Origin: Bilabrum cf. latius
Lineage: Eukaryota
Assembly (NCBI GenBank): GCA_965178125.1
Contig: OZ237753.1
Coordinates: 620,001-684,000, forward strand
DNA length: 64,000 nucleotides
Direction: 5' to 3'
In this document: one piece after another, positions 1-64,000 of the stretch
How positions within the stretch are numbered: position 1 is the stretch's first letter
Layout: each line of letters opens with the position of its first letter
Program-made: the position numbers and the translations under genes
Notes under the pieces: model-generated
The model's input: only the letters and a program-made list of their open reading frames with translations
Told to the model about the DNA's origin: nothing
Database searches by the model: none

Positions 1-55
1 GTCGCCAAGATGGCCGCCACAAAAGCCACTCGTGCCAAACAGAATTACGGACCAA

Positions 56-1610
56 ATGGCAGCCGTGTTCGTGCCACTGCTTGACAATGAAACTCGTGCC
101 CCGGATGCCATTGCAGGCAAGACTGTCTCGTCTGTGGGCGGTACCAAAGGCTCTGGAGCGCCTCTTGTGCTCGTGACGGGCGCGACGGGCTTTCTCGGTA
201 GCTGGATCGTGCAAACGCTGCTGCATTCGGGATACTGTGTTCGAGGCACGGCCCGTTCGCTAAAAGATGAGAAGGTTGGATTTCTACGCGCACTTCCCTT
301 TGCGTCGGAACGGCTGGAACTCGTGACCGCAGATCTGCTTGACGGCGCATCTGTCTGGGACCTGATCGTTCGCGGCGCGGACTTCGTTCTTCACGTCGCC
401 AGCCCATTCTTCCTCGGCGATGACGAAGACAAGTGAGCAAATGCTTTGAATTCTGAAGCAATCTACGAGTTTGTGGAGCCGAGGGACATCGTACCAGGCA
501 AAAAGCACGACACTTGCACTTGCTCGAGAATCGACGTTGTGCCGGTCGTAACCAACAAAATGAATTCTCCGCGAGGTTGCGACCGCGGGAGTATCGCCGA
601 GATCCCGCACCGGTTTCAGCTTCTTTCCATTGGCGTGCACGCGTGCAAAAAAAAATCAAACGCAAACGAAACGCTAACTTGTAGCTAGTATCTGCCCTTC
701 TCGCAGGTTGATCAAGCCAGCAGTGAACGGCACGAGGTCCGTGCTGCTCGCCGCCAGGAAGGCACGCTCGGTCAAGCGGGTGGTGCTGACTGCGTCCACG
801 GCAACGGTCATGTACGGGCACGGCGACCTCAACGCCAAGCGGTGGGGCCCGGGAGACTTCTCTGACCCCGACGGTCCGGACATCGACGTGTACGCGAAAT
901 CCAAAACGCTGGCCGAGCGAGAGGCCTGGGCCATTGCTCGGGGGGACCAAGGCGAGCACGCCGCGCTGGGCGGGCCTGCCCCCTACACACTCACGACCAT
1001 GCACCCCGGCTTCATCACGGGCCCCGTCCTCGCCAAGCAGGGCACGTTCCAGTCCATGCAGGTGATGCAGCGCATCATGAGCGGCGCGTCGCTGATCCAC
1101 GCGGGCTTCAACTCGATCGATGTGCGGGACGCGGCACTGGCTCACGTGCTCGCTCTTACGGCACCAAAGGCGCCGGGAAAGCGCCTGATCCTCTCCCACA
1201 GCGCCGTGCCCATCGCCGCCATCCAGGACAGGCTGTCTAGGCGATTCAACCCGTTCGGATTCAACGTGTCCACGAGCCAGATCTCCACCTGGGTGCTCGT
1301 GCTCGCCTCGTGCGTCTCGAGGGAGGCGGCTCGGGCGGCGGCCAGGGCAGGTAAGTACCCGCAGCTGGACGCGAGCGAGACCCTGGATATTCTCGGCATG
1401 CGGTTCAGCGACCAGTTGAGCTCCTACGAGGACATGGCCCTGGCTGCCATCGCGCACGGGTACATCGACGATCCGTCCGAGGGCGGGGCGCTGTCCGGGC
1501 CGGTGGCTGGGCTGGCCGTGCCGTTCGTGCCTCCGTTGGCGCGCGGGCGGCTGCCGACAGAGGCTGCGGCGGGCGGGGCTGCGTCTCAATCCGCGGCGCA
1601 CTCCATTTGA
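56..1610 (+). CDS. Extended SDR / NAD(P)-dependent epimerase-dehydratase family (aldehyde reductase / dihydroflavonol-reductase-like); 2 exons (56-432, 707-1610)
   Basis: VLVTGATGFLG Rossmann motif, HVASPF, LIKPAVNGT, RVVLTAS, catalytic YAKSK, IDVRDAALAH. GT..AG intron 433-706 joins exons in frame (DK|LIKP). Ends TGA. Confidence 0.9.
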
Positions 1611-1702
1611 TCCCAGGTGGCTGTGGATCTATCGCGGGCCAAGTCTCGTACGGCTCCGCCTTGCTTGCGTCCATACAATGATGCAGCCCAATACATCCCC
1701 AG

Positions 1703-2055
1703 CTACTAGCTTGCAGGTGCCTCACGTGTCCCCAGTCGCATCTACTAGCTTGCAGATGCCTCACGTGTCCCCAGTCGCATCTACTAGCTTGCAGGTGCCT
1801 CACGTGTCCCCAGTCGCATCTACTAGCTTGCAGGTGCCTCACGTATCCCCAGTCGCATCTACTAGCTTGCAGATGCCTCACGTGTCTCCAGTCGCATCTA
1901 CTAGCTTGCAGATGCCTCACGTGTCCCCAGTCGCATCTACTAGCTTGCAGGTGCCTCACGTATCCCCAGTCGCATCTACTAGCTTGCAGATGCCTCACGT
2001 GTCCCCAGTCGCATCTACTAGCTTGCAGGTGCCTCACGTGTCCCCAGTCGCATCT
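1703..2055. repeat. Minisatellite, 39-bp unit x about 9 (CTACTAGCTTGCAGRTGCCTCACGTRTCCCCAGTCGCAT)
   Basis: Direct tandem copies with period 39 (1703, 1742, ...). No unique spacers. The unit contains the minus-strand stop codon of the adjacent LRR gene. Confidence 0.97.
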
Positions 2056-4250
2056 TTGATGGCATCTTCCAGCAGCCGCACGCACTCTGCATGCTCTCCT
2101 GCCCGCGCGGCCTCCAGTGCCACGGACATCCAGCCCGCGCCCGCCTCCGGCGAAACAGCTCCCGTGCCGCTGCTCGCCCCGGCACCACCACTTCTTCTTC
2201 TTGTCACCGCGTGCGTCACTAGCCTGCCCAGCCTCAGTCGCTTGGCCAGCTCCAGCGGCCTGCCCTCCCTCGCCGCCTGCACCGCGATGGCTGCGTCTCC
2301 GTGACTCCTCCACGCGTGCCTCCACCCCGCGACGGCGGCCTTCCTGACCCGCCCCCTGGCGTCCTGCAGGCGACCCCACCTCTTCGACAGCTTTTCCCAC
2401 CCTGCAACCTCGTTCTACCGCGTAGTTCGGACCAACGTTTCGATCCCCGCGTGCAGCAAGTGGGCGCTGGCGTCCTTCCAGGGATAGGACGATGGCAGCC
2501 GGCTCATCCCGGATGGCAGCGCGTGCTGGGTGCCGGGCATGTAGAGGTCGCCGTCGTCGTCTGCTTCTCGACTGCAAAACACGTGCTTGTCCGGCTCGGC
2601 GCATTCGCACAGGCTGTCCACTAGGATGCACATGCCCTCGAGCAAATCCTCGGACGCGGAAGGACCTCCAAAAAGGCCACCGGCGACGCCCTTGGAACCC
2701 GTGGCGGCTCGTAGTAGTGGCGGTGGACTCGAAAGCACACCCGGGTGAGCACAGGCCGTAGTGGCACCGGCACGGGCACCCGCAACGAGCGCTGCCACCG
2801 CTGCTGCGGACCGCTCGATCTCAGTGAGTAACAGATGTTTGTCTTCTCCTCCCCTTCCTCCATGCACCGTGACATACTGAGCCCACCGCAGCCGGCAAGC
2901 GCACGTCCCTAGGACCCTCCAGTCCAGGCTCGCACCCTCCTCCTCCTCCTCCTCCTCCTCCTCCTCCTCCTCCTCCTCCTCCTCCTCCTCCTCCTCCTCC
3001 TCCTCCTCCTCCTCCTTATTCTCCTCCTTATTCTCGGCAAGCAGGGTCCTCAGCTCCTCGATGCGATCAAATTCCTCGATCCGGGCATACATGCTCTTTG
3101 CCGCACCGGATGTGCCGCCGCTGCTGCCCTCAAGGACCGGCGGTGCCTCTGAGGCCGCACCACGGCCGCGGCCCAACCGACTGGACTCACCCGCGCTCGC
3201 GGGACCTTCACCGCCGTCGCGAAGCCGCACGCGCAGGGCCATGTGGTCGGCAAACACCCAGTCGGACAGGCACAGATTAAACGTGTACACGTTCTTGTTC
3301 AAGTCTAGCGCCGATTGCCCCCCGCTTCCGCCCACGTCCCATTCGTAGACCCCACCACACGTCAGGAACGGGTGGCCGATTTCGCTGATCACCCGAAGGG
3401 CGGGCCCAACAACCCTGCTGTCCTCCACATCCTCTCCAAGAAGCAAAATGTGCTTGAGAGACTTGCACCGAGACGCGGCCCGAACCACTGCCGCGACCGA
3501 GGCTTGGAACGCATCGCTGACTGCCGCAGCCTCTGGCAGGATCGACAGCGCCTAGAGGCAGCAGTTCCCCTCCAGTCCGAATTCCAGAGCATCAACGATG
3601 CGATCACGGTCCCCCGTAGATGTGCTCTCCATGGCTAGCTGGAACGGGTCGCGAAACAGATCCAGCACCCTGAACGTGTCGTTGCCGCGCAGCGCTCGCA
3701 GGAGCTCGACTGCTTCCGGCACACCGATGTGGCAATCTGTTGCTTGCAACTCACACAGCCGGCTCCCAGCGCCCACGATGCGCCGCCAGTCAGAGAGCTG
3801 GCCTGTTTCGGTGAGCGAGAACGCGATGCTTCGCAGGCAACTCGTCGAGTCCTCCAGCACGGCAGCGAGTTCACGCAAAAGGCTTTTATCTCCGTGCATC
3901 GTATGCAGGCACTCGATCGTTTGCTCTGTATTTTCGACGATTTGTTGCAGTATCTCCTCGGAGTGGGGCATGCGCGCTCCTGGACCAAAGCGCAGCGTTC
4001 GGATCCTGCTGGCTTCGCGGACTACCACAAGCGGGGCGTCTGCAACGAACTCGTTCTGGGCATACAATACGTCAAGCACTTCCAAAGCAGTGCATTTCTC
4101 CACGATACGCTGCAGGCAGTCAGACACAGCCTCCTTGGGAACGTCGGAAGGAATATTCCGCAGGCCAAGGCATTGTACAACGCCCCCTCGGCAGCACGCT
4201 TCCAACTCGGATTCCCAACCAGACCACGATAGCTACTGACTCAACAACAT
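2034..4250 (-). CDS. Leucine-rich-repeat (RNI-like) protein with poly-Glu tract and shared C-terminal module; about 738 aa with TAG=Gln
   Basis: ORFs 3552-4205, 2415-3488 and 2034-2282 are one frame joined only by TAG codons; ATG at 4250. LRR-like segments (CTALEVLDV, LCELQATDCHIG, LRGNDTFRVLDL, CKSLKHILL). Ends TGA. Confidence 0.75.
2936..3015 (-). repeat. (GAG)n trinucleotide tract encoding poly-Glu in the LRR gene
   Basis: Uninterrupted TCC repeats on the + strand. Confidence 0.95.
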
Positions 4251-4388
4251 GCACCGTTTCGTAACCTGAGCACTTCGCAAAAAGAGCAAAATGTGGGAGA
4301 CTCCGAGTCCCGGGCCAGCGGCGCCGCACCATCAGGAACCAGCAACATCGCCCCCCCCAAAAAAAAATATCCCGCTCGAAGCCCGAAT

Positions 4389-6989
4389 TTACTGCACGGT
4401 CCAGCCCGTCGTCCCCGGCCCGCCGCTGCAGTGCTGCAGCGTCACCGGCGCGCCCGTCCCGCTCGCGGCGTCCACCGCCGACTCGTCGTACCCCAGGCAC
4501 ATCCCCGGGCACTCGGTCATCTGCAGCTGCTTGGCGCCCGCGTCGTACTTGAAGTGGTCCGCCGTGTGGATCCTCGAGTCGTCGCCCTGGCAGGCGTACA
4601 GGTGGATGGGCTGCCCCGCGTCGCAGATGACGTTCTCCAGGTTGAGGCACAGCCCGTCCGAGGAGCTCTTCACCTGCCCGTGGCCCAGCTTGTCGGTGCC
4701 AATCACCCACGCGTCGCTGGGGGCGTAGCACGACGAGGAGGGCGCGGCGCTCACCATGGCGTTGCCCACCGCCTCGAGGCACACGGCACCGGCACCCCCT
4801 CCCCCAGAGCCGTCCCTCGTGATCTTCTGCGAGCCCGCGGGCATGGGAGGCGGCCACAGGCCGTGGGGGTCCCTGCACTCGTCTGCGCCCTTGCACGACA
4901 TAAAGTTCCTCAGGCGGCCCGCGAGCGCCTCCATCCTGTCCTTGTCTGTGGATCCCGCCACGTTCTGCGTGTTCCAGGGGTCCTTGTCCAGGTCATAGTA
5001 CTCCACGAAGGACTCGTCGTCGTTGTACTGGCAGTAGATGTAGTTGCCGGGAATCGCGTGCGTTCTCGAGTCGCCCGGCGGGGTCATGGAGCGCACGCAG
5101 GCGTACGTGTTGTTGCTGGCGTCGCAGGGGCACTTGCCCCTCTCCCCGCCGCACATGGTCACACCGGGGATGCTCGTCGGGTAGTCGTCGTCGCTAGCAC
5201 CCCCCACGACGATCTGCTGCCAGGCATCGAGCAGCCCCAGGTCCAGCAGCACCTCGTCCAGCTCGTCCATCCCCTCGGAGTGGCCGTCGACCCCGCCCCC
5301 GAAGGCCTCCAGCGCGCCGCCGCCGTACTCCCTGGCCTGCTCTAGCACGCTGGCCTCGTCGTTGCGGCGGTCCAGCCGCAGCTGCAGCGCCATGGCGATC
5401 CGCTCCGCCTGGTCCCCCTCGGTGTCCAGGTGCACGGCGGCGCGGAGCAGGGGCTCGTAGGTGGCGGGGTCGAAGCGGTCCTTCAGCGCCGAGGCGGTGC
5501 CGTTGCCGCTGCCATTCTCCAGAGCGGGGAACTCCCGGGCCCACCGCCTGGCCGCGGCGATGGCCCGGCCCAGCCGGCGCTGCTCCGGAGTGGCGGCGGC
5601 GTCCGCGGGCGGCACGATGGTGGGTCCGCCGTACTCGACTAGCACGTCCGTCCTATAGGCCCAGTCCTGCTCGTTGCCTTGGACGAGGGGAAGCCAGGAC
5701 ATGCCGTCCACCAGCTTGGTGGGGTTGGGGTCCACCCCAAACATGTCCAGGATGGTCGGTGCGAAGTCGATCGAGGAGATGATCTCGTCGCGCTCCTGCC
5801 CCGCGGCGATCCCCGGGCCCCGCACCCAGGTGGGAATCCGCACGTCCGTCTCGTAGGCTTGCCTCTTGTCGAAGGCCTCGCCGAACTCGCCCAGGTGCTG
5901 CCCGTGGTCCGACCCGAAGATCACGTACGTGTCGTTGAGGATCCCCTCGGTCTCGAGCGTGGCGATCACCTCTTGCACCAGGTCGTCCACGCTCTGCAGC
6001 GCCCTCCAGCGGTCGGCGAAGGTTCCGTCCGACACGTAGCTCGCGTAGTGTTCCCCCATGGGAGGGATCTGCCGCATCATCCAGTGCTTGTCCGGGGAGG
6101 GGGCCTTGTTCCACGAGGGCACCCGGGGGGCCGTCACGTTGGGGAACTTGTCGCAGTACTGCGGGGCGCAGACGTTGGGAACGTGGGGCGCGGGGGTGGC
6201 GGCCATGGCCAGAAAGGGGATGCCCTCCCTGGCTGCCTTGGCCGAAGCGCGGATGAACTCGACCGTCTGGTTCTTGACGAGGTCCGTGAAGTAGTCCTTG
6301 TGGTAGTCGGAGCCGTGCGAGACCTTCTGCCCGTTCACGCACTGCTCGTAGTTGTAATAACGACTATTTCCGACCAATCCGTAGAATTTTTTCCAACCCG
6401 GCGGCTTATACGCGCACCCGCCGACGGTAGCGAATCCAAAAGTGTTCAAATATTTGCCGCTATATCCTGCATTAAACCCCCCCGGCAGCTGCCTGCTCGC
6501 CATGGACGCCATGTTGTCCTTCTCGGCGCCCTTCTGGAACGCCGTGCCCCCGCACGAGTTGTCGATGACCCCGTTGTTGGTCATCGTGCGGCCAGTCTGG
6601 ATCGCGGCCCTTGATGGGCAGCAGATCGGGACGTGAATGAAGGAGTTGTTGAACCGGGCCCCCTTGGAGATCAGGTTCGCGTGGGCCTTGGGCATGACCA
6701 CCTCGGTCCCCGCCCCCAGAACTTCATCCCTGCGATGCAATGGCTCCAAACGTATTGGATCGCGTGCATCTTGCGGCTCTGCTACTAATTTAATATCATT
6801 GATGGTTGCAGATCAAGGAAACCAAACATGATTGACCGCTCTGTCGCACAGTTGCAGTACGAATGAATGGCAGACCCGGGACTACTAACGATCTCACATG
6901 TCATCTGTCAGGATAAATACGACATTGGAAGCTGCAGCTGACAGAATGAGTAATAGTCCAGCTGCCACAGAAGCCAATCTGCCGCGCAT
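4389..6989 (-). CDS. Secreted formylglycine-dependent sulfatase, N-acetylglucosamine-6-sulfatase-like, with C-terminal ricin-B/CBM13-like lectin domain; 2 exons (6989-6898, 6729-4389)
   Basis: Signal peptide MRGRLASVAAGLLLILSAAA; NVVFILTDDM|D across GT..AG intron 6897-6730; CCPSR signature, GKYLN, APHVP, SDHG, KRQAYETDVRIP, EYYDLDKDPW; Cys-patterned ricin-like tail. Ends TAA. Confidence 0.92.
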
Positions 6990-7084
6990 AACACGCGTCA
7001 CGATGTTTCTACCCTCGACGCGTCGTCGCGCGGGGTGCTTTCGAAAATCGGATCGCCCTACAAAGCGCACCTTATCACCAGGGA
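6486..7084. repeat. Inverted-repeat arm A (sulfatase upstream region, exon 1, intron and start of exon 2); partner at 17590-18196
   Basis: Reverse complement of 17590-18196 matches with few substitutions and one 9-nt indel. Confidence 0.93.
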
Positions 7085-7128
7085 CCTGTCAGCCGACGAA
7101 AGGACGGAATGCTTTCGGGCCAGGAGCC

Positions 7129-8204
7129 ATGGTGACTACAGCGGCAATGCAGGAGTACGGTCATCAAGGAAGACGAATCCTGCGCATTCGAGCTGGACAA
7201 TATCCACAACAGGGAACGCCCAACCTCCAGGTAATGGGCACCGCGGTAGAGCAGATGGAGCGAGCTGAGCATGAGCGTCACGCCGAAACGAAGCCGTGGA
7301 CACCTGATGCCGGGGATCAGAATAGAGGGAGGTCGCCCGCCTCTCTTCGGAAGGCATGGGCGAAGACAGCTCTCGCCCTGGATCCCTGGGACGAGAAGCT
7401 GGAGCACACCAACAGGGCCAAACCAATCGTCGAAGGCGCGCTCATTCGGATAGAGCGCACGATTGCACGGTCCTCGGAACGTACAGCTGTCAAGGTGCTG
7501 GCTAACCGAGTGGTGCAGGTGCTCCGAAACCAGCTGCGCCAGCAGGAGCAGCTGACATGCAGGCAGTGGATGCGTGGTGATGCGGCGGCTGCCTTAGCCG
7601 CCACGGCCACGCAGGAGCTGATAGCGGCAACCAATGCAAACGCCCGACTACAGCGACGGGTTTTCAAGCCCCACGGCCTGCTAAAGGATATAGAGAGGCA
7701 ATGGGCCAAAGGCATGAGCGCGTGCATGCTCGCCTCTCTGAAGGATCGTGAGACGCAGAGACGGTCGTGGAGGAGGAAATGGTGGGTCTCGACCGGGGAC
7801 CCTGATGTGGGACTGGACCGCGCCTTGTGCCGGGCACACGCTCCGCACCTGTATGCTTTCTCCTTGTGAAGGCAACAGGCTGGGGGCCTGTGGGGGACCA
7901 CACTGATGGCGAAGAATGGGAACTCGGCGGCATAGGCTGAGAACGGGGGGCCTTTGGCCTGAAAGGGTCGGAGGTCTTGTAGTCCTTTGTTTTAGGGCTC
8001 CTCTGGATCTAGGTGATCACCCAAACCCCCTCGGGGCGACGGTGCATCTGGGTGCTTACGGAATCTTTACCCAACAATGTATTTCTGTATTTCGACAAGC
8101 GAGGCGCGCACATCCGGAGAGTATCTTGTGATCCAAATGGGTCTGATGAAGAAACCATGTACGAAAGCACCGTGATACAAAAGCCAGACATCATTGACAG
8201 CTAG
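7129..8204 (+). pseudogene. Hypothetical or degenerate coding region of unknown family
   Basis: About 246-codon open frame from ATG 7129 to TGA 7869, followed by protein-like text in another frame with a TGA at 7938. No recognisable motif. Confidence 0.3.
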
Positions 8205-8266
8205 ACACAGACACATGGCTGGAATCTCACGTCCACGAGGGCAAACACTCTGCCTCGCGCACGGCC

Positions 8267-11200
8267 TCACCTGCCCCCGCTAGCAGCTTCGCCCCCCTTG
8301 CTCACCCGGTAGGTCATCTCGTGCCTCTTGCTGCCCTTGCCCTCGGTCCTCCTCCACCCCGCCGCATCGAACACGGCCCCGATCGTGCGGCGGGCACCTC
8401 CTTTTTCGCCGGCGGCACCCTCCGACGGCGGCACCCCAGCGGCCCCGAACCTCATCTCCAGCCCCTGCGCGAGTCTCCGCTGCACCTTGGCGGCCCTCTT
8501 GTCCTCCTTGAGCGAGCCCAGGTCGCCGTGGGGGGGCAGAGGGGCCCCCTCTTTGGCCACCCTCTCGTAGACCTCCTCGCAACCGGGGGCCAGCAGCTGC
8601 GCCGCGAGCTTCTTGCACACGTGCTTGCGGAACGTCTTGACGCTGTGCGTCCACTTGAGGCGCATGGCCATCCTCAAGCTGGGCAGGGCGCTGCCGCTGC
8701 AAGGGCGAGCGTACAGCAGCACATTCTCGTGCGAGATGGGCTCTTCTTCGGTAGCCTCGGCAGCCCTTCCCGTTGCTGCCCCTGGCCCTGGCCCTGGTTC
8801 TGCACCTGGTGCATTAGCGTCACCCGCCTGGCACGCGAGAGCCTTCACCACGAGCCGTGCGGCAAGCATGCCGCTGCCCACAGCCACCCTTGCGCGGGTT
8901 GCAACGTCTAACACAGCCGCGTCTCCGGCGCCCTTTAACCCGAGTGCCATCCACGTGACGATATCTGGGTCTCTGTCGGTCTAACCAGCCGATCCCCGAG
9001 CTTTCACAGCAAGGTCGATGCCCAGGGCGGCCTCCATGCCGCTTACAATCTGCGCCGCGAGTCGCGCGCCCCGACCTCCGGCGGAAGAGCCAGCCACAGA
9101 TCCCGCTGATTCAGGATCGCTGATGCTTTGAAGTCTCGCCATTGCTTCGCCGAGCTTCTCGACAGACTGCAGGTGCGGCCCCCCGAGACACAAGGCAGAG
9201 CTGACGTCGCCGACTGCCAACGCGTCCAGTATCCGCTGCAGGATGTCCTTCCGCTTCAGCTGCTTTGTGACGAGACACCGCTGCTGCTTTGGCACGCCTC
9301 CTCCGCCGGGCTTGCTAGCCCCAGACTCATTGAACATGCGCACTGCATACGCTGCTGCCTCCCGCAGCTGGCCGTGCGTGGCACTGCCCGGCTCGACGCC
9401 GCCGGCACCCACCAGCTGCACGAGGGCGTGCAAGGACGCAAACCGCCTTACGGCAAGGTTGCTGTGAACAGCAGCCTCGGGGTGAAGCAAGCCGTACAGC
9501 CCCTAGTCCTGGTCGATGGGAGTGGAGATGTGCTTCCACTCTACCGAGGTCGATGGGAGCCGCGCTGAGGATGATGATGATGAAGTCGGGACAGTCACGG
9601 CTTGCTGCAGCAGCACCCCGCGCCTGGCTGAATCCACAAGCACCGCTGTCCTTTGCTCCTCTAACGCAGAGGCGGCTGGCACTGCCTCGCCCTCGCCACT
9701 CCTCCTCTTCTTGGCGGGTGCCGGTACCGCATCCTCGTTCTCGTCTCGCGGACGCTGGGGGGCGGTGGCGCGCTTGCGGCCATGCCGAGCACGACCCCCC
9801 TCAGCGGCTGGGTCCATCGGCACCTAGCCCGCCGAGCCTAGCTGCGACCTCCCTCGACCGCCGGCTGCTGCAGCAGGTGGGGCTGCCCGAGACGCCGGCT
9901 CCTGCAGCAGGAAGGCATGGGAGCCACGGGCGACCACCACTTCGATGTCGACGACGCCATCCGTGCCGTCTGGCACGGCACGGTCTTCGATTTCCTCGCG
10001 GGGAGCTTTGCCTGCCCCACTATTGGCGTCGGGTAGTGATGAAGCTGCCGCTGCGCCGGTACTCGCGGTCGTAGCTTGTCTCCGGTGCAATCCGCGTGCC
10101 TCCCCCTCCCCCTCCTCCTCCTCCTCCTCCTCCTCCTCCTCCTCCTCTTCCTCCTCCTCGATCGCATGGCTGCGCCGCTGCAACGACCTCTTCTGCTTTT
10201 GGCCCCGCGCGAGGATACCTGCGCGGCCGTAATTGCGCTGCATGGCCTCCCTCCCGAGCCGGGTCACGTCCTTGATCGCGTCCTTGCGGATGCCGGCGCC
10301 GCCTGGCTGTGATGGCCCGGCTGCAGCTGGCCCGCCGAGGATCATGCCGTCTGCAACCACGCCGCCAGAGCTAGGAAGCCTCGTCCCATCCGCAGCATGC
10401 CCTATATTTCCCGCCGTTCCAACCCCGAGCGATTCGTTGCCAAGACGAAACTGCTCGCCCTTGCCCTCAACTGCCCGGCCTATCGACCTGATTGACGCAT
10501 TGGTTGCCGCCGCCGCGGGCCCGCCCGCTGAAGAGGACCACCCGCGGGCCGACCGGCTCCGGTGCCGGTCACTACCCTCGTCCTCCTCGTCCTCGACTTC
10601 GTCTTCATCCTCACTTCCCTCTTCGTCACCCCGTGAGAGCAGGAGGGCGGACCCGATCCCCATGTAGTCGCTGGTCGCACCCACACCAGCATCCGCTTCC
10701 GTGCTCATGGGAGCCTGCGAAGCAGATCCGCCAGCTCCACTCTGTGCACAAGCCACCTTCGTCATATGCTGGAGGCTAGCCACCTCGTCCTCGTCCTCAT
10801 CCTCGCTCCCGTCTTGATCTTCATACTCGCTCTCCTCATCTTCGTCCTCATCGACACACTCGCTCTCGTCCTCGTCACGCATGGCGACATGATGTGACTG
10901 CACGTTCCTCCTGAGAGCCTAACCCAGCGGGCTTTCTGGCTTCTTGGACCGGCTCTGGGACGAGCGTCTCCGCTTCCGACCGGATCCTAGGATGCCCCCG
11001 ACTCGGCCCAACCTCGCCCTTGTGGCCGCCCTCTTGGCTTGCAGGCGCTCCTTTGCAGAGATGTCAACGCCTGCTGCGTCTGCACCGGGGTCCCTCGTTG
11101 CCTCGCCGGCGGGCACTTCTTCGCCCGCCGCCGCCCCCGCCCATGCCGCCCCCGCCCATGCCGCCCCCGCGCTGCTGCTGCTGCCACTTGAGGCCTCGCC

Positions 11201-11560
11201 TGCTACGGCCCCGCCAGGGCTGGACATGCCCGTGCCGCTCCTTGCGGCAGGCGCACCCTTGTCAATTATCTCGACCCCGAACGGCGACGTCACCTCGTCA
11301 CCGCTGCTCGGGAGAGTGGGCGCAGGTGCCGAAGACTGCGGACCGCTTCCCACCGCACCTGCCCACCTGCCGACGTCGACAGATCCCCGTGCCGGGCCCT
11401 GCCGTGCGCGGCACCTGGCGGCGACACGTGCCTGGATTCGCCAGCTCGCTCGACGGTTGCGCTCCCCGCCACCGCCGGCCGCCGTGCGGGGTCGCGGGCC
11501 AGCGTCGCGCTCGTGCGCCCAACCTGCACACGCACGGAAAAGGGTGCAAATCTGGGGCAT
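8267..11560 (-). CDS. Large low-complexity hypothetical protein (acidic, Ala/Gly-rich); up to 1097 aa with TAG=Gln (start could be ATG 11227)
   Basis: Five consecutive ORFs (10919-11560, 9824-10903, 9503-9823, 8981-9490, 8267-8950) share one frame and are separated only by TAG. Ends TGA. Confidence 0.7.
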
Positions 11561-12192
11561 GCAGGGGTGCTCGCAACGTTCCGAGGCAATGAGCCGTGCA
11601 AATGATGGCAGGACTATAAGGAATAGAGCTCAGACGCTCCGCTCCGGCTGCCCATCGCCGCGAATGCCCCGGGTGCGAACGCCCACGACAGATGCTTTTG
11701 GGAAACCGATTGAGGACGGCCGGGAAGAGACAAGGGGCCGCGCGGCCTTGCCCGGCATCAGAGCGATTGCGATCGCAGATTGAAAAGGTTGCTGGCAGAG
11801 AGTCGGCATGGCAGCGTCGGATCTCGCGCAGGGCGGCTTGGGACCGGGAGATCGAGCCCTGCACAGGCGCTGCCAGTGAGGTCGCCAAACATTCAAAATC
11901 GCGGGACGCGCGCGCAGGGCTAGAGCCGCCGCCAGGCATCGAATTCAGATGCAATGGACACCCGAAAGAATCAACTCACACCAGTCATGCATGGGCCGGT
12001 TGGCCCTGACGATCGCTCGTGCGGCGGGGCTTGGCTGTCCATTGCTTGCTCGAAGCTTCGAGGTTTCGCTTGAAGGAAGAAAATTCGATCCAAACAGCTT
12101 GAAGGTCTCTGTCAGCAGCTCGTCCGTGGGCTGCAAAGTGTATGACAGTGCGGCCAGGCGAATCGATCCGTGCGATTTCGCAATCCGATAAA
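11364..12192. repeat. Inverted-repeat arm C (upstream/5' region of the 8267-11560 gene); partner at 14842-15707
   Basis: Reverse complement of 14842-15707 aligns, with more substitutions and indels than arm B. Confidence 0.9.
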
Positions 12193-12230
12193 GCCACCCC
12201 AAGCATGCCAGCGACCAACAGCCCCAAACG

Positions 12231-13820
12231 TATGGGGCATGCTGCGGATGGGACGAGGCTTCCTAGCTCTGGCGGCGTGGTTGCAGACGGCATGATCCTC
12301 GGCGGGCCAGCTGCAGCCGGGCCATCACAGCCAGGCGGCGCCGGCATCCGCAAGGACGCGATCAAGGACGTGACCCGGCTCGGGAGGGAGGCCATGCAGC
12401 GCAATTACGGCCGCGCAGGTATCCTCGCGCGGGGCCAAAAGCAGAAGAGGTCGTTGCAGCGGCGCAGCCATGCGATCGAGGAGGAGGAAGAGGAGGAGGA
12501 GGAGGAGGAGGAGGAGGAGGAGGAGGAGGAGGAGGAGGAGGAGGAGGGGGAGGGGGAGGCACGCGGATTGCACCGGAGACAAGCTACGACCGCGAGTACC
12601 GGCGCAGCGGCAGCTTCATCACTACCCGACGCCAATAGTGGGGCAGGCAAAGCTCCCCGCGAGGAAATCGAAGACCGTGCCGTGCCAGACGGCACGGATG
12701 GCGTCGTCGACATCGAAGTGGTGGTCGCCCGTGGCTCCCATGCCTTCCTGCTGCAGGAGCCGGCGTCTCGGGCAGCCCCACCTGCTGCAGCAGCCGGCGG
12801 TCGAGGGAGGTCGCAGCTAGGCTCGGCGGGCTAGGTGCCGATGGACCCAGCCGCTGAGGGGGGTCGTGCTCGGCATGGCCGCAAGCGCGCCACCGCCCCC
12901 CAGCGTCCGCGAGACGAGAACGAGGATGCGGTACCGGCACCCGCCAAGAAGAGGAGGAGTGGCGAGGGCGAGGCAGTGCCAGCCGCCTCTGCGTTAGAGG
13001 AGCAAAGGACAGCGGTGCTTGTGGATTCAGCCAGGCGCGGGGTGCTGCTGCAGCAAGCCGTGACTGTCCCGACTTCATCATCATCATCCTCAGCGCGGCT
13101 CCCATCGACCTCGGTAGAGTGGAAGCACATCTCCACTCCCATCGACCAGGACTAGGGGCTGTACGGCTTGCTTCACCCCGAGGCTGCTGTTCACAGCAAC
13201 CTTGCCGTAAGGCGGTTTGCGTCCTTGCACGCCCTCGTGCAGCTGGTGGGTGCCGGCGGCGTCGAGCCGGGCAGTGCCACGCACGGCCAGCTGCGGGAGG
13301 CAGCAGCGTATGCAGTGCGCATGTTCAATGAGTCTGGGGCTAGCAAGCCCGGCGGAGGAGGCGTGCCAAAGCAGCAGCGGTGTCTCGTCACAAAGCAGCT
13401 GAAGCGGAAGGACATCCTGCAGCGGATACTGGACGCGTTGGCAGTCGGCGACGTCAGCTCTGCCTTGTGTCTCGGGGGGCCGCACCTGCAGTCTGTCGAG
13501 AAGCTCGGCGAAGCAATGGCGAGACTTCAAAGCATCAGCGATCCTGAATCAGCGGGATCTGTGGCTGGCTCTTCCGCCGGAGGTCGGGGCGCGCGACTCG
13601 CGGCGCAGATTGTAAGCGGCATGGAGGCCGCCCTGGGCATCGACCTTGCTGTGAAAGCTCGGGGATCGGCTGGTTAGACCGACAGAGACCCAGATATCGT
13701 CACGTGGATGGCGCTCGGGTTAAAGGGCGCCGGAGACGCGGCTGCGTTAGACGTTGCAACCCGCGCAAGGGTGGCTGTGGGCAGCGGCATGCTTGCCGCA
13801 CGGCTCGTGATGGAGGCTCT
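12231..13820 (+). pseudogene. Inverted near-identical partial duplicate (arm B') of 8838-10405, an internal part of the 8267-11560 gene
   Basis: Translations are identical to the minus-strand ORFs, including the same TAG positions; the GAG tract is 7 codons longer. Lacks the parental 5' and 3' ends. Confidence 0.9.
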
Positions 13821-13827
13821 TCCGACT

Positions 13828-13942
13828 AATTCTGATCATCGCGGTGTGCGTTTACGCTAGAGCTTTTCTGTTTACGTTTCGATGGAACATTCACCGTGGC
13901 AACTGTACCAGACATGCCCCGTCCCGCCAGCTGCACCGGAAT
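13828..13942. repeat. Inverted-repeat arm D (about 115 bp); partner at 17468-17582
   Basis: AATTCTGATCATCGCGGTGTGCG...CCGCCAGCTGCACCGGAAT matches the reverse complement of 17468-17582. Confidence 0.9.
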
Positions 13943-14841
13943 TCTGGTCCGTACACACAACCGCACCCGGGCCGTCATGGCCCAGTGGTTGCAGGTCCCA
14001 GACCCCCCTGCCTCGCGGACACCGCTGGAGGGGGTCCCGCACATTGCTGTGTTTCGAGCGCACACGGTATTGAATCGTGCAGGTCGACGACTGCTGCATC
14101 AAGAGATTGTGCTGCTGTGCGCGCCCCCCTCTGCTGGGAAGAGGAGGCACGAGCCTGAGGCGACCCACCGCGGTGAGGGCCGGGCGATGCCAGCGGGGGC
14201 AAGCGAGGATGGGTGCGCATACCATCGTGCGGAGGCGGTGCCACCGTGGGCGCTCAATCGAAGCACGGATGCTTCTTCTTCCTCTGTATATTCCGCGGAG
14301 CGTCTCCTGTCCCTGCCCCCACCCGTGCCCCAGGTCCACCCCTGACGGCTAGCAGGTGCATCCACCGACGGTGGGGGATATCCGTAGACTGCCGTAGGCA
14401 TAAAGAGCCAATCAACCCCTGGCTCGACATGTCCACATGTGCAACAAGACATCACACTTGCCAATGCTGTGTGCTGTTCGAACCAAGCTGCCACATCTGG
14501 CAGCGGCGGCTCCCGTCGGCGCCCGGCGGCCACACCACGCCGGCCCGGCCGCCCATCGGGGGTCTCCGAGTCTCGGCGATGATTATGAGCCCCCCAGCTC
14601 CCGGCCGCCGCACACAACTGCACCCACTATTCCGAGCGAAATCCAGGACTCGATGGCGATTCCGACGCTAACGGTTCCTCCCAATCGTTCCAAGCGCTCG
14701 CACGCCCGCTTCCAGTTCCCGCCAAGGAGTCTTTCTGGGCGGCGCAGAGTCGAAGAGCTGCTGCGCACACATTCTGGGACCATGCGTCGCCCTGAAAGTC
14801 CCTTACCGCCAGGCCTACGGGGCAATCGTCGCTTGAGCCGG

Positions 14842-15707
14842 TTTTATCGGATTGCGAAATCGCACGGATCGATTCGCAGATCCTGGCCGCACTGCCATAC
14901 ACTTTGCAGCCCACGGACGAGCTGCTGACAGAGATCTTCGCCCCCTGAACAGGAGCATTTGAGCTTCCAGTTGGCATTGCTGCCATCCAAGCCGTCTGGA
15001 TCGGGTTTTCTTTCCTCAAGCGAGACCTCGAAGCTTCGAGCAAGCAATGGACAGCCAAGCCCCGCCGCACGAGCGATCGTCAGGGCCAAGCGGCCCATGC
15101 ATGGCTGGTGTGAGTTGTTTCGTTCGGTGCTAGCGTCCATTGCATCTGAATTCGATGCCTGGCGGCGGCTCTAGCCCTGCGCGCGCGCCCCGCGATTTCA
15201 ATGCCTGTGCAGGGCTCGATCTCCCGGTCCCAAGCCGCCCTGCGCGAGATCCAACGCTGCCATGCCGACTCTCTGCCGGCAACCTTTCCAATCTGCGATC
15301 GCAATCGCTCTGATGCCGGGCAAGGCCGCGCGGCCCCTTGTCTGTTCCCGGCCGCCATCAATCGGTTTCCCAAAAGCATCTGTCGTGGGCGTTCGCACCC
15401 GGGGCATTCGCGGCGATGGAGAGCCGGAGCGGAGCGTTTGAGCTCTATTCCTTATAGTTGCACCAGCATTTACACGTCTCACTGCCTCGGAACGTTGCGA
15501 GCACCCCTGTATGCCCCAGGTTTGCACCCCTTTCCGTGCGTGTGCAGGTCGGGCGCACGAGCGCGACGCTGGCCCGCGGCCCCGCACGGCAGCCGGCGGT
15601 GGCGGGGAGCGCAACCGTCGAGCGAGCTGGCGAATCCAGGCACGTGTCGCCGCCGGGTGTCGCGCACGGCAGGGCCCGGCGCGGGGATCTGTCGACGTCG
15701 GCAGGTG
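14842..15707. repeat. Inverted-repeat arm C' lying directly upstream of the RING gene
   Basis: Homologous to 11364-12192; homology ends a few nt before ATG 15713. Confidence 0.9.
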
Positions 15708-15712
15708 CGGTG

Positions 15713-16684
15713 ATGTCGAGCAGGAAGCTGACCGAATTCGGTTCGATTCGCAGCCTAATCCCGCAGTGCTACCACTGCGGAGCAGGGCTAGACCCAAGGG
15801 ATCCCAAGCGACCCATACTATACATTCCAATTTGTCATTGCCGCTTATGCGAGTCCTGTTTCCGGCTGCGAAAAGTCCATTGCCCAGGCGTGGATTGCAA
15901 TGAGCCTGCAACCACTAGCGAAAAGGTGATGAGGCTCGACCTAGGCGCTTCAGCCTCGCGCGCATAGACGATCCTGGGACGAATGATATTGCTTTCGTAC
16001 CAGTACCCCCTCGAGTATAGGAACAGGGCTGAGCTTTGTCGCGAGACGGAGGAGTGGGCGCGCTCTGTGCGAGCACGACTGCCAGTGGCCCGCCCCCGCG
16101 CCGCACCCGGCACCCAGCCCGTGCATGCCACGCCAGCGGACCCAGTCGCCGCGGCATACCGTTCCACCAGCAGGAGCAACGTATCTACGGTCCTGGGGAC
16201 GACTCCGGGCTCGAACAAGCGCCGAGCTGCTCCAACTGCGACGCCCTGGATGGTCTCACCCTCCGCATCGGGCAGAAGGGGTGATGGGGAGAGACGCGTC
16301 TCCACGCACGCAAGTCTTCCACCGGGGCGTGGCGTCTTCGAGAGCAGCAAGAGCGCCGCTGCAGAGGCCCGTGGGGGGCCCGGCAGGCGGAGAGGCGAGG
16401 GCGAGGCACAGCCACTGGCAGTCTGGATGGTTGCCGCGATGGCGAGCAGGGGCAGCAAGGTGGGGATGCCAAACAGGAAGAGGCGCCGAGTGACCGGCGC
16501 GAGGGAACCGACCACCCTTGTCGAGAAGCAGGAGAACGAGGCGCGTAGCACCGGGGCTCCCTCGGCTCTGCCACACGAAGCAGACGACCATGGCCAGGAG
16601 CAGCCATCGAGCGTGGCTAGTATTCGGTCAAGAGACAATGTGGATCCCTTGAAGATGTCGTTCGATGACATCTTTGGCCCGTGA
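15713..16684 (+). CDS. N-terminal RING-finger protein with disordered tail (architecture reminiscent of Zip3/RNF212/HEI10-type E3 ligases); 323 aa with one TAG=Gln
   Basis: CYHC-x18-CHCRLCESC-x7-CPGVDC Cys pattern; frame continues through TAG 15965 to TGA 16682. Confidence 0.7.
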
Positions 16685-17467
16685 CTCTGAGGCGGTCGAC
16701 CCGGTCATCTAGCCTACACAGAAAGTGGCGCGCTAGCCCTCGCGCCGCCGAGCGAGCTCGCCCATGACCAGGCGAGACGCTACGCGCTGCGCTCGATTTG
16801 CTTTGAACGTTGATTGTTCGAATAATGCTGCAAAGTGCTAGTCGTATCGATGCTATTTGATTCATGTTGACCTGTTAAGTATTCCTTGGCTGGCCAGGAT
16901 CCGTGGAGAGGCTCAAGTTGGGGTCTCATGGGGCAGCACCACGATACGCGACTAGATTTATTTCTGGGATACGAGAAGCTGAATACGGGCTTTTGAAAAG
17001 CAATTATGGCTATTGACCCTTTGCGTCAGCTGGAAACTCTGGATTGAGACGAGACCAAGCATACCAAGTTCACCACCCTGGATATCACCGATCCCAAGGT
17101 CTGAGGATGTATCGCGTACATGTGAACAAATCCAATTCAGGATCTGTCGCCGAAGGCAAGAGCAAAGATGTACGGCAGCTATGTCAAGCAGGATAATGGT
17201 GTGACCGTCAAGAAGCTGAAGGAGCTGCTGCGGGGCGCTCCAGCTGTGACAGCGGTACCGAGTGCGGGACGCTGGCCGAGCTGCGAGACCACTGTAAGCA
17301 GGTCCTGCTAGGAATAGCTGCAGGCCCACCTACTGCTGTACGAGGAGGCCCAGAGAAACCAGACTCGGATAGGAGCCAGCAGTCGGAATCACGTGGCCGG
17401 GTGCAGGTGGTGCTTAAGGTGGTCAAAGCAGATCCGGAGTCCGGATCCGGATCCGTTTGGTGACGGC

Positions 17468-17582
17468 ATTCCGATGCAGCTGGCGGGACGGGGCATGTCT
17501 GGTACAGTTGCCACGGTGAATGTTCGATCGAAACGTAAGCAGACAAGCTCCAGCGTACACGCACACTGCGATGATCAGAATT
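17468..17582. repeat. Inverted-repeat arm D'
   Basis: Reverse-complement match to 13828-13942. Confidence 0.9.
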
Positions 17583-17589
17583 CGTCGAA

Positions 17590-18240
17590 TCCCTGGTGAT
17601 GAGGTGCGCTTTGTACTACTACTAGGGCGATCCGATTTTCGAAAGCACGCTGCGCGACGACGCCTCGAGGGTCGAAACATCGTGACGCGTGTTATGCGCG
17701 GCATATTGGCTTCTGTGGCAGCTGGACTATTACTCATACTGTCAGCTGCAGCTTCCAATGTCGTATTTATCCTGACAGATGACATGCGAGATCGTTAGTA
17801 GTCCCGGGTCTGCCGCCATTCGTACTGCAACTGTGCGACAGAGCGGTCAATCATGTTTGGTTTCCTTGATCTGCAACCATCAATGGTATTAAATTAGTAG
17901 CAGAGCCGCAAGATGCACGCGATCCAATACGTTTGGAGCCATTGCATCGCAGGGATGAAGTTCTGGGGGCGGGGACCGAGGTGGTGATGCCCAAGGCCCA
18001 CGCGAACCTGATCTCCAAGGGGGCCCGGTTCAACAACTCCTTCATTCACGTCCCGATCTGCTGCCCATCAAGGGCCGCGATCCAGACTGGCCGCACGATG
18101 ACCAACAACGGGGTCATCGACAACTCGTGCGGGGGCACGGCGTTCCAGAAGGGCGCCGAGAAGGACAACATGGCGTCCATGGCGAGCAGGCAGCTGGCAG
18201 GAGTGTTCAACGCGTTCTACTCTGGGAAGTACCTCAATAC
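17590..18240 (+). pseudogene. Truncated inverted copy of the sulfatase 5' end (arm A')
   Basis: Same exon 1/intron/exon 2 sequence through CCPSR to SGKYLNT, then unrelated sequence. Splice donor changed GT to GC at 17786. Confidence 0.88.
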
Positions 18241-18671
18241 CCGAACAATAGCTCGATATGCTGAGAGGTCAGCCTCGCGCTGTTTAGTAGACTATCGGAT
18301 CGAACGACAAGCACTACAGGCAGCTGCTCCGCCCGACTGGGCATAGGCGCTGCGCTGTGTTGGCAATATACGACTCCAACAAGTTCGTGGCAAGGGTCAG
18401 GCCGCAGGTCGTGTCGATACATGGTGGGGCACGATGGCTCATGAACCATATCCGCATTCAGGAATCCGGATCTAGCACCACGCGGGGCCAGTCAAGGACG
18501 GTCCATCCCTCCAGGATGCCGCGCGGTTCTGCTACTTCCTGCCCCGATACAGGCACTTGCAGCGCGGCGATTCTGAAATGTACCTCACCGCTGTGCTTGG
18601 TCGCAATTCCAACGAACTGGATGCATTCGTTAGAACTCCTGTTCATCTATCAAACGAAAAATTCCAATTCT

Positions 18672-21600
18672 TTACTGCCTTCCATCCACCCTCGCGTGTT
18701 CCTCCTCGCTCGGGCCTAGCTGACACTCGGTGTGCTTGCCGGTGCCGCCCGCGCCAGGTACGACTCCTCCCCTACCGTACCGGAATGCAGCTCCCCCAGC
18801 CGCCAGAACCGAAGCGGAGAGCCCCGCAAGCCCAAATCCACGCCCCCCTCCTGCCATGGGACTGGAGGCCCGCACACCGCCCGCAGCTGCTTCACCAGCC
18901 GTCGCATGACTGTGGCCAGTCCCCACTGCACCCGCGTTTGCTCCGTCTAGCTTCAGGAGCTGCCTGACCTGCCGCCAGACCCGCACCGCCGCTTTCGCCA
19001 CCTCGCACACGGCCAAACCCCCGATCCTCTTCGCCTTCTTTGTTCCCTCCTCCCACTGCCGCTTGCCGCTCTCCGTGAACCCAAAGTAGCCCACGGCCCC
19101 CGCGGCAGCAAGCACCGCAACGAGCAGCCCCGTGGCCGCACCGGCCCTGGCCCACTGCCTGCCGCTGTCCGCCGCCCTATCCTCCTCGGCCCAGCGCTTG
19201 GTCCTCTCCGCCGTCATGGGCGACTCGGAGAACGCCATGGTGGACAAGCCGGCGCACAGGCCCACCATGTCCGAGGCCCCCTTCCGCGTCTCTGTCCTGA
19301 CGGCCTGCACGTCAAGCTCCTCCATCCTCCGGAGCAGCAGGGCCAGCGGGGAGCCCTCAGCTACACGGGAGGGGGGCGGGCCCCTGTAGGACACCGCCAC
19401 TGCCACACCGTCGGGCGCGTCCTCCACGCACCGGATCGCGAAATCGACCGACCGCTCGCTGCGGCCGTCCGCGTGCACCAGCAGCACGTCAGCCTGCGCC
19501 GCCGCCAGCCGCAGGACCTCTCCCCTCAGGCTCTCCGGGAACTCCGAGACGAGGAGCAGCCTGGGCCTCGAGTTCACCTCGGTCTGCTGCCTGAGGGCGT
19601 CCTCTCGGCCTAGCTGCTCGGCCATCGAGTCGTGTACCTGCTGCACACGCACCCTCTGCGTGACCGCGTAGTGCACGGGAGTCTCCCACCCGAACTCGCC
19701 ACCGTCCTCGCCCTCGTCCTCGTCCACTGCAGCCGCGTCCCGGTCCCGCAGCCCGCCCGCCGCGCCGATGCCAGAGGAGGCCTCGGCGGGCGAGGCAGTG
19801 CTGCCTCCGTCGCTCGCCGCGGACGAGATTGTGGCGGCAAGCGCGGGGTTCGAGCTCGCGGCCGGGGGCCTGTTGTCCACGCCGCCCGCTGGCGGGGGAT
19901 TGGTCGCGACGCTGGCTCCGTGCAGGTGCTGGTGCATGAGCCAAGACTTGCCACTGCCCCTGGATCCAACGAGAAAGACACGCCTGGAGCTCGGGAAGCG
20001 CGCCTCGCCGGCCACCTTGGCAAAGTCCCTGTCCGTGCGGCTCTGCAGGATCTTGGCGCCGGAGGAGAGGGAGGGCATGGCCAGCAGCCCGCCCATCCGC
20101 CTCGTCCACGCGCGGTGCGTCTGCCTGTGCGCCTTGCGCAGGTTAGCCTGGCGGAAGGCCCACCGCGGGGACTGCCTGGTCTTGAGCAGCGGCTCAAAGT
20201 CCTCCATCTGGCGGTCCACGTCGTCCGAGGGCCGGAGCCTCTCGTCGTCGCACGCGGTATCCAGGGAACAAGAGGTGGAGAAGCCCAGGGCGTACATGCC
20301 CTTGAGCGCCTGCTTCGGAGCCACGCAGGCCAGCAGCTGCCAGGCTGCGATCCACTGCGCCTGCGATATCTCCCACTGCTCCCCGCGGTCACCCTCCCCT
20401 TCCTCCTCCTCAAACATGCCGTACCGCACGCAGCAGGGGAACCTGAGGTTGCCGCCGCGAGCCGAGACCCTGCGCAGCTGGACGGCGCTCATGCCCGCCC
20501 GTGCCGCGGCCTCCGCCTCGTCCTCCTCCTGGCCCGGGAGCCACCACGCGTGCTCACCGTCCACCACCCCGAAGCAGTCCTCCATCCCCGGGCACCTGTG
20601 GAAGATGCTCGCGAAGTAGTCCCGGCTCACCATCCCCTCCTCGTCCTGCACCTCACGGAAGCAGGCCCCCAGGAATTCCTTCCCCGCCTCGCTCAGCTCC
20701 ATGAAGCCGTCCAGCCTGTGACCCGGTCCTGCACCTTTCTGCGCGCCCTGGCTGAGCAGCGCCTGCGCCTCCTTCGAGTAGTAGGGGGGCAGCTCGTTGT
20801 CGGGGATCGCGGGCAGCGCCCTCGGGGGCCGCATGGCCAGCAGGGGCATGAGCAGCATGAGGTACCTCCGGAGGGCCAGGGCCTGGGGCAGGCCGGCCAC
20901 GCCCGCCTGTCGGGCCGCCTCCAGGTCGTCCGCTGCATCTGTTTCTGCGTCTGCCCTGCACCCAGGGAACACAAAGTACCCGGGGGGCGGGGAGTCGTCC
21001 CCGTAAGGGCCCGAGACGACGTAGTTGAGCCTGCGAAGGACGGCCGCAAGCTGCTCGGGGTTGTCGCTTCCGATGCTCCGGAGCTGGTGGAGGAGTCCGT
21101 TCCCGGTCATGCCCGACTTGGCGCCCTCCGTGCCCTCTGGTATGGCCAGGGGGTGCCTCTCCTCCTCCTCATTATCATCGCCTGCCCCTCCCGCGGGGCC
21201 GAGCTTCTCCACGAGGGTCCTGACGATCTGCTTCGCCACGTCGGGGGAGGCGTCCATGTTGAAGGCCTCGGCCAGCAGCCTGGGCAGCTCCTGGTCCACC
21301 GAGAGAACAGCGTCCCTGTCCTGGTTGAAGACCGCGAAGATGCGCTCGATGGAGCGGTACATGCCAGAGGCCACGACCATCTGGGTGTCACCGCCCACTC
21401 TCTGCGGTGCGAGGGTGCAGTGTGTTGCAGTGCAGGGCGGGGTATTGCACGACAGGGCAAGGCAGCGCAAGGCAGCGCAGGGCAGGGCAGGGCAGCTCAT
21501 GCTGAAGCGGTGCTGTGCATCCTACAGCCAGGAGCCAAGCCCCGAGCCCGAGGCTCCTGGGGCGTGACATGGCGCGCAATCAAGGATCACGGGTACGCAC

Positions 21601-22458
21601 ACAAGCGCGCAATACCTCCCTCACCTGCTCCGAAAACGTCGCGCCGTCTGGGAACCTGGTCCTGCCGATGATCTGGTCGACCGCTTGCACCAGGCCGGCG
21701 GCATTGGCCTTGGCTGACACCAGGCAGCCGCTGATCGAGATCGTCTGCGATGCGTAGGAATGAAAGGTAGGAGACGATAAGGCAGCAATTGAATTCATTG
21801 GCGCTCGGTAAGGGTTGCCATGCCACCGTGGGCCCCGGGCCTGATGCTCACGATGCCGGCATCTCGTGCGGCTTCCAGGAGCTCGTCAAAACTTTCCGCT
21901 GCCGGGTCATTTTGAGCCAGCACCGCATCCGAGCAGGTACCAACAAGTACTACTTCCATGTCACGGGCGTCTTGGTACGCCTTGTAGAGCTCAGGGATCC
22001 ACTATCCCACCACCCTGTCGCGCGTCCTGTCGTTCACAGGTTTCGAATCCGTGCGGACACAGAGCAGTACAACATGCGGTTTGCGACTCTAGATGAATTC
22101 TCTGACTGTACCTTTGCCATCAACTGCAATGTCTGGGTCAAAAAGAGTCACTTTGAAGCGCTTGCTGCCGCCCTGTGTCTGCACAACTCGGATTTCATCG
22201 CCTTGCTCCCGGACGTCCTCCCTGAACTCGTTGTCAATATATGTGCGCTTTATAGATGTTCGTCCGCTACCCTCTGCGAATTCGAAGCACGGTAAGCAAT
22301 GAAAGGCTGCGGGTGCGCAAGATGCCGCCCGACGACATTCCGGGCCGCTGACATGTCCTGCTCCGGACGCGGACCAATCTCTCACTGTCGCCCAAAATGG
22401 CAACCTTGATTTCGTCGCCATATTGCATCTTGAGTGGTGCTCCATCTGTTGCCGACAT
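18672..22458 (-). CDS. MIRO: Mitochondrial Rho GTPase (Miro); 4 exons (22458-22386, 22273-21852, 21744-21625, 21401-18672)
   Basis: GTPase 1: IKVAILGD|KGSGRTS, WIPEL, LVGTCSD, CLVSAK. EF-hand region ERIFAVFNQDRDAVLS, ELSEAGKEFL, WIAAWQL...ALGF. GTPase 2: LVGSRGSGKS. C-terminal TM. Two in-frame TAGs (22089, 22002) in exon 2. Ends TAA. Confidence 0.9.
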
Positions 22459-22606
22459 GGGGGCTATTTTGCCCGCCGAAACCCGGGCAAAACACCCCAA
22501 ATCGGATTTTTTCGAATTTGCACCATATCGACCAACGGTCGCGAGCGACGGCAGGTTCCGAACGAGCGAGAAGTGCAGCCGAAAAAGCAGTGCTAGCCCG
22601 AACAAT
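22459..22606. promoter_or_regulatory. Compact bidirectional promoter between Miro and CENP-C
   Basis: 148 nt separate the two divergent predicted ATGs. Confidence 0.55.
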
Positions 22607-24818
22607 ATGGATATTGGGGCACGAAGAAATAGGTTTACCCACCGGAAAGCAGTGAGCCGGTGATTCGGCTGGCGCATCCGGAGGATCGCCACCTTTTTCT
22701 CAAATGCTCGCACACTGCAATCCATCCAAAGATCCCCTCTTCGCTCGATTACCGCAGGGTACTGGCCGTAGGACAACGAACCGAGACTTTGCACTTGTAG
22801 GAAGGTGGGTTTCATCCGGTGCGGCGCATCGCTTTGCTGGCCGAGTGGTGGAAAACACATTTTTGTTGAGCACCGTTGCATCGTGCGTACTTGCCTCGCA
22901 GACGAACTGGAATTGCTATTCCTGCCGACGTTGAACGCGACGCGTAGGGATTTGAGAATCTTGATGCTTTCTGGGGGGCCTCTAGTAAGTTCTATCACAG
23001 ACTAGCTGACTATCACAAGATTGCTACACACCACAGCATTCTGCGTCCCTCGTGCTTACTTTGAGCGCAGGCCAACCCAGCTAGGATGGCTCCTCCCCAC
23101 AAGCAAAGTCTAGAGTGTCGAGAGCAAGCGAGCCGTCCCCTGCGGCAGCGGCTTCTAGCAGCAGCAGCAGCGGTGGATAGTACCGGCAGCAGTCCCCCGT
23201 AGCCAGCTCGGGGGCGAGCAAGGCAGGCACGCCCTCGCCAATCGCGCCTCGAGGAGGCGCATAGGCATCTAGCTCCTCTTCAGGCGGCGGGGAAGACGAT
23301 GACGGGATGGCGGGCGACGACTTTGGCGCGGGGGGCTTCGTGGACGACATGGGCGGCATAGGGGGCGGATTCGAGGACGACATCGGAGGTGACGAGGATG
23401 AAGGAAGCGGCGGGTTTCAGAGCGGCCGCAGTCCCGCCCGAAGCCGCAGCGGCGGCGAATCGGGAGACGATAGAGACAGCGACGAGGACGAGGACGAGGA
23501 GCCGTCTCGCCGAGGCAGGCAGGCTGCTGGCAAGTCCACCGGCGGATCGAGCGGGGCCAAGCGCGGCCGCCGCAAGAAGAAGAGCACGGTGGCCATGCCG
23601 AAGCGACGCACGAAGAAGACAGCGCCCAGGGGCAAGGCAAAGGCATCCAGCTCCAGCTCGAGTGCAAGTGCGAGCCAGGCCAAGCCCAAGAAGAGGAAGT
23701 AGAAAGGCAGGAGCGGGCCTGCCGCGCCCAGCGACGGGGAGCAGAGCTCGGACGAGTCGGAGGACGAGGAAGAGGGCAGGGGGGAGGAAGTGGGAAGGGG
23801 CGACGAGGACGAGGAAGAAGACGAGGGGAGGTTCCTGTCGCCTGGAGGCACGGATTCGAGAAGGGTGCGCAAATCCATCACAGGGTACAGCGCGGCACCG
23901 GGCGGTTCCGCAGGCCCCCCGCTCCGAATGGACGACTCGGACGACGACGAGAGCGGCGGTCCTCGCCGCAGCAAGCGCAGGCGTTGGAAGGTGCTGAACC
24001 ACTGGAAGGGCGAGAGGGTGAGGCTGCACGAAACGACGCTCGACAACGGGCAGCGCGTGCAGGAGGCGGTGGTGGCCGAGCGGCTGGGAGCCATGACGCC
24101 GCCTCCGAAATCCAGGGCAGGGAATAAGCGGAAGCGGGGGAAGAGCGCGGCCTCAGGCCGCGCATCCAAGAAGGCGAGGTCCGGGGACGGGCAGGACGTA
24201 GAGCCCATGACAGAGGCGGCGAGGGAGGCGCTCAGGGAGGTTCGGTCCCGGACCATGGTCGAGAACGTGCTCATGCCCAAGAAGCTCGACAGCAGGTCGC
24301 TGAGAGGCGTCAGGGAGTCTAACGACGAGACGCAGCTGCCCCTCCCGCCGAGCAACGGGGCCCCCGCCACCACGACGCACGTGGTGCACCGCGCAGCCAA
24401 GATGCAGTTCGAGAGGCTGCAGGCGGAGGGCGAGGCGGCCGACGAGGATGACGAGGTGGCCATGGCCGCAGCTGCGTTCGACACGTCCCAGTTCATCAGC
24501 GGTACCGTCAGGCTGGAACCCACCGCGCGCAAGGACACGGAGCAGACGCAGGGCGTCGTGCAGCTCTTCTCGGTGCAGATCTGCCAACCAAAGTCCTTGC
24601 TCGTGCACATAGGCACGGAGGCGTTCCTCATGCATCCGGGAGACCAGTTCCTGGTCCCGCCAAACGTTCCGTATTCCATCAGGAACCTGTCGCAGAGCAC
24701 CACTGCTCGGGTGACGTTTGTGGTGCTCAAGCCGGTGCAAGAGTCGGGGGGAATCCCTTCCCCGTCGGCCGGGGATGGAGACGGTGACGAGACCGAGACT
24801 AGCCAAGTCGGTTCTTAA
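22607..24818 (+). CDS. CENPC: Centromere protein C (CENP-C/Mif2); 4 exons (22607-22651, 22758-22804, 22902-22984, 23071-24818)
   Basis: Mif2_N-like GRRTGIAIPADVERDA[TAG]GFENLDAFW, CENP-C motif RRSKRRRWKVLNHWKGERV, C-terminal cupin (GDQFLVPPNVPYSIRN). Five in-frame TAGs, all in the 5' half. Ends TAA. Confidence 0.9.
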
Positions 24819-24925
24819 GATCCTTCAGCGTGACCTCATTGAGTTATCAAGGGTGTGCGTGAATCCGACACATGCACGTGCTGCTAATTTTTCTTGTCCC
24901 CCATATTTATACCAATCCATGCAAG

Positions 24926-27900
24926 TCAATCGGAGTCCTCGCCAACAGGGTCGAACCCTCCAGCGGTCGAAATGGCTGGCAGCCCGGCCGCCCCCCGCAC
25001 GCGAGACTTCTTGGCGGCTGGCTCAGAGTCGTCGTCCATTGCCGCGGTTGCCCCGCCCTTCAAGGCGCCGGTGGCAGCGAGCTTCCCAACTTGTGCTCTA
25101 CTGCGCTTGCCTCCGATCTGCACCTAGCTGCTTGGGCTGCCGCCTGCCTTGCGCGCTCTCTCAGCCTCATCCACGTCGTCCAGATCAAGCGATGCCGCCT
25201 CTCCCACGACCCGCGCCATGCCGGCCAATTCCCTCACGCAGCACAGAGCAAGCTCCCGCACGGTGGCGTGCTAAAACCGCGAGCAGCTGCCTTCGAGCGA
25301 ACTCAGCGACTCGGCCAGCTCGTTCGCCACGACTTCCACGTCTCCCAGGCTCGAACCGGACCTGCCGATGGCCATCGCAAGCTGCATGCCCGAGGCCTTG
25401 GGCACCGCAGACGCTTCCTCGGTGGTGCCGCCCCCCAGTTCCTCCCAGCGAACGCCGCTCGTGAGGTGCAAGCAGGTGACGGTGCTGGATTGCACCCGGC
25501 GGGCAAGTGCACTGGCAATCGCCTTCGTCTCGGGTGTGTGGGTGGGGAACTGGACCACTGAATTGATGCACTGCGTCATGGATCCGCCCCCGGGCAAGCT
25601 GATCGCCTTGGCGGTGGCTGCTGCCGTGGCTGCCTCGGCCGCGGCAGAGCTGGCACTACTTGCCGCAGCCGTGCCATCCGCCATACCTTCGCCGTGCTGC
25701 GGCAGCTGTGCCATGACTTTGTCCAGGGCCTCCAGCTGCACCCATGCGGTGCGAGCAGCGTGCCAAGCGCCCGACCTGCTGTTCGCATCCCTTGCATGCA
25801 TGACTGCCCCGCGCAGGGTGGCAGGCCGAGTTCGTTGCTCGTCGCTCTGGCTGGACTGTCCTTTGGGAGCACTGCCACGGGCCTCGCTGCCGGCGTTATC
25901 GTCACCATCGGCCAGATCAAATGTGGTGCACATGCTGTGCAGGTGTGCCTGCAGCACGTCCCAGTTCCGCACTGACCCAGACCTGCCTACCACGTGGGCG
26001 AGACCCATGCCACCGGCCCACGGCTGCCCTATGCTACCCAACACAAGCCACTGGAACGCGGCGACGATGCTCAGGGCAGCCTGGCCCCCAGCGGCGTCCC
26101 TTGCTCGCCCCCCGGGGCCACCAAGGGACTGTCGATCCCTGCCGCCACTGCTGCCTGCGCCGCTCGAAGAATCTCCAGAGCCCGATGATGCCGCCGACTC
26201 ATCGTCGCCGCCACCAGCGTCCTAGCCAGGCCCAGGAGCCAGCGTCTCGAGAGCCGACCTCGAGACTTGAGACACCCAGGAGCCCAGCACAGCCAGGGAA
26301 GAGCAGTCGGGCTGCTGGGCCGCGGCATGGAGCGCGGTGCGGTCCGTCTCGTCGCAGGCGATCAGCAGCTCAGCGCACCTCTCGATCGCATCTCCCTGGC
26401 CCATAAAGGCCCCGATGCAGGCCTCCACGCTGGCCGAGTCTCCAGCAGTAGGCACCGCCGCGCCCACGCAGCAGTGCAGTGCGGTCTGCCCAGGGGGCGC
26501 GGCGAATTGCATCACGCCGGCCCGCTGGCTCGGCTCCGAGGGTCTGGCACCCGGGGCGGCAGCCGATGCCGTCCTATCCGGACTCGCGCGGGGTGCTGGC
26601 ATGGGTGTGGACCCCGAGGAGCTTCCACTTGCCCTACTCGTGCCACCGCTGCCATTCGTCTGAAGTGAGCTGGAGCCATTCGAGTCGGAGATGCAGTAAC
26701 CCATGGTGCGGACCAGAAGCGGCCAGGCGAACACATCTCTGTGCTCGCACAGCACCTTTACGCAGTCAAAGTGCCTGCCGGCACACGCCACGTGGATGGG
26801 GTGCGCAAGCCCCAGCGTGGGGCATGGGAATGGCAGCGATGGCAGCGTCATCCTCGAGTCCTGCGCGCTCACAGGCGAGGCCAAGTCCGACGCCATCCCC
26901 TGGCTGCCCACGCTCTTGCCACCGTCTCGCATGTCGCTCGGTGAGAGCTGCAGAGCGGCCGCGCCGGCCGACAGCACCGCCTGATCCATGCCGTTCCGCA
27001 GCGCATCAAGGACGAGGGCGAGAGACCTGGTGTCGCCGTCCTCTGCCGCGCGAAACACGATCGCCTGGAAGGTCGGGTCGCCCCTCAGACCCGCCCTTGC
27101 GATCGCAGCGGATGCGAGCAGCTCCCCGGTGGTCACCAGGCCGATGGTACCAAGCCCCGCAAAGTTGCTGCCTGGGAATCCTCCGGGGCCTGCAAGTGCG
27201 GGCGTGGCCCCTCCGTGGTGTGCCGAGTACCTTAGCCTGAAGAGGGCCTCCTCGGCAGCGTGGATCAGCTGCCGCAGGTTCTGGTTTACCTTCGGCGAGA
27301 CTCGCACGCTGCCGTAAATTTCCTTGTATTGAGCAACAGCCCGTGTGAACCCAGACATGAAGCCCTGTGTCGGCACGCTATACGTGGCAGCTGGCGAGCC
27401 CGGTGCGGATGCTGCAGGTGCCCCTCCCTATTGGACTGCGCGGCCGGACGATCCTCCAGACATAGGGGCCTGGACCTGCCTGGCGGTGGCTGATTTCCCA
27501 TTGGGCGTGTGCGGGGCACTGGCAGCAGCTGGGTCCTCCCGAGCATGGTGGTCGTCATGCGCGGGGAGCTCCGTCCCGTGCTTTGCAAAGAGGTCGGCAA
27601 TCCTTGCTTGGACTTTTTTCTAAGACTCGTTCTCATGAGACTCGTTCTCATCGTCTGACCCAGCGCCGCTCTAGCTTCCAACGTCGCCAGATCCGGCACC
27701 GCCGCTAGACCCAAGCACCATGGCAAACACGCGGCTGGGGCCCCCCAATTCCCGTGCCGGGCCCCTGTGGCAGCTGGAGGGCATTCTGTCCGTGGAGGCA
27801 AGCCGGGCCGCCTGGATAGCCCGCACCACGGACTGGGCCCCGATTCGGCTCAGGGCACGCGCCGGGGGCACGGCCATCGACCTTAGCTGCTCGCGGCGAG

Positions 27901-28682
27901 CCAGCTGCATCTGGGCGGCTGCATGGGCCTGTTGCACCGCAGCGTCCTGCACCTGCTGACCCTGCGCATGCTGGTAGGTCCCGTTCGAACCACCCCTGCT
28001 AGCTGCAGCGCTGCTGCTGTTGCTGCTGCTGCTGCTGGAAGAAGAAGAAGAAGAAGAGGCCGGCTTGTGCGTCGATTTCGCCCTGGGCTGTGAGTGCTGC
28101 TTGGGCTTGGAGGACTTCCCTGCGTTGGCCTGTTTCGAGGATGCAGCCGAGACGTCCAATGCAACTGGGACTAGAGGATTGCCATCTTGGTCCTTGGCCA
28201 CCTCGGCGGCAGCGATGCGAGCCAGGGTGCGCGGGGAGCTCTCGCGCTTGGCTTCTTCCTCTCCTGCTGCAGATGCTGTCGCTCCGGCGGCTGCTCCTCC
28301 AGTGGCATCCACGGCCGCTGGCTCATCGATTTCGTTTAGTTTTTGCTTGAGCGCAACTGCGGAATGGTACAGGGCCACCGCAAAGATGTGCAGCTCGTGG
28401 GCCAGGCTCGGGCAGCCGCGGATCTTGGCCGTCTTCTTGTCCTTTAATCTTGAGTAAATATCGCGAATCTGTCCTCGAGTACTATTTTTAGCAGAAATTA
28501 CCCGGGAAACTACATTGCTCTCCGTACCCTGCACCGTGAATGACATCAAACTACCATCCGAATTCTGCTCTACTGTGAGGCACCCGAGGTGGGACGCAAG
28601 CTCGACCACCAAGCTATCCGTTGCGGGCGCTGGGACGTCAAGCAATTCGTCTGAGGCCTATCTTAACGTCTCGATAGCCTAA
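24926..28682 (-). CDS. Large protein with a few ankyrin repeats and low-complexity linkers (5' exon not resolved)
   Basis: ORFs 27671-28645, 26222-27376, 25271-26044 and 24926-25123 are one frame joined via TAGs. HPIHVACAGRHFDCVKVL, GQTALHCC, DETDRTALHAAA. Probable splice acceptor near 28683. Ends TGA. Confidence 0.75.
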
Positions 28683-29647
28683 CTGCGAGTTGATGCATGA
28701 ATGATGGTAAGAACGCGGATCAACAATTCAATTACTCTGGCACTCCGCAGGCAATTTAGCTGCATATCTGCACTCACTCAACAAGTTTACTAATATCTGA
28801 AGAAGACATTTTGGCTGTGTCAGATACACAGCAAAATTTGGCAGGATTGACCTCCTGTACAAGGCACTATGTGGAACAGAAGGATTTCTGGATCACTCCT
28901 TGTCGAATTCCCGGCAGGGTGACTAGTGCGACCGGCTGGAGGGGAAAAATGTAGTTTCCGGGAGTTTGCTTGATTCAAAAGCTCAAAGTTGAATTGTACA
29001 AGTTGGTTTCTAGTACCATGGCAACGAATGCTGCCGAAGAAGGTATACCAGCAGTGTTGGCATCGTTGCAAGAAGCGTTGGCGGATCTCAATGATACCAC
29101 CCCTGACCATGGCGATATCGATACCCCAGATCTGCTGAACAGTCACAGCAGAAACGACTCAGCACACACGCACGGTGAATCGCAGCAGAAGGGGCAAACC
29201 TCGCTCTAGGCATAGGGTCACGTCGAATCGTAGCTGCAGTCTGCTGGATCCTTCGCTAGCACATTCACAACCCTTTTGGTAATCGCAATGTGTATTTGGA
29301 TCGCACTTTGGGTACTAAAATCCCATGTTTAGGCTTTAACTGCTCGGTGCAGGAGACACGCATTCTGTGTGCGGTTCGCTCTTGCCATTAGCTGGCTCGT
29401 CTCGTCCGGCGATGCGGCAGCTGGATGCTTGGCCGCATGCTTTGCGCGGTGCGGACTGTGCTGCAGCTGTGGTGTACGCTTGTGTGCAACAGCAGCTAGA
29501 ACTACGGCGAGAACCGCCTGCAGTTGCGATCAGAATAGCCCGGGATCGGAACCGGTGGGTTGCTCCGCCATCCTGGCGTGGGTGCGAGCCCGGCTGCTGG
29601 GTGTCGCACTTTAGCTGGATCGATTTGCAAGGAGACAGGAAGCCGCA

Positions 29648-31738
29648 ATGGAGGGTGCGCATGACGTGTATGGCCTCTCGGACGGTGAGAGCGGCAGTAT
29701 GGCTGCGCCGAGCGGCAGGCGCTTGTCGGACGCCGCTGATGGCGCTGGTGATAGGGCCTCTGCTGCTCTCGAGATGGGCTGGATCCGCGGCATGGAGGCT
29801 GGCAACGCTCGAGGAGGCATGCATACCCAAATCGGGTCGGGGTCGGACCCGCCAGGAAGCGACAACACAGGGAGCAACGCAGGGACGAAGAGGACCCGCA
29901 GCAGGAGGGGGAGCATCCATGGCAGGGAGGACTTGAGTGACCTGGAGGCAGGGCGGTAGATGGACGATGCACATGGCACGGATACCTCTGGAAGCATGGC
30001 CAGCAGCGATCCTGCAGAGCTGTCGCGATCTAGATCGCACGCCGAATCAGCTCTTGGGCAGCTACGGTCGGTCGGGGGCCCCTCCACCCAGCGGCGACCG
30101 GCGCCCGTTTCCGATCCACCTCTGGTTCTCTTGGATGACCCCGTCGGTGAAGGGCATATAGGAACGGCAGGCTCGACTGCTATCAGTCCGAGCGACAGTG
30201 GTACATAGAGAATAGCGGGCGAGTCGGGAACAACTCGCGCCCTGTTGCGACCAGGGCGGGTGCGCGCACCCATGCTGCTGTTTCCCAAGCAAGGGGCCGT
30301 GCAGCTGCCCAATGGATCTCTTCTGCGGTATCACCCGGATTCTGGGACTTCGATGTCCGCGGCAGACAAGGGTAAGCCAAAGCCCGGCACAGGGTCCACC
30401 GAACCGTCCAGCCCAACTGCGCCTGCGTCAGGTCCTGTCAGTGCCGAGTGCATGCAGGCTGCTGCCCAGCTGCACCAGCGACTCCGGAGAGTTGTCATCG
30501 CTGCGTCTACCTCGTTGATGAGCGGCGGTGCTTAGGCAGGACAGCTGGCCGGCATCGGATCCAGGTCACCATCTGCCGGTGGTGCTGGTGCTGGTGCTGG
30601 TGCTGGTGTTTCGGGTGGCGCCAGCACCGGATCGTCGGGTTGGCGGCCCAGCCGGTCCACCGCCATCGCGTACCAGCTGGATGCAGGCACCGTGATTCCA
30701 TGGGCGGGTGGCAGCGGCAGTGCGGGGCGGGGAAGGAAGCTGGCCCCTCTCGCTTTCCTCAAGTGGCCAGCGAGTGCGATCGAGCAGGCCATGGCTGATG
30801 GTGGTGATCGTGGTGATGGTGGTGATGGTGAGCAGCCGTAGAAGGGCCTGTCGACTGGAAGCAGTGCCACGGCGAGGCACGCAGATCTGGTGGAATACGA
30901 AAGGATCGCGCGGCGCAGCGAGGGTGATGCTGCCGGGAGTCGGGACGATGCGAAGGCAGTCGATGCGACTGGGGGGAAGGCAGCGGGTCATGCTCCCGGT
31001 GGATCTCGCGCGATCGCATCTCCCATGCTCGCTTCGGCTCTGTTGGAGCACCTGCCTCGGGCACTTCAGGCGCGTGAGTGCACGATGCTGTACTCGAGCG
31101 ACTTGGACGGTCGAGGCTTGGCTCAGATGGTGTCCAGGAGCGAGGGCGCGGGCCCTTGCCTCGTGCTGGTCGAGTGTGCAGCGAGTGGTGTGGCAGTGGC
31201 GGGTTCAGTCGATGCTCACAATAATCCAGGAGCACGGGGCCAAGATATGGCTACAGATCTCCAGAAGAGCGTCGTAGTTGGCTGCTTCTTGCCGTGGGGC
31301 ATCACGGCAGAGCGCTATGTGAAAGGGCCTGGGTGCCTCGTCTTCCGCTGGCCCAATCAAGAAGGAAGTGTGTACGACAGTGATGAGAGTATAATGAAGG
31401 GTAGTGATGGGACAGTGTACTCCTGGACGATGCGAGGCAGCGATGCAGGGGGTAGCAGTGTGGCTGGCGAGGTGTCCGCTGACAGGATGTGGCTGGGCGA
31501 GTGCAGCGGTGGCTGTGGTGGTGGCGCTACTGGGGTTCAGCAGCAATAGAGTGGGTCTGGGTTTGGTGCACTGCTTGCCATGGACGCTGGCATGCACGAG
31601 TTGACATCTACAGGGGGTGTGTCTGGGTTCGGCCGTGTTTCGGGGTTGCTGGCGGGTGGCAATAGAGCTGGGAACCGGGTGGATGGTCTTGAGCAATCGG
31701 CGAGAGTGCTCGACGTGGAAGTGTGGGGATTCGCTTGA
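29648..31738 (+). CDS. TLDc-domain protein (OXR1/NCOA7-like); about 696 aa with TAG=Gln
   Basis: LYSSDLDGRGL, GPCLVLV, VVGCFLP, CLVFRW and the terminal VLDVEVWGF of the TLDc domain, reached only by reading through TAG 31547. Five TAGs in total; ends TGA. Confidence 0.85.
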
Positions 31739-32013
31739 CTTTTGATACCTCTGTATAATCAGAATAAGCGCTGCATATGACGTGACATGCATGTGCAACT
31801 CGTTGGCAGTCTAGTATTGCGGTAGCGTGATATTTATTTAATCAGATAAGCGCGAAGCGCAAGATACAGCAAAGCTAGTAAACCTGGATCTCACGGAAGC
31901 TGGCTCCAGAGTATTTGATCGAGAAGTCATATTATCATTGTAGTTCGCGCACATTGCTCTTTGGCCCGGTGCAAGTCGAAGTCTGCCACAACTAGCCACC
32001 TACAGTCAATACG

Positions 32014-35000
32014 ATGGATCGCCGACCTCTACTTCAAAGTGAAGAAGTGCGACCACTAGAACACGAAAAGTGGGAACTTGAGATGGGTGCAGCTGGTGCT
32101 GCAAAAGGCCATGCGGCCTCTTCAGTAGACTACGAAGGAGCAGCAGCAGCTGGCGGTGCAGTCGACATATCAGAGCTTGACCGCGGAAAGCAGCTCTCAT
32201 TAGCTGCACAATACGGACCCTTGTATGTACCTGGACTCCTTCACAATGCACCAACTTTCTCAGATAGTTACGATGCCTACGTGCATGCAGCACAAGAACA
32301 TTCTGCCATTCCTGGATCTGGTAAGCTGCCCTGGCCCCGGGACGAGGGAGCTTCGATGAGTGCTATTGAAGTTTCTGCATCATCATCAGATTCTTCACGC
32401 ATGACGCGGGAATTCAAGATTCCGGTGTCTGAATCGACTTCCAGTGCGGTTCCGGAGGCCTCCAGTACAATTGCGGGCAACACCCCCTCATCGGCCCCGC
32501 TGGACCCACAGGCTGCATTTGAAGCTGCCAAGAGGACGGTAGCAATCGCCCCATACGAAATCAGAGCACGGCAAAAGCGGCTGGAGGCAGTCGGCCGCAA
32601 GTTCGTGGCAAGCGCGCACGGAGTGCTGCAGGGCTTCCCCGAGGTGGACCTGCAAGGCCCGCGGTCCACATTCAGCCAGAGGGACAGGAGTGCTATCCAG
32701 GAAGCCACTGGAATCGAGTTTATCGATGCAGGGGGTCGGGCAGGTGGGATCAAGGCTATTCATGAGGGTCGTGGTCTGTTCCTCAAGTTTGCCTTCGACC
32801 AGATGGGGTACTACGGCAGTAGTGTCATGGCGGCCAAGGCGGCGAAGCGGGAGGCGGCGGCGAGCCGTTGGGTGCACGCAATGGACAGCGTGCACGTGTC
32901 GACGCCTCTGCTTGAGTGCGTGGACCTGCCTGTTGTGGTAGCAGCGGGCCGTTCACGCACTACCAGCGTGATCCGCGTGCAAGTGTTTGCTCGAGTGGCT
33001 GTGCGGCCGTGCAGCGAGTACGAATGGCAACATATGGAGGACCAGCACGCTAAACGCAATGACGGTCGCAGGCCTAGCCAGGCTCAGATGAATGATTACA
33101 ATGCACGATTCCTAGAGGGCGCACTTCGTTCGACTCTCCGTGTGGGATCCTGTGATGCACGCAAGTCCCTGCACGTTGACGAGGAGCAATGGCACCAGGT
33201 TGTGCAGCCGCTTGCCAGCCGATTCTTCCTTGCTTCTACTTCTCTGTCTGGTGGTATGATCGTGAACCATACGTATCAGATATTGGACACAGCGGGGATC
33301 GAATCAGGCTCGGATGTCAAAGCTGTGGCAGCTGCTACCACAGCACAAGCAGCAGCGGCGATCCCCAGCTAGGGCAGCTCCAGGTATCATCGGTTCTCGT
33401 CACTGGATGCTCTGTCACAGATACGCTCGGTCACGTATTAGAATATCAATGGCATCAAAAGCCGGATCAGTGCAGCTAGCTCCTTTGGTCGGCGACAGTC
33501 GAATCCGCATCAGCCGGGAGGAGCATTGTCCAGCCCTACTGATTCATCTACGGTGCGCACAGCAAACATATAGTCAAGCAGATCCACCCAAGATGAGGGC
33601 CACTCAATGTAGGTGGGCCCAGCGAGCGGGGCGGGTGTACTATTGCGTGCAACAGCACGTCCTGCAGCCGTAGCTCCCAGTCGACCAGCTGCTGCAGGAA
33701 CAGCTCGCAATGCTAGACGCAGCTTGTAGAAGAAGCAAGAGGGACTTGACCTGACGCGAGAAGAGCTGGAGCTGTAGCAAGCAATCCAGAGCTCGATCGA
33801 GTCGACTGGAGCAGACTTGGGGGATTCAGTGCCGCTTTGCAAAGTTGTGCATGCCGCGAAGTTGAGGAAGACTTCGGAACAACACCCTTACACGCGTTGC
33901 TTGCTACCTTTCGACGTCGAGGTACACCAGTTGGATGACGGGAGGCGAATCGTGCTAGATACTCACAGGCTCTTGATTCCTGATGTGCCGTGGATCGATT
34001 GGATGCGGACGCACAGAGACAGCGCTCCACACGTGTGGCTCATTACGCAGAGCGGGCAAATGGTCAAGGGTGCGATACAGTGCGAGCGCAGCCATGACAT
34101 TGCTCATGATACGAAGGGCAAAGAATTCATCGCTAGTATCCGAGAGTGGCTCTGCGACCAATCTGGTATCACCGGCATGTCGCTTCCGGAGCAGGTGTCT
34201 GACCTTCTTGTTGATAACATCACGCACGTCCATGACGCTGGCTGCATGGTATGCACGATTTCATTGGGTGTCTGGAGGGCCACTGCAATCATTGCTTGTC
34301 CAATCTGGTTCTGGGGCAAGACCCCCGAGTTGACGTGCCTTCTCCCACCAGAAGCTGCAGGCCGATTGCGGGCTAGAGACAGGCTGGGAGGTGTGGTGCC
34401 CGACGATGTCCTGGGGAGGAGACACATAGGTGTACAACGCGTTAGAGAGTCTGTGCAGTGGCTCTACAGCAACTTGCAACACGGAGCTGGTGCCGCTATT
34501 GGCGATCAGCTTGCGTCTTTTTTGGAAGACGAGGACACTGGCAGTGGCAGATCAACACGCGCGGCGCTGAAGCGGTTGCTACACCATTATGGGCTCGGCC
34601 TCCGACATGCCAGGCTCCTATGGGAATTGGCTGACGACTAGTCACGAAAGATAATCGAACGGGCTCTATGTTCCGTGAAAGACAGCAGCGTAGCAGCTGG
34701 TGCGATTGTATGTCTCATCTCGGCGGTGACTGACTCTGTGCGGCAAACGAGCCTCTGCTAGGATGGCAGTGTCACAAACTGTTCCGATGAGCTTATTGCG
34801 AGTGTTGCAGCAACTGCCCGTTGCTTTGCTTCGAAAGGAATTCTTGCAGATGCTGGGCTGGAATCTGGTCTGAGAAGTCCAACTGTCAGGGCAGGTACCA
34901 TTCTGCATGACGGTGCGCGGTGCGTTGGCACCTCGATAGCTCTACGGGGTGAAGCTCACTTGCACGCCAGTGGAAAAGGCGTAGCTGCCGCCATTGCTGA

Positions 35001-37401
35001 GCTCGCTCACTTGCAGAGAGTTGGCGGCGATGAGAATCTGGCACTTAGCCCAATCTATGAGCTGTCTGCTGTGTCTGCCGGCACGAGTTGGCTGAGGCTC
35101 TCAACTGCATTACGCATGGCTTCCGTGAGAACAATCCTCCGTTCAAAAAAGGAATTGGAGCTGGACACGGCCTCCATGAAGGGCGTAAGTGTTGCACTGT
35201 TTGAGGCCGGCATGCACTCATTGGTGCTTCGGGTGCTCGAGCATGCCTGTCAACTGAGGGGCATTCCCGATGTAGACACGTTGGACTCAAAAACCCGCTT
35301 AGTAGAGTGTTTATGTGCGACAGGGTCCTATGCTGAGGCTAATCTGATGCTAGACGCCATGATGAGCGGCCGTGGTGCGAACCGGCTATCGCTTCAGCTG
35401 AAATCTCTCAAGGCAAAAGCATTGTTTGGTCTTGGTATGTACAGGCAGGCACTCACATTGTATGAGGCTATATTCTCCAGTGTTTCGAGGCGAGGTGCTG
35501 CTCCTGCCTCTGCTTAGCTATCAACCTTAGTGCTGCGGCAGATTGCGCAGTGCCACTAGCGGTTAGGTCAATTTGAGACAGCGCTTGCTAGATTTGTCGA
35601 GTGCGAGTCCACGCAGCGTGAAGAGCTTGGCAACGACCACCCAGAATATGGTATTACTTTGTATGCGCGTGCTGGATGCCTCAGAAGCATGGGATAGTTC
35701 GATGCAGCAGTGGAATTGCTAGACAAGCGGCTGAGTATAGAGGAGCGGAGCAACGGCAAGGGAAGCTTGGGGTATACCGACACGTTGCGGGCCAAAGCAA
35801 AGTGTTTGTTGGATCTTGGAAAGTTTGCCGCTGCGCTTAAAATCTCGCACCAGAGTGCCTCGCTACTGAGTGACAGTGTTGGTGAACAGAGTCCCCATTG
35901 GGCTCGAGGTGCTCACGCTGTTGCGGAGTGCATGGTGACCATGGGGCAGTATCAGCCTGCTGCAGACCTTTTGAAGACAGCCTGCAGCGTGCTTCGGCTC
36001 TCTCTTGGATAGTAGCACTCCTGGTACGTGACTGCCGCCCTCGAGCTTGCGAAAGCGTACCGTGGGCAAGCGTAGTACCGCGATTCAAATCACATTTTTG
36101 AAGAGCTGCGCGTCAGCATGAGTTCTGGAACAAGCTTATCTGGCCGTCTTCTAGCGTCTGTTAAGCTTGCTTTCTATGATCACTGCACCGAGACATGCGA
36201 TCATCATGGTGCCGAGGCTGCCTGCCTGGAAGCACTGCGTTTGCTACAGGACAGCGATGATTACCTCATGATCATCAAAGCAAAGCGGCGACTTGCTTTG
36301 TCCATGCATGGGCTGGGCAAACGCGACCTAGCTCTTCCGATGCACCAGGAGTGTAGTGATAAAGTGAAGGAGACTCTCGGACCAGAGCACCCTGACTTTG
36401 CTGTGGCGCTCAGCGAGTAGGGCGATTGCCTTCGGCAGATGGGTAAGCTTGACAAAGCTCAAGAATGCTTTGAGGGATGCGAACGGATTGTCGAGCAATG
36501 CTTTGGCTGCATTCATCCCACGTACGCCATGATTTTGGGCCGCCAGGCGCAGCGTGCCTACGACAAGCTGGTTGGCGAATCGATGGCAGACACTGATATC
36601 CTTTTTGAGTCGCGGGAGCTTGCCAGGCGCTGCTACTCGAGATATGCGGACTCACTTGGACTACTACACCCGCGTTACGTGAATGCAGTATGCCTTTACA
36701 GCGAAACCAAGCTTGCCATTGATTGCATTCCTAGGAAGGTCGAGAGGGGTTGCGGAAGGAGCTCATCAGAGGCTGGGCCCCTATTGGAGCTTCTCCAAGC
36801 AACGATGCGGTCATTTACCCGTGCCAACGCCGACGTTCATCCAGCAGTAGCAAGGCTCTATCAACAGCTGGCTCGCTGTCACCTTGAGAATGCGTCTTGC
36901 CGTCCATGCCAATCTCAGGCATTTGCCTACGCGGATCGGGCTGTCAAAATAATGCAGCAGCTTGACGTCGCACGCGGCGTACAGTATTCTCTGTTTCTTG
37001 AAACCAGGGCGATGTGCGCCCATGTCTAGGCGTGTGGTTTCAGTTCCATGGCTTGTTCTGACAACCAAATAGTTTGTGACGGACTTATGTCTCATTTGGA
37101 CCAGCCAAGCAACTCCGCTGCTTGGTGGAGGGCAACCACCCGGATGGTTTGCTGCTGCTTAGCTGGGCCCACTGACTGGCTAGTCACTTTCCTGTTTTAC
37201 ATGATTCTTTATACCTTGTACACGGCGATGAGAACACATCCTCTGGCAGGATTTATCATTCTTGCAATGATAGTGCTCTGTATGCTGACGTGGCTGGGCG
37301 TTTTTCCCACTCCATCGTATCCACCTCAGAGCGTCGAATGGACCAACATCACCAGTAGTATGAATGATCTCTAGTGGCAGCCATAGATTGATCTGTTTTG
37401 A
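32014..37401 (+). CDS. Clu-domain (clustered mitochondria/TIF31-like) protein with UIM-like motif, kinesin-light-chain-type TPR repeats and C-terminal hydrophobic segments; 1795 aa with TAG=Gln
   Basis: GLFLKFAFDQMGYYGSSVMAAKAAKRE and PFDVEVHQLDDGRRIVLDTHRL (Clu); EELEL[TAG]QAIQSSI (UIM); LGNDHPEY and LGPEHPDFA (TPR). One frame with 18 TAG and no TAA/TGA until 37399. Confidence 0.88.
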
Positions 37402-37483
37402 GACTTTGAATGAGCAGTGAAGGCCCGCAGTCGACTCGGGTCTATGCGTTTGGCGGCACAGAGACGAGATCGAGAGACTGTGC

Positions 37484-37837
37484 GTTGGTGAGGCCAGCAA
37501 GGTCTCTGAGATTGAGGTCGCTCGGTGGGTGCAGGACCCGCTCGAGAAGCAGGCTCAGATGCAACGTAGCGATGCGGAGGAGTGAGAGAGAGAGAGCGGC
37601 TAGGGAGGGAAGTGCAGGGGCGGGGTGGTGGGGCGAATGGAGGGGTTGGGGAGGGTAGAGCAGAGGGAGGGGGACGACGGTTCACCGGAAAGGGGGAGGA
37701 AGTAGTGGAGGAGAAGATGATCGGTGGGGTCTTTGGGTTGATGCGGCGGATAGGAAGGGGGAGGCACAGGCTGGGCAGGTGTGGGTTTGGGCATATGTGA
37801 CGAGTGACTCGGATCAGGGGGATCGGATCACCGACCA
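37484..37837. repeat. Dispersed purine-rich repeat, copy 1 (about 350 bp)
   Basis: Direct repeat of 44084-44407 with sharp shared boundaries. Confidence 0.88.
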
Positions 37838-38743
37838 CATGCGGATGTGGAAGTTGAGAAGTCACAATTAGACTCGAGCGGCAATCAAGCCGCGTGCTAT
37901 TCGGGCGCTGAGCGGCAGCGCTCGCCATACAGTGATGATCGTAGTAAATAGGTCGACTCGCCGGTCACGGTGCTCTGAGATAGCGACGGGGCGCCTGGCC
38001 TTGGTACACTCCCGCCGCGGAGTCGACTGGTTTACAGAGAGAAGAAAGCACCTGGCCGCGCCAGCTGTTGAACTTCAAGTTGCTGGTACAGTTCGACTTA
38101 GCGCAGAGGCTGATCTCACTCTTGCCCCAACGCAAGCTTGATCCACCGTGACACCTCGCCGGTAGTATCAGCTTAGCGCTCGTGAATCATCTACCTTTCC
38201 CGGTTTGTGCACATGACCCGGGTGTTAGTGGAGAAGTAGTCTATCAATTGCTACAAATCCCGCGAAGAGGATTGTTTGTTGCCGCGATGAATCACCGCAA
38301 AGCGGAATGTAAGGCAGCCTAGGTAGCTAAAGATCCACTGGTATGATCAAGGTGGGGGGTGTACATGCGCGTTGGGTGCCGGTACCTGCATATCTGAAGC
38401 CACCGTGAAACTGAGAGACGCTGAACTTAAGGCTTAATGTAGACGTCCAGCATGGTTGTGTACTCGGTGAGCGTAGGACTAGCCATGGAATTGTGTTGCT
38501 TGCTATGAGGGGGTATGCACACGCTCGATATGGTGTCGTGAGCTCTGGAGATGTAGATTGGCTCGATCTTGGCTTGCGCTACGCCCAAACTACGCATGAC
38601 TCTGTCATTCGGATGTATTCTACAGAGCAATAGTTCCTCACACGCACCCAAGCCAACTGGATGTGGCGAACGCACAGCTTCCGTCATCTCGACCAGCGCA
38701 CCAGGCAACACCCTATCTGGTCACACATATGCATTGGGCGCGC

Positions 38744-40738
38744 TCACAGACCTCCTTGAAGCACTCTCTTCTCCTGCAAAACAGCAGCCTTGCCAGCGCT
38801 CACGCCTTGCCTTGCCCTCGCACCTTGATCTTGCAGCACCCCATGCAGATTCCCGCTGCCTGCGACAGCCTGGACGTCCCCGAGGCCGATCCGTGCGCCC
38901 GCAGCATTGAGCACCTTCACGCAGTCCGTGTGCCCGTGCAGAGCTGCAGCCATCACGGGCGTCACCCGGTGCCCGCCCTCTACTACACCCGTCATCGTTA
39001 GACCGCCAGCCAGCTTGCCCAGCCTGAGCCGCTTGCCCAGCTCCATAGGCCTGCCCTCACTAGCTGCCTTGAATACCCTTGCTGCGTCCTAGTGTGCCCT
39101 ATGCGCCCTCCGCCAACGCAGGAGGTGGTGAGTCCTCGGATTGAAGTGGCTAATGAGGGAACATGTCGCTTCATACTGGTGGAGCCCAATGCCGCTGGAT
39201 CGGAAGGTGCCTTCTTGACTGCATGTGAAGCCATTTTTATTCCTTAGGCTGGTGCTGGCACCGGCAAGTAGCAAGCTCTTTGCACACTCATATTGCGCTT
39301 CAACCATCGCAAGATGCAGCGGGGTGTTCTGCTCGAGAGCATCTTGAATGTTGACGTTGGCACCTGCTCCTGCAAGGACTGAAACGCAGGCTGCGTGGCC
39401 AAACTTCACTGCAGCATGGATGGGTGCACTTCCTCTGTCATTGATTGCATTTACGTTGGCTCCAGCCGCAATGAGCAGCTCGAGGCAATCCTTGTCCCCT
39501 TTCAAGGCCGCCAGCATCAGTGGCGTGTTTCCGGATTGATCGCCCTAGTCCACGCTGAGCTTGTTCTTGCGGATCACCCGCGGCGATAGCAGGAGCTCCA
39601 GGCACTTCCGGTGCCCGCACTCGGCGGCTGCATGCAAGGGAGTCTGATAGGCTTTTGCTCGTCGCCGTAGAGCTGGAACTCCAGCATCCAACAGAACTTG
39701 CAGACATCGCTCTCGCCCAAGCTTGGAGGCCATATACACTGACTGGTACCTTTGATCCACACCGCGAGCATCGATTCCCACGCCGGCTTCAAGCAGAACT
39801 TGGAGGCACTACACGGCACCTCTACTTAAGGCAAGGTGAACCATTCCTTGCCCGTCGGTGGCTGCTTCGCCGATCTGCTCCATCTCCTGAAGGACCATCC
39901 GGACGGTGCTGCTGCAACCACTTATCGTGGCTTCTACGAGGCATGAGCACATGCCATTGCTGTTGATCAAGCTCGCACCAGCGTCAAGGAGCATCTGCAT
40001 CGCGGAGTCGCAGCCGGAGCCTGCCGCACGGTCCAATGGCTCTGTCGGGAAATCGTCGTCTGAGACTGCCTAGATGTCTGCGCCGCGGGCTACCAGCACT
40101 CGCAAGGCTTTGCAGCGCAAATCGGTGGCTGCGATATGGATAGGCGCATCACCAGTCGAGTCCATGGAGTTCATGTCAGCTCCTGCGCTGATCAAGGCTT
40201 CAACTACGTCATCATGGCCATGGCGGACTGCCACACTCAGCGCAGTGCCAACGTCACTACCCGCATTCAACAGTATCTGCACACAATTTACGCATCCATG
40301 TTTCGATGCCTCCATTAGTGGCGTTTCTCCTGTTCTATTCAGTGTGTCCACTGTGGCTCCACGCTCGAGCAATGCTCGCAGGGCGCTGGACTTCGAATTC
40401 CGCGCGGCCGCATGCAAGGGCGTACCACGAACAGTCTCCAGATCCAGATTTGCCCCGGCGTCAATTAAAACAGCCATAATATCCACGTGTCCTAACTCAG
40501 ACGCTACTTCTAAAGCCGTTTCCCCTCCTGTATTCATGGTGTTTGGGCTCGCTCCCAACCAGTGGAGAGCATATTCAGCGTTCTCGGGTTTGTTTCGCCT
40601 GATGGATCGAAACAAGGCCTTGCGCGAAGATGATGTGCGTAAATTTTGCATGGTTGTCTTCAAATCCTGCAATGATGGTTGAATAAGTACGCTTGAAGCG
40701 AGCAATTTGAGATTTGCTACAGCTTTTCCAACAGTCAT
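38744..40738 (-). CDS. Ankyrin-repeat protein with shared C-terminal module; 664 aa with TAG=Gln
   Basis: Many TPLH/TPLM..AA..G..C...LL..GA repeats. Five ORFs joined in frame by four TAGs (40070, 39809, 39545, 39089), three of them inside ankyrin repeats. Ends TGA. Confidence 0.9.
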
Positions 40739-41147
40739 TGCAGTGCTAGACGAGTGACGGATCGGTTAAAGGCTTCATGATTCGAACAAGAAGTATAACA
40801 TTAGATTCACGTTCTCACTCTTTGGGTGCAATATCTTCTCTTGCCCTGAATTGCGAGCCGAAATCTGTTGCGACATCATGCTATGCCTCACTAACAGCAC
40901 TTAGAACTCCGATCGATTTATCGCGAGCACTTGCTCCAACGATTGCCAAACGGCTGATGGTGTCGTTTTCATCAATTGTGTAGCATGTTAAGTATATACC
41001 ATAGCTTTAATATAAATCTGAGCTGCTGTAAACCAATTCTTTCTCTAAAATAACCTCGTGATAGTTCGAAATGTGGCACAGAACACTTCAACAGAGCCCC
41101 TGGGCTTCAACACCAATGATATGCCCATTCAGGCTCTTCTGCGCCAT

Positions 41148-42689
41148 TCAATCATATTTCTCACGGTAACCCCCACGCACTAGCCGTCCAACAGCATCGA
41201 CTCTAGCATTGCTCGAAGCAGCCTTGCTCGAGGCATGCCTGACCTGTCCTCCCGCTCCTACTGATGCCCCAGCCCGCTCTTTACAAATCGCCAGATTAGT
41301 CTCCCGCGGCTCCGCGCCCTCCGACTGCAGCACCCGCACGCAGTCCGTGTGCCCGTGCAGAGCTGCAGCCATCACGGGCGTCACCCGGTGCCCGCCCTCC
41401 ACTACACCCGTCGTCGTTAGACCGCCAGCCAGCTTGCCCAGCCTGAGCCGCTTGCCCAGTTCCAGCGACCTGCCTGCACTTGCTGCCTTGAACACTCTTG
41501 CTGCGGCCTAGTGTGCCCTCCCCGGCCAGCACGTTCTTCAGAGCTCCTGTTCTCTTGCAGGGTCCCACACTGCCGTTGCTGGCCGCTGGGGCTACTGCCC
41601 GGACGAGCTCTGCAGCCCGAGCGGCTCGTCTGCCGGAGACTCGGGGCTGATGCTGCCGCTGTCTGTGCCACTGCTGGTGCTGGTTCTGGTGGTGGTGCTG
41701 GTACTGGTGCTGGTGCTGGTGCTGGCGTCGGGCCCGGATCCTGCCTCGTCTCGGGCAGCGCGTCTCGGTGATGAAGGCAGGCATTTCCGAATGCTCGAGA
41801 CAAAGACATCTTCCCATTCCTCCTGCTGATTCCCAGCAAACAGAAACTGGAAGCAATGCAACAGTGCGCGCACGTCCGGCGTCCATGCAGTGTCCTGCAT
41901 GGCCAGCTCTGGAACCAACAGCATCAACAGCCGGCTGCCGCTGTCCATCCTGCTCTCGAAAGCGACAGGGTCATCATCTATCACAGCATCTGCCTTGCGA
42001 TACTTCAAGAGGAGACGTATTTGTACACTGTCCGGATGACTCCTTTTCAGAAGCGGTAGGGCGGCGTGGACCGCCATAGTCAGCCTAGTCTTCAAGCTCG
42101 GTCCCGGCGAACTGGGATACTTCCTGACTGCACCCCCGACGCGGGGGTACTTGGCGGCTTGTCCTACAGCCTAATGCTCATTGCCGGACGGTTCGGAGCG
42201 ACTACGTTTCTATCCGGGTACGTCTTGAGTCCCATCGCTAGCAGTGCCAAGGATGCCGAGGTCCTGTCGCGCCCTTCCAGTCGCTGGAGCTCGCCGGCCA
42301 TCGATATGATAATGCGCACTCTTTTTCAGGTTCGACCATTCGAATATTCCGTACTTTTTACCGCATACTTGGCAGCTGATGGCCCTGTCTTCAATCATGC
42401 GCACTCGGTCGGCGGGCTCTTTTGCGTGGCCAAAGCAACGTTGCAATTCGGATCCTATGCGCCCCTTGTCAATCTCCATGACTAACCTATTGAGCTGATG
42501 CGACAAAAAGGCGTCATAGAGGGTTCTGAGGCGGCCATTCACCTTCTAACCCGTAATCGTTTCGTACTGGCGAACCGCATTCGCATATGATTTCGGTAGT
42601 GAAACTAGACTTGGGTTGCTACGAACCAGCTGCTCAACGTTCTTAAAATTAGCCTTGATTGCATCGGCCGATAGTTTCTAGCGATACAT
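41148..42689 (-). pseudogene. Unknown protein (CxxC-containing N-terminus) fused in frame to the shared C-terminal module, interrupted by one TGA at 41538-41540
   Basis: Frame is open from ATG 42689 through TAGs to TGA 41538, then continues in the same frame into RAH[TAG]AAARVFKAASAGRSLELGKRLRLG... and stops at 41148. Confidence 0.6.
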
Positions 42690-42749
42690 TGAGAGCAAAT
42701 AAGTTGCAATCACTTCTACTTATACCTCGCCTCATTCTAGCCAGACCCC

Positions 42750-42844
42750 TCAGGGGGGGGGGGCACACTGGCAGCCTGAACCGGAACAGGGGGGCCCAGG
42801 GGTACCGCCTTTTCGAGGCGAAATCCTGTGCCCCCCCCCCCTGA
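42750..42844. mobile_element. 95-bp MITE-like element with perfect 18-bp terminal inverted repeats (TCA-G11-CACA ... TGTG-C11-TGA)
   Basis: The TIRs are exact reverse complements; the element is GC-rich in an AT-richer neighbourhood; no target-site duplication seen. Confidence 0.55.
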
Positions 42845-44083
42845 AATGCATATTACTGGCCGATAATGATGTGATATTGTCCCGGAGATGACAAATAAGT
42901 TTGAAAATTGGTAGATAGAGCCAAGAATGGTAGCAGATTAGAAGTTGGATCGACCCCAACGTCCCTCAGGGGTTCCGATACCCTCAGGCTGATCCGATCC
43001 AGTATGCGAGGGCCAGGAATTCTCGAAAGGTTCCGCCAAGTACCCATCAGACAACATTCACTTGTTCATAAGTACCATGGTAGCAATCTAATCCATGGAG
43101 AACTGGTAATTGTTTTCTACTACGTGCCACAGAATGCCGAAAGCTGGGCACGGCCGGGAGCTTGTGAAGCACAAGGTGCTCTTCACCGCGGGCAATTCAC
43201 AGGTAGCATAATCAGCATAAGAAGCTTTGTCTCCTCTTACAACAGGAGCCGTCACTGCTGAGTGCGTGTACTTTCCGCCAGGTGAGGCCTACGCGGCTTT
43301 AATGGCTGCAAGCAGCAGCGGCAGCGAATCTGTGGATACTTCGGCCGACGCGTACCATCAGCTTATTCACAATAGGCAAGCTATCGTAACTATGTGGCAG
43401 CAGGCGAACGCAGGGAACCAAAGGTTGGAGCGCTCCGGCGAGCATCTCCTGCTGCGATTGCTGTGAGGGGCTTAAGACCCCCGCTAGCCAGTCCTGCTTC
43501 TTATTTCGTTCTCCTAGACTCTCGGATGTCAAGGATTCAGATAGCAGCACCATCTGCGGAATGTGCGCGCTCGACGGCAAAGTCACTAAACGATTTCGAG
43601 GTGTGGCGACTGCACGGCAACTTCTACGAGAAAAACCAAGAAAAGTTAGCTGTCAACTGTCCGGTCGATCAAAAGAACCATGGAAGGATTTTGGGAAAAG
43701 CGGGTTAGACCGGAGGCCGCGACTGAGCCACAGCCGACGGCATCAGCCTGAGGGGCTAGTGCAGACAAGCGCACGACGAGGCAGCCCGACAGCATAGTGG
43801 CGGGCAGGGTGGTGAGGCAGGCAGCATGGCACCATTGGCTCAGCCGGGTCCATCTTCTCGTCATCCTCCTCCAGTTCTTCTCAGGCCAGGCCAGCTGTAG
43901 GACGTGCTGTTGGGACCAGGCACAGGAGTCGTCTGCCCGACGGAGTGGATCTACCCCTGCGATTGCCCGATCAAGTCAAGAGCATGCTAGCTGTAGTGCG
44001 GGTAATCAAACCCGTGGCACACATGTGACTGTCGATATCGTATGCGTGGATTCATTGCATTCGATATCGGTGCAGTGGTCCAA

Positions 44084-44407
44084 GTTGGTGAGGCCAGCAA
44101 GGTCTCTGAGATTGAGGTCGCTCGGTGGGCGCAGGACCCGCTCGAGGAGCAGGCTCTGATGCGACGTAGCGATGCGGAGGAGTGCGAGAGAGAGAGAGAG
44201 AGAGGGCAGCTAGGGGGGGGAGGGTAGAGCAAAGGGAGGGGGGGACGACGGTTCACCGGAACGGGGGAGGAAATGGTGGAGGAGAAGATGATCGGTGGGG
44301 TCATTGGGTTGATGAGGCGGATAGGAAGGGGGAGGCACAGGCCGGGCAGGTGTGGGTTGGGCATGTGTGACGAGTGACTCGGATCAGGGGGATCGGATCA
44401 CCGACCA
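44084..44407. repeat. Dispersed purine-rich repeat, copy 2
   Basis: Direct repeat of 37484-37837. Confidence 0.88.
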
Positions 44408-44704
44408 GTGCAGAACTCACTTGATCATCAGAATTTGCCAAGTGCAAGTGGAATTGTAATGCCAGGCCAATCACCGCAGTATTGATGTTTGAATGCATTC
44501 GCGCAACAGGCATGAATATGAATGCACAGTGCCCCAATGAATACCTTGGCTCGGGCGGAGAGCGTACACTGAGTACACGGCTTCTATGTAGCTATTGTCC
44601 ACCCAATCAACGAGTCGAAACCATCGAAAATCTCACTTGGGAAGCCGATTCACATCTCAATTGCAAAGCCAGCCGAATGTATGCACGAACTGACGATAGT
44701 TCTG

Positions 44705-47348
44705 TCATAGACCCTCCAAACCATCGGCGCCCGATACCTGGCCACTAGATGCACAACCGGCACCGGTCGGAGCCTTGCTCGAGGCATGCCTGACCTGTCC
44801 TCCCGCTCCTACTGATGCCCCAGCCCGCTCTTTACAAATCGCCAGATTAGTCTCCCGCGGCTCCGCGCCCTCCGACTGCAGCACCCGCACGCAGTCCGTG
44901 TGCCCGTGCAGAGATGCAGCCATCAAGGGCGTCACCCGGTGCCCGCCCTCTACTACACCCGTCATCGTTAGACCGCCAGCCAGCTTGCCCAGCCTGAGCC
45001 GCTTGCCCAGCTCCAGCGACCTGCCTGCACTTGCTGCCTTGAACACTCTTGCTGCGTCCTAGTGTGCCCTGTGTGCCCTACGAAACTGCAGAAGGCAGTA
45101 GGTACGGCGGTTGAAAGTTCGGACGAGGTGGATGGTCTTGCGGTACGACTACTGGCTGCACCACATTGGCACATCAGCTGGCTTGCGACCTATCCTGTCA
45201 ATGAGTTGATCGTTCGCCCCTGCCTGCAGCAGTGTCAGGGCACAGTCATACCTGCCGTTTGCGACTGCGTAATGCAGCGGGGAATAGCCTAGGGGATGGT
45301 CGGTATCATTCATGGCCGCTCCGGCTCCGGCTTGGAGAAGGGCACCGACAATTCTAGAATCACCGCGTCGCACCGCCACGTGAAGGGGACTTAGGCGCTG
45401 TGCATCGCACGCATTGACGTTGGCACCGGCTGCTATGAGTAGCCGCGCACAACCATGCCGGTCTTGCAGCACTGCGTGGTACAGGCACGACTGCCGTTTG
45501 TTATCGGTCGCATCCACGTTTGCACCAGCCGCGAGGAGAGCCTTCATACACTACAGATGGCCCATGCCCGCAGCACAGTGCAGGCTAGTGGCATCTGTCC
45601 GATCCATCGCATGAACGTTAGCCCCGTAGTCGAGCAGTAGCTGCAGGCAGGCCAGGTACCCACGCTGTGCAGCTAGGAGCAAGGGCGTCACCTTGTCGTA
45701 GCATATACCAGCTTCAGTGTTGCACCTAGGTCTAGCTCTCAGAAGACATCGAACGCACTTAGGCTTGTTCATTGTGACCGCGAGATACAGCGGAGTGCAT
45801 CCGTCCTCGTCCACACTCTCGATGGGCACCTCGTGATCGATGAGGGCTTGCAGGCATGCCACGTGACCGCCCTTAACAGCGGCGCGGACGGCAGCATAAC
45901 AGGATTTTGTGGCCTTTGCATCGGTGCTCAGAAGAAGCTGTACGATATATGCGTGTCCGTTGCGAGCTGCTAGGTACAACGGCGACCAGCCATATCTGTC
46001 AAGTGCAGCAGGATGTGCTCGAGCCCGGAGCATCAAATCGACCGCGGCTGCGTGTCCTCTTTCTGCTGCCAGGTGTAGGGGCATGCTCCCATTGTAATTC
46101 CTGGCATTCCTGTTGACACTCTTTTGTAGCAGTAACTTCATTGAACTAGTATCGCCGACACTGGCTGCCACAGCTAGAGGCTGATTGCCATCAGCATCTG
46201 GTGCGACGACGTTGGCGCCATGCCTTATCAGGATCTCTGTGCACGCCACTGAGCTGCTTCTGACCGCATCATGCAGCGGGGTTGTGTGCCTTCTCTCCCA
46301 CGGCAGGTTTGCGCGAGCACCAGCAGCTAGCAACAGGCGCAGGATCGCGGCACTATGCTTTCGCACGGCCAGCTGCACCGGCATGACTACACCGGCTTCT
46401 ACTTGGTATGGCTCACATAATCTCCGTCGAGGCTTTTGCACCGTCAAGCTGCAGGTGCTGTGATTTGCTTTTGCCTTCAGCAGTATCCGAACCGTGTCAT
46501 GAGAGCCGCGCCATACTGCAAAGTGGAGTGGAGACCAGCCAAGAGAGTCTGCCACGTTTACGAAGGCCCCTGAGCTCACCAGGGCTTCGACAACTCTGAC
46601 CGCCGCAAACTTGACTGCAATGAGTATAGGAACAAGACCATCGAAATTTTTCTTGTTAGCCTTGGCACCTGCCTGAAGGAGCGCCAGGGGGGTGCTGGGC
46701 TTGCAATACCGAACAGCAAAGTGAAGTGGAGTGTTGCCATCTGCAGCCGTGCAGTTCACGCGAGCGCCACCCTGCAGCAAAACAGCCACGCTACTTGATC
46801 GCCCTTTTCTAGTGGCATGAAGGAGGGGAGTGTACCGATTATCGTCGATGGCGTTCACATCAGCCCCTCCCTCAAGCAATGCTGAAGCAACGATACTGTA
46901 GCCTTCAGCAGCTGCCAAGTGCAGCGGCGTCCTATTCTGAGAGTCGGTGGCGTTCGGATGTGCCCCAGAACGTAAGAGTAGCTGTGCAGCGCATGCGTTT
47001 CTGTGCAACGCAGCCAGATGAAGCGGAGTCCTCCTATATTCGTCACTGGTCTCTGCCTCAGAATTGCCTCCCGCTTTCACCAGCAGCTATAGCCCTTCGT
47101 TGCAATTTCTCGCAGCCACGTGCATTGGAGTAAGGCCAGCTGAGTCCCTTGCATTTACATGAGCTCCTAATTTAAGCAGTGCATCAATGCAGTCCACGTA
47201 CTGGCACTCCATTGCGGCATGTAGCGCAGTAGCCCCATTGCGAGTTGCGTCCAGATCACACCCGCCCGCCATGACAACGTCCCAGATTCTTCCAGGACGA
47301 TTTTCGTACACTGCACGAAACAGCTCGCTAGTTGCATCCGACGTTTGC
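44705..47348 (-). CDS. Long ankyrin-repeat protein with shared C-terminal module (5' exon unresolved)
   Basis: Roughly 20 ankyrin repeats. ORFs 47087-47407, 45551-47080, 45149-45547 and 44705-45046 are joined in frame by TAGs (e.g. GHL[TAG]CMKALL, EGL[TAG]LLVKAG). Ends TGA. Confidence 0.9.
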
Positions 47349-47645
47349 TGCGTCAAAATTGTATGGCACAGGCACAAGTTGCAGTTGGAGCAGCGATTGA
47401 AAGCCAAACAAAATCAACTTCCAGACACTGCATGCATACAGTTCGGCCCATCTGCCAGATTAATCTAAAACTAGTCCTCACATTACCGTGTTCTACCATT
47501 CCTCCTATGCGACACTAGCTTATTTAGAGTAGACTGAGCATTTGGCCAATGAAGATGCCTCACTCTGATGGCTTCTTGGCTCCGATCAGATCGGACCCGA
47601 AAAACGCGTCATCTGCCCATCATTCGATAAATATTATCGGGGCGC

Positions 47646-48806
47646 ATGGCTGCCGTGGCATGCAGCGAAATAAAGGATTTGTCCGCTGAGCATGCACCGA
47701 TCAGCGATTTCTTGTCGTTATCGGGCGACTCATGGCCTCCAGGACCAGCTGAAGTTAAGAAGTACTCCCTGACGGAAGAGCAGCTAGAACAGTACGAGAT
47801 GGACGGATTTTTGTCGCACGTCAAAGTATTGAGCACAGCTCAGATTGAGCGCCTCCAGAAAGATCTTGCAGAGATCATGGATCCGAAGAATCCGGCCCAC
47901 AAGCTTTGGCACGAATTCAACGAGAATGAGGCCGGTGACGACAGCGGACAGCATCTATTCCACTCCCTGGGGGCATGGCGAATTTCACCGTCATTTCATG
48001 ACCTCCTTTTTCATCCCGGTGTGCTCGTCCCCGCCGCTCAGGTGCTGAAGCGGAGGGAGGGCCTCGTCCTGTGGCACGACCAGATCTTCTCCAAGCGGCC
48101 CAAGGACGGAGGCGTGGTGGCTTGGCACCAGGACAGGTCCTACTGGCAGCGTGTCAAGCCGGGTCACCAGCTGACGGTCCGTGTGGTGCTGGACGACGAA
48201 GATGCAAGCAACGGAGCGATCCAGTACGTGCCTGGGTCGCACACCTGGCCCCTGCTGCCCATCACCTCCAAGCACTTCAACGACATGGACTCGATCAAGA
48301 AAGTTTTGGACGAGAAACAACTAGCCCAGTTCGAGTCCAGGCGCGCCCTAATCGAGGGCAGGCAGGGCGAGTGCACCATGCACCACCCCCTGACCGTGCA
48401 CGGCTCCGACAAAAACAGCAGCGACAAGTACCGAAGGGCTGTGGTGGTGAATCTGACGAGTGCAGACACGGTGTGCGACGTGGAGGGACAGGCACTCCTC
48501 GATGGGCTCCCGGTGCTTGCCAAGGGTGCTCGGTTGCAGGGCCAGTTCTTCCCGCCTCTGGTGCCGGCTGCGGTGGCGCAAGCCGCGATTGGGGCCACGA
48601 CTGGGGGTGCGGGTGCAGGCGCGGGTGTGACTGATGGTGCGCTGTCGGGCTCCAAGAGAAGTCGGGATGAGGACGAGGCGGCAGCCAGGGCTCCTGCGAG
48701 CAACAGCAGCAGCAGCAGTGGTGGCGAGGGGCCTGCTGCTGCTGGCATTGCTGCAGCTGCTGTTTCGAGCCCGGCGAAGAAGGCTCGTACTCAGCCTGGC
48801 GAATGA
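47646..48806 (+). CDS. Phytanoyl-CoA dioxygenase (PhyH) family Fe(II)/2-oxoglutarate dioxygenase
   Basis: QYEMDGF, WHDQIFSK, AWHQDRSYW, NGAIQYVPGSH, HHPLTVHGSDKNSSDKYRRA. Single exon, no TAG, ends TGA. Confidence 0.92.
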   Translation: MAAVACSEIKDLSAEHAPISDFLSLSGDSWPPGPAEVKKYSLTEEQLEQYEMDGFLSHVKVLSTAQIERLQKDLAEIMDPKNPAHKLWHEFNENEAGDDSGQHLFHSLGAWRISPSFHDLLFHPGVLVPAAQVLKRREGLVLWHDQIFSKRPKDGGVVAWHQDRSYWQRVKPGHQLTVRVVLDDEDASNGAIQYVPGSHTWPLLPITSKHFNDMDSIKKVLDEKQLAQFESRRALIEGRQGECTMHHPLTVHGSDKNSSDKYRRAVVVNLTSADTVCDVEGQALLDGLPVLAKGARLQGQFFPPLVPAAVAQAAIGATTGGAGAGAGVTDGALSGSKRSRDEDEAAARAPASNSSSSSGGEGPAAAGIAAAAVSSPAKKARTQPGE

Positions 48807-48919
48807 GGCCACTGATTCGAGCCCGGCGAAGAAGGCTCGTACTCAGTCCGGCGAATGAGGCCACTGATTCGAGCCCGGCGAAGAAGGCTCGTACTCAGTC
48901 CGGCGAATGAGGCCACTGA
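48764..48919. repeat. Tandem repeat, 52-bp unit x3, containing the PhyH C-terminal codons and stop
   Basis: TTCGAGCCCGGCGAAGAAGG...GAATGAGGCCACTGA at 48764, 48816 and 48868. Confidence 0.95.
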
Positions 48920-49339
48920 GCGCTGTGGGCGAATGGTATGCTTAGGCATGATAGTGGCGTAGGATCGCCTGGTGGGTGTGCACGGCTCTTGTGCATAGTG
49001 AGTACGTCATGCCACGTGTCTCGTCACGCCGTGAGCAAAGACCTGCAGGAGCATTGGGAATAGCCCAGCAGTGAATCGTCACCACGAAGCTTTGACCTCC
49101 GCACGGACGGGCTGATTGATGCCTCAGTTTGCATGGCAACAGCTGCCTTTGTTGACTGTATGCACTTTGTGTGCAGCAGGGAGCCTCACCAGGTACTTGA
49201 CTTGACTGCATTGTCAGCCTTACCTGCATTGGATCGGATCCGGTGAGACACGGAGTCCGGACTCCGGATGGCTACGAGGCTCGTCACACACCACCAATTC
49301 GTTGGCGAAATTTGGTCGGCCCTACACACGCGCCAAAGC

Positions 49340-49981
49340 ATGTCAAATACAGCCGTAGCCAAGGCGACTCGGTCTACATTACGACGGCTTCTTCGCCACG
49401 TGCGGCGGATTGATACCGATGGAGGCCATGAGGCATGGAGGGAGCATATTCTGGGAGAGTACCGAAGGTCGAATTCAGTGTCCCCGGCTGAGGCCAGAGC
49501 AATGCGCTCCGCGGCGTTAGATATGGTAACCAACTTTGATGCATCAAGAGAGCATGCTGTGAGGACATGAGAACCAACAAGTGCCACGCCTTCTCGATTG
49601 ATTCCTAGTGTATATTGTTTACCCTGCATTTGCTCCAACTTGCAGGACCTTCTTTAGCGCTATGGCCAAGTCGACATAGATGATATAGATTATAGAGATA
49701 CGGCTGCTAAAAAAGTTGGTCTTTAGCTTCCGAAAGCGCCTAAATCCAACGCAAGAGATCTAGGTAGCAAGTACGACCTGAGCAAGTCCAAGCTTGGTAA
49801 GCGCGGCGGTCTCACGGGATTGAAGGCTCAACTGTATGGCACAAAAGGTGAAAATGTGGACACAGTGAAAGCCAAGCTCAAGCAGAAAGAAGCGGAAGAA
49901 AAAGCAGCCGCCGCGAAGGAGGCAGAGGAAGCTGCCGAGGAAGACTACGCGGCGCCATGGGAAAAAGGGCACCGCGAATGA
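49340..49981 (+). CDS. LYR-motif mitochondrial protein, FMC1-like; 2 exons (49340-49558, 49646-49981)
   Basis: TLRRLLRHVR...WREHILGEYR, then DLL[TAG]RYG...AAKKVGL[TAG]LP, matching the FMC1/LYR-type VGLxLP ending. 87-nt GT..AG intron. Ends TGA. Confidence 0.72.
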
Positions 49982-50065
49982 ATACGATACACGAATTGCA
50001 TAGATCCAGATGTTGCAATCACATACAAAACCCAAAGATGGGAACGGGATTCGAGGACATCTCAC

Positions 50066-52960
50066 TCACTGAGGGACGCGGCGGTCAGACGATAAGGGAG
50101 ACCAGCGGCCCGCCTGGAGCGGCAACTGCCGATCCGCAATGCGCTTCTGCCACAAGGCTACGTCTCTAAAGTGCAAGCCAGCCTTCGTTGCATCTTTTGC
50201 TAGCTACGCTGCGGCAGCGGCGAGCAGGCTATCTGTCCCCTCAGCTCGCCGAGCAGTTGCCTGCGAGTGAGCACTCTCGTTCCTCCCTGCCTCCTTGCCA
50301 GTGGGGGACTCGGAGTCCTCCTCATGATGATGACCCGTGGCAGCGGGTGCGACCGACTCGATGCCACGCCCAGACTCGATCGAATCGCTGGCATCATCCA
50401 TTCTTAAACTAGACCCACCGCCGCTAGCATCTCCGCTCACGGCAGCAGCAGACGACGACAGCAGCACATCGAGGTCGCGAAGCGCCGCCTCAGCGACACC
50501 CCTGCAAGCCGCCTCATCCAGCAAACCCAGTCGAAACGCCTCCGACGCCGCGCCCGCGTACGTGTCAAAGAATACCACCCCGTTCCCACGATGCCACGCC
50601 TTGGCCCGACCGTCGCCGGCCAGCGCTCCCGGCCTCACGTCGTGGATGAAGGCACCCCTCACGCGGTCCTTGTGTTCCCTGAGGAGGTGGGACGCGACCA
50701 TCGCGTCTGCCTGCCCGCTGTCTCCGAGGAACACGAATTCATCCTCGGGGAACAGCAGGAGCGTCCTCTCGGCGTTCTCGATCTTCTTGCGAGCAATGGC
50801 CGCATGGCTGGTTGCGTGAAGCAGGGAGCCGCAGAGCACCGCGCTCTTGGGAATGCCCAGCGCGGCGATCTTGGCAGTGGTTACGCGCTTGACCAGGCCA
50901 TTGATCCCCGCAGGACGAGCTGTGATCACGGTGAGGTCCCCCCTGTCCTCGCAGCCCATGGCAGGCTCTGCATCTGCACCTTCACCTTCACCACGAACTG
51001 CAACCTCGGTCGTTGGATCTGCAGTCGCAGCGTCGGCGCCTGCACCAGCATTGGCCTCTGGCGCGAAGACGAGAGCACTGAGGAGTTGCATTGCAGTCTC
51101 TCCCTCTTCCGCAGAGGTAGCTCTTGTATCTGCTATCAAATGGGAGTCTTCATCCGACGGCGATCCGGTATCGGAATCGGTTGCTTCCTGGTCCGGTGGG
51201 TCCTGCTCCGAGCCACTGCCGGTGGCTCTGCCAATTGCTGGGGTCTCTGACAGTCGACCAGGTCTATTTGCACCTCGAATACGGCCTATTCTCTGCTGCA
51301 CCCGGACACGCACAGCAGCAGCTGCCCTGTCCTTCGCCTGCGACATGCCTGATACAGCTGCCTGCCAGAGCGCCGTGGCACCGGGCACCAGCCGATTCGA
51401 GGATATCCCCCCCACTGCCTCCTGAATCGCCGCCATCGTGCTGCTGCGTGACTAAGCAACTTGGTGTGCCACCGAATCATCTCTAGGGTCTGGATCTTGC
51501 ACCCTGAGACCATCCGGCTGGCAGCTAGGTGCACTCGTCGAGCTGAGCTGCTGAGCATCGTATCCGCCATCTGCCCCTAGAATCTCCCGCTACAAGCGGA
51601 TCGATGAAGGCGACAAGGTAGGCAGGCGAAATGGCGGTCCTGCCTCTACTTGAAGGCAATCTAAACGCACATACTCTGTCGTGCCGTGGGTTGCAGTCGC
51701 CGGGCCCATGCTCGTGCGAGTCTATTGTGCATCGCACGTTCCTTCGGTACGCGGGGCCCCGATGAGCTCCGATTGCACACCATTGATACTGTCTGCAGCA
51801 TTCACATCGTCCAGATAATTCACTTCCTCATAGATGCGTCTTGCTGTAGCGGGCGGACTCGCAGCACCAGCACCAGCACCAGCACCAGCACCAGCACCAG
51901 CACCAGCACCAGCACCAGCACCAGCACCAGCACCAGCACCAGCACCAGCACCAGCACCAGCACCAGCACCAGTACCAGCACCAGCACCAGTGCCCATTGG
52001 TCGTGTCCTGAGGGCCTCCAAGAAAGCGAGCACGCCAGGGAACACAGACCCGGGGGGATACCGCTTGTCCATCCAACCCTGCTGTATGGTGTCATCGTAG
52101 TCACTGAGCACGTGGATGGGGGCACCATTGCTGCCGTGCTGCGCTTGCTCGGCTCGATGCAGGCGATCGGATTGCACTGCGACGTGCTGCAGCACGCGAG
52201 CTCTGAGTGTGGTGGAGCCAAGGTCGTTAAAGACCAGTCGCACCAGGTCATTTCGGCCCCGCTGGAGCATTAGGGCCCGCTTGAGCCGCGTGAGATCGTG
52301 ACCACTCGTGGCGAGCAGCACCCTCGCAGCTGCCTCGATGGCCGATGCATCGCGACGGCCGCGACGGATTCTCACCCCCTCACGATGAAGGGCTTGAATC
52401 AACCCAGCCCGTGCGTGCAATGTCAATTCATGTATTCTGTCTATCGTCAATACGTCGTACAACTCTGCCTTCTAGGGGTTGTGCCGCCGCATAGCCGCAA
52501 ATAAGTCGAAAGCTGGCGGATGGTAGCGCTAGTGCTCGGCCTCAGCCTGAAGGCTGCCAGCAAGGAAAGCATTCACAATGATTTGGCTTGAGCTGCGAAA
52601 TACCTACACTATCGCGCCAGGACGTCGTCTTGCGGCATTGATCAGGTCATGCACTGGCTATGCCAGTAGCTTCTGCTGTGCTGCCTGAGATTCAGAATCT
52701 AGCAAAGCGTGCCATTCCTCCAAAAGCCTTGCCTCGTCCCTTGCAGACAATCCGAGCTGATCTGCTCGCTGCCGCAACTGGTGCTTGACGCTCTGATATA
52801 GGTCGCGAAGGACGCCAGTTGCACTTGGTTTCACGGCACCCGCCGGAGCTTCTTGAAGACGCGGCGCAATCGATGCCGCCGTTCTGCCCAGCGGACCCTT
52901 CGAACATACTCTCAATGAAGACATCAGCCTCATTGCTGGTCGAGCGCATCGCGTACGCAT
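50066..52960 (-). CDS. App1-like (DUF2183, HAD-fold) phosphatidate phosphatase; about 964 aa with TAG=Gln, possible mitochondrial presequence
   Basis: HVLSDYDDT, YPPGSVFPGVLAF, TVITARP, FVFLGDSGQAD, AFIHDV. ORFs joined in frame via TAGs; ends TGA 50066. Confidence 0.78.
51863..51990. repeat. (GCACCA)n hexamer tract encoding (Gly-Ala)n in the App1-like gene
   Basis: About 21 direct hexamer copies, one with a substitution. Confidence 0.95.
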
Positions 52961-53088
52961 CCACTTGGGAGAGTGGAGATTTGTAGCGTGATTCGGCGAT
53001 GGTTCGGTACTGCTCGGGAGAGGTTCGTTCTGGGCCTCCGATTGACAAAAATGGGCGAGACTTGCGCAGATGCGTCATCAGCCACGAA

Positions 53089-55785
53089 TCAGAAATCCAT
53101 GTCTTCCTCAACGAGCTCGTCCTCATCGTACGTGGCACCACCCATCGCGCCAGAGCCGCCCATTGCCTGACCGCCAGCCATAGACAAGGACCCGCCACCG
53201 GAGCTAGAACCCCCTGCACCGTGACCCCCACCCGCGCCCGAAGAGGCCCCTGTCCCTCCAAGAGAACCGCCAAACATGCTTGCCATCTCCCCTCCCCTCC
53301 AAAGAGAGCTTATGTCCTTCCTCCCCCCAGCTCCCCCCGACAATCCCCCCCTGCTCCCCCCGAATCCCCCCCCACCACCGAACCCCCCCGATGGCCTCAG
53401 GATCGCGTCCAGCCCCCCACCGCCGGGGCCGTCCTCCAGATAGTCTTCCTCGCTGCTGAGGCCCATCCGCAGGCCACCAGCAGCTGGGCGGTCAGGACTA
53501 GGACCAGCCACCTGTTGGCCCGCTGCAGGCGCAGGTGAAGGTGAAGGTGAAGGTGAAGGAGAAGCCGCGGGTGGCAGTGCCGGAGTGGACACTGGAGAGC
53601 CCATACCGAGCCCACTCCCCACGCCAAGTCCAGCCAGTGGTACGGAGGAGCCGCTTCTACCTGCCTTGGGATCGCCGCGCTGCTGCCCTGCAGCATCCTC
53701 CGAGCTGCCACCCGTCCTGGAGTCCGCCCCATTGGCATGCTCTAGACCCAGCCCCAGCCCGGAAGCACCTCCATCCGCTCTGTCTCCGCCGCCCACAGAC
53801 CCGACCGTTGCTCTGACAGGTGCCCGCGCGGGAGGCAGGTTCGTGGGCAGGGAGTCCGTCTCCCCGGTGGAGGCCCTGCTACCCGACTCGAGCCCGCCCG
53901 TCCGGCCCTTCCGGCTGTCGTGTTGCTCCACTTCCATGACCGCTTGCCGCGCGATCGCTGCAGGGGACATTTCGCCGCCGCCACTGCCACCCACACCATC
54001 GCCCCCTCCCACTGTCGAGCCTCCCGCTTGCTGCCATTGTTTCCCGGGAGCACCACCTGTGCTGGCCGTGGTGGTACGCCCTGCAGCAGCAGCAGCAGGC
54101 GCAGTGGTGGGGGAGTGGGCAGATCTGGGGGAGTCCGCCGCGATGCCTGGCCTTCGCTTCCTGCGACTGTTCCCTCGTCCTCCTCGCCCCTGAACCGGCT
54201 CTATCCTCCCTTCTTTCTGTCCTCTGTCTTCCTCGTCCTCGCCCTAGGATTCCCCCTTGCTCCCCTGCATAAAGCGAGACTAGGGCGAGGAGGAAATGTC
54301 GCCGGTGTCACCCGGCCGTGTGCTCGGCATGGCCACAGATCCATGGGCCTTCAAGTTCGCTGCATCGGGTGAAGGGTGTGATGAGCGCGATGGACCCTCC
54401 CTGCCTTGGCTGCCATATTGGCTGTCACCTACGGCATGTGGTCCTTGTTCCCTGTCTCGACCACGTGGCGGTGGGGTGCCTGATCTGGAGCTGCCAGCAG
54501 CCGTCCCCCCAACGAGACCATCGTGGGAATTCGGTGGCGGTTCCTCCAAGACCACGGCGCGAATATCAGCGCCCCACAGACCTGCCTGCTCAACGGACAC
54601 TTTGATGCCGCGCCCCCCTGCACCGCCGGCAGACACCGTGACAGGGACAGCTCGCTCGCTCTCGCCGGCAATACCAGAAAACGCACGCAACTAGACACGC
54701 TCCGGCGGCACATCCAGCAGCCCCGCCACCTCCCGCACCACGTCACCCACTGAGTCAGTCCGGGTCACCGTCCCGCTGTACCTGCCCCCGGCACCGGGCA
54801 GAGACGCGCGCAGCACCCACACGGGCGGGATCCTAGCCTCGATGCCTTCGTGCCCCAGGGGCCGGACCTCCAGCCCAGGGGCCACCGCGGCGCCCTGCGG
54901 AACCGGCTGCCAGTCGTAGGAGGGGTCGAACTGGATGGCGGCCTTGGAGGGACTTGCCGGCCGGCGGTGGTGGTGTGACGAGTGCGGCAGTGACGGGGCT
55001 GCCGGCGGCACGGCCTCCTGCTGGGCGGATACGCGAGCGGTACGGTCCTTCGGCGCTTGCTCTGACCTCGACTGCATCGCAAATGCGGCGATGGTCTGGT
55101 CCTGCGCGGAAACGAATTGGCATCATGATCGGGAGGGGGTGGGTGATGCGGGAGCATTGTGAGCGAGGAATCGCCCGCTTGCCTTGCCCAGCATGCTGGC
55201 GCTGCCTTCGGGGCGTCGCAGGGGCTGACCACTACATACGTGCCGCGATTTTCTCACCTCTTTCATGCGCCTGAGGGCATCACTTCTGTTCTTGGAAGCC
55301 TCCTCGTCCCGAGCCGCAGCTGCTGCTCCGAGGGCCCTTGCGATCTCCTGCTCGTCTCGGTGCGCCGACTCCGCGGCCCGATTCCGCTCGCGCAGCTGCA
55401 CTCTAGACTCTTCTATCTCAGCTAAGCGAATCAAACGGCGCTGCCGTCGGGCCGCCGTCCACGCTGGAATGCGCTGCTCGACAGCCTTCAAATACGCCTG
55501 CCGGGCTTCGGCTAACTGCCTCGTAGTGCTCGAAACAGCCAACACCGTCTCTTGCAACTTGCTTGCTCGAGCAATGTCATTTAGTATTCTGGCGTTGCGC
55601 TGAGCGGCAAACTCGCATTCTTCAGACAAGGAATTCTGCGCCCTTCGCAACGAGCGCAAGTGCAGCGTCTCAAACTCCTTCATAGTCGCGTTTCGGAGCC
55701 TCATAGATTCTTCCAAGCGCTCTCGCTACAGCGCAACTTGCATTCGCTCGTTGTGCAGCGATTCATATTGCTGTTCAGCAGACAT
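53089..55785 (-). CDS. Coiled-coil N-terminus plus long Gly-rich disordered protein, possibly Kizuna-like centrosomal protein; 2 exons (55785-55258, 55071-53089)
   Basis: MSAEQQYESLHNERMQVAL[TAG]RERLEE...AAQRNARIL...TRQLAEARQAY coiled coil; phase-0 GT..AG intron; downstream ORFs joined by TAG; ends TGA. The family call is by eye only. Confidence 0.65.
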
Positions 55786-56057
55786 GACAAAGCGCAATCA
55801 ACGGCTATTTGCAGAAAACGGGAACTTATGCCTTGCGGTCAATTCTAGACAGCGAAGCGATTCAAAAGAAGGTAAAAATATAGAATGTCTATGATAACTG
55901 TTCCCAATCTCGAGCCAGACAGCTACTGTTGTTGCTTACCCTAGCACTTGCGACTCGACGAACGTTCTAAACAACACCTTACAAATGAAAATCGCAGTGC
56001 GACCAGTGGCCCTGGTGCGACCCCCAACTGGTAAAATCCTGCTGTAAAGAGCAAAGT

Positions 56058-57057
56058 ATGGCGTCCATCACCGAGACAAAGGTCATTGATGAGAAGCTTA
56101 GGGAGTAGCTGACTGCTGACCAGGTAAGTGGGTGCTTAATAGCGCTTCGTCGCCCCGAATGTGTGGAACTGAGGTTCGTCTCGCTGGTTCGACTCGCAGT
56201 CGGTGCACTGGCCACAAGTACGATTCAACGCTTGCTTCAGCCGCAAATCATACATTTCGCTGTTCATCATCCTCTCAATGGTTTGCTACAGCCCAAGGAT
56301 GTACTGTTTGACCCGCTTATACCGAATCGTTGTGCGCGTCGATTGAACCGTTCACACCTGCAGCTTAAGGAGTACGGGACCGTATTCGATGACCTGGATA
56401 CAGACCACAGCAAGTCTATTGATACCAAAGAGGTTAAGAAAGCGCTCGAGCAGAGCGGAATGGTGAGCAAGCCAGGCGATGTAGCTGACTTTCGAAGCTT
56501 CATGGCACGCGTGCGATCCATCCTCGGCTTCATTGAGACGATTCGCTGCCCTTGCGCGCCCCAGCTCCACATGATAATTTGTATGCAAATTTGTGTTTGC
56601 GACTAGTTCTCGTTTGGAACGAGCCGTATTCATCCGTTGCAGTTGTCAACTGTGTTTTTGACCGGATGCAATGTCAAGCTGCATGCTTTCCATTTCATCG
56701 CAGACACCTACGGATGACGAGGTGAAGGAAATGGTGGCCCGCTTCGATGCTGACGGCAACGGGACGCTCGAAAGGGACGAGTGGCTGGAGCTTGCAGCAA
56801 CGATGTTTTTGGGCAAGAGTGAGAGGGAGTTGCTGCAGGAGGCTTTCAAGGTACTGGATAAGGACAACAAGGGTTTCATTTCTGCAGAGGACATCCAGGC
56901 TGTGATAGAGGCGATGCCCACGACACCGAAGATTCCCGATGGCGGGGTCCCAGAGCTCCTGGCTGCCGGTGAATCGGCCAAGGCGGACCAGCTGACCGGG
57001 GAAGAGTTCGAGTCTCTCATCGAAAAGACTGTGCCGCAGCATAAGAGACGCCGGTGA
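56058..57057 (+). CDS. Calmodulin-like EF-hand protein; 3 exons (56058-56123, 56364-56462, 56704-57057)
   Basis: E[TAG]LTADQ|LKEYGTVFDDLDTDHSKSIDTKE, PTDDEVKEMVARFDADGNGTL, LQEAFKVLDKDNKGFISAED; two phase-0 GT..AG introns. Confidence 0.88.
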
Positions 57058-57706
57058 GACTGTCATTGCAGCGGCTGGGGGAGGGTGTAGGCTGGGTGCA
57101 GTCGGCCGGTCGTCTCGTCCAAGGGATGAATAGGGAGGGCGTGTTATCCTGGGTGGAGGCAGGCAGGGTGGTTGTTGCGGGGCGATACGATACTTGCGTG
57201 CACAAAGCGTGGAGTGCACTTGCTACAGGGGCCATGGGGCCTTTTGCGCGCATGGGCAGGCACCGTAAACCAATGGGCTGGCCAGAGACGAAACCTTGGC
57301 TGGCTTAGTAGTGGTGCTGCGCCCAGAGCCAAAGTCGGCCATGGCCTGGCTTGGAGCAGTGGAATTTGCCTTTGGTAAGTGCAGTATTTGCTTTGCATCG
57401 TCGTGGGATACAGAACGGAGGCTTGGGAGAGCGATGATTTGCGCGGTCGGTCGATTGTGCTCGGTTGAGTCCTTTTTCAGTCGCTGTAGCTGCGGAGCTC
57501 AGTCGGGCTGATTGTATTCAGTTGCATGTGTTTTCTTTGACAGGGAACTTAGATCATACACAACAAAAAGCATGTCACAAACCATCACTTAGGGCGAGCC
57601 GGAGGCGAGATGCTTTAGGGCGAGACCAATCTCGCCACAGCGCCACGACCAAACAAGGGTGGTTCGAGCAGGATTATGCATGTATATGTCTCCTAAGGTC
57701 TCTACT

Positions 57707-60700
57707 TCATGGCTTGAGGCCATCAATTGACACTCGAGGGACTTCGGCGGCAGCAGTCGGTTCCGCACCTGCTGGTTCGAATGCTCGGGACCGAGCGGCA
57801 TTCGTGCCGCTGCTGCCAAGATCAAAAGCGGGCTTCGCCGTAGCATTTATCCCGCTTACAGGTGTTGATTCCCTACGATGATCATCCGGTGAAGCGTCCC
57901 GCCTCCGGCTCGCTCTTACCGTGCGACCGCCTTGAATCTGCTCGAGCGCTCGCATTAAGTCCTTGGCCTGCTGCAGATCGCGCTCCCACTCCTCCGGCTC
58001 TTTAGGCTTACCAGCAGCACCTGTGCTGCCATATGACTGCATCCGCCGCCTTCCAGCTGCAGCTATCCCAGCTCGATCACTTGCCCCGCCCCCGCTGCCC
58101 CTCGCAGCCGAGACGAGCCCGATCTCTGCATCCACGTCCATGCCCAGCCCCCCTGCCCTTTGCAGCACGTCGCGGACTCTGGACTTGCGGTCGTTGTCAC
58201 CCACCTCCTGCTCCTTCCCCGACACTGCATTGCGATGCACCCCCGCAGAGCTGGGATACTCGTCCAGCCGCCTCAGCATGCCCCTCTCCTGATCCTCGAT
58301 CCTCGAGACTCGCCCAGCCATGCCGTCCAGCTCGCCCCTCACCTCTCTGAGCCTCTGCCGCACGGCTTCCTCCCTCTCAGCCGCCTCTAGAGCCGCTGTG
58401 GGAGTGCCCATCTGGGTGTCCCTCGACCGGAGCTAGTGCCTCAGCTCGGGGGATGGGACTGGGTCATTGTCAGACTAGCACTGCGCTGTGCCCCTCGAGA
58501 CTGTGTGGTCCGGCTCGCGGGCAATGGCCGAAGGTACGGCGGGGCCTAGAATCGATGGCGCGATCCTGCTGTGGCTTCGGCGGGATTGTGCCTCTGGTTT
58601 CCCTGCATCGGTGGGGATCGACCGGGCGCCCTATTCACCAGGGTGCACATGGGATTGACCACCACCTGTTCCGCTCGGTGCTCCGCTGAGCCTCGGGGAC
58701 GCTGGCACAGTCATCCTGTCCAGCTCGCTCTCGTCCAAGATGTCACCCAGGAGCAACACGTCGCTGTCGTCCACAGCACCGTTCGAATCCTCCGAAGGGC
58801 CAGCGACCGGTGTGCCTATCCATCCGCCAGCAGCCCCAGGCCCGACCCCTGCGGGTGAGACGAGGCCAGCACTGCCAACCGACGCGCTCGGTCTGTGCCC
58901 TTGCCGCGGCGATGAGAAATGCTAGAGAGCCTAAGGCACGGTACTAGATATAGGCAGCCCCTCAGCAGAGATTCGAACGGACACGCCCCTCTTCTCGCCC
59001 TGCACACCGCGTGAGCCAGCTGTGCGCAGCTGGGTTTCGCTGGCGGTGAAAACAGCCTCGTGCTCATCAGCAGCAGGGACAGTAGATGCCCCCGCTAGCT
59101 TCGAGACGCTACTACCATCCTGCCTCCGGGCATCACCCCTAAGTTCCTGCGGGACAGGCATCCGCAGCAGCCGAAGAGATCCCAAAGCACCGCCGGCTCC
59201 ATCACCTGCGCGAGAATCCGGCTGGTGACTTGCCGCTGCTGCTCGCCCCAGCGACTCCCGCTCCTGACCAGTGCTAGGATTGAGAGCACGGAAAGTGCTA
59301 GGCGCGCTTGTACCTCGATGAAATGGCCTGGTGACGCGCGTCCTGCCGGGTGTGGTTCCTGATTGTGTCGAGGAGTCGGTCGTATCGACATCCACCAGGG
59401 ATCTCCTTCTATCTGCCCCACTATGCTTCCGGGCTTGCGGTAGTGCTCGACGCGCGGCAGCAGGCATCGTCTGCAATGGGGCCACTTTCCATCCGTCTAC
59501 AATGGCCCCGGGGTGCTGCTGTGCTGCAGTCCGCACCTCAGCTGCTAGCTTGCTCGAAGCCGCCAAGGTGGCACTAAGAGGACCAGCGATCTTTGAGGGA
59601 GCTTCTCGCTCTGTTCGTATCCGGCTACGAGACGATGCTCGGCTATCATGGGGTGGAACGTGCGCATTGGTCGAGCCGGCAGTCGGTTTCTTGCCCCGCA
59701 AGAGTTGTTGGCCCCGTTGAATCCTCTCCTGCAGCGAGCGCAGATGCTGGGTCTGGCCATGAGCACCAGAGTCTCGGAAGCTGGCAGCGGATCGTCCGTG
59801 GGCCAATGACTCGCGCAATGCTTCACGACTTGTTCCAGGTTCAATTGAGCTGATCGGCAGTTGGCGCGTCGGCACAGGGTCAAAGCCATCGCCGCCCGTC
59901 TAGTCCTGGCTAGAATCCAACGGGTCGGTCTGCATCGCTGTCTCTGTCTCTTGCCTCTGCGATACCGTCTCGAGTTCATCTCTCCTTCCGTCGCAGCCCG
60001 GCATCGATGCAGAGAGATCCAAGACAGTCCGCGGGGACGTCGCCGCTCCCTCGGTTGGCTGTGCCTGCTCCGGCTGGGCGTCTGCAACCTGCCTCGCGGC
60101 GGGCGGCACGGGCGGCACGTCGGCAGCACTCTCTGAGTTGTGATCCACAGAGAATCCCACCGATTTCACGCGGCACTCCCGCTGGGCCTTGAACGACGAT
60201 GAGCCAGGAGACGTGGTGGGCGGAGCAGACACGAGGTCTGAGTCCAGCAGCAGCATCGCACTCTAGTCAGGGGACTTCCCCAGGGCTGGTGACAACGATG
60301 TTGTCTCCTTGGCACCAGCGGTCTCTTCAGTGGGCAGTTGCACCTCTTCAGAAGACTTCAAAGCGAAGTGATCGCCGCTATCGCTAGCTATTTGGGCTGC
60401 TTGCTCTGCTGACAGGCTCTCAGCTGGGCTTTTCGCGAGAGCGGCACGAGGCAAAGGCTCGATGCTTGCAGAGGCTTCCGCGCAAGACTCTGCAGCAAAC
60501 CCAGTTCTACTTGAGGCGGCAAGATTCCCTTTCTTTTGTCGGGGTACAAGCTTCAGATCGTCTTCGTCGTCTTCTTCTCCAGAAACATGGCCTCCATCCG
60601 CCCCTGCCACTGACAGCCGATCCTCTAGCGTCTTGCCCCATGACTCGTGCTCTTGCTGCAACTTTCGAATGGCTTCAAGGGAAGTTTTCTCGCTGCTTGA

Positions 60701-63700
60701 CGTGCCTAGGTCATGCCTTGCAGCGTCCGCACCAGATGATGGACGCATCCCATCGGCCTCGAGCTCTGTGCCAGGGGCGGCACCGTCAGCGAGCCTGCCG
60801 GCAGCAGTCATTGTCTCATGGTACTGCAATGTTGCCAACTCGATGTCCTTGGCTTCTTCTGTGGATAGACCTGCACGGATATCGCTGCTATCGACATCCA
60901 GCTATGGAGCACCCAGCCATGATGCCACTGTGCGCAGCTGCTTGGGTGCGTCAGCCGACAGGGCAGGATGCTCCGAGCCCGCAGTTGCAACCGCATCATC
61001 CTCTCCATCGCCATCGCCCTGGCCGCCACCAAGGCTTGCAATCACATCTGCCATCTCGTCGACGTCCTAGGCCATGGTGGTGGGAGCCAAAACGTGCATG
61101 GCATGGCGCTTCGCTGCCGCCTCGGCAGCGGCGCGATCCCTGGCTCGTTTCCTGGCGATCCTCTCCGTCGCTGAGTCGAGATCAAAATTGTCGTCACCTT
61201 CAAGTCGGTGCCTTGCGGCTTGAGGCTCGCCGCGTGCCTATGCCTTGCGCGGTTCCATCGCTCTACCAGCACCGTCTCGAAGTGCACCCTCACGCTCGTT
61301 GCGTCGCCCAGCCACGAGGTCCCTCACCACCTCTCGCACCGGGCGGCCACTTGAAGGGGACGGCCCCCGTTCCGCCAGGGGCACAGGCTCCCCTGTATCT
61401 GCATCTACCCCATGCGCCTCGCCCTCGATATCTTCAGGCACGTCTGGAAGCACAGATCGCGGCGATGACGCGGAGGCCGCGCCCAGCCCGAAACCCTTAA
61501 CTGGTGCACCCGTGGGCGCAGGCATGCTTGACCGCATTCCGGATCGCCCCGAGGAGGAGCGTCCCGGTGATGATGCGCTGCCCGTAGACGATGAAGACGA
61601 ACTCCTGCGTTGGCGCGACTTCCTGACGGCCGGGTTCGCGTCAGACTCCCACCACGGGTGGAACAGGATGCCCTCCTAGAGGCGGCTGCAAGCAGTGGTT
61701 GCGACATCGTGGGCGAGGCCGCAGGGAACGAACGGGGCCAAGGACCGAGCAGCTTCTGGGTTGCCAAGCACGGCTTCCAGCTCGCGCTCGCTCAGCTCGT
61801 ACCCGAAGCGGTTCATGCGCGCCATTGACCACATCAGCAGAATCCAGCTGCTCTTGGCCAGGTCTCGGGGAGCAGTTGTTTGGGAAGATCCGGGGCTGTT
61901 CCGGACTGAGGCGTGCTCGTGATCGGCACCCCCTGGGCTTCTCAGCTGCAGCAGACTCGCAGGTGGGCACACAAGACCTACGATCCCTGCATCTGTCGAT
62001 TCCATGCTTCTAGAGTCCAGCGTCCCGGTTGCATCAGCTCGAGCCTGCCGATGCAGCTCGTCGAGCCTCGGTGCGAAAGCAGCTGCTGTTCCATACTCGG
62101 CTGCAGCGGCCCCCGGCTAACTCTGCGCCCAGGTTGACTGCGATGATGCCGCGCTCGCTACAGCAAGCACCCAGGCATGTGGACTCTCGATTTGGAGATC
62201 GGCGTCTGGATCTGCCACCGCGGCAGCTAAGAAGCAGGCCGCGGCAGGCAGCCCACACGCAGCTAGAGCCTATGCCAAGGCCCTCGAAAAAGTAAGCACA
62301 TTAGAACTGATACCTCCTTGCTCCCTGGCTTGTGCCCTAGCGACCCGGGAGCACGCTCGGATGCTCTCGGTGATAACGAAGCGCGCTGCCTGCTTGGACC
62401 GGACGGACCCACCGCGCGCCCTGAGGACTGCCGCGGCTGCTCGAATGATTGCGTTCATATCCTTGCCTTCTTGTGTCCCGTCTATTGAGAGGATGGCCTA
62501 TACGGCCGCGAGGCGACCATGCGATACACTGCGAGCAATCAGGCCTAGCAGTCGCCCAGCACAACCCATGATCTGCTGTCGTTCAAGCCTGGAGACCCAC
62601 TCTGGCTCTGTGGGTGGGCCAAGCACCTGCAGTTCGGAGCCGCTAGAGGAGGCTGCCGCATTGCCAGAATCCCGGGGCGATGGGTGTTTCGCCAGTGTCA
62701 TGGCAGAAATGAGTCCTTCAAACACGTGCTTTCCGCGAGTGCCGATGCTCCTTGCGCACACAAACAGAACGTCGAGGGCAACGCACAAGCGACGGAAGGC
62801 CGCAATGCGCTGCTAGTCCATCGACTGGGACTCTCCGCCTCTGGCTAGCGCTCTGAGGATGGTGCTGGTCGTTGAGAGGTACTTGGGGTCCACCGAGCAT
62901 CCTCGGCGTCGGGCAGCTGCGATGATCTCTCGCATCGCTGCGTCCAATGCGACGGCAAGACTGCCAGCAGCCTAGTTGCCAGCAGAGCAGGCTGCCCGGT
63001 TCCTGTGTCGGGCACGACTCCGGCCGCACGCCGCCACAGCAAACAACCGCAGCCAATGCGAAGTAGCAGCCAGGGTATCTCCCTCACTAGACGTGGCAAT
63101 TTCACCCGCTGCCTGGGACAAGGACGCATCCACAGCCTATAGAATTCTGCCGCAATCCGCTTGAGCATCGTTTTTGGCCTGCAGTCGCGCGTGCTAGCTT
63201 GAGAACCCGCCTGCTTCGAGCAAGAAGGGCGTGCCCGCCACGAGGCACCCAGCCGCTTCCACAGCAAGCATCACATCCTATGAATAGGGTGCGAGGGATT
63301 GCATTGCCCGCTCCGCTTCATCGACCGCCTCGCGGAGCACATCCATGCGGAGGTCGTGATCGCGACGGCCCACGCAGGCGCCTGCCACCGACAGGATCGC
63401 AAACACGTCCGATCTGTTCCCCTGTTGCACGAGCTGTTTCAGCCGCGCCGTAAAGGCGGCCTGCATTGCCGCTTTCGGAAGCCTGGGCCTGAAGTACTTC
63501 GCTATGGCAATCGTAGCGCTTGCGTGTTGCAAAGCGATGCCAACTGACGGCACAAGCGAATCGACATCCACATGGCGCCCGTCCAGCTGCAGTTTCCAGG
63601 TAGCAGGCATCACGCCACTACCACTGTCGAAATCCTAGCCAACTCCTGCTTGTGCTTGCCCAATAGACAGCTAAGCAATATAAGCCCTCTCGTCAGACTG

Positions 63701-64000
63701 TACATCGTGCTGTGGCACAGCCGATACCCTCGCTCCAGCAAACATGGCCGCGTACGTAGCCACGGTGCTGCACCGGGCACCTAGCAGCAACTCAACACCA
63801 AGTGCAGGCGTCACCTCTGGGACAGCGAGAACTCCCCGTTCGGCCGTCTCCCTCTCAATTGTCGCGAACCGAACGACATCACTGTGGCGCACAGGCCTAC
63901 CTGCCACACCAGTCATCACGCCAGCAATCGAAGGCGGGTCTAGACAAGGGGCCTCATGGGGCAGCACGACGTGCATAATGCCATCTTGATACTTGCCTTT
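57707..64000 (-). CDS. Very large hypothetical protein (>2090 aa, 5' end outside the window): helical N-terminal part and long low-complexity C-terminal part
   Basis: One frame, open from the window edge to TGA 57707, with more than 20 TAGs and no TAA/TGA found when the inter-ORF segments were translated by hand. Confidence 0.75.

What the first reader, a model, noticed from the sequence alone, without database searches (positions are those of the whole stretch)
1..64000. Non-standard nuclear genetic code: UAG is a sense codon while UAA and UGA remain stops
SEEN: in about 15 genes on both strands, consecutive ORFs lie in one frame and are broken only by TAG. These include conserved genes (CENP-C, Miro, calmodulin-like, FMC1-like), with TAGs inside domains. 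Every well-supported gene end is TGA (16 cases) or TAA (sulfatase 4389, Miro 18672, CENP-C 24816); none is TAG. KNOWN: UAA and UAG are usually reassigned together in eukaryotes. UAG-only reassignment is rare; reported cases include the fornicate Iotanema spirale (Gln), a rhizarian (Leu) and some phyllopharyngean ciliates. UAG=Gln corresponds to NCBI table 15. INFERENCE: this GC-rich genome with 90-275 nt introns and aerobic-mitochondrion genes fits neither ciliates nor fornicates, so it may be an independent, possibly undescribed origin. The gene style is reminiscent of bicosoecid stramenopiles, but this is unverified. The code implies a tRNA with a CUA anticodon and an eRF1 blind to UAG elsewhere in the genome.
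Basis: partly seen in the sequence, partly recalled or inferred. Interest (0 to 1): 0.97.

Follow-up and report, generated by a model that had tools for sequence, protein, structure and literature searches.

The report
UAG read as glutamine, nuclear genome
This GC-rich eukaryote, like at least one related organism, reads the stop codon TAG as glutamine and still ends its genes at TGA or TAA, a rare kind of genetic-code change.

Summary
I examined 19 frames. Fourteen carry in-frame TAGs (97 in 15,785 codons). A fifteenth gene, Miro-like, has 2 in an upstream exon. All 19 end at TGA (16) or TAA (3) and none at TAG.

Pfam ankyrin and TPR matches run across TAGs. Contigs of three runs skip seven GT..AG introns that the DNA run keeps. 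Their listed pieces cover 22 in-frame TAGs with no differing letter, so the TAGs are neither spliced out nor edited.

The codon means glutamine:
- In fragments 82-85% identical from close relatives, 3 of 4 window TAG positions align with Q and one with H.
- Two such fragments end where the window has CAG.
- A metagenome contig from a more distant relative holds the same gene with 6 in-frame TAGs. One sits in a column that is Q in 146 of 147 homologues.

TAA is not sense. The code therefore matches NCBI table 15.

The lineage is unplaced. The only named homologue is from Cafeteria, and the tree does not resolve the link. Nine searches of the held papers found no report for such an organism. The tRNA and eRF1 could not be examined.

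The parts
57707..64000 (-). Large gene running off the window's end. The frame is 2096 codons with 21 in-frame TAGs and ends at TGA 57707-57709.
   Evidence: Fragments P0155-P0159 are 82-85% identical. Window TAG codons 109, 774 and 977 align with Q, and codon 920 with H. P0159 ends just before window TAG codon 121. P0155 and P0156 end where the window has CAG at codon 993.
31882..37401 (+). CLU-domain plus TPR gene. The frame has 19 in-frame TAGs (18 after the first Met at 32014) and ends at TGA.
   Evidence: Pfam CLU and TPR_12 matches; the best TPR_12 stretch, 1217-1286, spans TAG codons 1226 and 1272. Eight TAGs lie under X5 pieces 34806-36060 and 36230-37381 with 0 other letters. P0160 (78% identical) ends where the window has CAG.
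38744..40765 (-). Ankyrin-repeat gene 1. It has 4 in-frame TAGs, 3 of them inside the repeats, and ends at TGA.
   Evidence: Pfam Ank_2 E 8e-67; the best stretch, 345-441, spans TAG codon 407.
44705..47413 (-). Ankyrin-repeat gene 2. It has 4 in-frame TAGs and ends at TGA.
   Evidence: Pfam Ank_2 E 3e-110. TAG codons are 109, 621, 755 and 785.
50066..53074 (-). APP1-like phosphatidate phosphatase gene. It has 8 in-frame TAGs and ends at TGA. Its GDSGQ motif uses CAG.
   Evidence: Pfam APP1_cat. 984 homologues were found. The orthologue on contig L001 has TAG at the GDSGQ glutamine.
24926..28682 (-). Last exon of a gene read as 1251 codons. It has 8 in-frame TAGs and ends at TGA 24926-24928. 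An RNA-type contig ends at 24904.
   Evidence: X5 piece 24904-28001 has 0 other letters and covers 6 of the TAGs. Intron 28683-28777 is skipped in X5.
23071..24818 (+). Last exon of the CENP-C-like gene. It has 4 in-frame TAGs (23082, 23178, 23262, 23700) and ends at TAA 24816-24818.
   Evidence: Pfam CENP-C_C E 1e-7. X5 piece 23071-24900 has 0 other letters. Introns 22652-22757, about 22803-22899 and 22985-23070 are skipped in X5, X6 and X7.
18672..22273 (-). Miro-like GTPase gene: three RNA-supported exons (22273-21852, 21744-21625, 21401-18672). It has 2 in-frame TAGs at 22089 and 22002 and ends at TAA 18672-18674.
   Evidence: One X5 contig joins the three exons with 0 other letters. X5 and X7 contigs both begin at 18624. 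The frame is kept across the joints (exons of 120 and 2730 nt). Identity rests on PDB Miro1 E 0.088 and atlas Miro clusters at 0.95.
28694..31738 (+). TLDc-domain gene. The frame has 12 TAGs (5 after position 29900) and ends at TGA.
   Evidence: Pfam TLD E 7e-7. TAGs 30839 and 31547 lie under X5 piece 30836-31728.
8267..11629 (-). Frame of 1120 codons with 4 in-frame TAGs, ending at TGA. Part of it is duplicated in inverted orientation at 12103-14073, with TAGs at the same places.
2034..4331 (-). Frame of 765 codons with 3 in-frame TAGs, ending at TGA.
   Evidence: No Pfam family was found.
53089..55797 (-). Two frames: 53089-55122 (677 codons, 3 TAGs) and the CEP15-like 55123-55797 (224 codons, 1 TAG). 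Both end at TGA.
55989..56717 (+). Weak EF-hand frame with 2 TAGs, ending at TGA.
   Evidence: Pfam EF-hand_6 E 6e-4, below the curated cut-off.
4389..6812 (-). Sulfatase gene with no TAG, ending at TAA. It is one of five TAG-free frames; the three with the highest third-position GC in the table are all in this group.
   Evidence: Pfam Sulfatase E 4e-39. GC3 is 0.90. The five TAG-free frames hold 2743 codons, where 20.4 TAGs would be expected at the rate of the other frames.
47631..48806 (+). PhyH dioxygenase gene with no TAG, ending at TGA.
   Evidence: Pfam PhyH E 4e-33.

Best explanation
The organism's nuclear genes are translated with UAG as a glutamine codon, while UGA (mostly) and UAA terminate. 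This is the code of NCBI table 15.

Shown: UAG is in frame in expressed, spliced, conserved genes. It corresponds to Gln in orthologues. The trait is shared with close relatives and with a more distant relative.

Inferred: a tRNA-Gln with anticodon CUA decodes UAG, and eRF1 has lost or weakened UAG recognition. UAG codons arise and disappear by CAG<->TAG transitions. They persist mainly in weakly codon-biased genes.
For: (1) Coding across TAG. Pfam Ank and TPR_12 matches span TAG codons.

(2) Expression without removal. X5, X6 and X7 contigs skip seven introns of 86-223 nt with GT..AG ends, and none of these joints is seen in X1. The listed X5 pieces with 0 other letters cover 22 in-frame TAGs. 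No differing letter is listed at any TAG.

(3) Meaning.
- In fragments 82-85% identical, window TAG positions 109, 774 and 977 align with Q and 920 with H. That is 3 of 4 positions, or 5 of 7 sequence observations.
- Q makes up 3.7% of the 1330 aligned residues.
- The window's CAG aligns with Q in 21 of 22 cases and CAA in 14 of 19.

(4) Reciprocal evidence. The relatives' predicted proteins stop exactly at window CAG codons (big gene 993, CLU gene 815) and at window TAG codon 121.

(5) Contig L001 from a relative (49-72% identical) has one frame open for 727 codons, with 6 TAGs and no TAA or TGA. Its TAG in FLGDSG[X]AD falls in a column that is Q in 146 of 147 homologues and E in 1.

(6) Termination. 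The 19 frames end at TGA (16) or TAA (3). RNA-type contigs end 22-82 nt after the TGA at 24926 and the TAAs at 18672 and 24816.

(7) TAA-sense reading does not extend frames.
Against: - The more distant homologue P0008/L001 has E at two window TAG positions (157, 201) and T at a third. P0161 (64% identical) has E at one, in a poorly aligned stretch.
- L001's TAG at codon 266 lies in a column that is D in 87 of 144 homologues; the window has G there.
- Pfam scores cannot separate Q from E or K. Summing PF00023 for both ankyrin genes with TPR_12 gives Q 631.2, E 631.2, K 631.5, S 625.0, L 623.8.
- No tRNA(CUA), eRF1 or peptide evidence was available.
- With only 19 gene ends, occasional use of UAG as a terminator cannot be excluded. 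The CLU-TPR frame has two TAGs within its last 10 codons.
- The RNA nature of X5-X7 is inferred from their spliced contigs. The run records only guess at it, and for X5 the tool says 'probably DNA'.
Confidence: 0.88

Rival explanations
1. Ambiguous code. UAG is read as Gln inside genes but still terminates some genes, depending on context, as in codes without dedicated stops.
For: Only 19 gene ends were seen. The CLU-TPR frame has TAGs 9 and 5 codons before its TGA, and the X5 contig stops at 37381, so its true end is open. TAG is absent from the five TAG-free frames, including the three with the highest GC3, as if its decoding were costly.
Against: None of the 19 frames needs TAG as its end. 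The three ends with RNA-type contig ends are TGA or TAA. If TAG ended about a quarter of genes, an assumed figure that no call measured, about 5 of 19 would be expected.
Confidence: 0.07
2. UAG is sense but encodes another residue: Glu, His or Lys, or Ser or Leu as in other UAG-only codes.
For: E stands at window TAG positions 157 and 201 in the 51%-identical P0008. H stands at position 920 in two close fragments. Pfam scores for E and K equal those for Q.
Against: Q stands at 3 of 4 positions in the closest orthologues. The relative's TAG sits in a column that is Q in 146 of 147 homologues. The relatives' frames break at window CAG codons. S and L score 6-7 bits lower than Q in Pfam, and W and Y score lowest for TPR_10 and TPR_NPHP3, with W also lowest for TPR_12. 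The neighbours of TAG codons do not resemble those of S or E.
Confidence: 0.03
3. The TAGs are not translated. They would be assembly errors, pseudogene lesions, tiny introns or edited sites.
For: TAG-only runs can arise without coding: in the 39-bp tandem repeat at 1703-2055 and in frames antisense to GC3-rich genes.
Against: One DNA-type run and three spliced RNA-type runs were laid, and no differing letter is listed at any TAG. There are 97 TAGs but no TAA, TGA or frameshift across domains with Pfam matches. The same pattern appears in an independent metagenome contig.
Confidence: 0.02

Closest known systems
Iotanema spirale (Fornicata): UAG=Gln with UAA and UGA as stops (PMC5304391 and PMC11687900, passages read)
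   Same: Same code variant in a non-ciliate nuclear genome. The meanings of UAG and UAA are decoupled. The expected mechanism is a tRNA(CUA) plus a change in the eRF1 N-domain (T32G in the GTS motif in Iotanema).
   Different: The window comes from a GC-rich genome (0.55-0.66). It carries Miro-like, CLU and oxygen-dependent PhyH genes, which fits an aerobe rather than an anaerobic fornicate. The eRF1 and tRNA were not seen here.
Phyllopharyngean ciliates and Protocruzia tuzeti: UAG=Gln only (PMC11687900, passages read); NCBI table 15 'Blepharisma nuclei'
   Same: Same codon table: TAG=Q, with TAA and TGA as stops.
   Different: A 64-kb stretch with about 20 genes, GC 0.55-0.66 and introns of 86-223 nt does not look like a ciliate macronuclear genome. 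That judgement rests on my own knowledge of ciliate genomes.
Scotinosphaera sp. (green alga): UAG=Ser with TAA and TGA as stops (PMC8271138, passages read)
   Same: A UAG-only reassignment in a non-ciliate.
   Different: The residue here is Gln, not Ser. Reading TAG as Ser scores about 6 bits lower in Pfam.
Uncultured rhizarian exLh: UAG=Leu (PMC5304391, passages read)
   Same: A UAG-only reassignment.
   Different: Leu fits poorly: PF00023 scores are 3.3 and 6.5 bits below Q, and no orthologue shows L at a TAG position.
Ciliate, dasycladacean and Hexamita code 6 (UAR=Gln)
   Same: UAG=Gln.
   Different: TAA is not sense here. Reading TAA through leaves the frames unchanged, and TAA ends 3 genes, 2 of them with RNA-type contig ends just downstream.

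Membership tests
UAG=Gln nuclear code with UAA and UGA stops (NCBI table 15 type) | In-frame UAG inside bona fide, expressed coding sequence | tested here: met
   Pfam Ank and TPR matches span TAGs. 22 in-frame TAGs lie under spliced-run contig pieces with 0 other letters.
UAG=Gln nuclear code with UAA and UGA stops (NCBI table 15 type) | UAG aligns with conserved glutamine in homologues | tested here: met
   3 of 4 window TAG positions align with Q in 82-85% identical fragments, the fourth with H. The relative's TAG sits in a column that is Q in 146 of 147 homologues. More distant homologues show E or T at 3 to 4 positions.
UAG=Gln nuclear code with UAA and UGA stops (NCBI table 15 type) | UAA and UGA still terminate | tested here: met
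   16 TGA and 3 TAA ends among 19 frames. Contigs of the spliced runs end 22-82 nt after three of them. Reading TAA through does not extend frames.
UAG=Gln nuclear code with UAA and UGA stops (NCBI table 15 type) | UAG is not used as a terminator | tested here: inconclusive
   0 of 19 ends. The sample is small and the end of the CLU-TPR gene is ambiguous.
UAG=Gln nuclear code with UAA and UGA stops (NCBI table 15 type) | Cognate tRNA-Gln with anticodon CUA | not testable with these tools
   There is no tRNA gene in the window and no genome is held.
UAG=Gln nuclear code with UAA and UGA stops (NCBI table 15 type) | eRF1 N-domain altered for UAG recognition | not testable with these tools
   eRF1 is not in the window and no genome is held.
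UAR=Gln code (table 6) | UAA is also a sense codon | tested here: not met
UAG=Ser (Scotinosphaera type) | UAG aligns with conserved serine | tested here: not met
   No S appears at any TAG position in the fragments 64% or more identical. Reading TAG as S scores lower in Pfam. One S was seen, at position 201 in the 44%-identical Cafeteria protein.
Bicosoecid stramenopile (organism placement) | Orthologues group with bicosoecid sequences | tested here: inconclusive
   In one gene only, the sole named homologue is from Cafeteria. The window plus L001 fall in a 15-row set with it (97*), but the branching inside that set is open (quick tree; the careful search did not finish).

The most novel reading that the evidence does not exclude
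An independent origin of UAG-to-Gln reassignment, with UAA and UGA kept as stops, in a previously unreported clade of GC-rich, aerobic eukaryotes. The clade may be stramenopiles near bicosoecids. It spans at least two species-level lineages and a more distant metagenomic relative. Genome and transcriptome data already exist, which would make it a good system to study how eRF1 and tRNA-Gln decouple UAG from UAA.
Probability: 0.5. Interest if true: 0.82.

Novelty: new member of a known kind. Interest (0 to 1): 0.72.

Why it matters
Nuclear codes in which UAG and UAA differ in meaning are rare. Outside ciliates, the passages I read name three lineages: Iotanema, the rhizarian exLh and Scotinosphaera (PMC11687900).

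A further lineage, GC-rich and apparently aerobic, with relatives that share the trait, would add an independent data point on how stop codons are captured. It would also allow comparison of eRF1 and tRNA-Gln across a graded series of relatives.

There is a practical side too. Gene prediction with the standard code breaks these genes into pieces. The database fragments P0155-P0161 show this. Annotation of this assembly and of related metagenome bins needs table 15.

Tried and rejected
- Codon-usage scoring either side of each stop failed. It was trained on the three strongly biased TAG-free genes, and the TAG-bearing genes have weak bias.
- Pfam score comparison under ten meanings of TAG could not separate Q, E, K and R.
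- Neighbour-residue statistics gave only weak hints against S and E.
- Columns of the 150 APP1-like homologues at the window's own TAG positions were too variable to use.
- The full-length CLU-TPR search at 'near' lengths found only remote TPR proteins.
- There was no tRNA and no Rfam match in the window.
- No whole genome is held, so no genome-wide code inference, tRNA(CUA) search or eRF1 search was possible.
- The look-up of sequencing runs listed no holder on record as RNA. The RNA nature of X5-X7 rests on their spliced contigs.
- The protein atlas gave no useful taxonomy.
- The second cluster look-up gave no organism names.
- The careful tree search did not finish, so only the quick tree was used.
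- Supplements of the papers were not seen. The eRF1 alignment of PMC5304391 is in a supplement.
- I considered and rejected Pyl. It is known from UAG in archaea and bacteria (PMC5304391, passage), and the orthologues here show Gln.
Full report
**What the window is.** The window is GC-rich (0.55-0.66) and looks like nuclear DNA of a eukaryote. It holds about 20 genes on both strands, with short introns and proteins rich in low-complexity stretches. It holds no tRNA gene and no Rfam match.

**Check of the observation.** Under the standard stops, the longest stop-free frames are 949, 807 and 685 aa. With TAG read through they become 2097, 1839, 1283, 1189, 1153, 1120, 1014 and 1002 aa. With TAA read through they barely change (978, 826, 685). 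Reading TGA through opens many middle-sized frames (949, 830, 810), as expected for the commonest stop trinucleotide.

I tabulated 19 frames:
- 14 hold in-frame TAGs, 97 in 15,785 codons. The Miro-like gene adds 2 in an upstream exon.
- 16 end at TGA and 3 at TAA (sulfatase 4389, Miro-like 18672, CENP-C 24816). None ends at TAG.
- In the other five frames of the same stretches the counts are TGA 1078, TAG 570 and TAA 229. TAG is thus about 30% of off-frame stops, yet it is the only one inside these frames.

The zero TAA/TGA counts are by construction, because the frames were defined that way. The evidence is the length of the frames and what lies in them. Runs of consecutive in-frame TAGs reach 21, 19, 18, 13, 13, 12, 9, 8 and 8. 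In 1000 label shuffles the mean maximum was 7.3 and the largest 15.

Four of those nine runs are not coding. Two fall in or beside a 39-bp tandem repeat at 1703-2055, and two are antisense to the sulfatase and Ank2 genes. Run length alone therefore proves nothing.

**Are the TAGs in real coding sequence?** Yes. Pfam finds the following:
- Ankyrin repeats in 38744-40765 (E 8e-67) and 44705-47413 (E 3e-110).
- CLU and TPR_12 in 31882-37401.
- CENP-C_C, TLDc, APP1_cat, sulfatase and PhyH in other frames.

The best-scoring ankyrin stretch (345-441) spans TAG codon 407. The best TPR_12 stretch (1217-1286) spans TAG codons 1226 and 1272.

The 'Miro' label is weaker. Pfam finds nothing for it. The N-terminal exon hits human Miro1 in the PDB at E 0.088. 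The language-model atlas puts the last exon beside Miro clusters at 0.95.

**Are the TAGs removed or changed in RNA?** No.
- I laid four runs on 18001-38000. Run X1 behaves as DNA, with none of the intron joints.
- Contigs of X5, X6 and X7 skip seven introns of 86-223 nt with GT..AG ends. These runs therefore hold spliced transcripts, although their records only guess at RNA.
- One X5 contig joins three Miro-like exons with no differing letter. The exon lengths (120 and 2730 nt) keep the frame, and that frame holds TAGs at 22089 and 22002.
- In all, 22 in-frame TAGs lie under the listed X5 pieces, each piece with 0 other letters. The table of differing letters lists none at a TAG.
- The contigs of the spliced runs end at 18624, 48 nt after the Miro-like TAA. 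They end at 24900, 82 nt after the CENP-C TAA. They end at 24904, 22 nt after the TGA of the convergent gene. The DNA contig runs on through all three places. This supports TAA and TGA as true ends.

**Which amino acid?** Profile scoring could not tell. With TAG read as each of ten residues, TPR_12 gave Q 117.4, E 113.9, K 117.6, S 112.7, L 119.8, Y 113.6, W 110.6, R 119.4, D 113.9 and N 116.0. PF00023 for the two ankyrin genes gave Q 199.4/314.4, E 201.4/315.9, K 198.9/315.0, S 199.6/312.7 and L 196.1/307.9. Q, E and K tie; S and L are 6-7 bits lower.

Orthologues decided it.
- A search for shorter proteins with the 2096-codon gene found five fragments 82-85% identical. The window's TAG codons 109, 774 and 977 align with Q, and codon 920 with H.
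- Over all fragments at least 78% identical there are 1330 aligned pairs. Window CAG aligns with Q in 21 of 22 cases, CAA in 14 of 19, and TAG in 5 of 7. Q makes up 3.7% of the relatives' residues.
- The relatives' predicted proteins end just where the window has TAG (codon 121) or CAG (codon 993 of the big gene, codon 815 of the CLU gene). This is what a standard-code gene caller would produce if the relatives carry TAG there. It fits CAG<->TAG transitions as silent changes.

A more distant relative gives the cleanest single site.
- The APP1-like gene has 984 homologues. Its best N-terminal hit lies on a 2305-nt metagenome contig, L001.
- In L001 one frame is open for 727 codons, with 6 TAGs and no TAA or TGA. 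No other frame there exceeds 148 codons. It is 49-72% identical to the window's gene.
- Its TAG in FLGDSG[X]AD falls in a column that is Q in 146 of 147 homologues and E in 1. The window has CAG there.

**Evidence against Gln**, for the record:
- The same relative has E at window TAG positions 157 and 201, and T at 139.
- P0161 (64% identical) has E at one position, in a poorly aligned stretch.
- L001's TAG at codon 266 sits in a column that is D in 87 of 144 homologues; the window has G there.

At 50-64% identity, exchanges between Q and E are common, so I weigh these less than the close orthologues and the near-invariant column.

**Further pattern.** Five frames have no TAG: sulfatase, the Miro-like last exon, PhyH, an epimerase-like frame and a 326-codon frame. 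Together they hold 2743 codons. At the rate of the other frames, 20.4 TAGs would be expected (Poisson P 1.4e-9). The three frames with the highest third-position GC (0.85-0.90) are all in this group. TAG thus behaves as a rare codon that is avoided in strongly biased genes. It makes up 97 of 717 codons (13.5%) if counted with CAG and CAA.

**Mechanism.**
- Shown: UAG is decoded as Gln in this organism and in relatives, and UGA and UAA end genes.
- Inferred from what is established for such codes (PMC5304391, passages read): a tRNA with anticodon CUA can read UAG without reading UAA, and eRF1's N-domain must lose or weaken its recognition of UAG. In Iotanema this is a T32G change in the GTS motif.

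Neither molecule could be examined here.

**Comparison with what is known.** The passages I read in PMC11687900 list these UAG-only nuclear reassignments: rhizarian exLh (Leu), Iotanema (Gln), Scotinosphaera (Ser), Protocruzia tuzeti and several phyllopharyngean ciliates (Gln or Leu). PMC8271138 describes the Scotinosphaera case.

The present code is the table-15 type. It is the same as Iotanema's and as those ciliates'.

The genome does not look like either group. It is GC-rich, with introns of 86-223 nt and with Miro-like, CLU and PhyH genes.

**Placement.** The only named homologue I could find is the APP1-like protein of Cafeteria. In a quick tree of 38 rows, the window and L001 form a clade (100*). 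That clade lies inside a 15-row set that also holds Cafeteria (97*), and the branching within the set is open. The bicosoecid idea remains a lead from one gene.

**Novelty.** Nine searches of the held library found no report of such a code in a stramenopile, a bicosoecid or any GC-rich non-ciliate. I read only listings and passages. Papers outside the library and supplements were not seen. The runs date from 2025, so a source paper may exist.

**Verdict.** The finding is real and well supported: a known kind of code variant in what appears to be a new lineage.

Noticed in passing
window 1703-2055: A tandem repeat of a 39-bp unit, 9 copies, 96% matches. The unit contains CTACTAG and gives long TAG-only runs in two frames without any coding evidence.
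   Followed up: partly
window 6469-7060 / 17623-18213, 8838-10406 / 12231-13820, 11364-11868 / 15203-15707: Nested inverted duplications, 95-100% complementary. They include a copy of the sulfatase N-terminus (17870-18300) and of part of the 1120-codon gene, with TAGs at the same places. This is either a large palindromic duplication or an assembly artefact. No laid contig was examined there.
   Followed up: partly
window 38801-39100, 41220-41519, 44771-45070: A 300-nt segment encoding the shared C-terminal domain of the two ankyrin genes has a third copy at 41220-41519. That copy is 98% identical to the Ank2 copy and 70% to the Ank1 copy. All carry the TAG-containing RRAHRAH[TAG]DAARVF context where it was read.
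   Followed up: no
window 32826-32924 and 37484-37927: Contig depth here is tens to a hundred times that of the flanks in all four runs, with many variant letters, loose ends and a 'goes back' joint. These look like dispersed repeats of the genome lying between genes.
   Followed up: no
window 24900-24904: The contigs of the spliced runs for two convergent genes end within 4 nt of each other, with 3' untranslated regions of only 82 and 22 nt. The genome is very compact at this point.
   Followed up: partly
cluster of P0009: A protein labelled Symbiodinium sp. KB8 sits in the same 90% cluster as Cafeteria proteins. This suggests Cafeteria contamination in that assembly.
   Followed up: no

What the first reader, a model, noticed from the sequence alone, without database searches (positions are those of the whole stretch)
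32014..37401. Strongest single-locus evidence: 1795-codon Clu/TPR gene with 18 TAG and zero TAA/TGA; internal repeats decode TAG as Gln
SEEN: 18 in-frame TAGs, including a TAG-TAG doublet at 36010-36015, with no other stop or frameshift. Random pseudogene decay would also give TAA, TGA and indels. Equivalent TPR positions read LG-CAA-FETA, MG-TAG-FDAA (35695) and MG-CAG-YQPA, so TAG alternates with Gln codons. EELEL-TAG-QAIQSSI (33775) fits the ubiquitin-interacting motif pattern.
Basis: partly seen in the sequence, partly recalled or inferred. Interest (0 to 1): 0.85.

Follow-up and report, generated by a model that had tools for sequence, protein, structure and literature searches.

The report
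Eukaryote that reads TAG as glutamine
A long, intact Clu-like gene interrupted only by TAG codons belongs to an uncultured, GC-rich eukaryote that appears to translate the TAG stop codon as glutamine, which is a rare kind of genetic-code change.

Summary
Window 32014-37401 (+) is one frame of 1795 codons ending in TGA, with 18 TAG and no other TAA/TGA (chance of no TAA/TGA about 9e-13). It encodes a Clu-like protein: a CLU domain split by a 197-residue insert, kinesin-light-chain-type TPRs and a hydrophobic C-terminus. The same TAG-only pattern occurs in 12 of the 16 other window ORFs I took as genes and in 25 related metagenome loci. It is therefore a property of the organism's code, not of this gene.

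TAG most likely means glutamine. In orthologue fragments (three 84-86% identical, one 55%) of the neighbouring gene 57707-63976, 5 of 6 window TAG columns carry Q (1 H). Two fragments end exactly at window TAGs. Across 21 family members a calibrated column test (61 of 61 sense codons decoded correctly) puts Q first (3.3-fold enrichment; bootstrap 4886 of 5000).

The internal TPR position holds K and M as well as Q and TAG, this gene's own columns are undecided, and no UIM is detected.

I could obtain no tRNA(CUA), eRF1, RNA or peptide evidence, and the lineage is unidentified. UAG-only-to-Gln codes are known (Iotanema, two ciliates). This would be a new, GC-rich case that terminates mostly at UGA.

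The parts
32014..37401 (+). Clu-like/TPR gene: ATG, 1795 codons, terminal TGA; 18 in-frame TAG, no other stop
32770..33246 (+). N-terminal part of the CLU domain (aa 253-411; Pfam CLU profile 67-184 of 225)
   Evidence: (E 5.1e-6, 26.9 bits, cut-off 24)
33247..33837 (+). 197-codon low-complexity insert inside the CLU domain. It holds 6 of the 18 TAGs (33370-33775) and the UIM-like string at 33760-33798. The frame is kept in all family members
33838..33993 (+). C-terminal end of the CLU domain (LPFDVEVHQLDDGRR..LDTHRLL.PD; Pfam CLU profile 174-225). This is the most conserved block of the family
35530..36480 (+). TPR_12 / kinesin-light-chain-like TPR region (aa 1173-1489) with TAGs at 35557, 35695, 36010, 36013, 36073 and 36418
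   Evidence: TPR_12 E 2.5e-31; KLC1 7ai4_A E 4.2e-11
36010..36015 (+). TAG-TAG doublet (aa 1333-1334), at the 'LG x x H(P/S)' turn of a TPR pair
37144..37305 (+). Two hydrophobic stretches at the C-terminus (aa 1711-1739 and 1744-1764); possible membrane anchor (inferred)
   Evidence: Kyte-Doolittle 19-residue windows up to 2.55
37372..37401 (+). Last 10 codons: TAG (37372), TAG (37384), then TGA (37399). This may be a short extension beyond an ancestral TAG stop (inferred)
57707..63976 (-). Neighbouring 2089-codon gene with 21 TAG. It supplies the orthologue evidence: TAG columns 102, 233, 767, 970 and 1025 are Q and column 913 is H in orthologue fragments; fragments end at TAG 114 and TAG 261
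28697..31738 (+). Upstream neighbour, TLDc-domain gene, 1013 codons, 12 TAG, ends in TGA
24926..28765 (-). 1279-codon gene with 8 TAG (weak Ank hit), ends in TGA
50066..52960 (-). APP1-like phosphatidate phosphatase gene, 964 codons, 8 TAG, ends in TGA

Best explanation
The window is nuclear DNA of an unidentified, GC-rich (55-67%) eukaryote in which long genes run without visible introns. In this organism UAG is an ordinary sense codon read as glutamine, while UGA (mostly) and UAA terminate. The 1795-codon frame is therefore one intact gene. It is a member of a lineage-specific, multi-copy family of Clu-like proteins: a CLU domain split by a disordered insert, a central family-specific region, kinesin-light-chain-type TPRs, and here a hydrophobic C-terminal tail.

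Shown here: TAG is the only stop-type codon inside long conserved frames. It is shared by several related organisms. TAG columns behave like Gln-codon columns.

Inferred from known UAG-only codes: decoding by a tRNA-Gln with anticodon CUA, which would not read UAA, together with an eRF1 that has lost or weakened UAG recognition.

Also inferred: TAG is a disfavoured Gln codon. It makes up about a fifth of putative Gln codons in low-GC3 genes and is almost absent from high-GC3 genes.
For: (1) TAG-only frames.
- 18 TAG and 0 TAA/TGA in 1795 codons, P about 9e-13.
- 13 of the 17 ORFs I took as window genes carry 95 TAG in 15047 codons. All 17 end in TGA (14) or TAA (3).
- The window has 8 ORFs of 1000 codons or more only if TAG is sense.

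(2) The pattern is reproduced elsewhere.
- 25 of 26 metagenome loci found with the family's conserved block give frames of 332-1989 codons with 286 TAG in all.
- Their longest standard-code ORFs are 165-505 codons.
- TAA-sense or TGA-sense does not extend them comparably.
- Flanking P450, GH3/WSC, PLD, Pan3 and AAT genes in those loci also carry in-frame TAG.

(3) Orthologue fragments. For gene 57707-63976, fragments P0054-P0056 (84-86% identical) and P0057 (55%) give:
- Q at window TAG columns 102, 233, 767, 970 (in two fragments) and 1025;
- H at column 913.
That is 5 of 6 columns.

Adding Clu column 916 (E in P0009) gives 5 of 7. P(5 or more of 7 by chance) = 1.6e-6 at a Q frequency of 3.8%.

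The residue after the last residue of five orthologue fragments falls on window TAG, TAG, CAG, CAG and TCG.

(4) Family column test. It used 21 non-redundant sequences, with alignment built with X at TAG.
- The method decodes 61 of 61 sense codons correctly.
- For 175 TAG occurrences in 141 columns, Q is first.
- Residue enrichment in the other sequences is Q 3.3x, E 1.5, K 1.4, R 1.4, L 0.7, Y 0.9. The shape matches CAA (Q 4.4x) and CAG (Q 6.1x).
- The profile classifier puts Q ahead of E by 20.2 log units, with bootstrap Q 4886 of 5000.

(5) Nearest well-aligned partner of TAG (56 of 246 occurrences usable): TAG 18, Q 12 (CAG 10, CAA 2), R 6, E 3, A 3, P 2, G 2, other 10.

(6) Eukaryotic gene content: CENP-C, CLU, TLDc, APP1, ankyrin, PhyH and sulfatase, and Pan3, MDH and WD40 in related loci.
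Against: - No tRNA of any kind was found in the 64 kb window or the 26 loci. No eRF1 gene was available. No RNA run was identified and no proteome exists, so translation itself is not shown.
- Some TAG columns are not Gln-like. Clu X916 aligns with E. Column 913 of the neighbour aligns with H. X1168 sits where 9 of the 10 paralogues with a residue have Tyr. GH3 TAGs align with P, S/N, Q/K and S in solved structures.
- The stricter per-column likelihood puts Q first by only 17.5 log units over R, and Q wins 1156 of 2000 bootstraps (R 523, E 215, S 102).
- TAG sites are less conserved than CAG/CAA sites. The per-site score is negative, at -71.6 over 175 sites.
- The ORFs were defined by reading TAG through. 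That they all end at TGA/TAA, and that they contain no TAA/TGA, is therefore partly by construction. TAG serving as a stop at some gene ends cannot be excluded.
- The gene set was picked by me; 9 of the 17 ORFs have a Pfam hit.
Confidence: 0.88

Rival explanations
1. TAG has a dual meaning: Gln inside genes but also a terminator at some gene ends, depending on context, as in ambiguous ciliate or Blastocrithidia-type codes.
For: TAG density is slightly higher near ORF ends. It is 10 of 750 codons in the last 30 codons, against 214 of 24597 further than 100 codons from the end. The Clu-like gene has two TAGs in its last 9 codons. My ORF definition cannot see TAG stops.
Against: The end enrichment is small. 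No nucleotide context separates TAG from CAG/CAA/GAG. Conserved enzymes whose ends can be compared stop at TAA/TGA. For example, the GH3 frame aligns right up to its last residue (query 982; chain position 742 of 743).
Confidence: 0.1
2. TAG is a sense codon for another amino acid (Glu, Arg, Lys, Leu, Tyr, pyrrolysine), or is decoded ambiguously by several near-cognate tRNAs.
For: E at Clu X916 and H at column 913. R and E are the runners-up in the per-column likelihood. X1469 falls on the hydrophobic 'NNLA' position of a TPR, and the TAG doublet falls on the 'LG..HP' turn, where D/E are typical. That consensus is recalled, not tested.
Against: Enrichment at TAG columns is E 1.5x, L 0.7x, Y 0.9x and K 1.4x. 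The true codons of those residues show 3.4-4.2x, 3.6-4.8x, about 15x and 7.7x. The profile classifier gives E -20.2, R -23.1 and K -27.3 log units relative to Q. 5 of 6 orthologue columns of the neighbouring gene are Q.
Confidence: 0.05
3. The DNA says TAG but the mRNA says CAG: U-to-C RNA editing restores a Gln codon, and the code itself is standard.
For: It would give exactly the same Gln signal at TAG columns. No RNA data could be obtained to exclude it.
Against: It would need about 1 editing site per 100 codons in nuclear genes, restricted to in-frame TAG. By my recall, no such nuclear system is known. TAG positions are conserved between orthologues and TAG makes up about 20% of putative Gln codons, as expected of a normal synonymous codon.
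Confidence: 0.02
4. The frame is a decaying pseudogene, or an assembly or sequencing artefact.
For: Many in-frame stops; low GC3 (0.56) compared with some neighbours.
Against: Only TAG occurs, with no TAA/TGA and no frameshift. The sequence is identical in contigs of two studies. The same pattern is found in 12 other window ORFs and 25 related loci. Pfam domains are intact on both sides of TAGs.
Confidence: 0.01
5. The contig belongs to a giant virus or other mobile element that uses a TAG-recoded code (as phages use code 15), not to a cellular genome.
For: It has GC-rich, ankyrin-rich, repeat-rich sequence. Giant-virus MAGs whose genes are better predicted under alternative codes have been reported (PMC13524828, passages read).
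Against: The genes are cellular housekeeping types (CENP-C, Clu-like, Pan3, MDH, a Miro-like lead). Proteins reach 2000 residues and have long low-complexity tracts. Scans of viral contigs found nothing. No viral hallmark gene appeared in any Pfam scan.
Confidence: 0.02

Closest known systems
Nuclear code of Iotanema spirale (Fornicata): UAG = Gln, UAA and UGA stops (Panek et al. 2017, PMC5304391; abstract read)
   Same: UAG alone is reassigned, to glutamine. UAA keeps its stop meaning, so UAG and UAA are decoupled.
   Different: I. spirale uses UAA as its primary terminator. Here TGA ends 14 of 17 window ORFs and TAA ends 3. The genome here is GC-rich, and the lineage is unidentified with no sign of being a fornicate. 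Evidence here is DNA only; theirs was transcriptomic.
Phyllopharyngean ciliates Hartmannula sinica and Trochilia petrani: UAG = Gln (McGowan et al. 2024, PMC11687900; abstract and introduction read)
   Same: UAG-only reassignment to Gln, with UAG widely used as a sense codon.
   Different: In those ciliates UAA is the preferred stop. Their paper reports suppressor tRNA(CUA) genes only for two of the UAG=Leu genomes (abstract), and I did not read what it found for the two UAG=Gln species. Here no tRNA was found in the available DNA, stops are mostly TGA, and genes are up to 6 kb on a contig of at least 64 kb.
UAG = Leu codes (Rhizaria sp. exLh, PMC5304391; three TARA phyllopharyngean MAGs, PMC11687900)
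   Same: UAG is decoupled from UAA; they were discovered in meta-omic data.
   Different: The amino acid differs. Leu is depleted at TAG columns here (0.7x).
UAR = Gln codes (NCBI table 6: many ciliates, hexamitid diplomonads, some green algae) and table 15 / phage 'code 15'
   Same: Stop-to-glutamine reassignment. Table 15 gives the right translation for this window.
   Different: In table 6 TAA is also Gln. Here TAA never occurs inside the long frames, and TAA-sense does not lengthen ORFs. Phage code 15 belongs to bacterial viruses; this window has eukaryotic genes.
CLU / TIF31 / CLUH (clustered mitochondria) proteins
   Same: CLU domain followed far downstream by TPR_12-type repeats.
   Different: No other Clu-associated Pfam family is listed. 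The CLU domain is split by a 197-residue insert. There is a hydrophobic C-terminal tail. The gene is one of many paralogues (15 related loci in one metagenome), whereas Clu is, as I recall, usually single-copy.

Membership tests
UAG-only-to-Gln nuclear genetic code (Iotanema type; translation as NCBI table 15) | In-frame TAG in intact, conserved protein-coding genes across the genome | tested here: met
   95 TAG in 13 of 17 window ORFs; 286 TAG in 25 related ORFs; TAG inside P450, GH3, PLD and Pan3 genes
UAG-only-to-Gln nuclear genetic code (Iotanema type; translation as NCBI table 15) | TAG columns correspond to glutamine in homologues | tested here: met
   5 of 7 orthologue columns are Q. 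In the family test Q is first with 61 of 61 calibration, and bootstrap Q 4886 of 5000. The stricter likelihood gives Q in 1156 of 2000 bootstraps
UAG-only-to-Gln nuclear genetic code (Iotanema type; translation as NCBI table 15) | TAA and TGA are not sense codons and serve as terminators | tested here: met
   No TAA/TGA in 1795 codons, P 9e-13. TAA-sense or TGA-sense gives no ORF of 1000 codons or more. ORF ends are TGA 14 and TAA 3; this last point is partly by construction
UAG-only-to-Gln nuclear genetic code (Iotanema type; translation as NCBI table 15) | A tRNA with anticodon CUA and glutamine identity | tested here: inconclusive
   ARAGORN found no tRNA at all in the window or in 26 loci. 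No whole genome is held
UAG-only-to-Gln nuclear genetic code (Iotanema type; translation as NCBI table 15) | eRF1 changed so that UAG is not, or only poorly, recognised | not testable with these tools
   No eRF1 gene is present in the DNA available
UAG-only-to-Gln nuclear genetic code (Iotanema type; translation as NCBI table 15) | Direct evidence of translation (transcripts with UAG, peptides with Gln) | not testable with these tools
   No listed run is on record as RNA. The laid runs are contigs that look like DNA
CLU / TIF31 / CLUH family | CLU domain (Pfam PF13236) | tested here: met
   26.9 bits against a cut-off of 24, aa 253-411. The C-terminal end of the profile (174-225) matches aa 609-660 at 15.3 bits. 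P0010 scores 48 bits. L001 and L020 score 29.9 and 32.8 bits
CLU / TIF31 / CLUH family | The other Clu-specific modules (CLU N-terminal and CLU central/eIF3_p135 domains; names recalled) | tested here: not met
   No such family is listed at E<=0.01 for the whole protein, at E<=10 for aa 1-452 and 590-875, or at E<=1e-4 for five paralogues
CLU / TIF31 / CLUH family | C-terminal TPR repeats | tested here: met
   TPR_12 E 2.5e-31; kinesin light chain TPRs are the best solved matches
Ubiquitin-interacting motif (UIM) | Match to the UIM profile at EELEL-TAG-QAIQSSI | tested here: not met
   No UIM is listed for the whole protein or for the 40-residue stretch at E<=10 under Q, E or L. The column is not conserved in the family. 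The string fits the recalled pattern L-x-x-A-x-x-x-S only by eye

The most novel reading that the evidence does not exclude
This is an undescribed, GC-rich, apparently intron-poor eukaryotic lineage. It was seen in runs of two studies at near identity (a third held only a small share of the stretch's words), in contigs carrying four JGI prefixes, and in other public assemblies. It would have reassigned UAG to Gln independently while keeping UAA and UGA as stops, with UGA as the main terminator. That would be a further independent origin of the rare UAG/UAA decoupling, and the first outside AT-rich, UAA-terminating organisms. TAG behaves as a disfavoured Gln codon, absent from high-GC3 genes. 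That could mean decoding still competes with termination, so the reassignment may have been caught at an intermediate stage.
Probability: 0.45. Interest if true: 0.8.

Novelty: new member of a known kind. Interest (0 to 1): 0.7.

Why it matters
Nuclear codes in which UAG and UAA have different meanings were unknown until 2017 and are still known from only a handful of lineages (PMC5304391, PMC11687900). They bear on how tightly the two codons are coupled by tRNA wobble and by eRF1.

A case in a GC-rich genome that terminates mostly at UGA would widen the conditions under which UAG can be captured. It would also give a new natural eRF1/tRNA(CUA) pair to study.

There is a practical consequence too. 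Standard gene callers cut this organism's genes into pieces. The protein databases hold only fragments of the relatives, which is why the window looked orphan. Any metagenomic annotation of this lineage needs table 15.

Tried and rejected
- RNA evidence: no RNA holder is listed. The four laid runs are contigs and look like DNA.
- tRNA and Rfam: no tRNA and no Rfam family.
- Protein searches with the whole Clu-like protein: near-length candidates gave only generic TPR proteins (6 hits). The search of aa 1100-1795 among shorter proteins gave 40 generic TPR hits and no orthologue fragment.
- Locus scans that found nothing:
  - Clu-like protein in genome contigs and viral contigs;
  - the ankyrin C-terminal module A1 in metagenome contigs;
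  - A2 in genome contigs and viral contigs.
- L026 (GC 0.77, E 1e-8) looks unrelated and was left out of all counts.
- Decoding from this gene alone: 10 usable columns, undecided.
- GH3 against solved structures: the TAG columns give P, S/N, Q/K and S, which is not informative.
- Context of TAG: no signal. TAG near ORF ends: only a weak excess.
- UIM: not detected.
- Taxonomy:
  - two other window proteins gave only 'Eukaryota' or mixed taxa;
  - no marker gene or rRNA is available, so the lineage stays unidentified;
  - a thraustochytrid-like affinity (GC-rich, intron-poor, secreted sulfatase and GH3) is only a guess from recalled genome features.
- Literature: six searches found no GC-rich eukaryote with UAG = Gln. 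Amoebophrya sp. ex K. veneficum was considered and rejected, because it has all three stops in frame and 58% of them are UAA (PMC12005148, passages).
- Supplementary files of the papers were not consulted.
- Rows dropped before the family counts: L010, L011, L013, L018 and L023, each 99-100% identical to a kept row.

Full report
**Observation.** Translating window 32014-37401 (+) gives 1795 residues or stops and then TGA. These include the doublet at 36010-36015, TAG 35695 and TAG 33775. There is no TAA and no internal TGA.

With the window's six-frame rate of TAA+TGA (1.53% per codon), 1795 codons free of both has P = 9.2e-13. Eighteen stops all being TAG has P = 2.7e-9.

The TAGs are in the reads. 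A contig of run X1 covers 32895-37512 without a difference. Contigs of run X5, from a second study, cover 34806-36060 and 36230-37381 without a difference, which takes in 8 of the 18 TAGs. X1 may be the window's own sample.

**It is a property of the genome, not of the gene.** If TAG is read through, the window has 8 ORFs of 1000 codons or more. Under the standard code, TAA-sense or TGA-sense it has none (ORF list).

I took 17 ORFs as genes; 9 of them have a Pfam hit.
- 13 of the 17 carry TAG: 95 TAG in 15047 codons.
- All end at TGA (14) or TAA (3). The ends and the lack of TAA/TGA are partly by construction, because I defined the ORFs that way. The length statistics above are not.
- TAG tracks low GC3. 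The four ORFs without TAG are the sulfatase, the Miro-like ORF, PhyH and 810-1610, with GC3 of 0.70-0.92. Genes with GC3 near 0.6 have about 1 TAG per 100 codons.
- The gene content is eukaryotic: CENP-C, CLU, TLDc, APP1, ankyrin, PhyH and sulfatase.

**What the gene is.** Pfam gives TPR_12 (E 2.5e-31) and CLU (26.9 bits, cut-off 24, aa 253-411).

The most conserved block of the family, LPFDVEVHQLDDGRR..LDTHRLL.PD, matches the last 52 positions of the CLU profile. The CLU domain is therefore split by a 197-residue low-complexity insert (aa 412-608) that holds 6 of the 18 TAGs. All 25 relatives keep the frame open (no TAA or TGA) along the whole ORF, this region included, so it is coding and not an intron.

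The best solved matches are kinesin light chain TPRs. The C-terminus has two hydrophobic stretches. No other Clu-associated family is listed.

The gene is one of many paralogues. I therefore call it Clu-like, not a Clu orthologue. Its cellular role is not established here; a TPR scaffold anchored in a membrane is only an inference.

**Relatives.** Near-length protein searches gave only generic TPR proteins. Among shorter proteins there are three fragments:
- P0008: 78% identical, aa 606-814;
- P0009: 64% identical, aa 885-1157, listed with the same longest-contig length (5218 nt) as P0008, so probably from one contig;
- P0010: 45% identical.

So a relative's gene is also cut into pieces by a standard gene caller.

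I aligned the conserved block with P0008 and P0010 (A2) and scanned JGI metagenome contigs. This gave 26 loci.
- In 25 of them the matched frame runs for 332-1989 codons if TAG is sense, with 286 TAG in all.
- Their complete 3' ends are at TGA or TAA, and their longest standard-code ORFs are 165-505 codons.
- L026 is GC 0.77, looks unrelated, and was left out.
- Five full-length members show the same CLU/TPR_12 make-up.
- Flanking genes in these loci (P450, GH3 with WSC, PLD, AAT, Pan3) also carry in-frame TAG. MDH and a WD40 gene have none.
- L018 carries the same unnamed C-terminal module as the window's two ankyrin genes, which ties the loci to the window's clade.

**Which amino acid: orthologues.** I searched the 1.84-billion-protein representative library with the first 1200 residues of the neighbouring gene 57707-63976, which has 14 TAGs in that stretch. 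This returned 5 hits. Three are 84-86% identical and one is 55% identical.

In BLASTP alignments:
- window TAG columns 102, 233, 767, 970 (in two fragments) and 1025 are Q;
- column 913 is H;
- P0056 and P0055 end exactly before TAG columns 114 and 261, so the orthologue has a stop-type codon there too.

Adding Clu column 916 (E in P0009) gives Q in 5 of 7 columns. P = 1.6e-6 at a Q frequency of 3.8%.

The position after the end of five fragments falls on window TAG, TAG, CAG (Q986), CAG (Q815) and TCG. I cannot see their DNA, so a contig end in place of a stop is possible for some of them.

**Which amino acid: family columns.** I aligned the 26 family ORFs with X at TAG. I dropped five rows that are 99-100% identical to others: L010, L011, L013, L018 and L023.

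For every codon I collected the residues of the other sequences in the same column, requiring 8 or more.
- A per-column likelihood decodes 61 of 61 sense codons correctly. It puts Q first for TAG (175 occurrences, 141 columns), ahead of R by 17.5 and E by 33.6 log units.
- That score is sensitive to a few conserved non-Q columns. Bootstrapping columns gives Q 1156, R 523, E 215, S 102, A 3 and K 1 of 2000.
- Enrichment at TAG columns is Q 3.3x, E 1.5, K 1.4, R 1.4, L 0.7, Y 0.9. This is nearly the profile of CAA (Q 4.4x) and CAG (Q 6.1x). It is unlike GAG/GAA (E 3.4-4.2x), Leu codons (3.6-4.8x), Lys codons (7.7x) or Tyr codons (about 15x).
- Where the other sequences have a 50% or greater consensus (47 TAG occurrences), the consensus is Q 16, R 7, E 7, P 4, A 3 and others 10.
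- A classifier that compares the whole substitution profile is right for 61 of 61 codons when the codon itself is left out. It gives Q, with E at -20.2, N -21.6 and R -23.1 log units. Q wins 4886 of 5000 bootstraps.
- Taking only the nearest well-aligned partner (56 of 246 TAG occurrences usable) gives TAG 18, Q 12 (CAG 10, CAA 2), R 6, E 3, A 3, P 2, G 2 and others 10. For CAG, partners are Q in 106 of 173.

Mutational proximity alone does not explain this. CAG columns are enriched for R, one transition away, by only 1.4x.

**What does not fit, or is weak.** This gene's own 18 columns do not decide the matter.
- Ten are usable, and R, K, Q and E lie within 0.8 log units.
- X1168 sits where 9 of the 10 paralogues with a residue have Tyr.
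- GH3 TAG columns align with P, S/N, Q/K and S in solved xylosidases.
- The UIM is not detected.
- TAG sites are on average less conserved than CAG/CAA sites.
- TAG is slightly denser in the last 30 codons (10 of 750 against 214 of 24597 further than 100 codons from the end), so a residual stop function at some gene ends is not excluded.
- No sequence context marks TAG.

**Mechanism.** Shown: TAG is a sense codon that behaves as Gln, TAA and TGA are not sense, and the trait is shared by related organisms.

Inferred from the known UAG-only codes (PMC11687900, introduction): a tRNA with anticodon CUA, which reads UAG but not UAA, charged with Gln, plus an eRF1 with weakened UAG recognition. Neither could be looked for. 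No tRNA occurs in the available DNA and no genome is held.

TAG makes up 319 of 1633 putative Gln codons (TAG+CAG+CAA) in 36101 codons, yet it is almost absent from high-GC3 genes. This suggests it is a disfavoured codon.

**Comparison with what is known.**
- UAG = Gln with UAA kept as a stop is described for Iotanema spirale (PMC5304391, abstract).
- It is also described for Hartmannula sinica and Trochilia petrani (PMC11687900, abstract and introduction). In all of these UAA is the preferred stop.
- UAG = Leu occurs in Rhizaria sp. exLh and in three ciliate MAGs (same papers).
- Amoebophrya sp. ex K. veneficum has all three stops in frame, mostly UAA (PMC12005148, passages), so it is different.
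- Six full-text searches found no GC-rich eukaryote with this code. Supplements were not read.

I could not identify the lineage. I therefore rate this as a new member of a known kind, with about even odds that the lineage itself is undescribed.

**Verdict.** The reading of an intact gene with TAG = Gln is well supported, at 0.88, mainly by evidence from outside the gene. Interest 0.7.

Noticed in passing
window 8838-10406 and 12231-13820: Inverted duplication of about 1.57 kb, 99-100% complementary, with arms about 1.8 kb apart. It copies part of ORF 8267-11560 (-) into ORF 12142-14073 (+), including the same TAG positions. It could be a recent palindromic duplication or an assembly artefact.
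   Followed up: partly
window 38816-39145 (-), 44786-45115 (-), more distantly 2025-2354 (-); L018:667-1638: An unnamed C-terminal module of about 85 residues (..RAH-TAG-DAARVFKAAS.GR..ELGKRLRLGKLAGGL..) follows the ankyrin repeats of two window genes. The two copies are 82% identical and have a TAG at the same position. The module recurs in a metagenome locus. It has no Pfam hit. Summed contig depth is raised over 38844-39507, which overlaps this module; whether that reflects extra copies was not checked.
   Followed up: partly
window 18672-21500 (-): A 942-codon ORF with no TAG and no Pfam hit at E<=0.001. Its language-model features are nearest to mitochondrial Rho GTPase (Miro) clusters, score 0.95, which is a lead only. 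It lies about 10 kb from the Clu-like gene.
   Followed up: partly
window-wide; e.g. 4389-6695 (-) against 32014-37401 (+): TAG density follows codon bias. There is 1 TAG in the four ORFs with GC3 of 0.83-0.92, and about 1 per 100 codons in ORFs with GC3 near 0.6. TAG behaves like the rare codon CAA even though it ends in G.
   Followed up: partly
window 37516-38179, 41500-42163, 43492-44155: Very high summed contig depth in all four laid runs, up to about 8000-9000 at 41500-42163. There are many partial matches at 85-95% identity and many loose ends, which points to dispersed repeats or simple (TGC/TGG)n tracts, one of them inside ORF 41538-42689.
   Followed up: no
window 4389-6695 (-): The sulfatase ORF starts at position 30 of the Pfam Sulfatase profile and carries a C-terminal ricin-type lectin domain. 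The missing N-terminus may lie in an upstream exon, which would be one of the few hints of an intron in this window.
   Followed up: no
window 1405-2604 (-): This ORF translates into about nine tandem copies of a 13-residue unit (CDWGHVRHLQASR), so it contains a 39-nt tandem repeat. It has no Pfam hit, and the frame may not be a real gene.
   Followed up: no
window 50066-52960 (-), aa 322-366; L002:3-1556: Long dipeptide microsatellite tracts lie inside coding frames: (Gly-Ala)n in the APP1-like gene and (Met-Gly)n in the Pan3-like gene of L002.
   Followed up: no
L009/L010, L011/L012/L013, L017/L018, L023/L024: Pairs or triples of contigs carrying different JGI contig prefixes are 99-100% identical over the family gene. 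The same organism therefore recurs in several data sets. 15 distinct family loci carry a single prefix, so the Clu-like family is large within one community or genome.
   Followed up: partly
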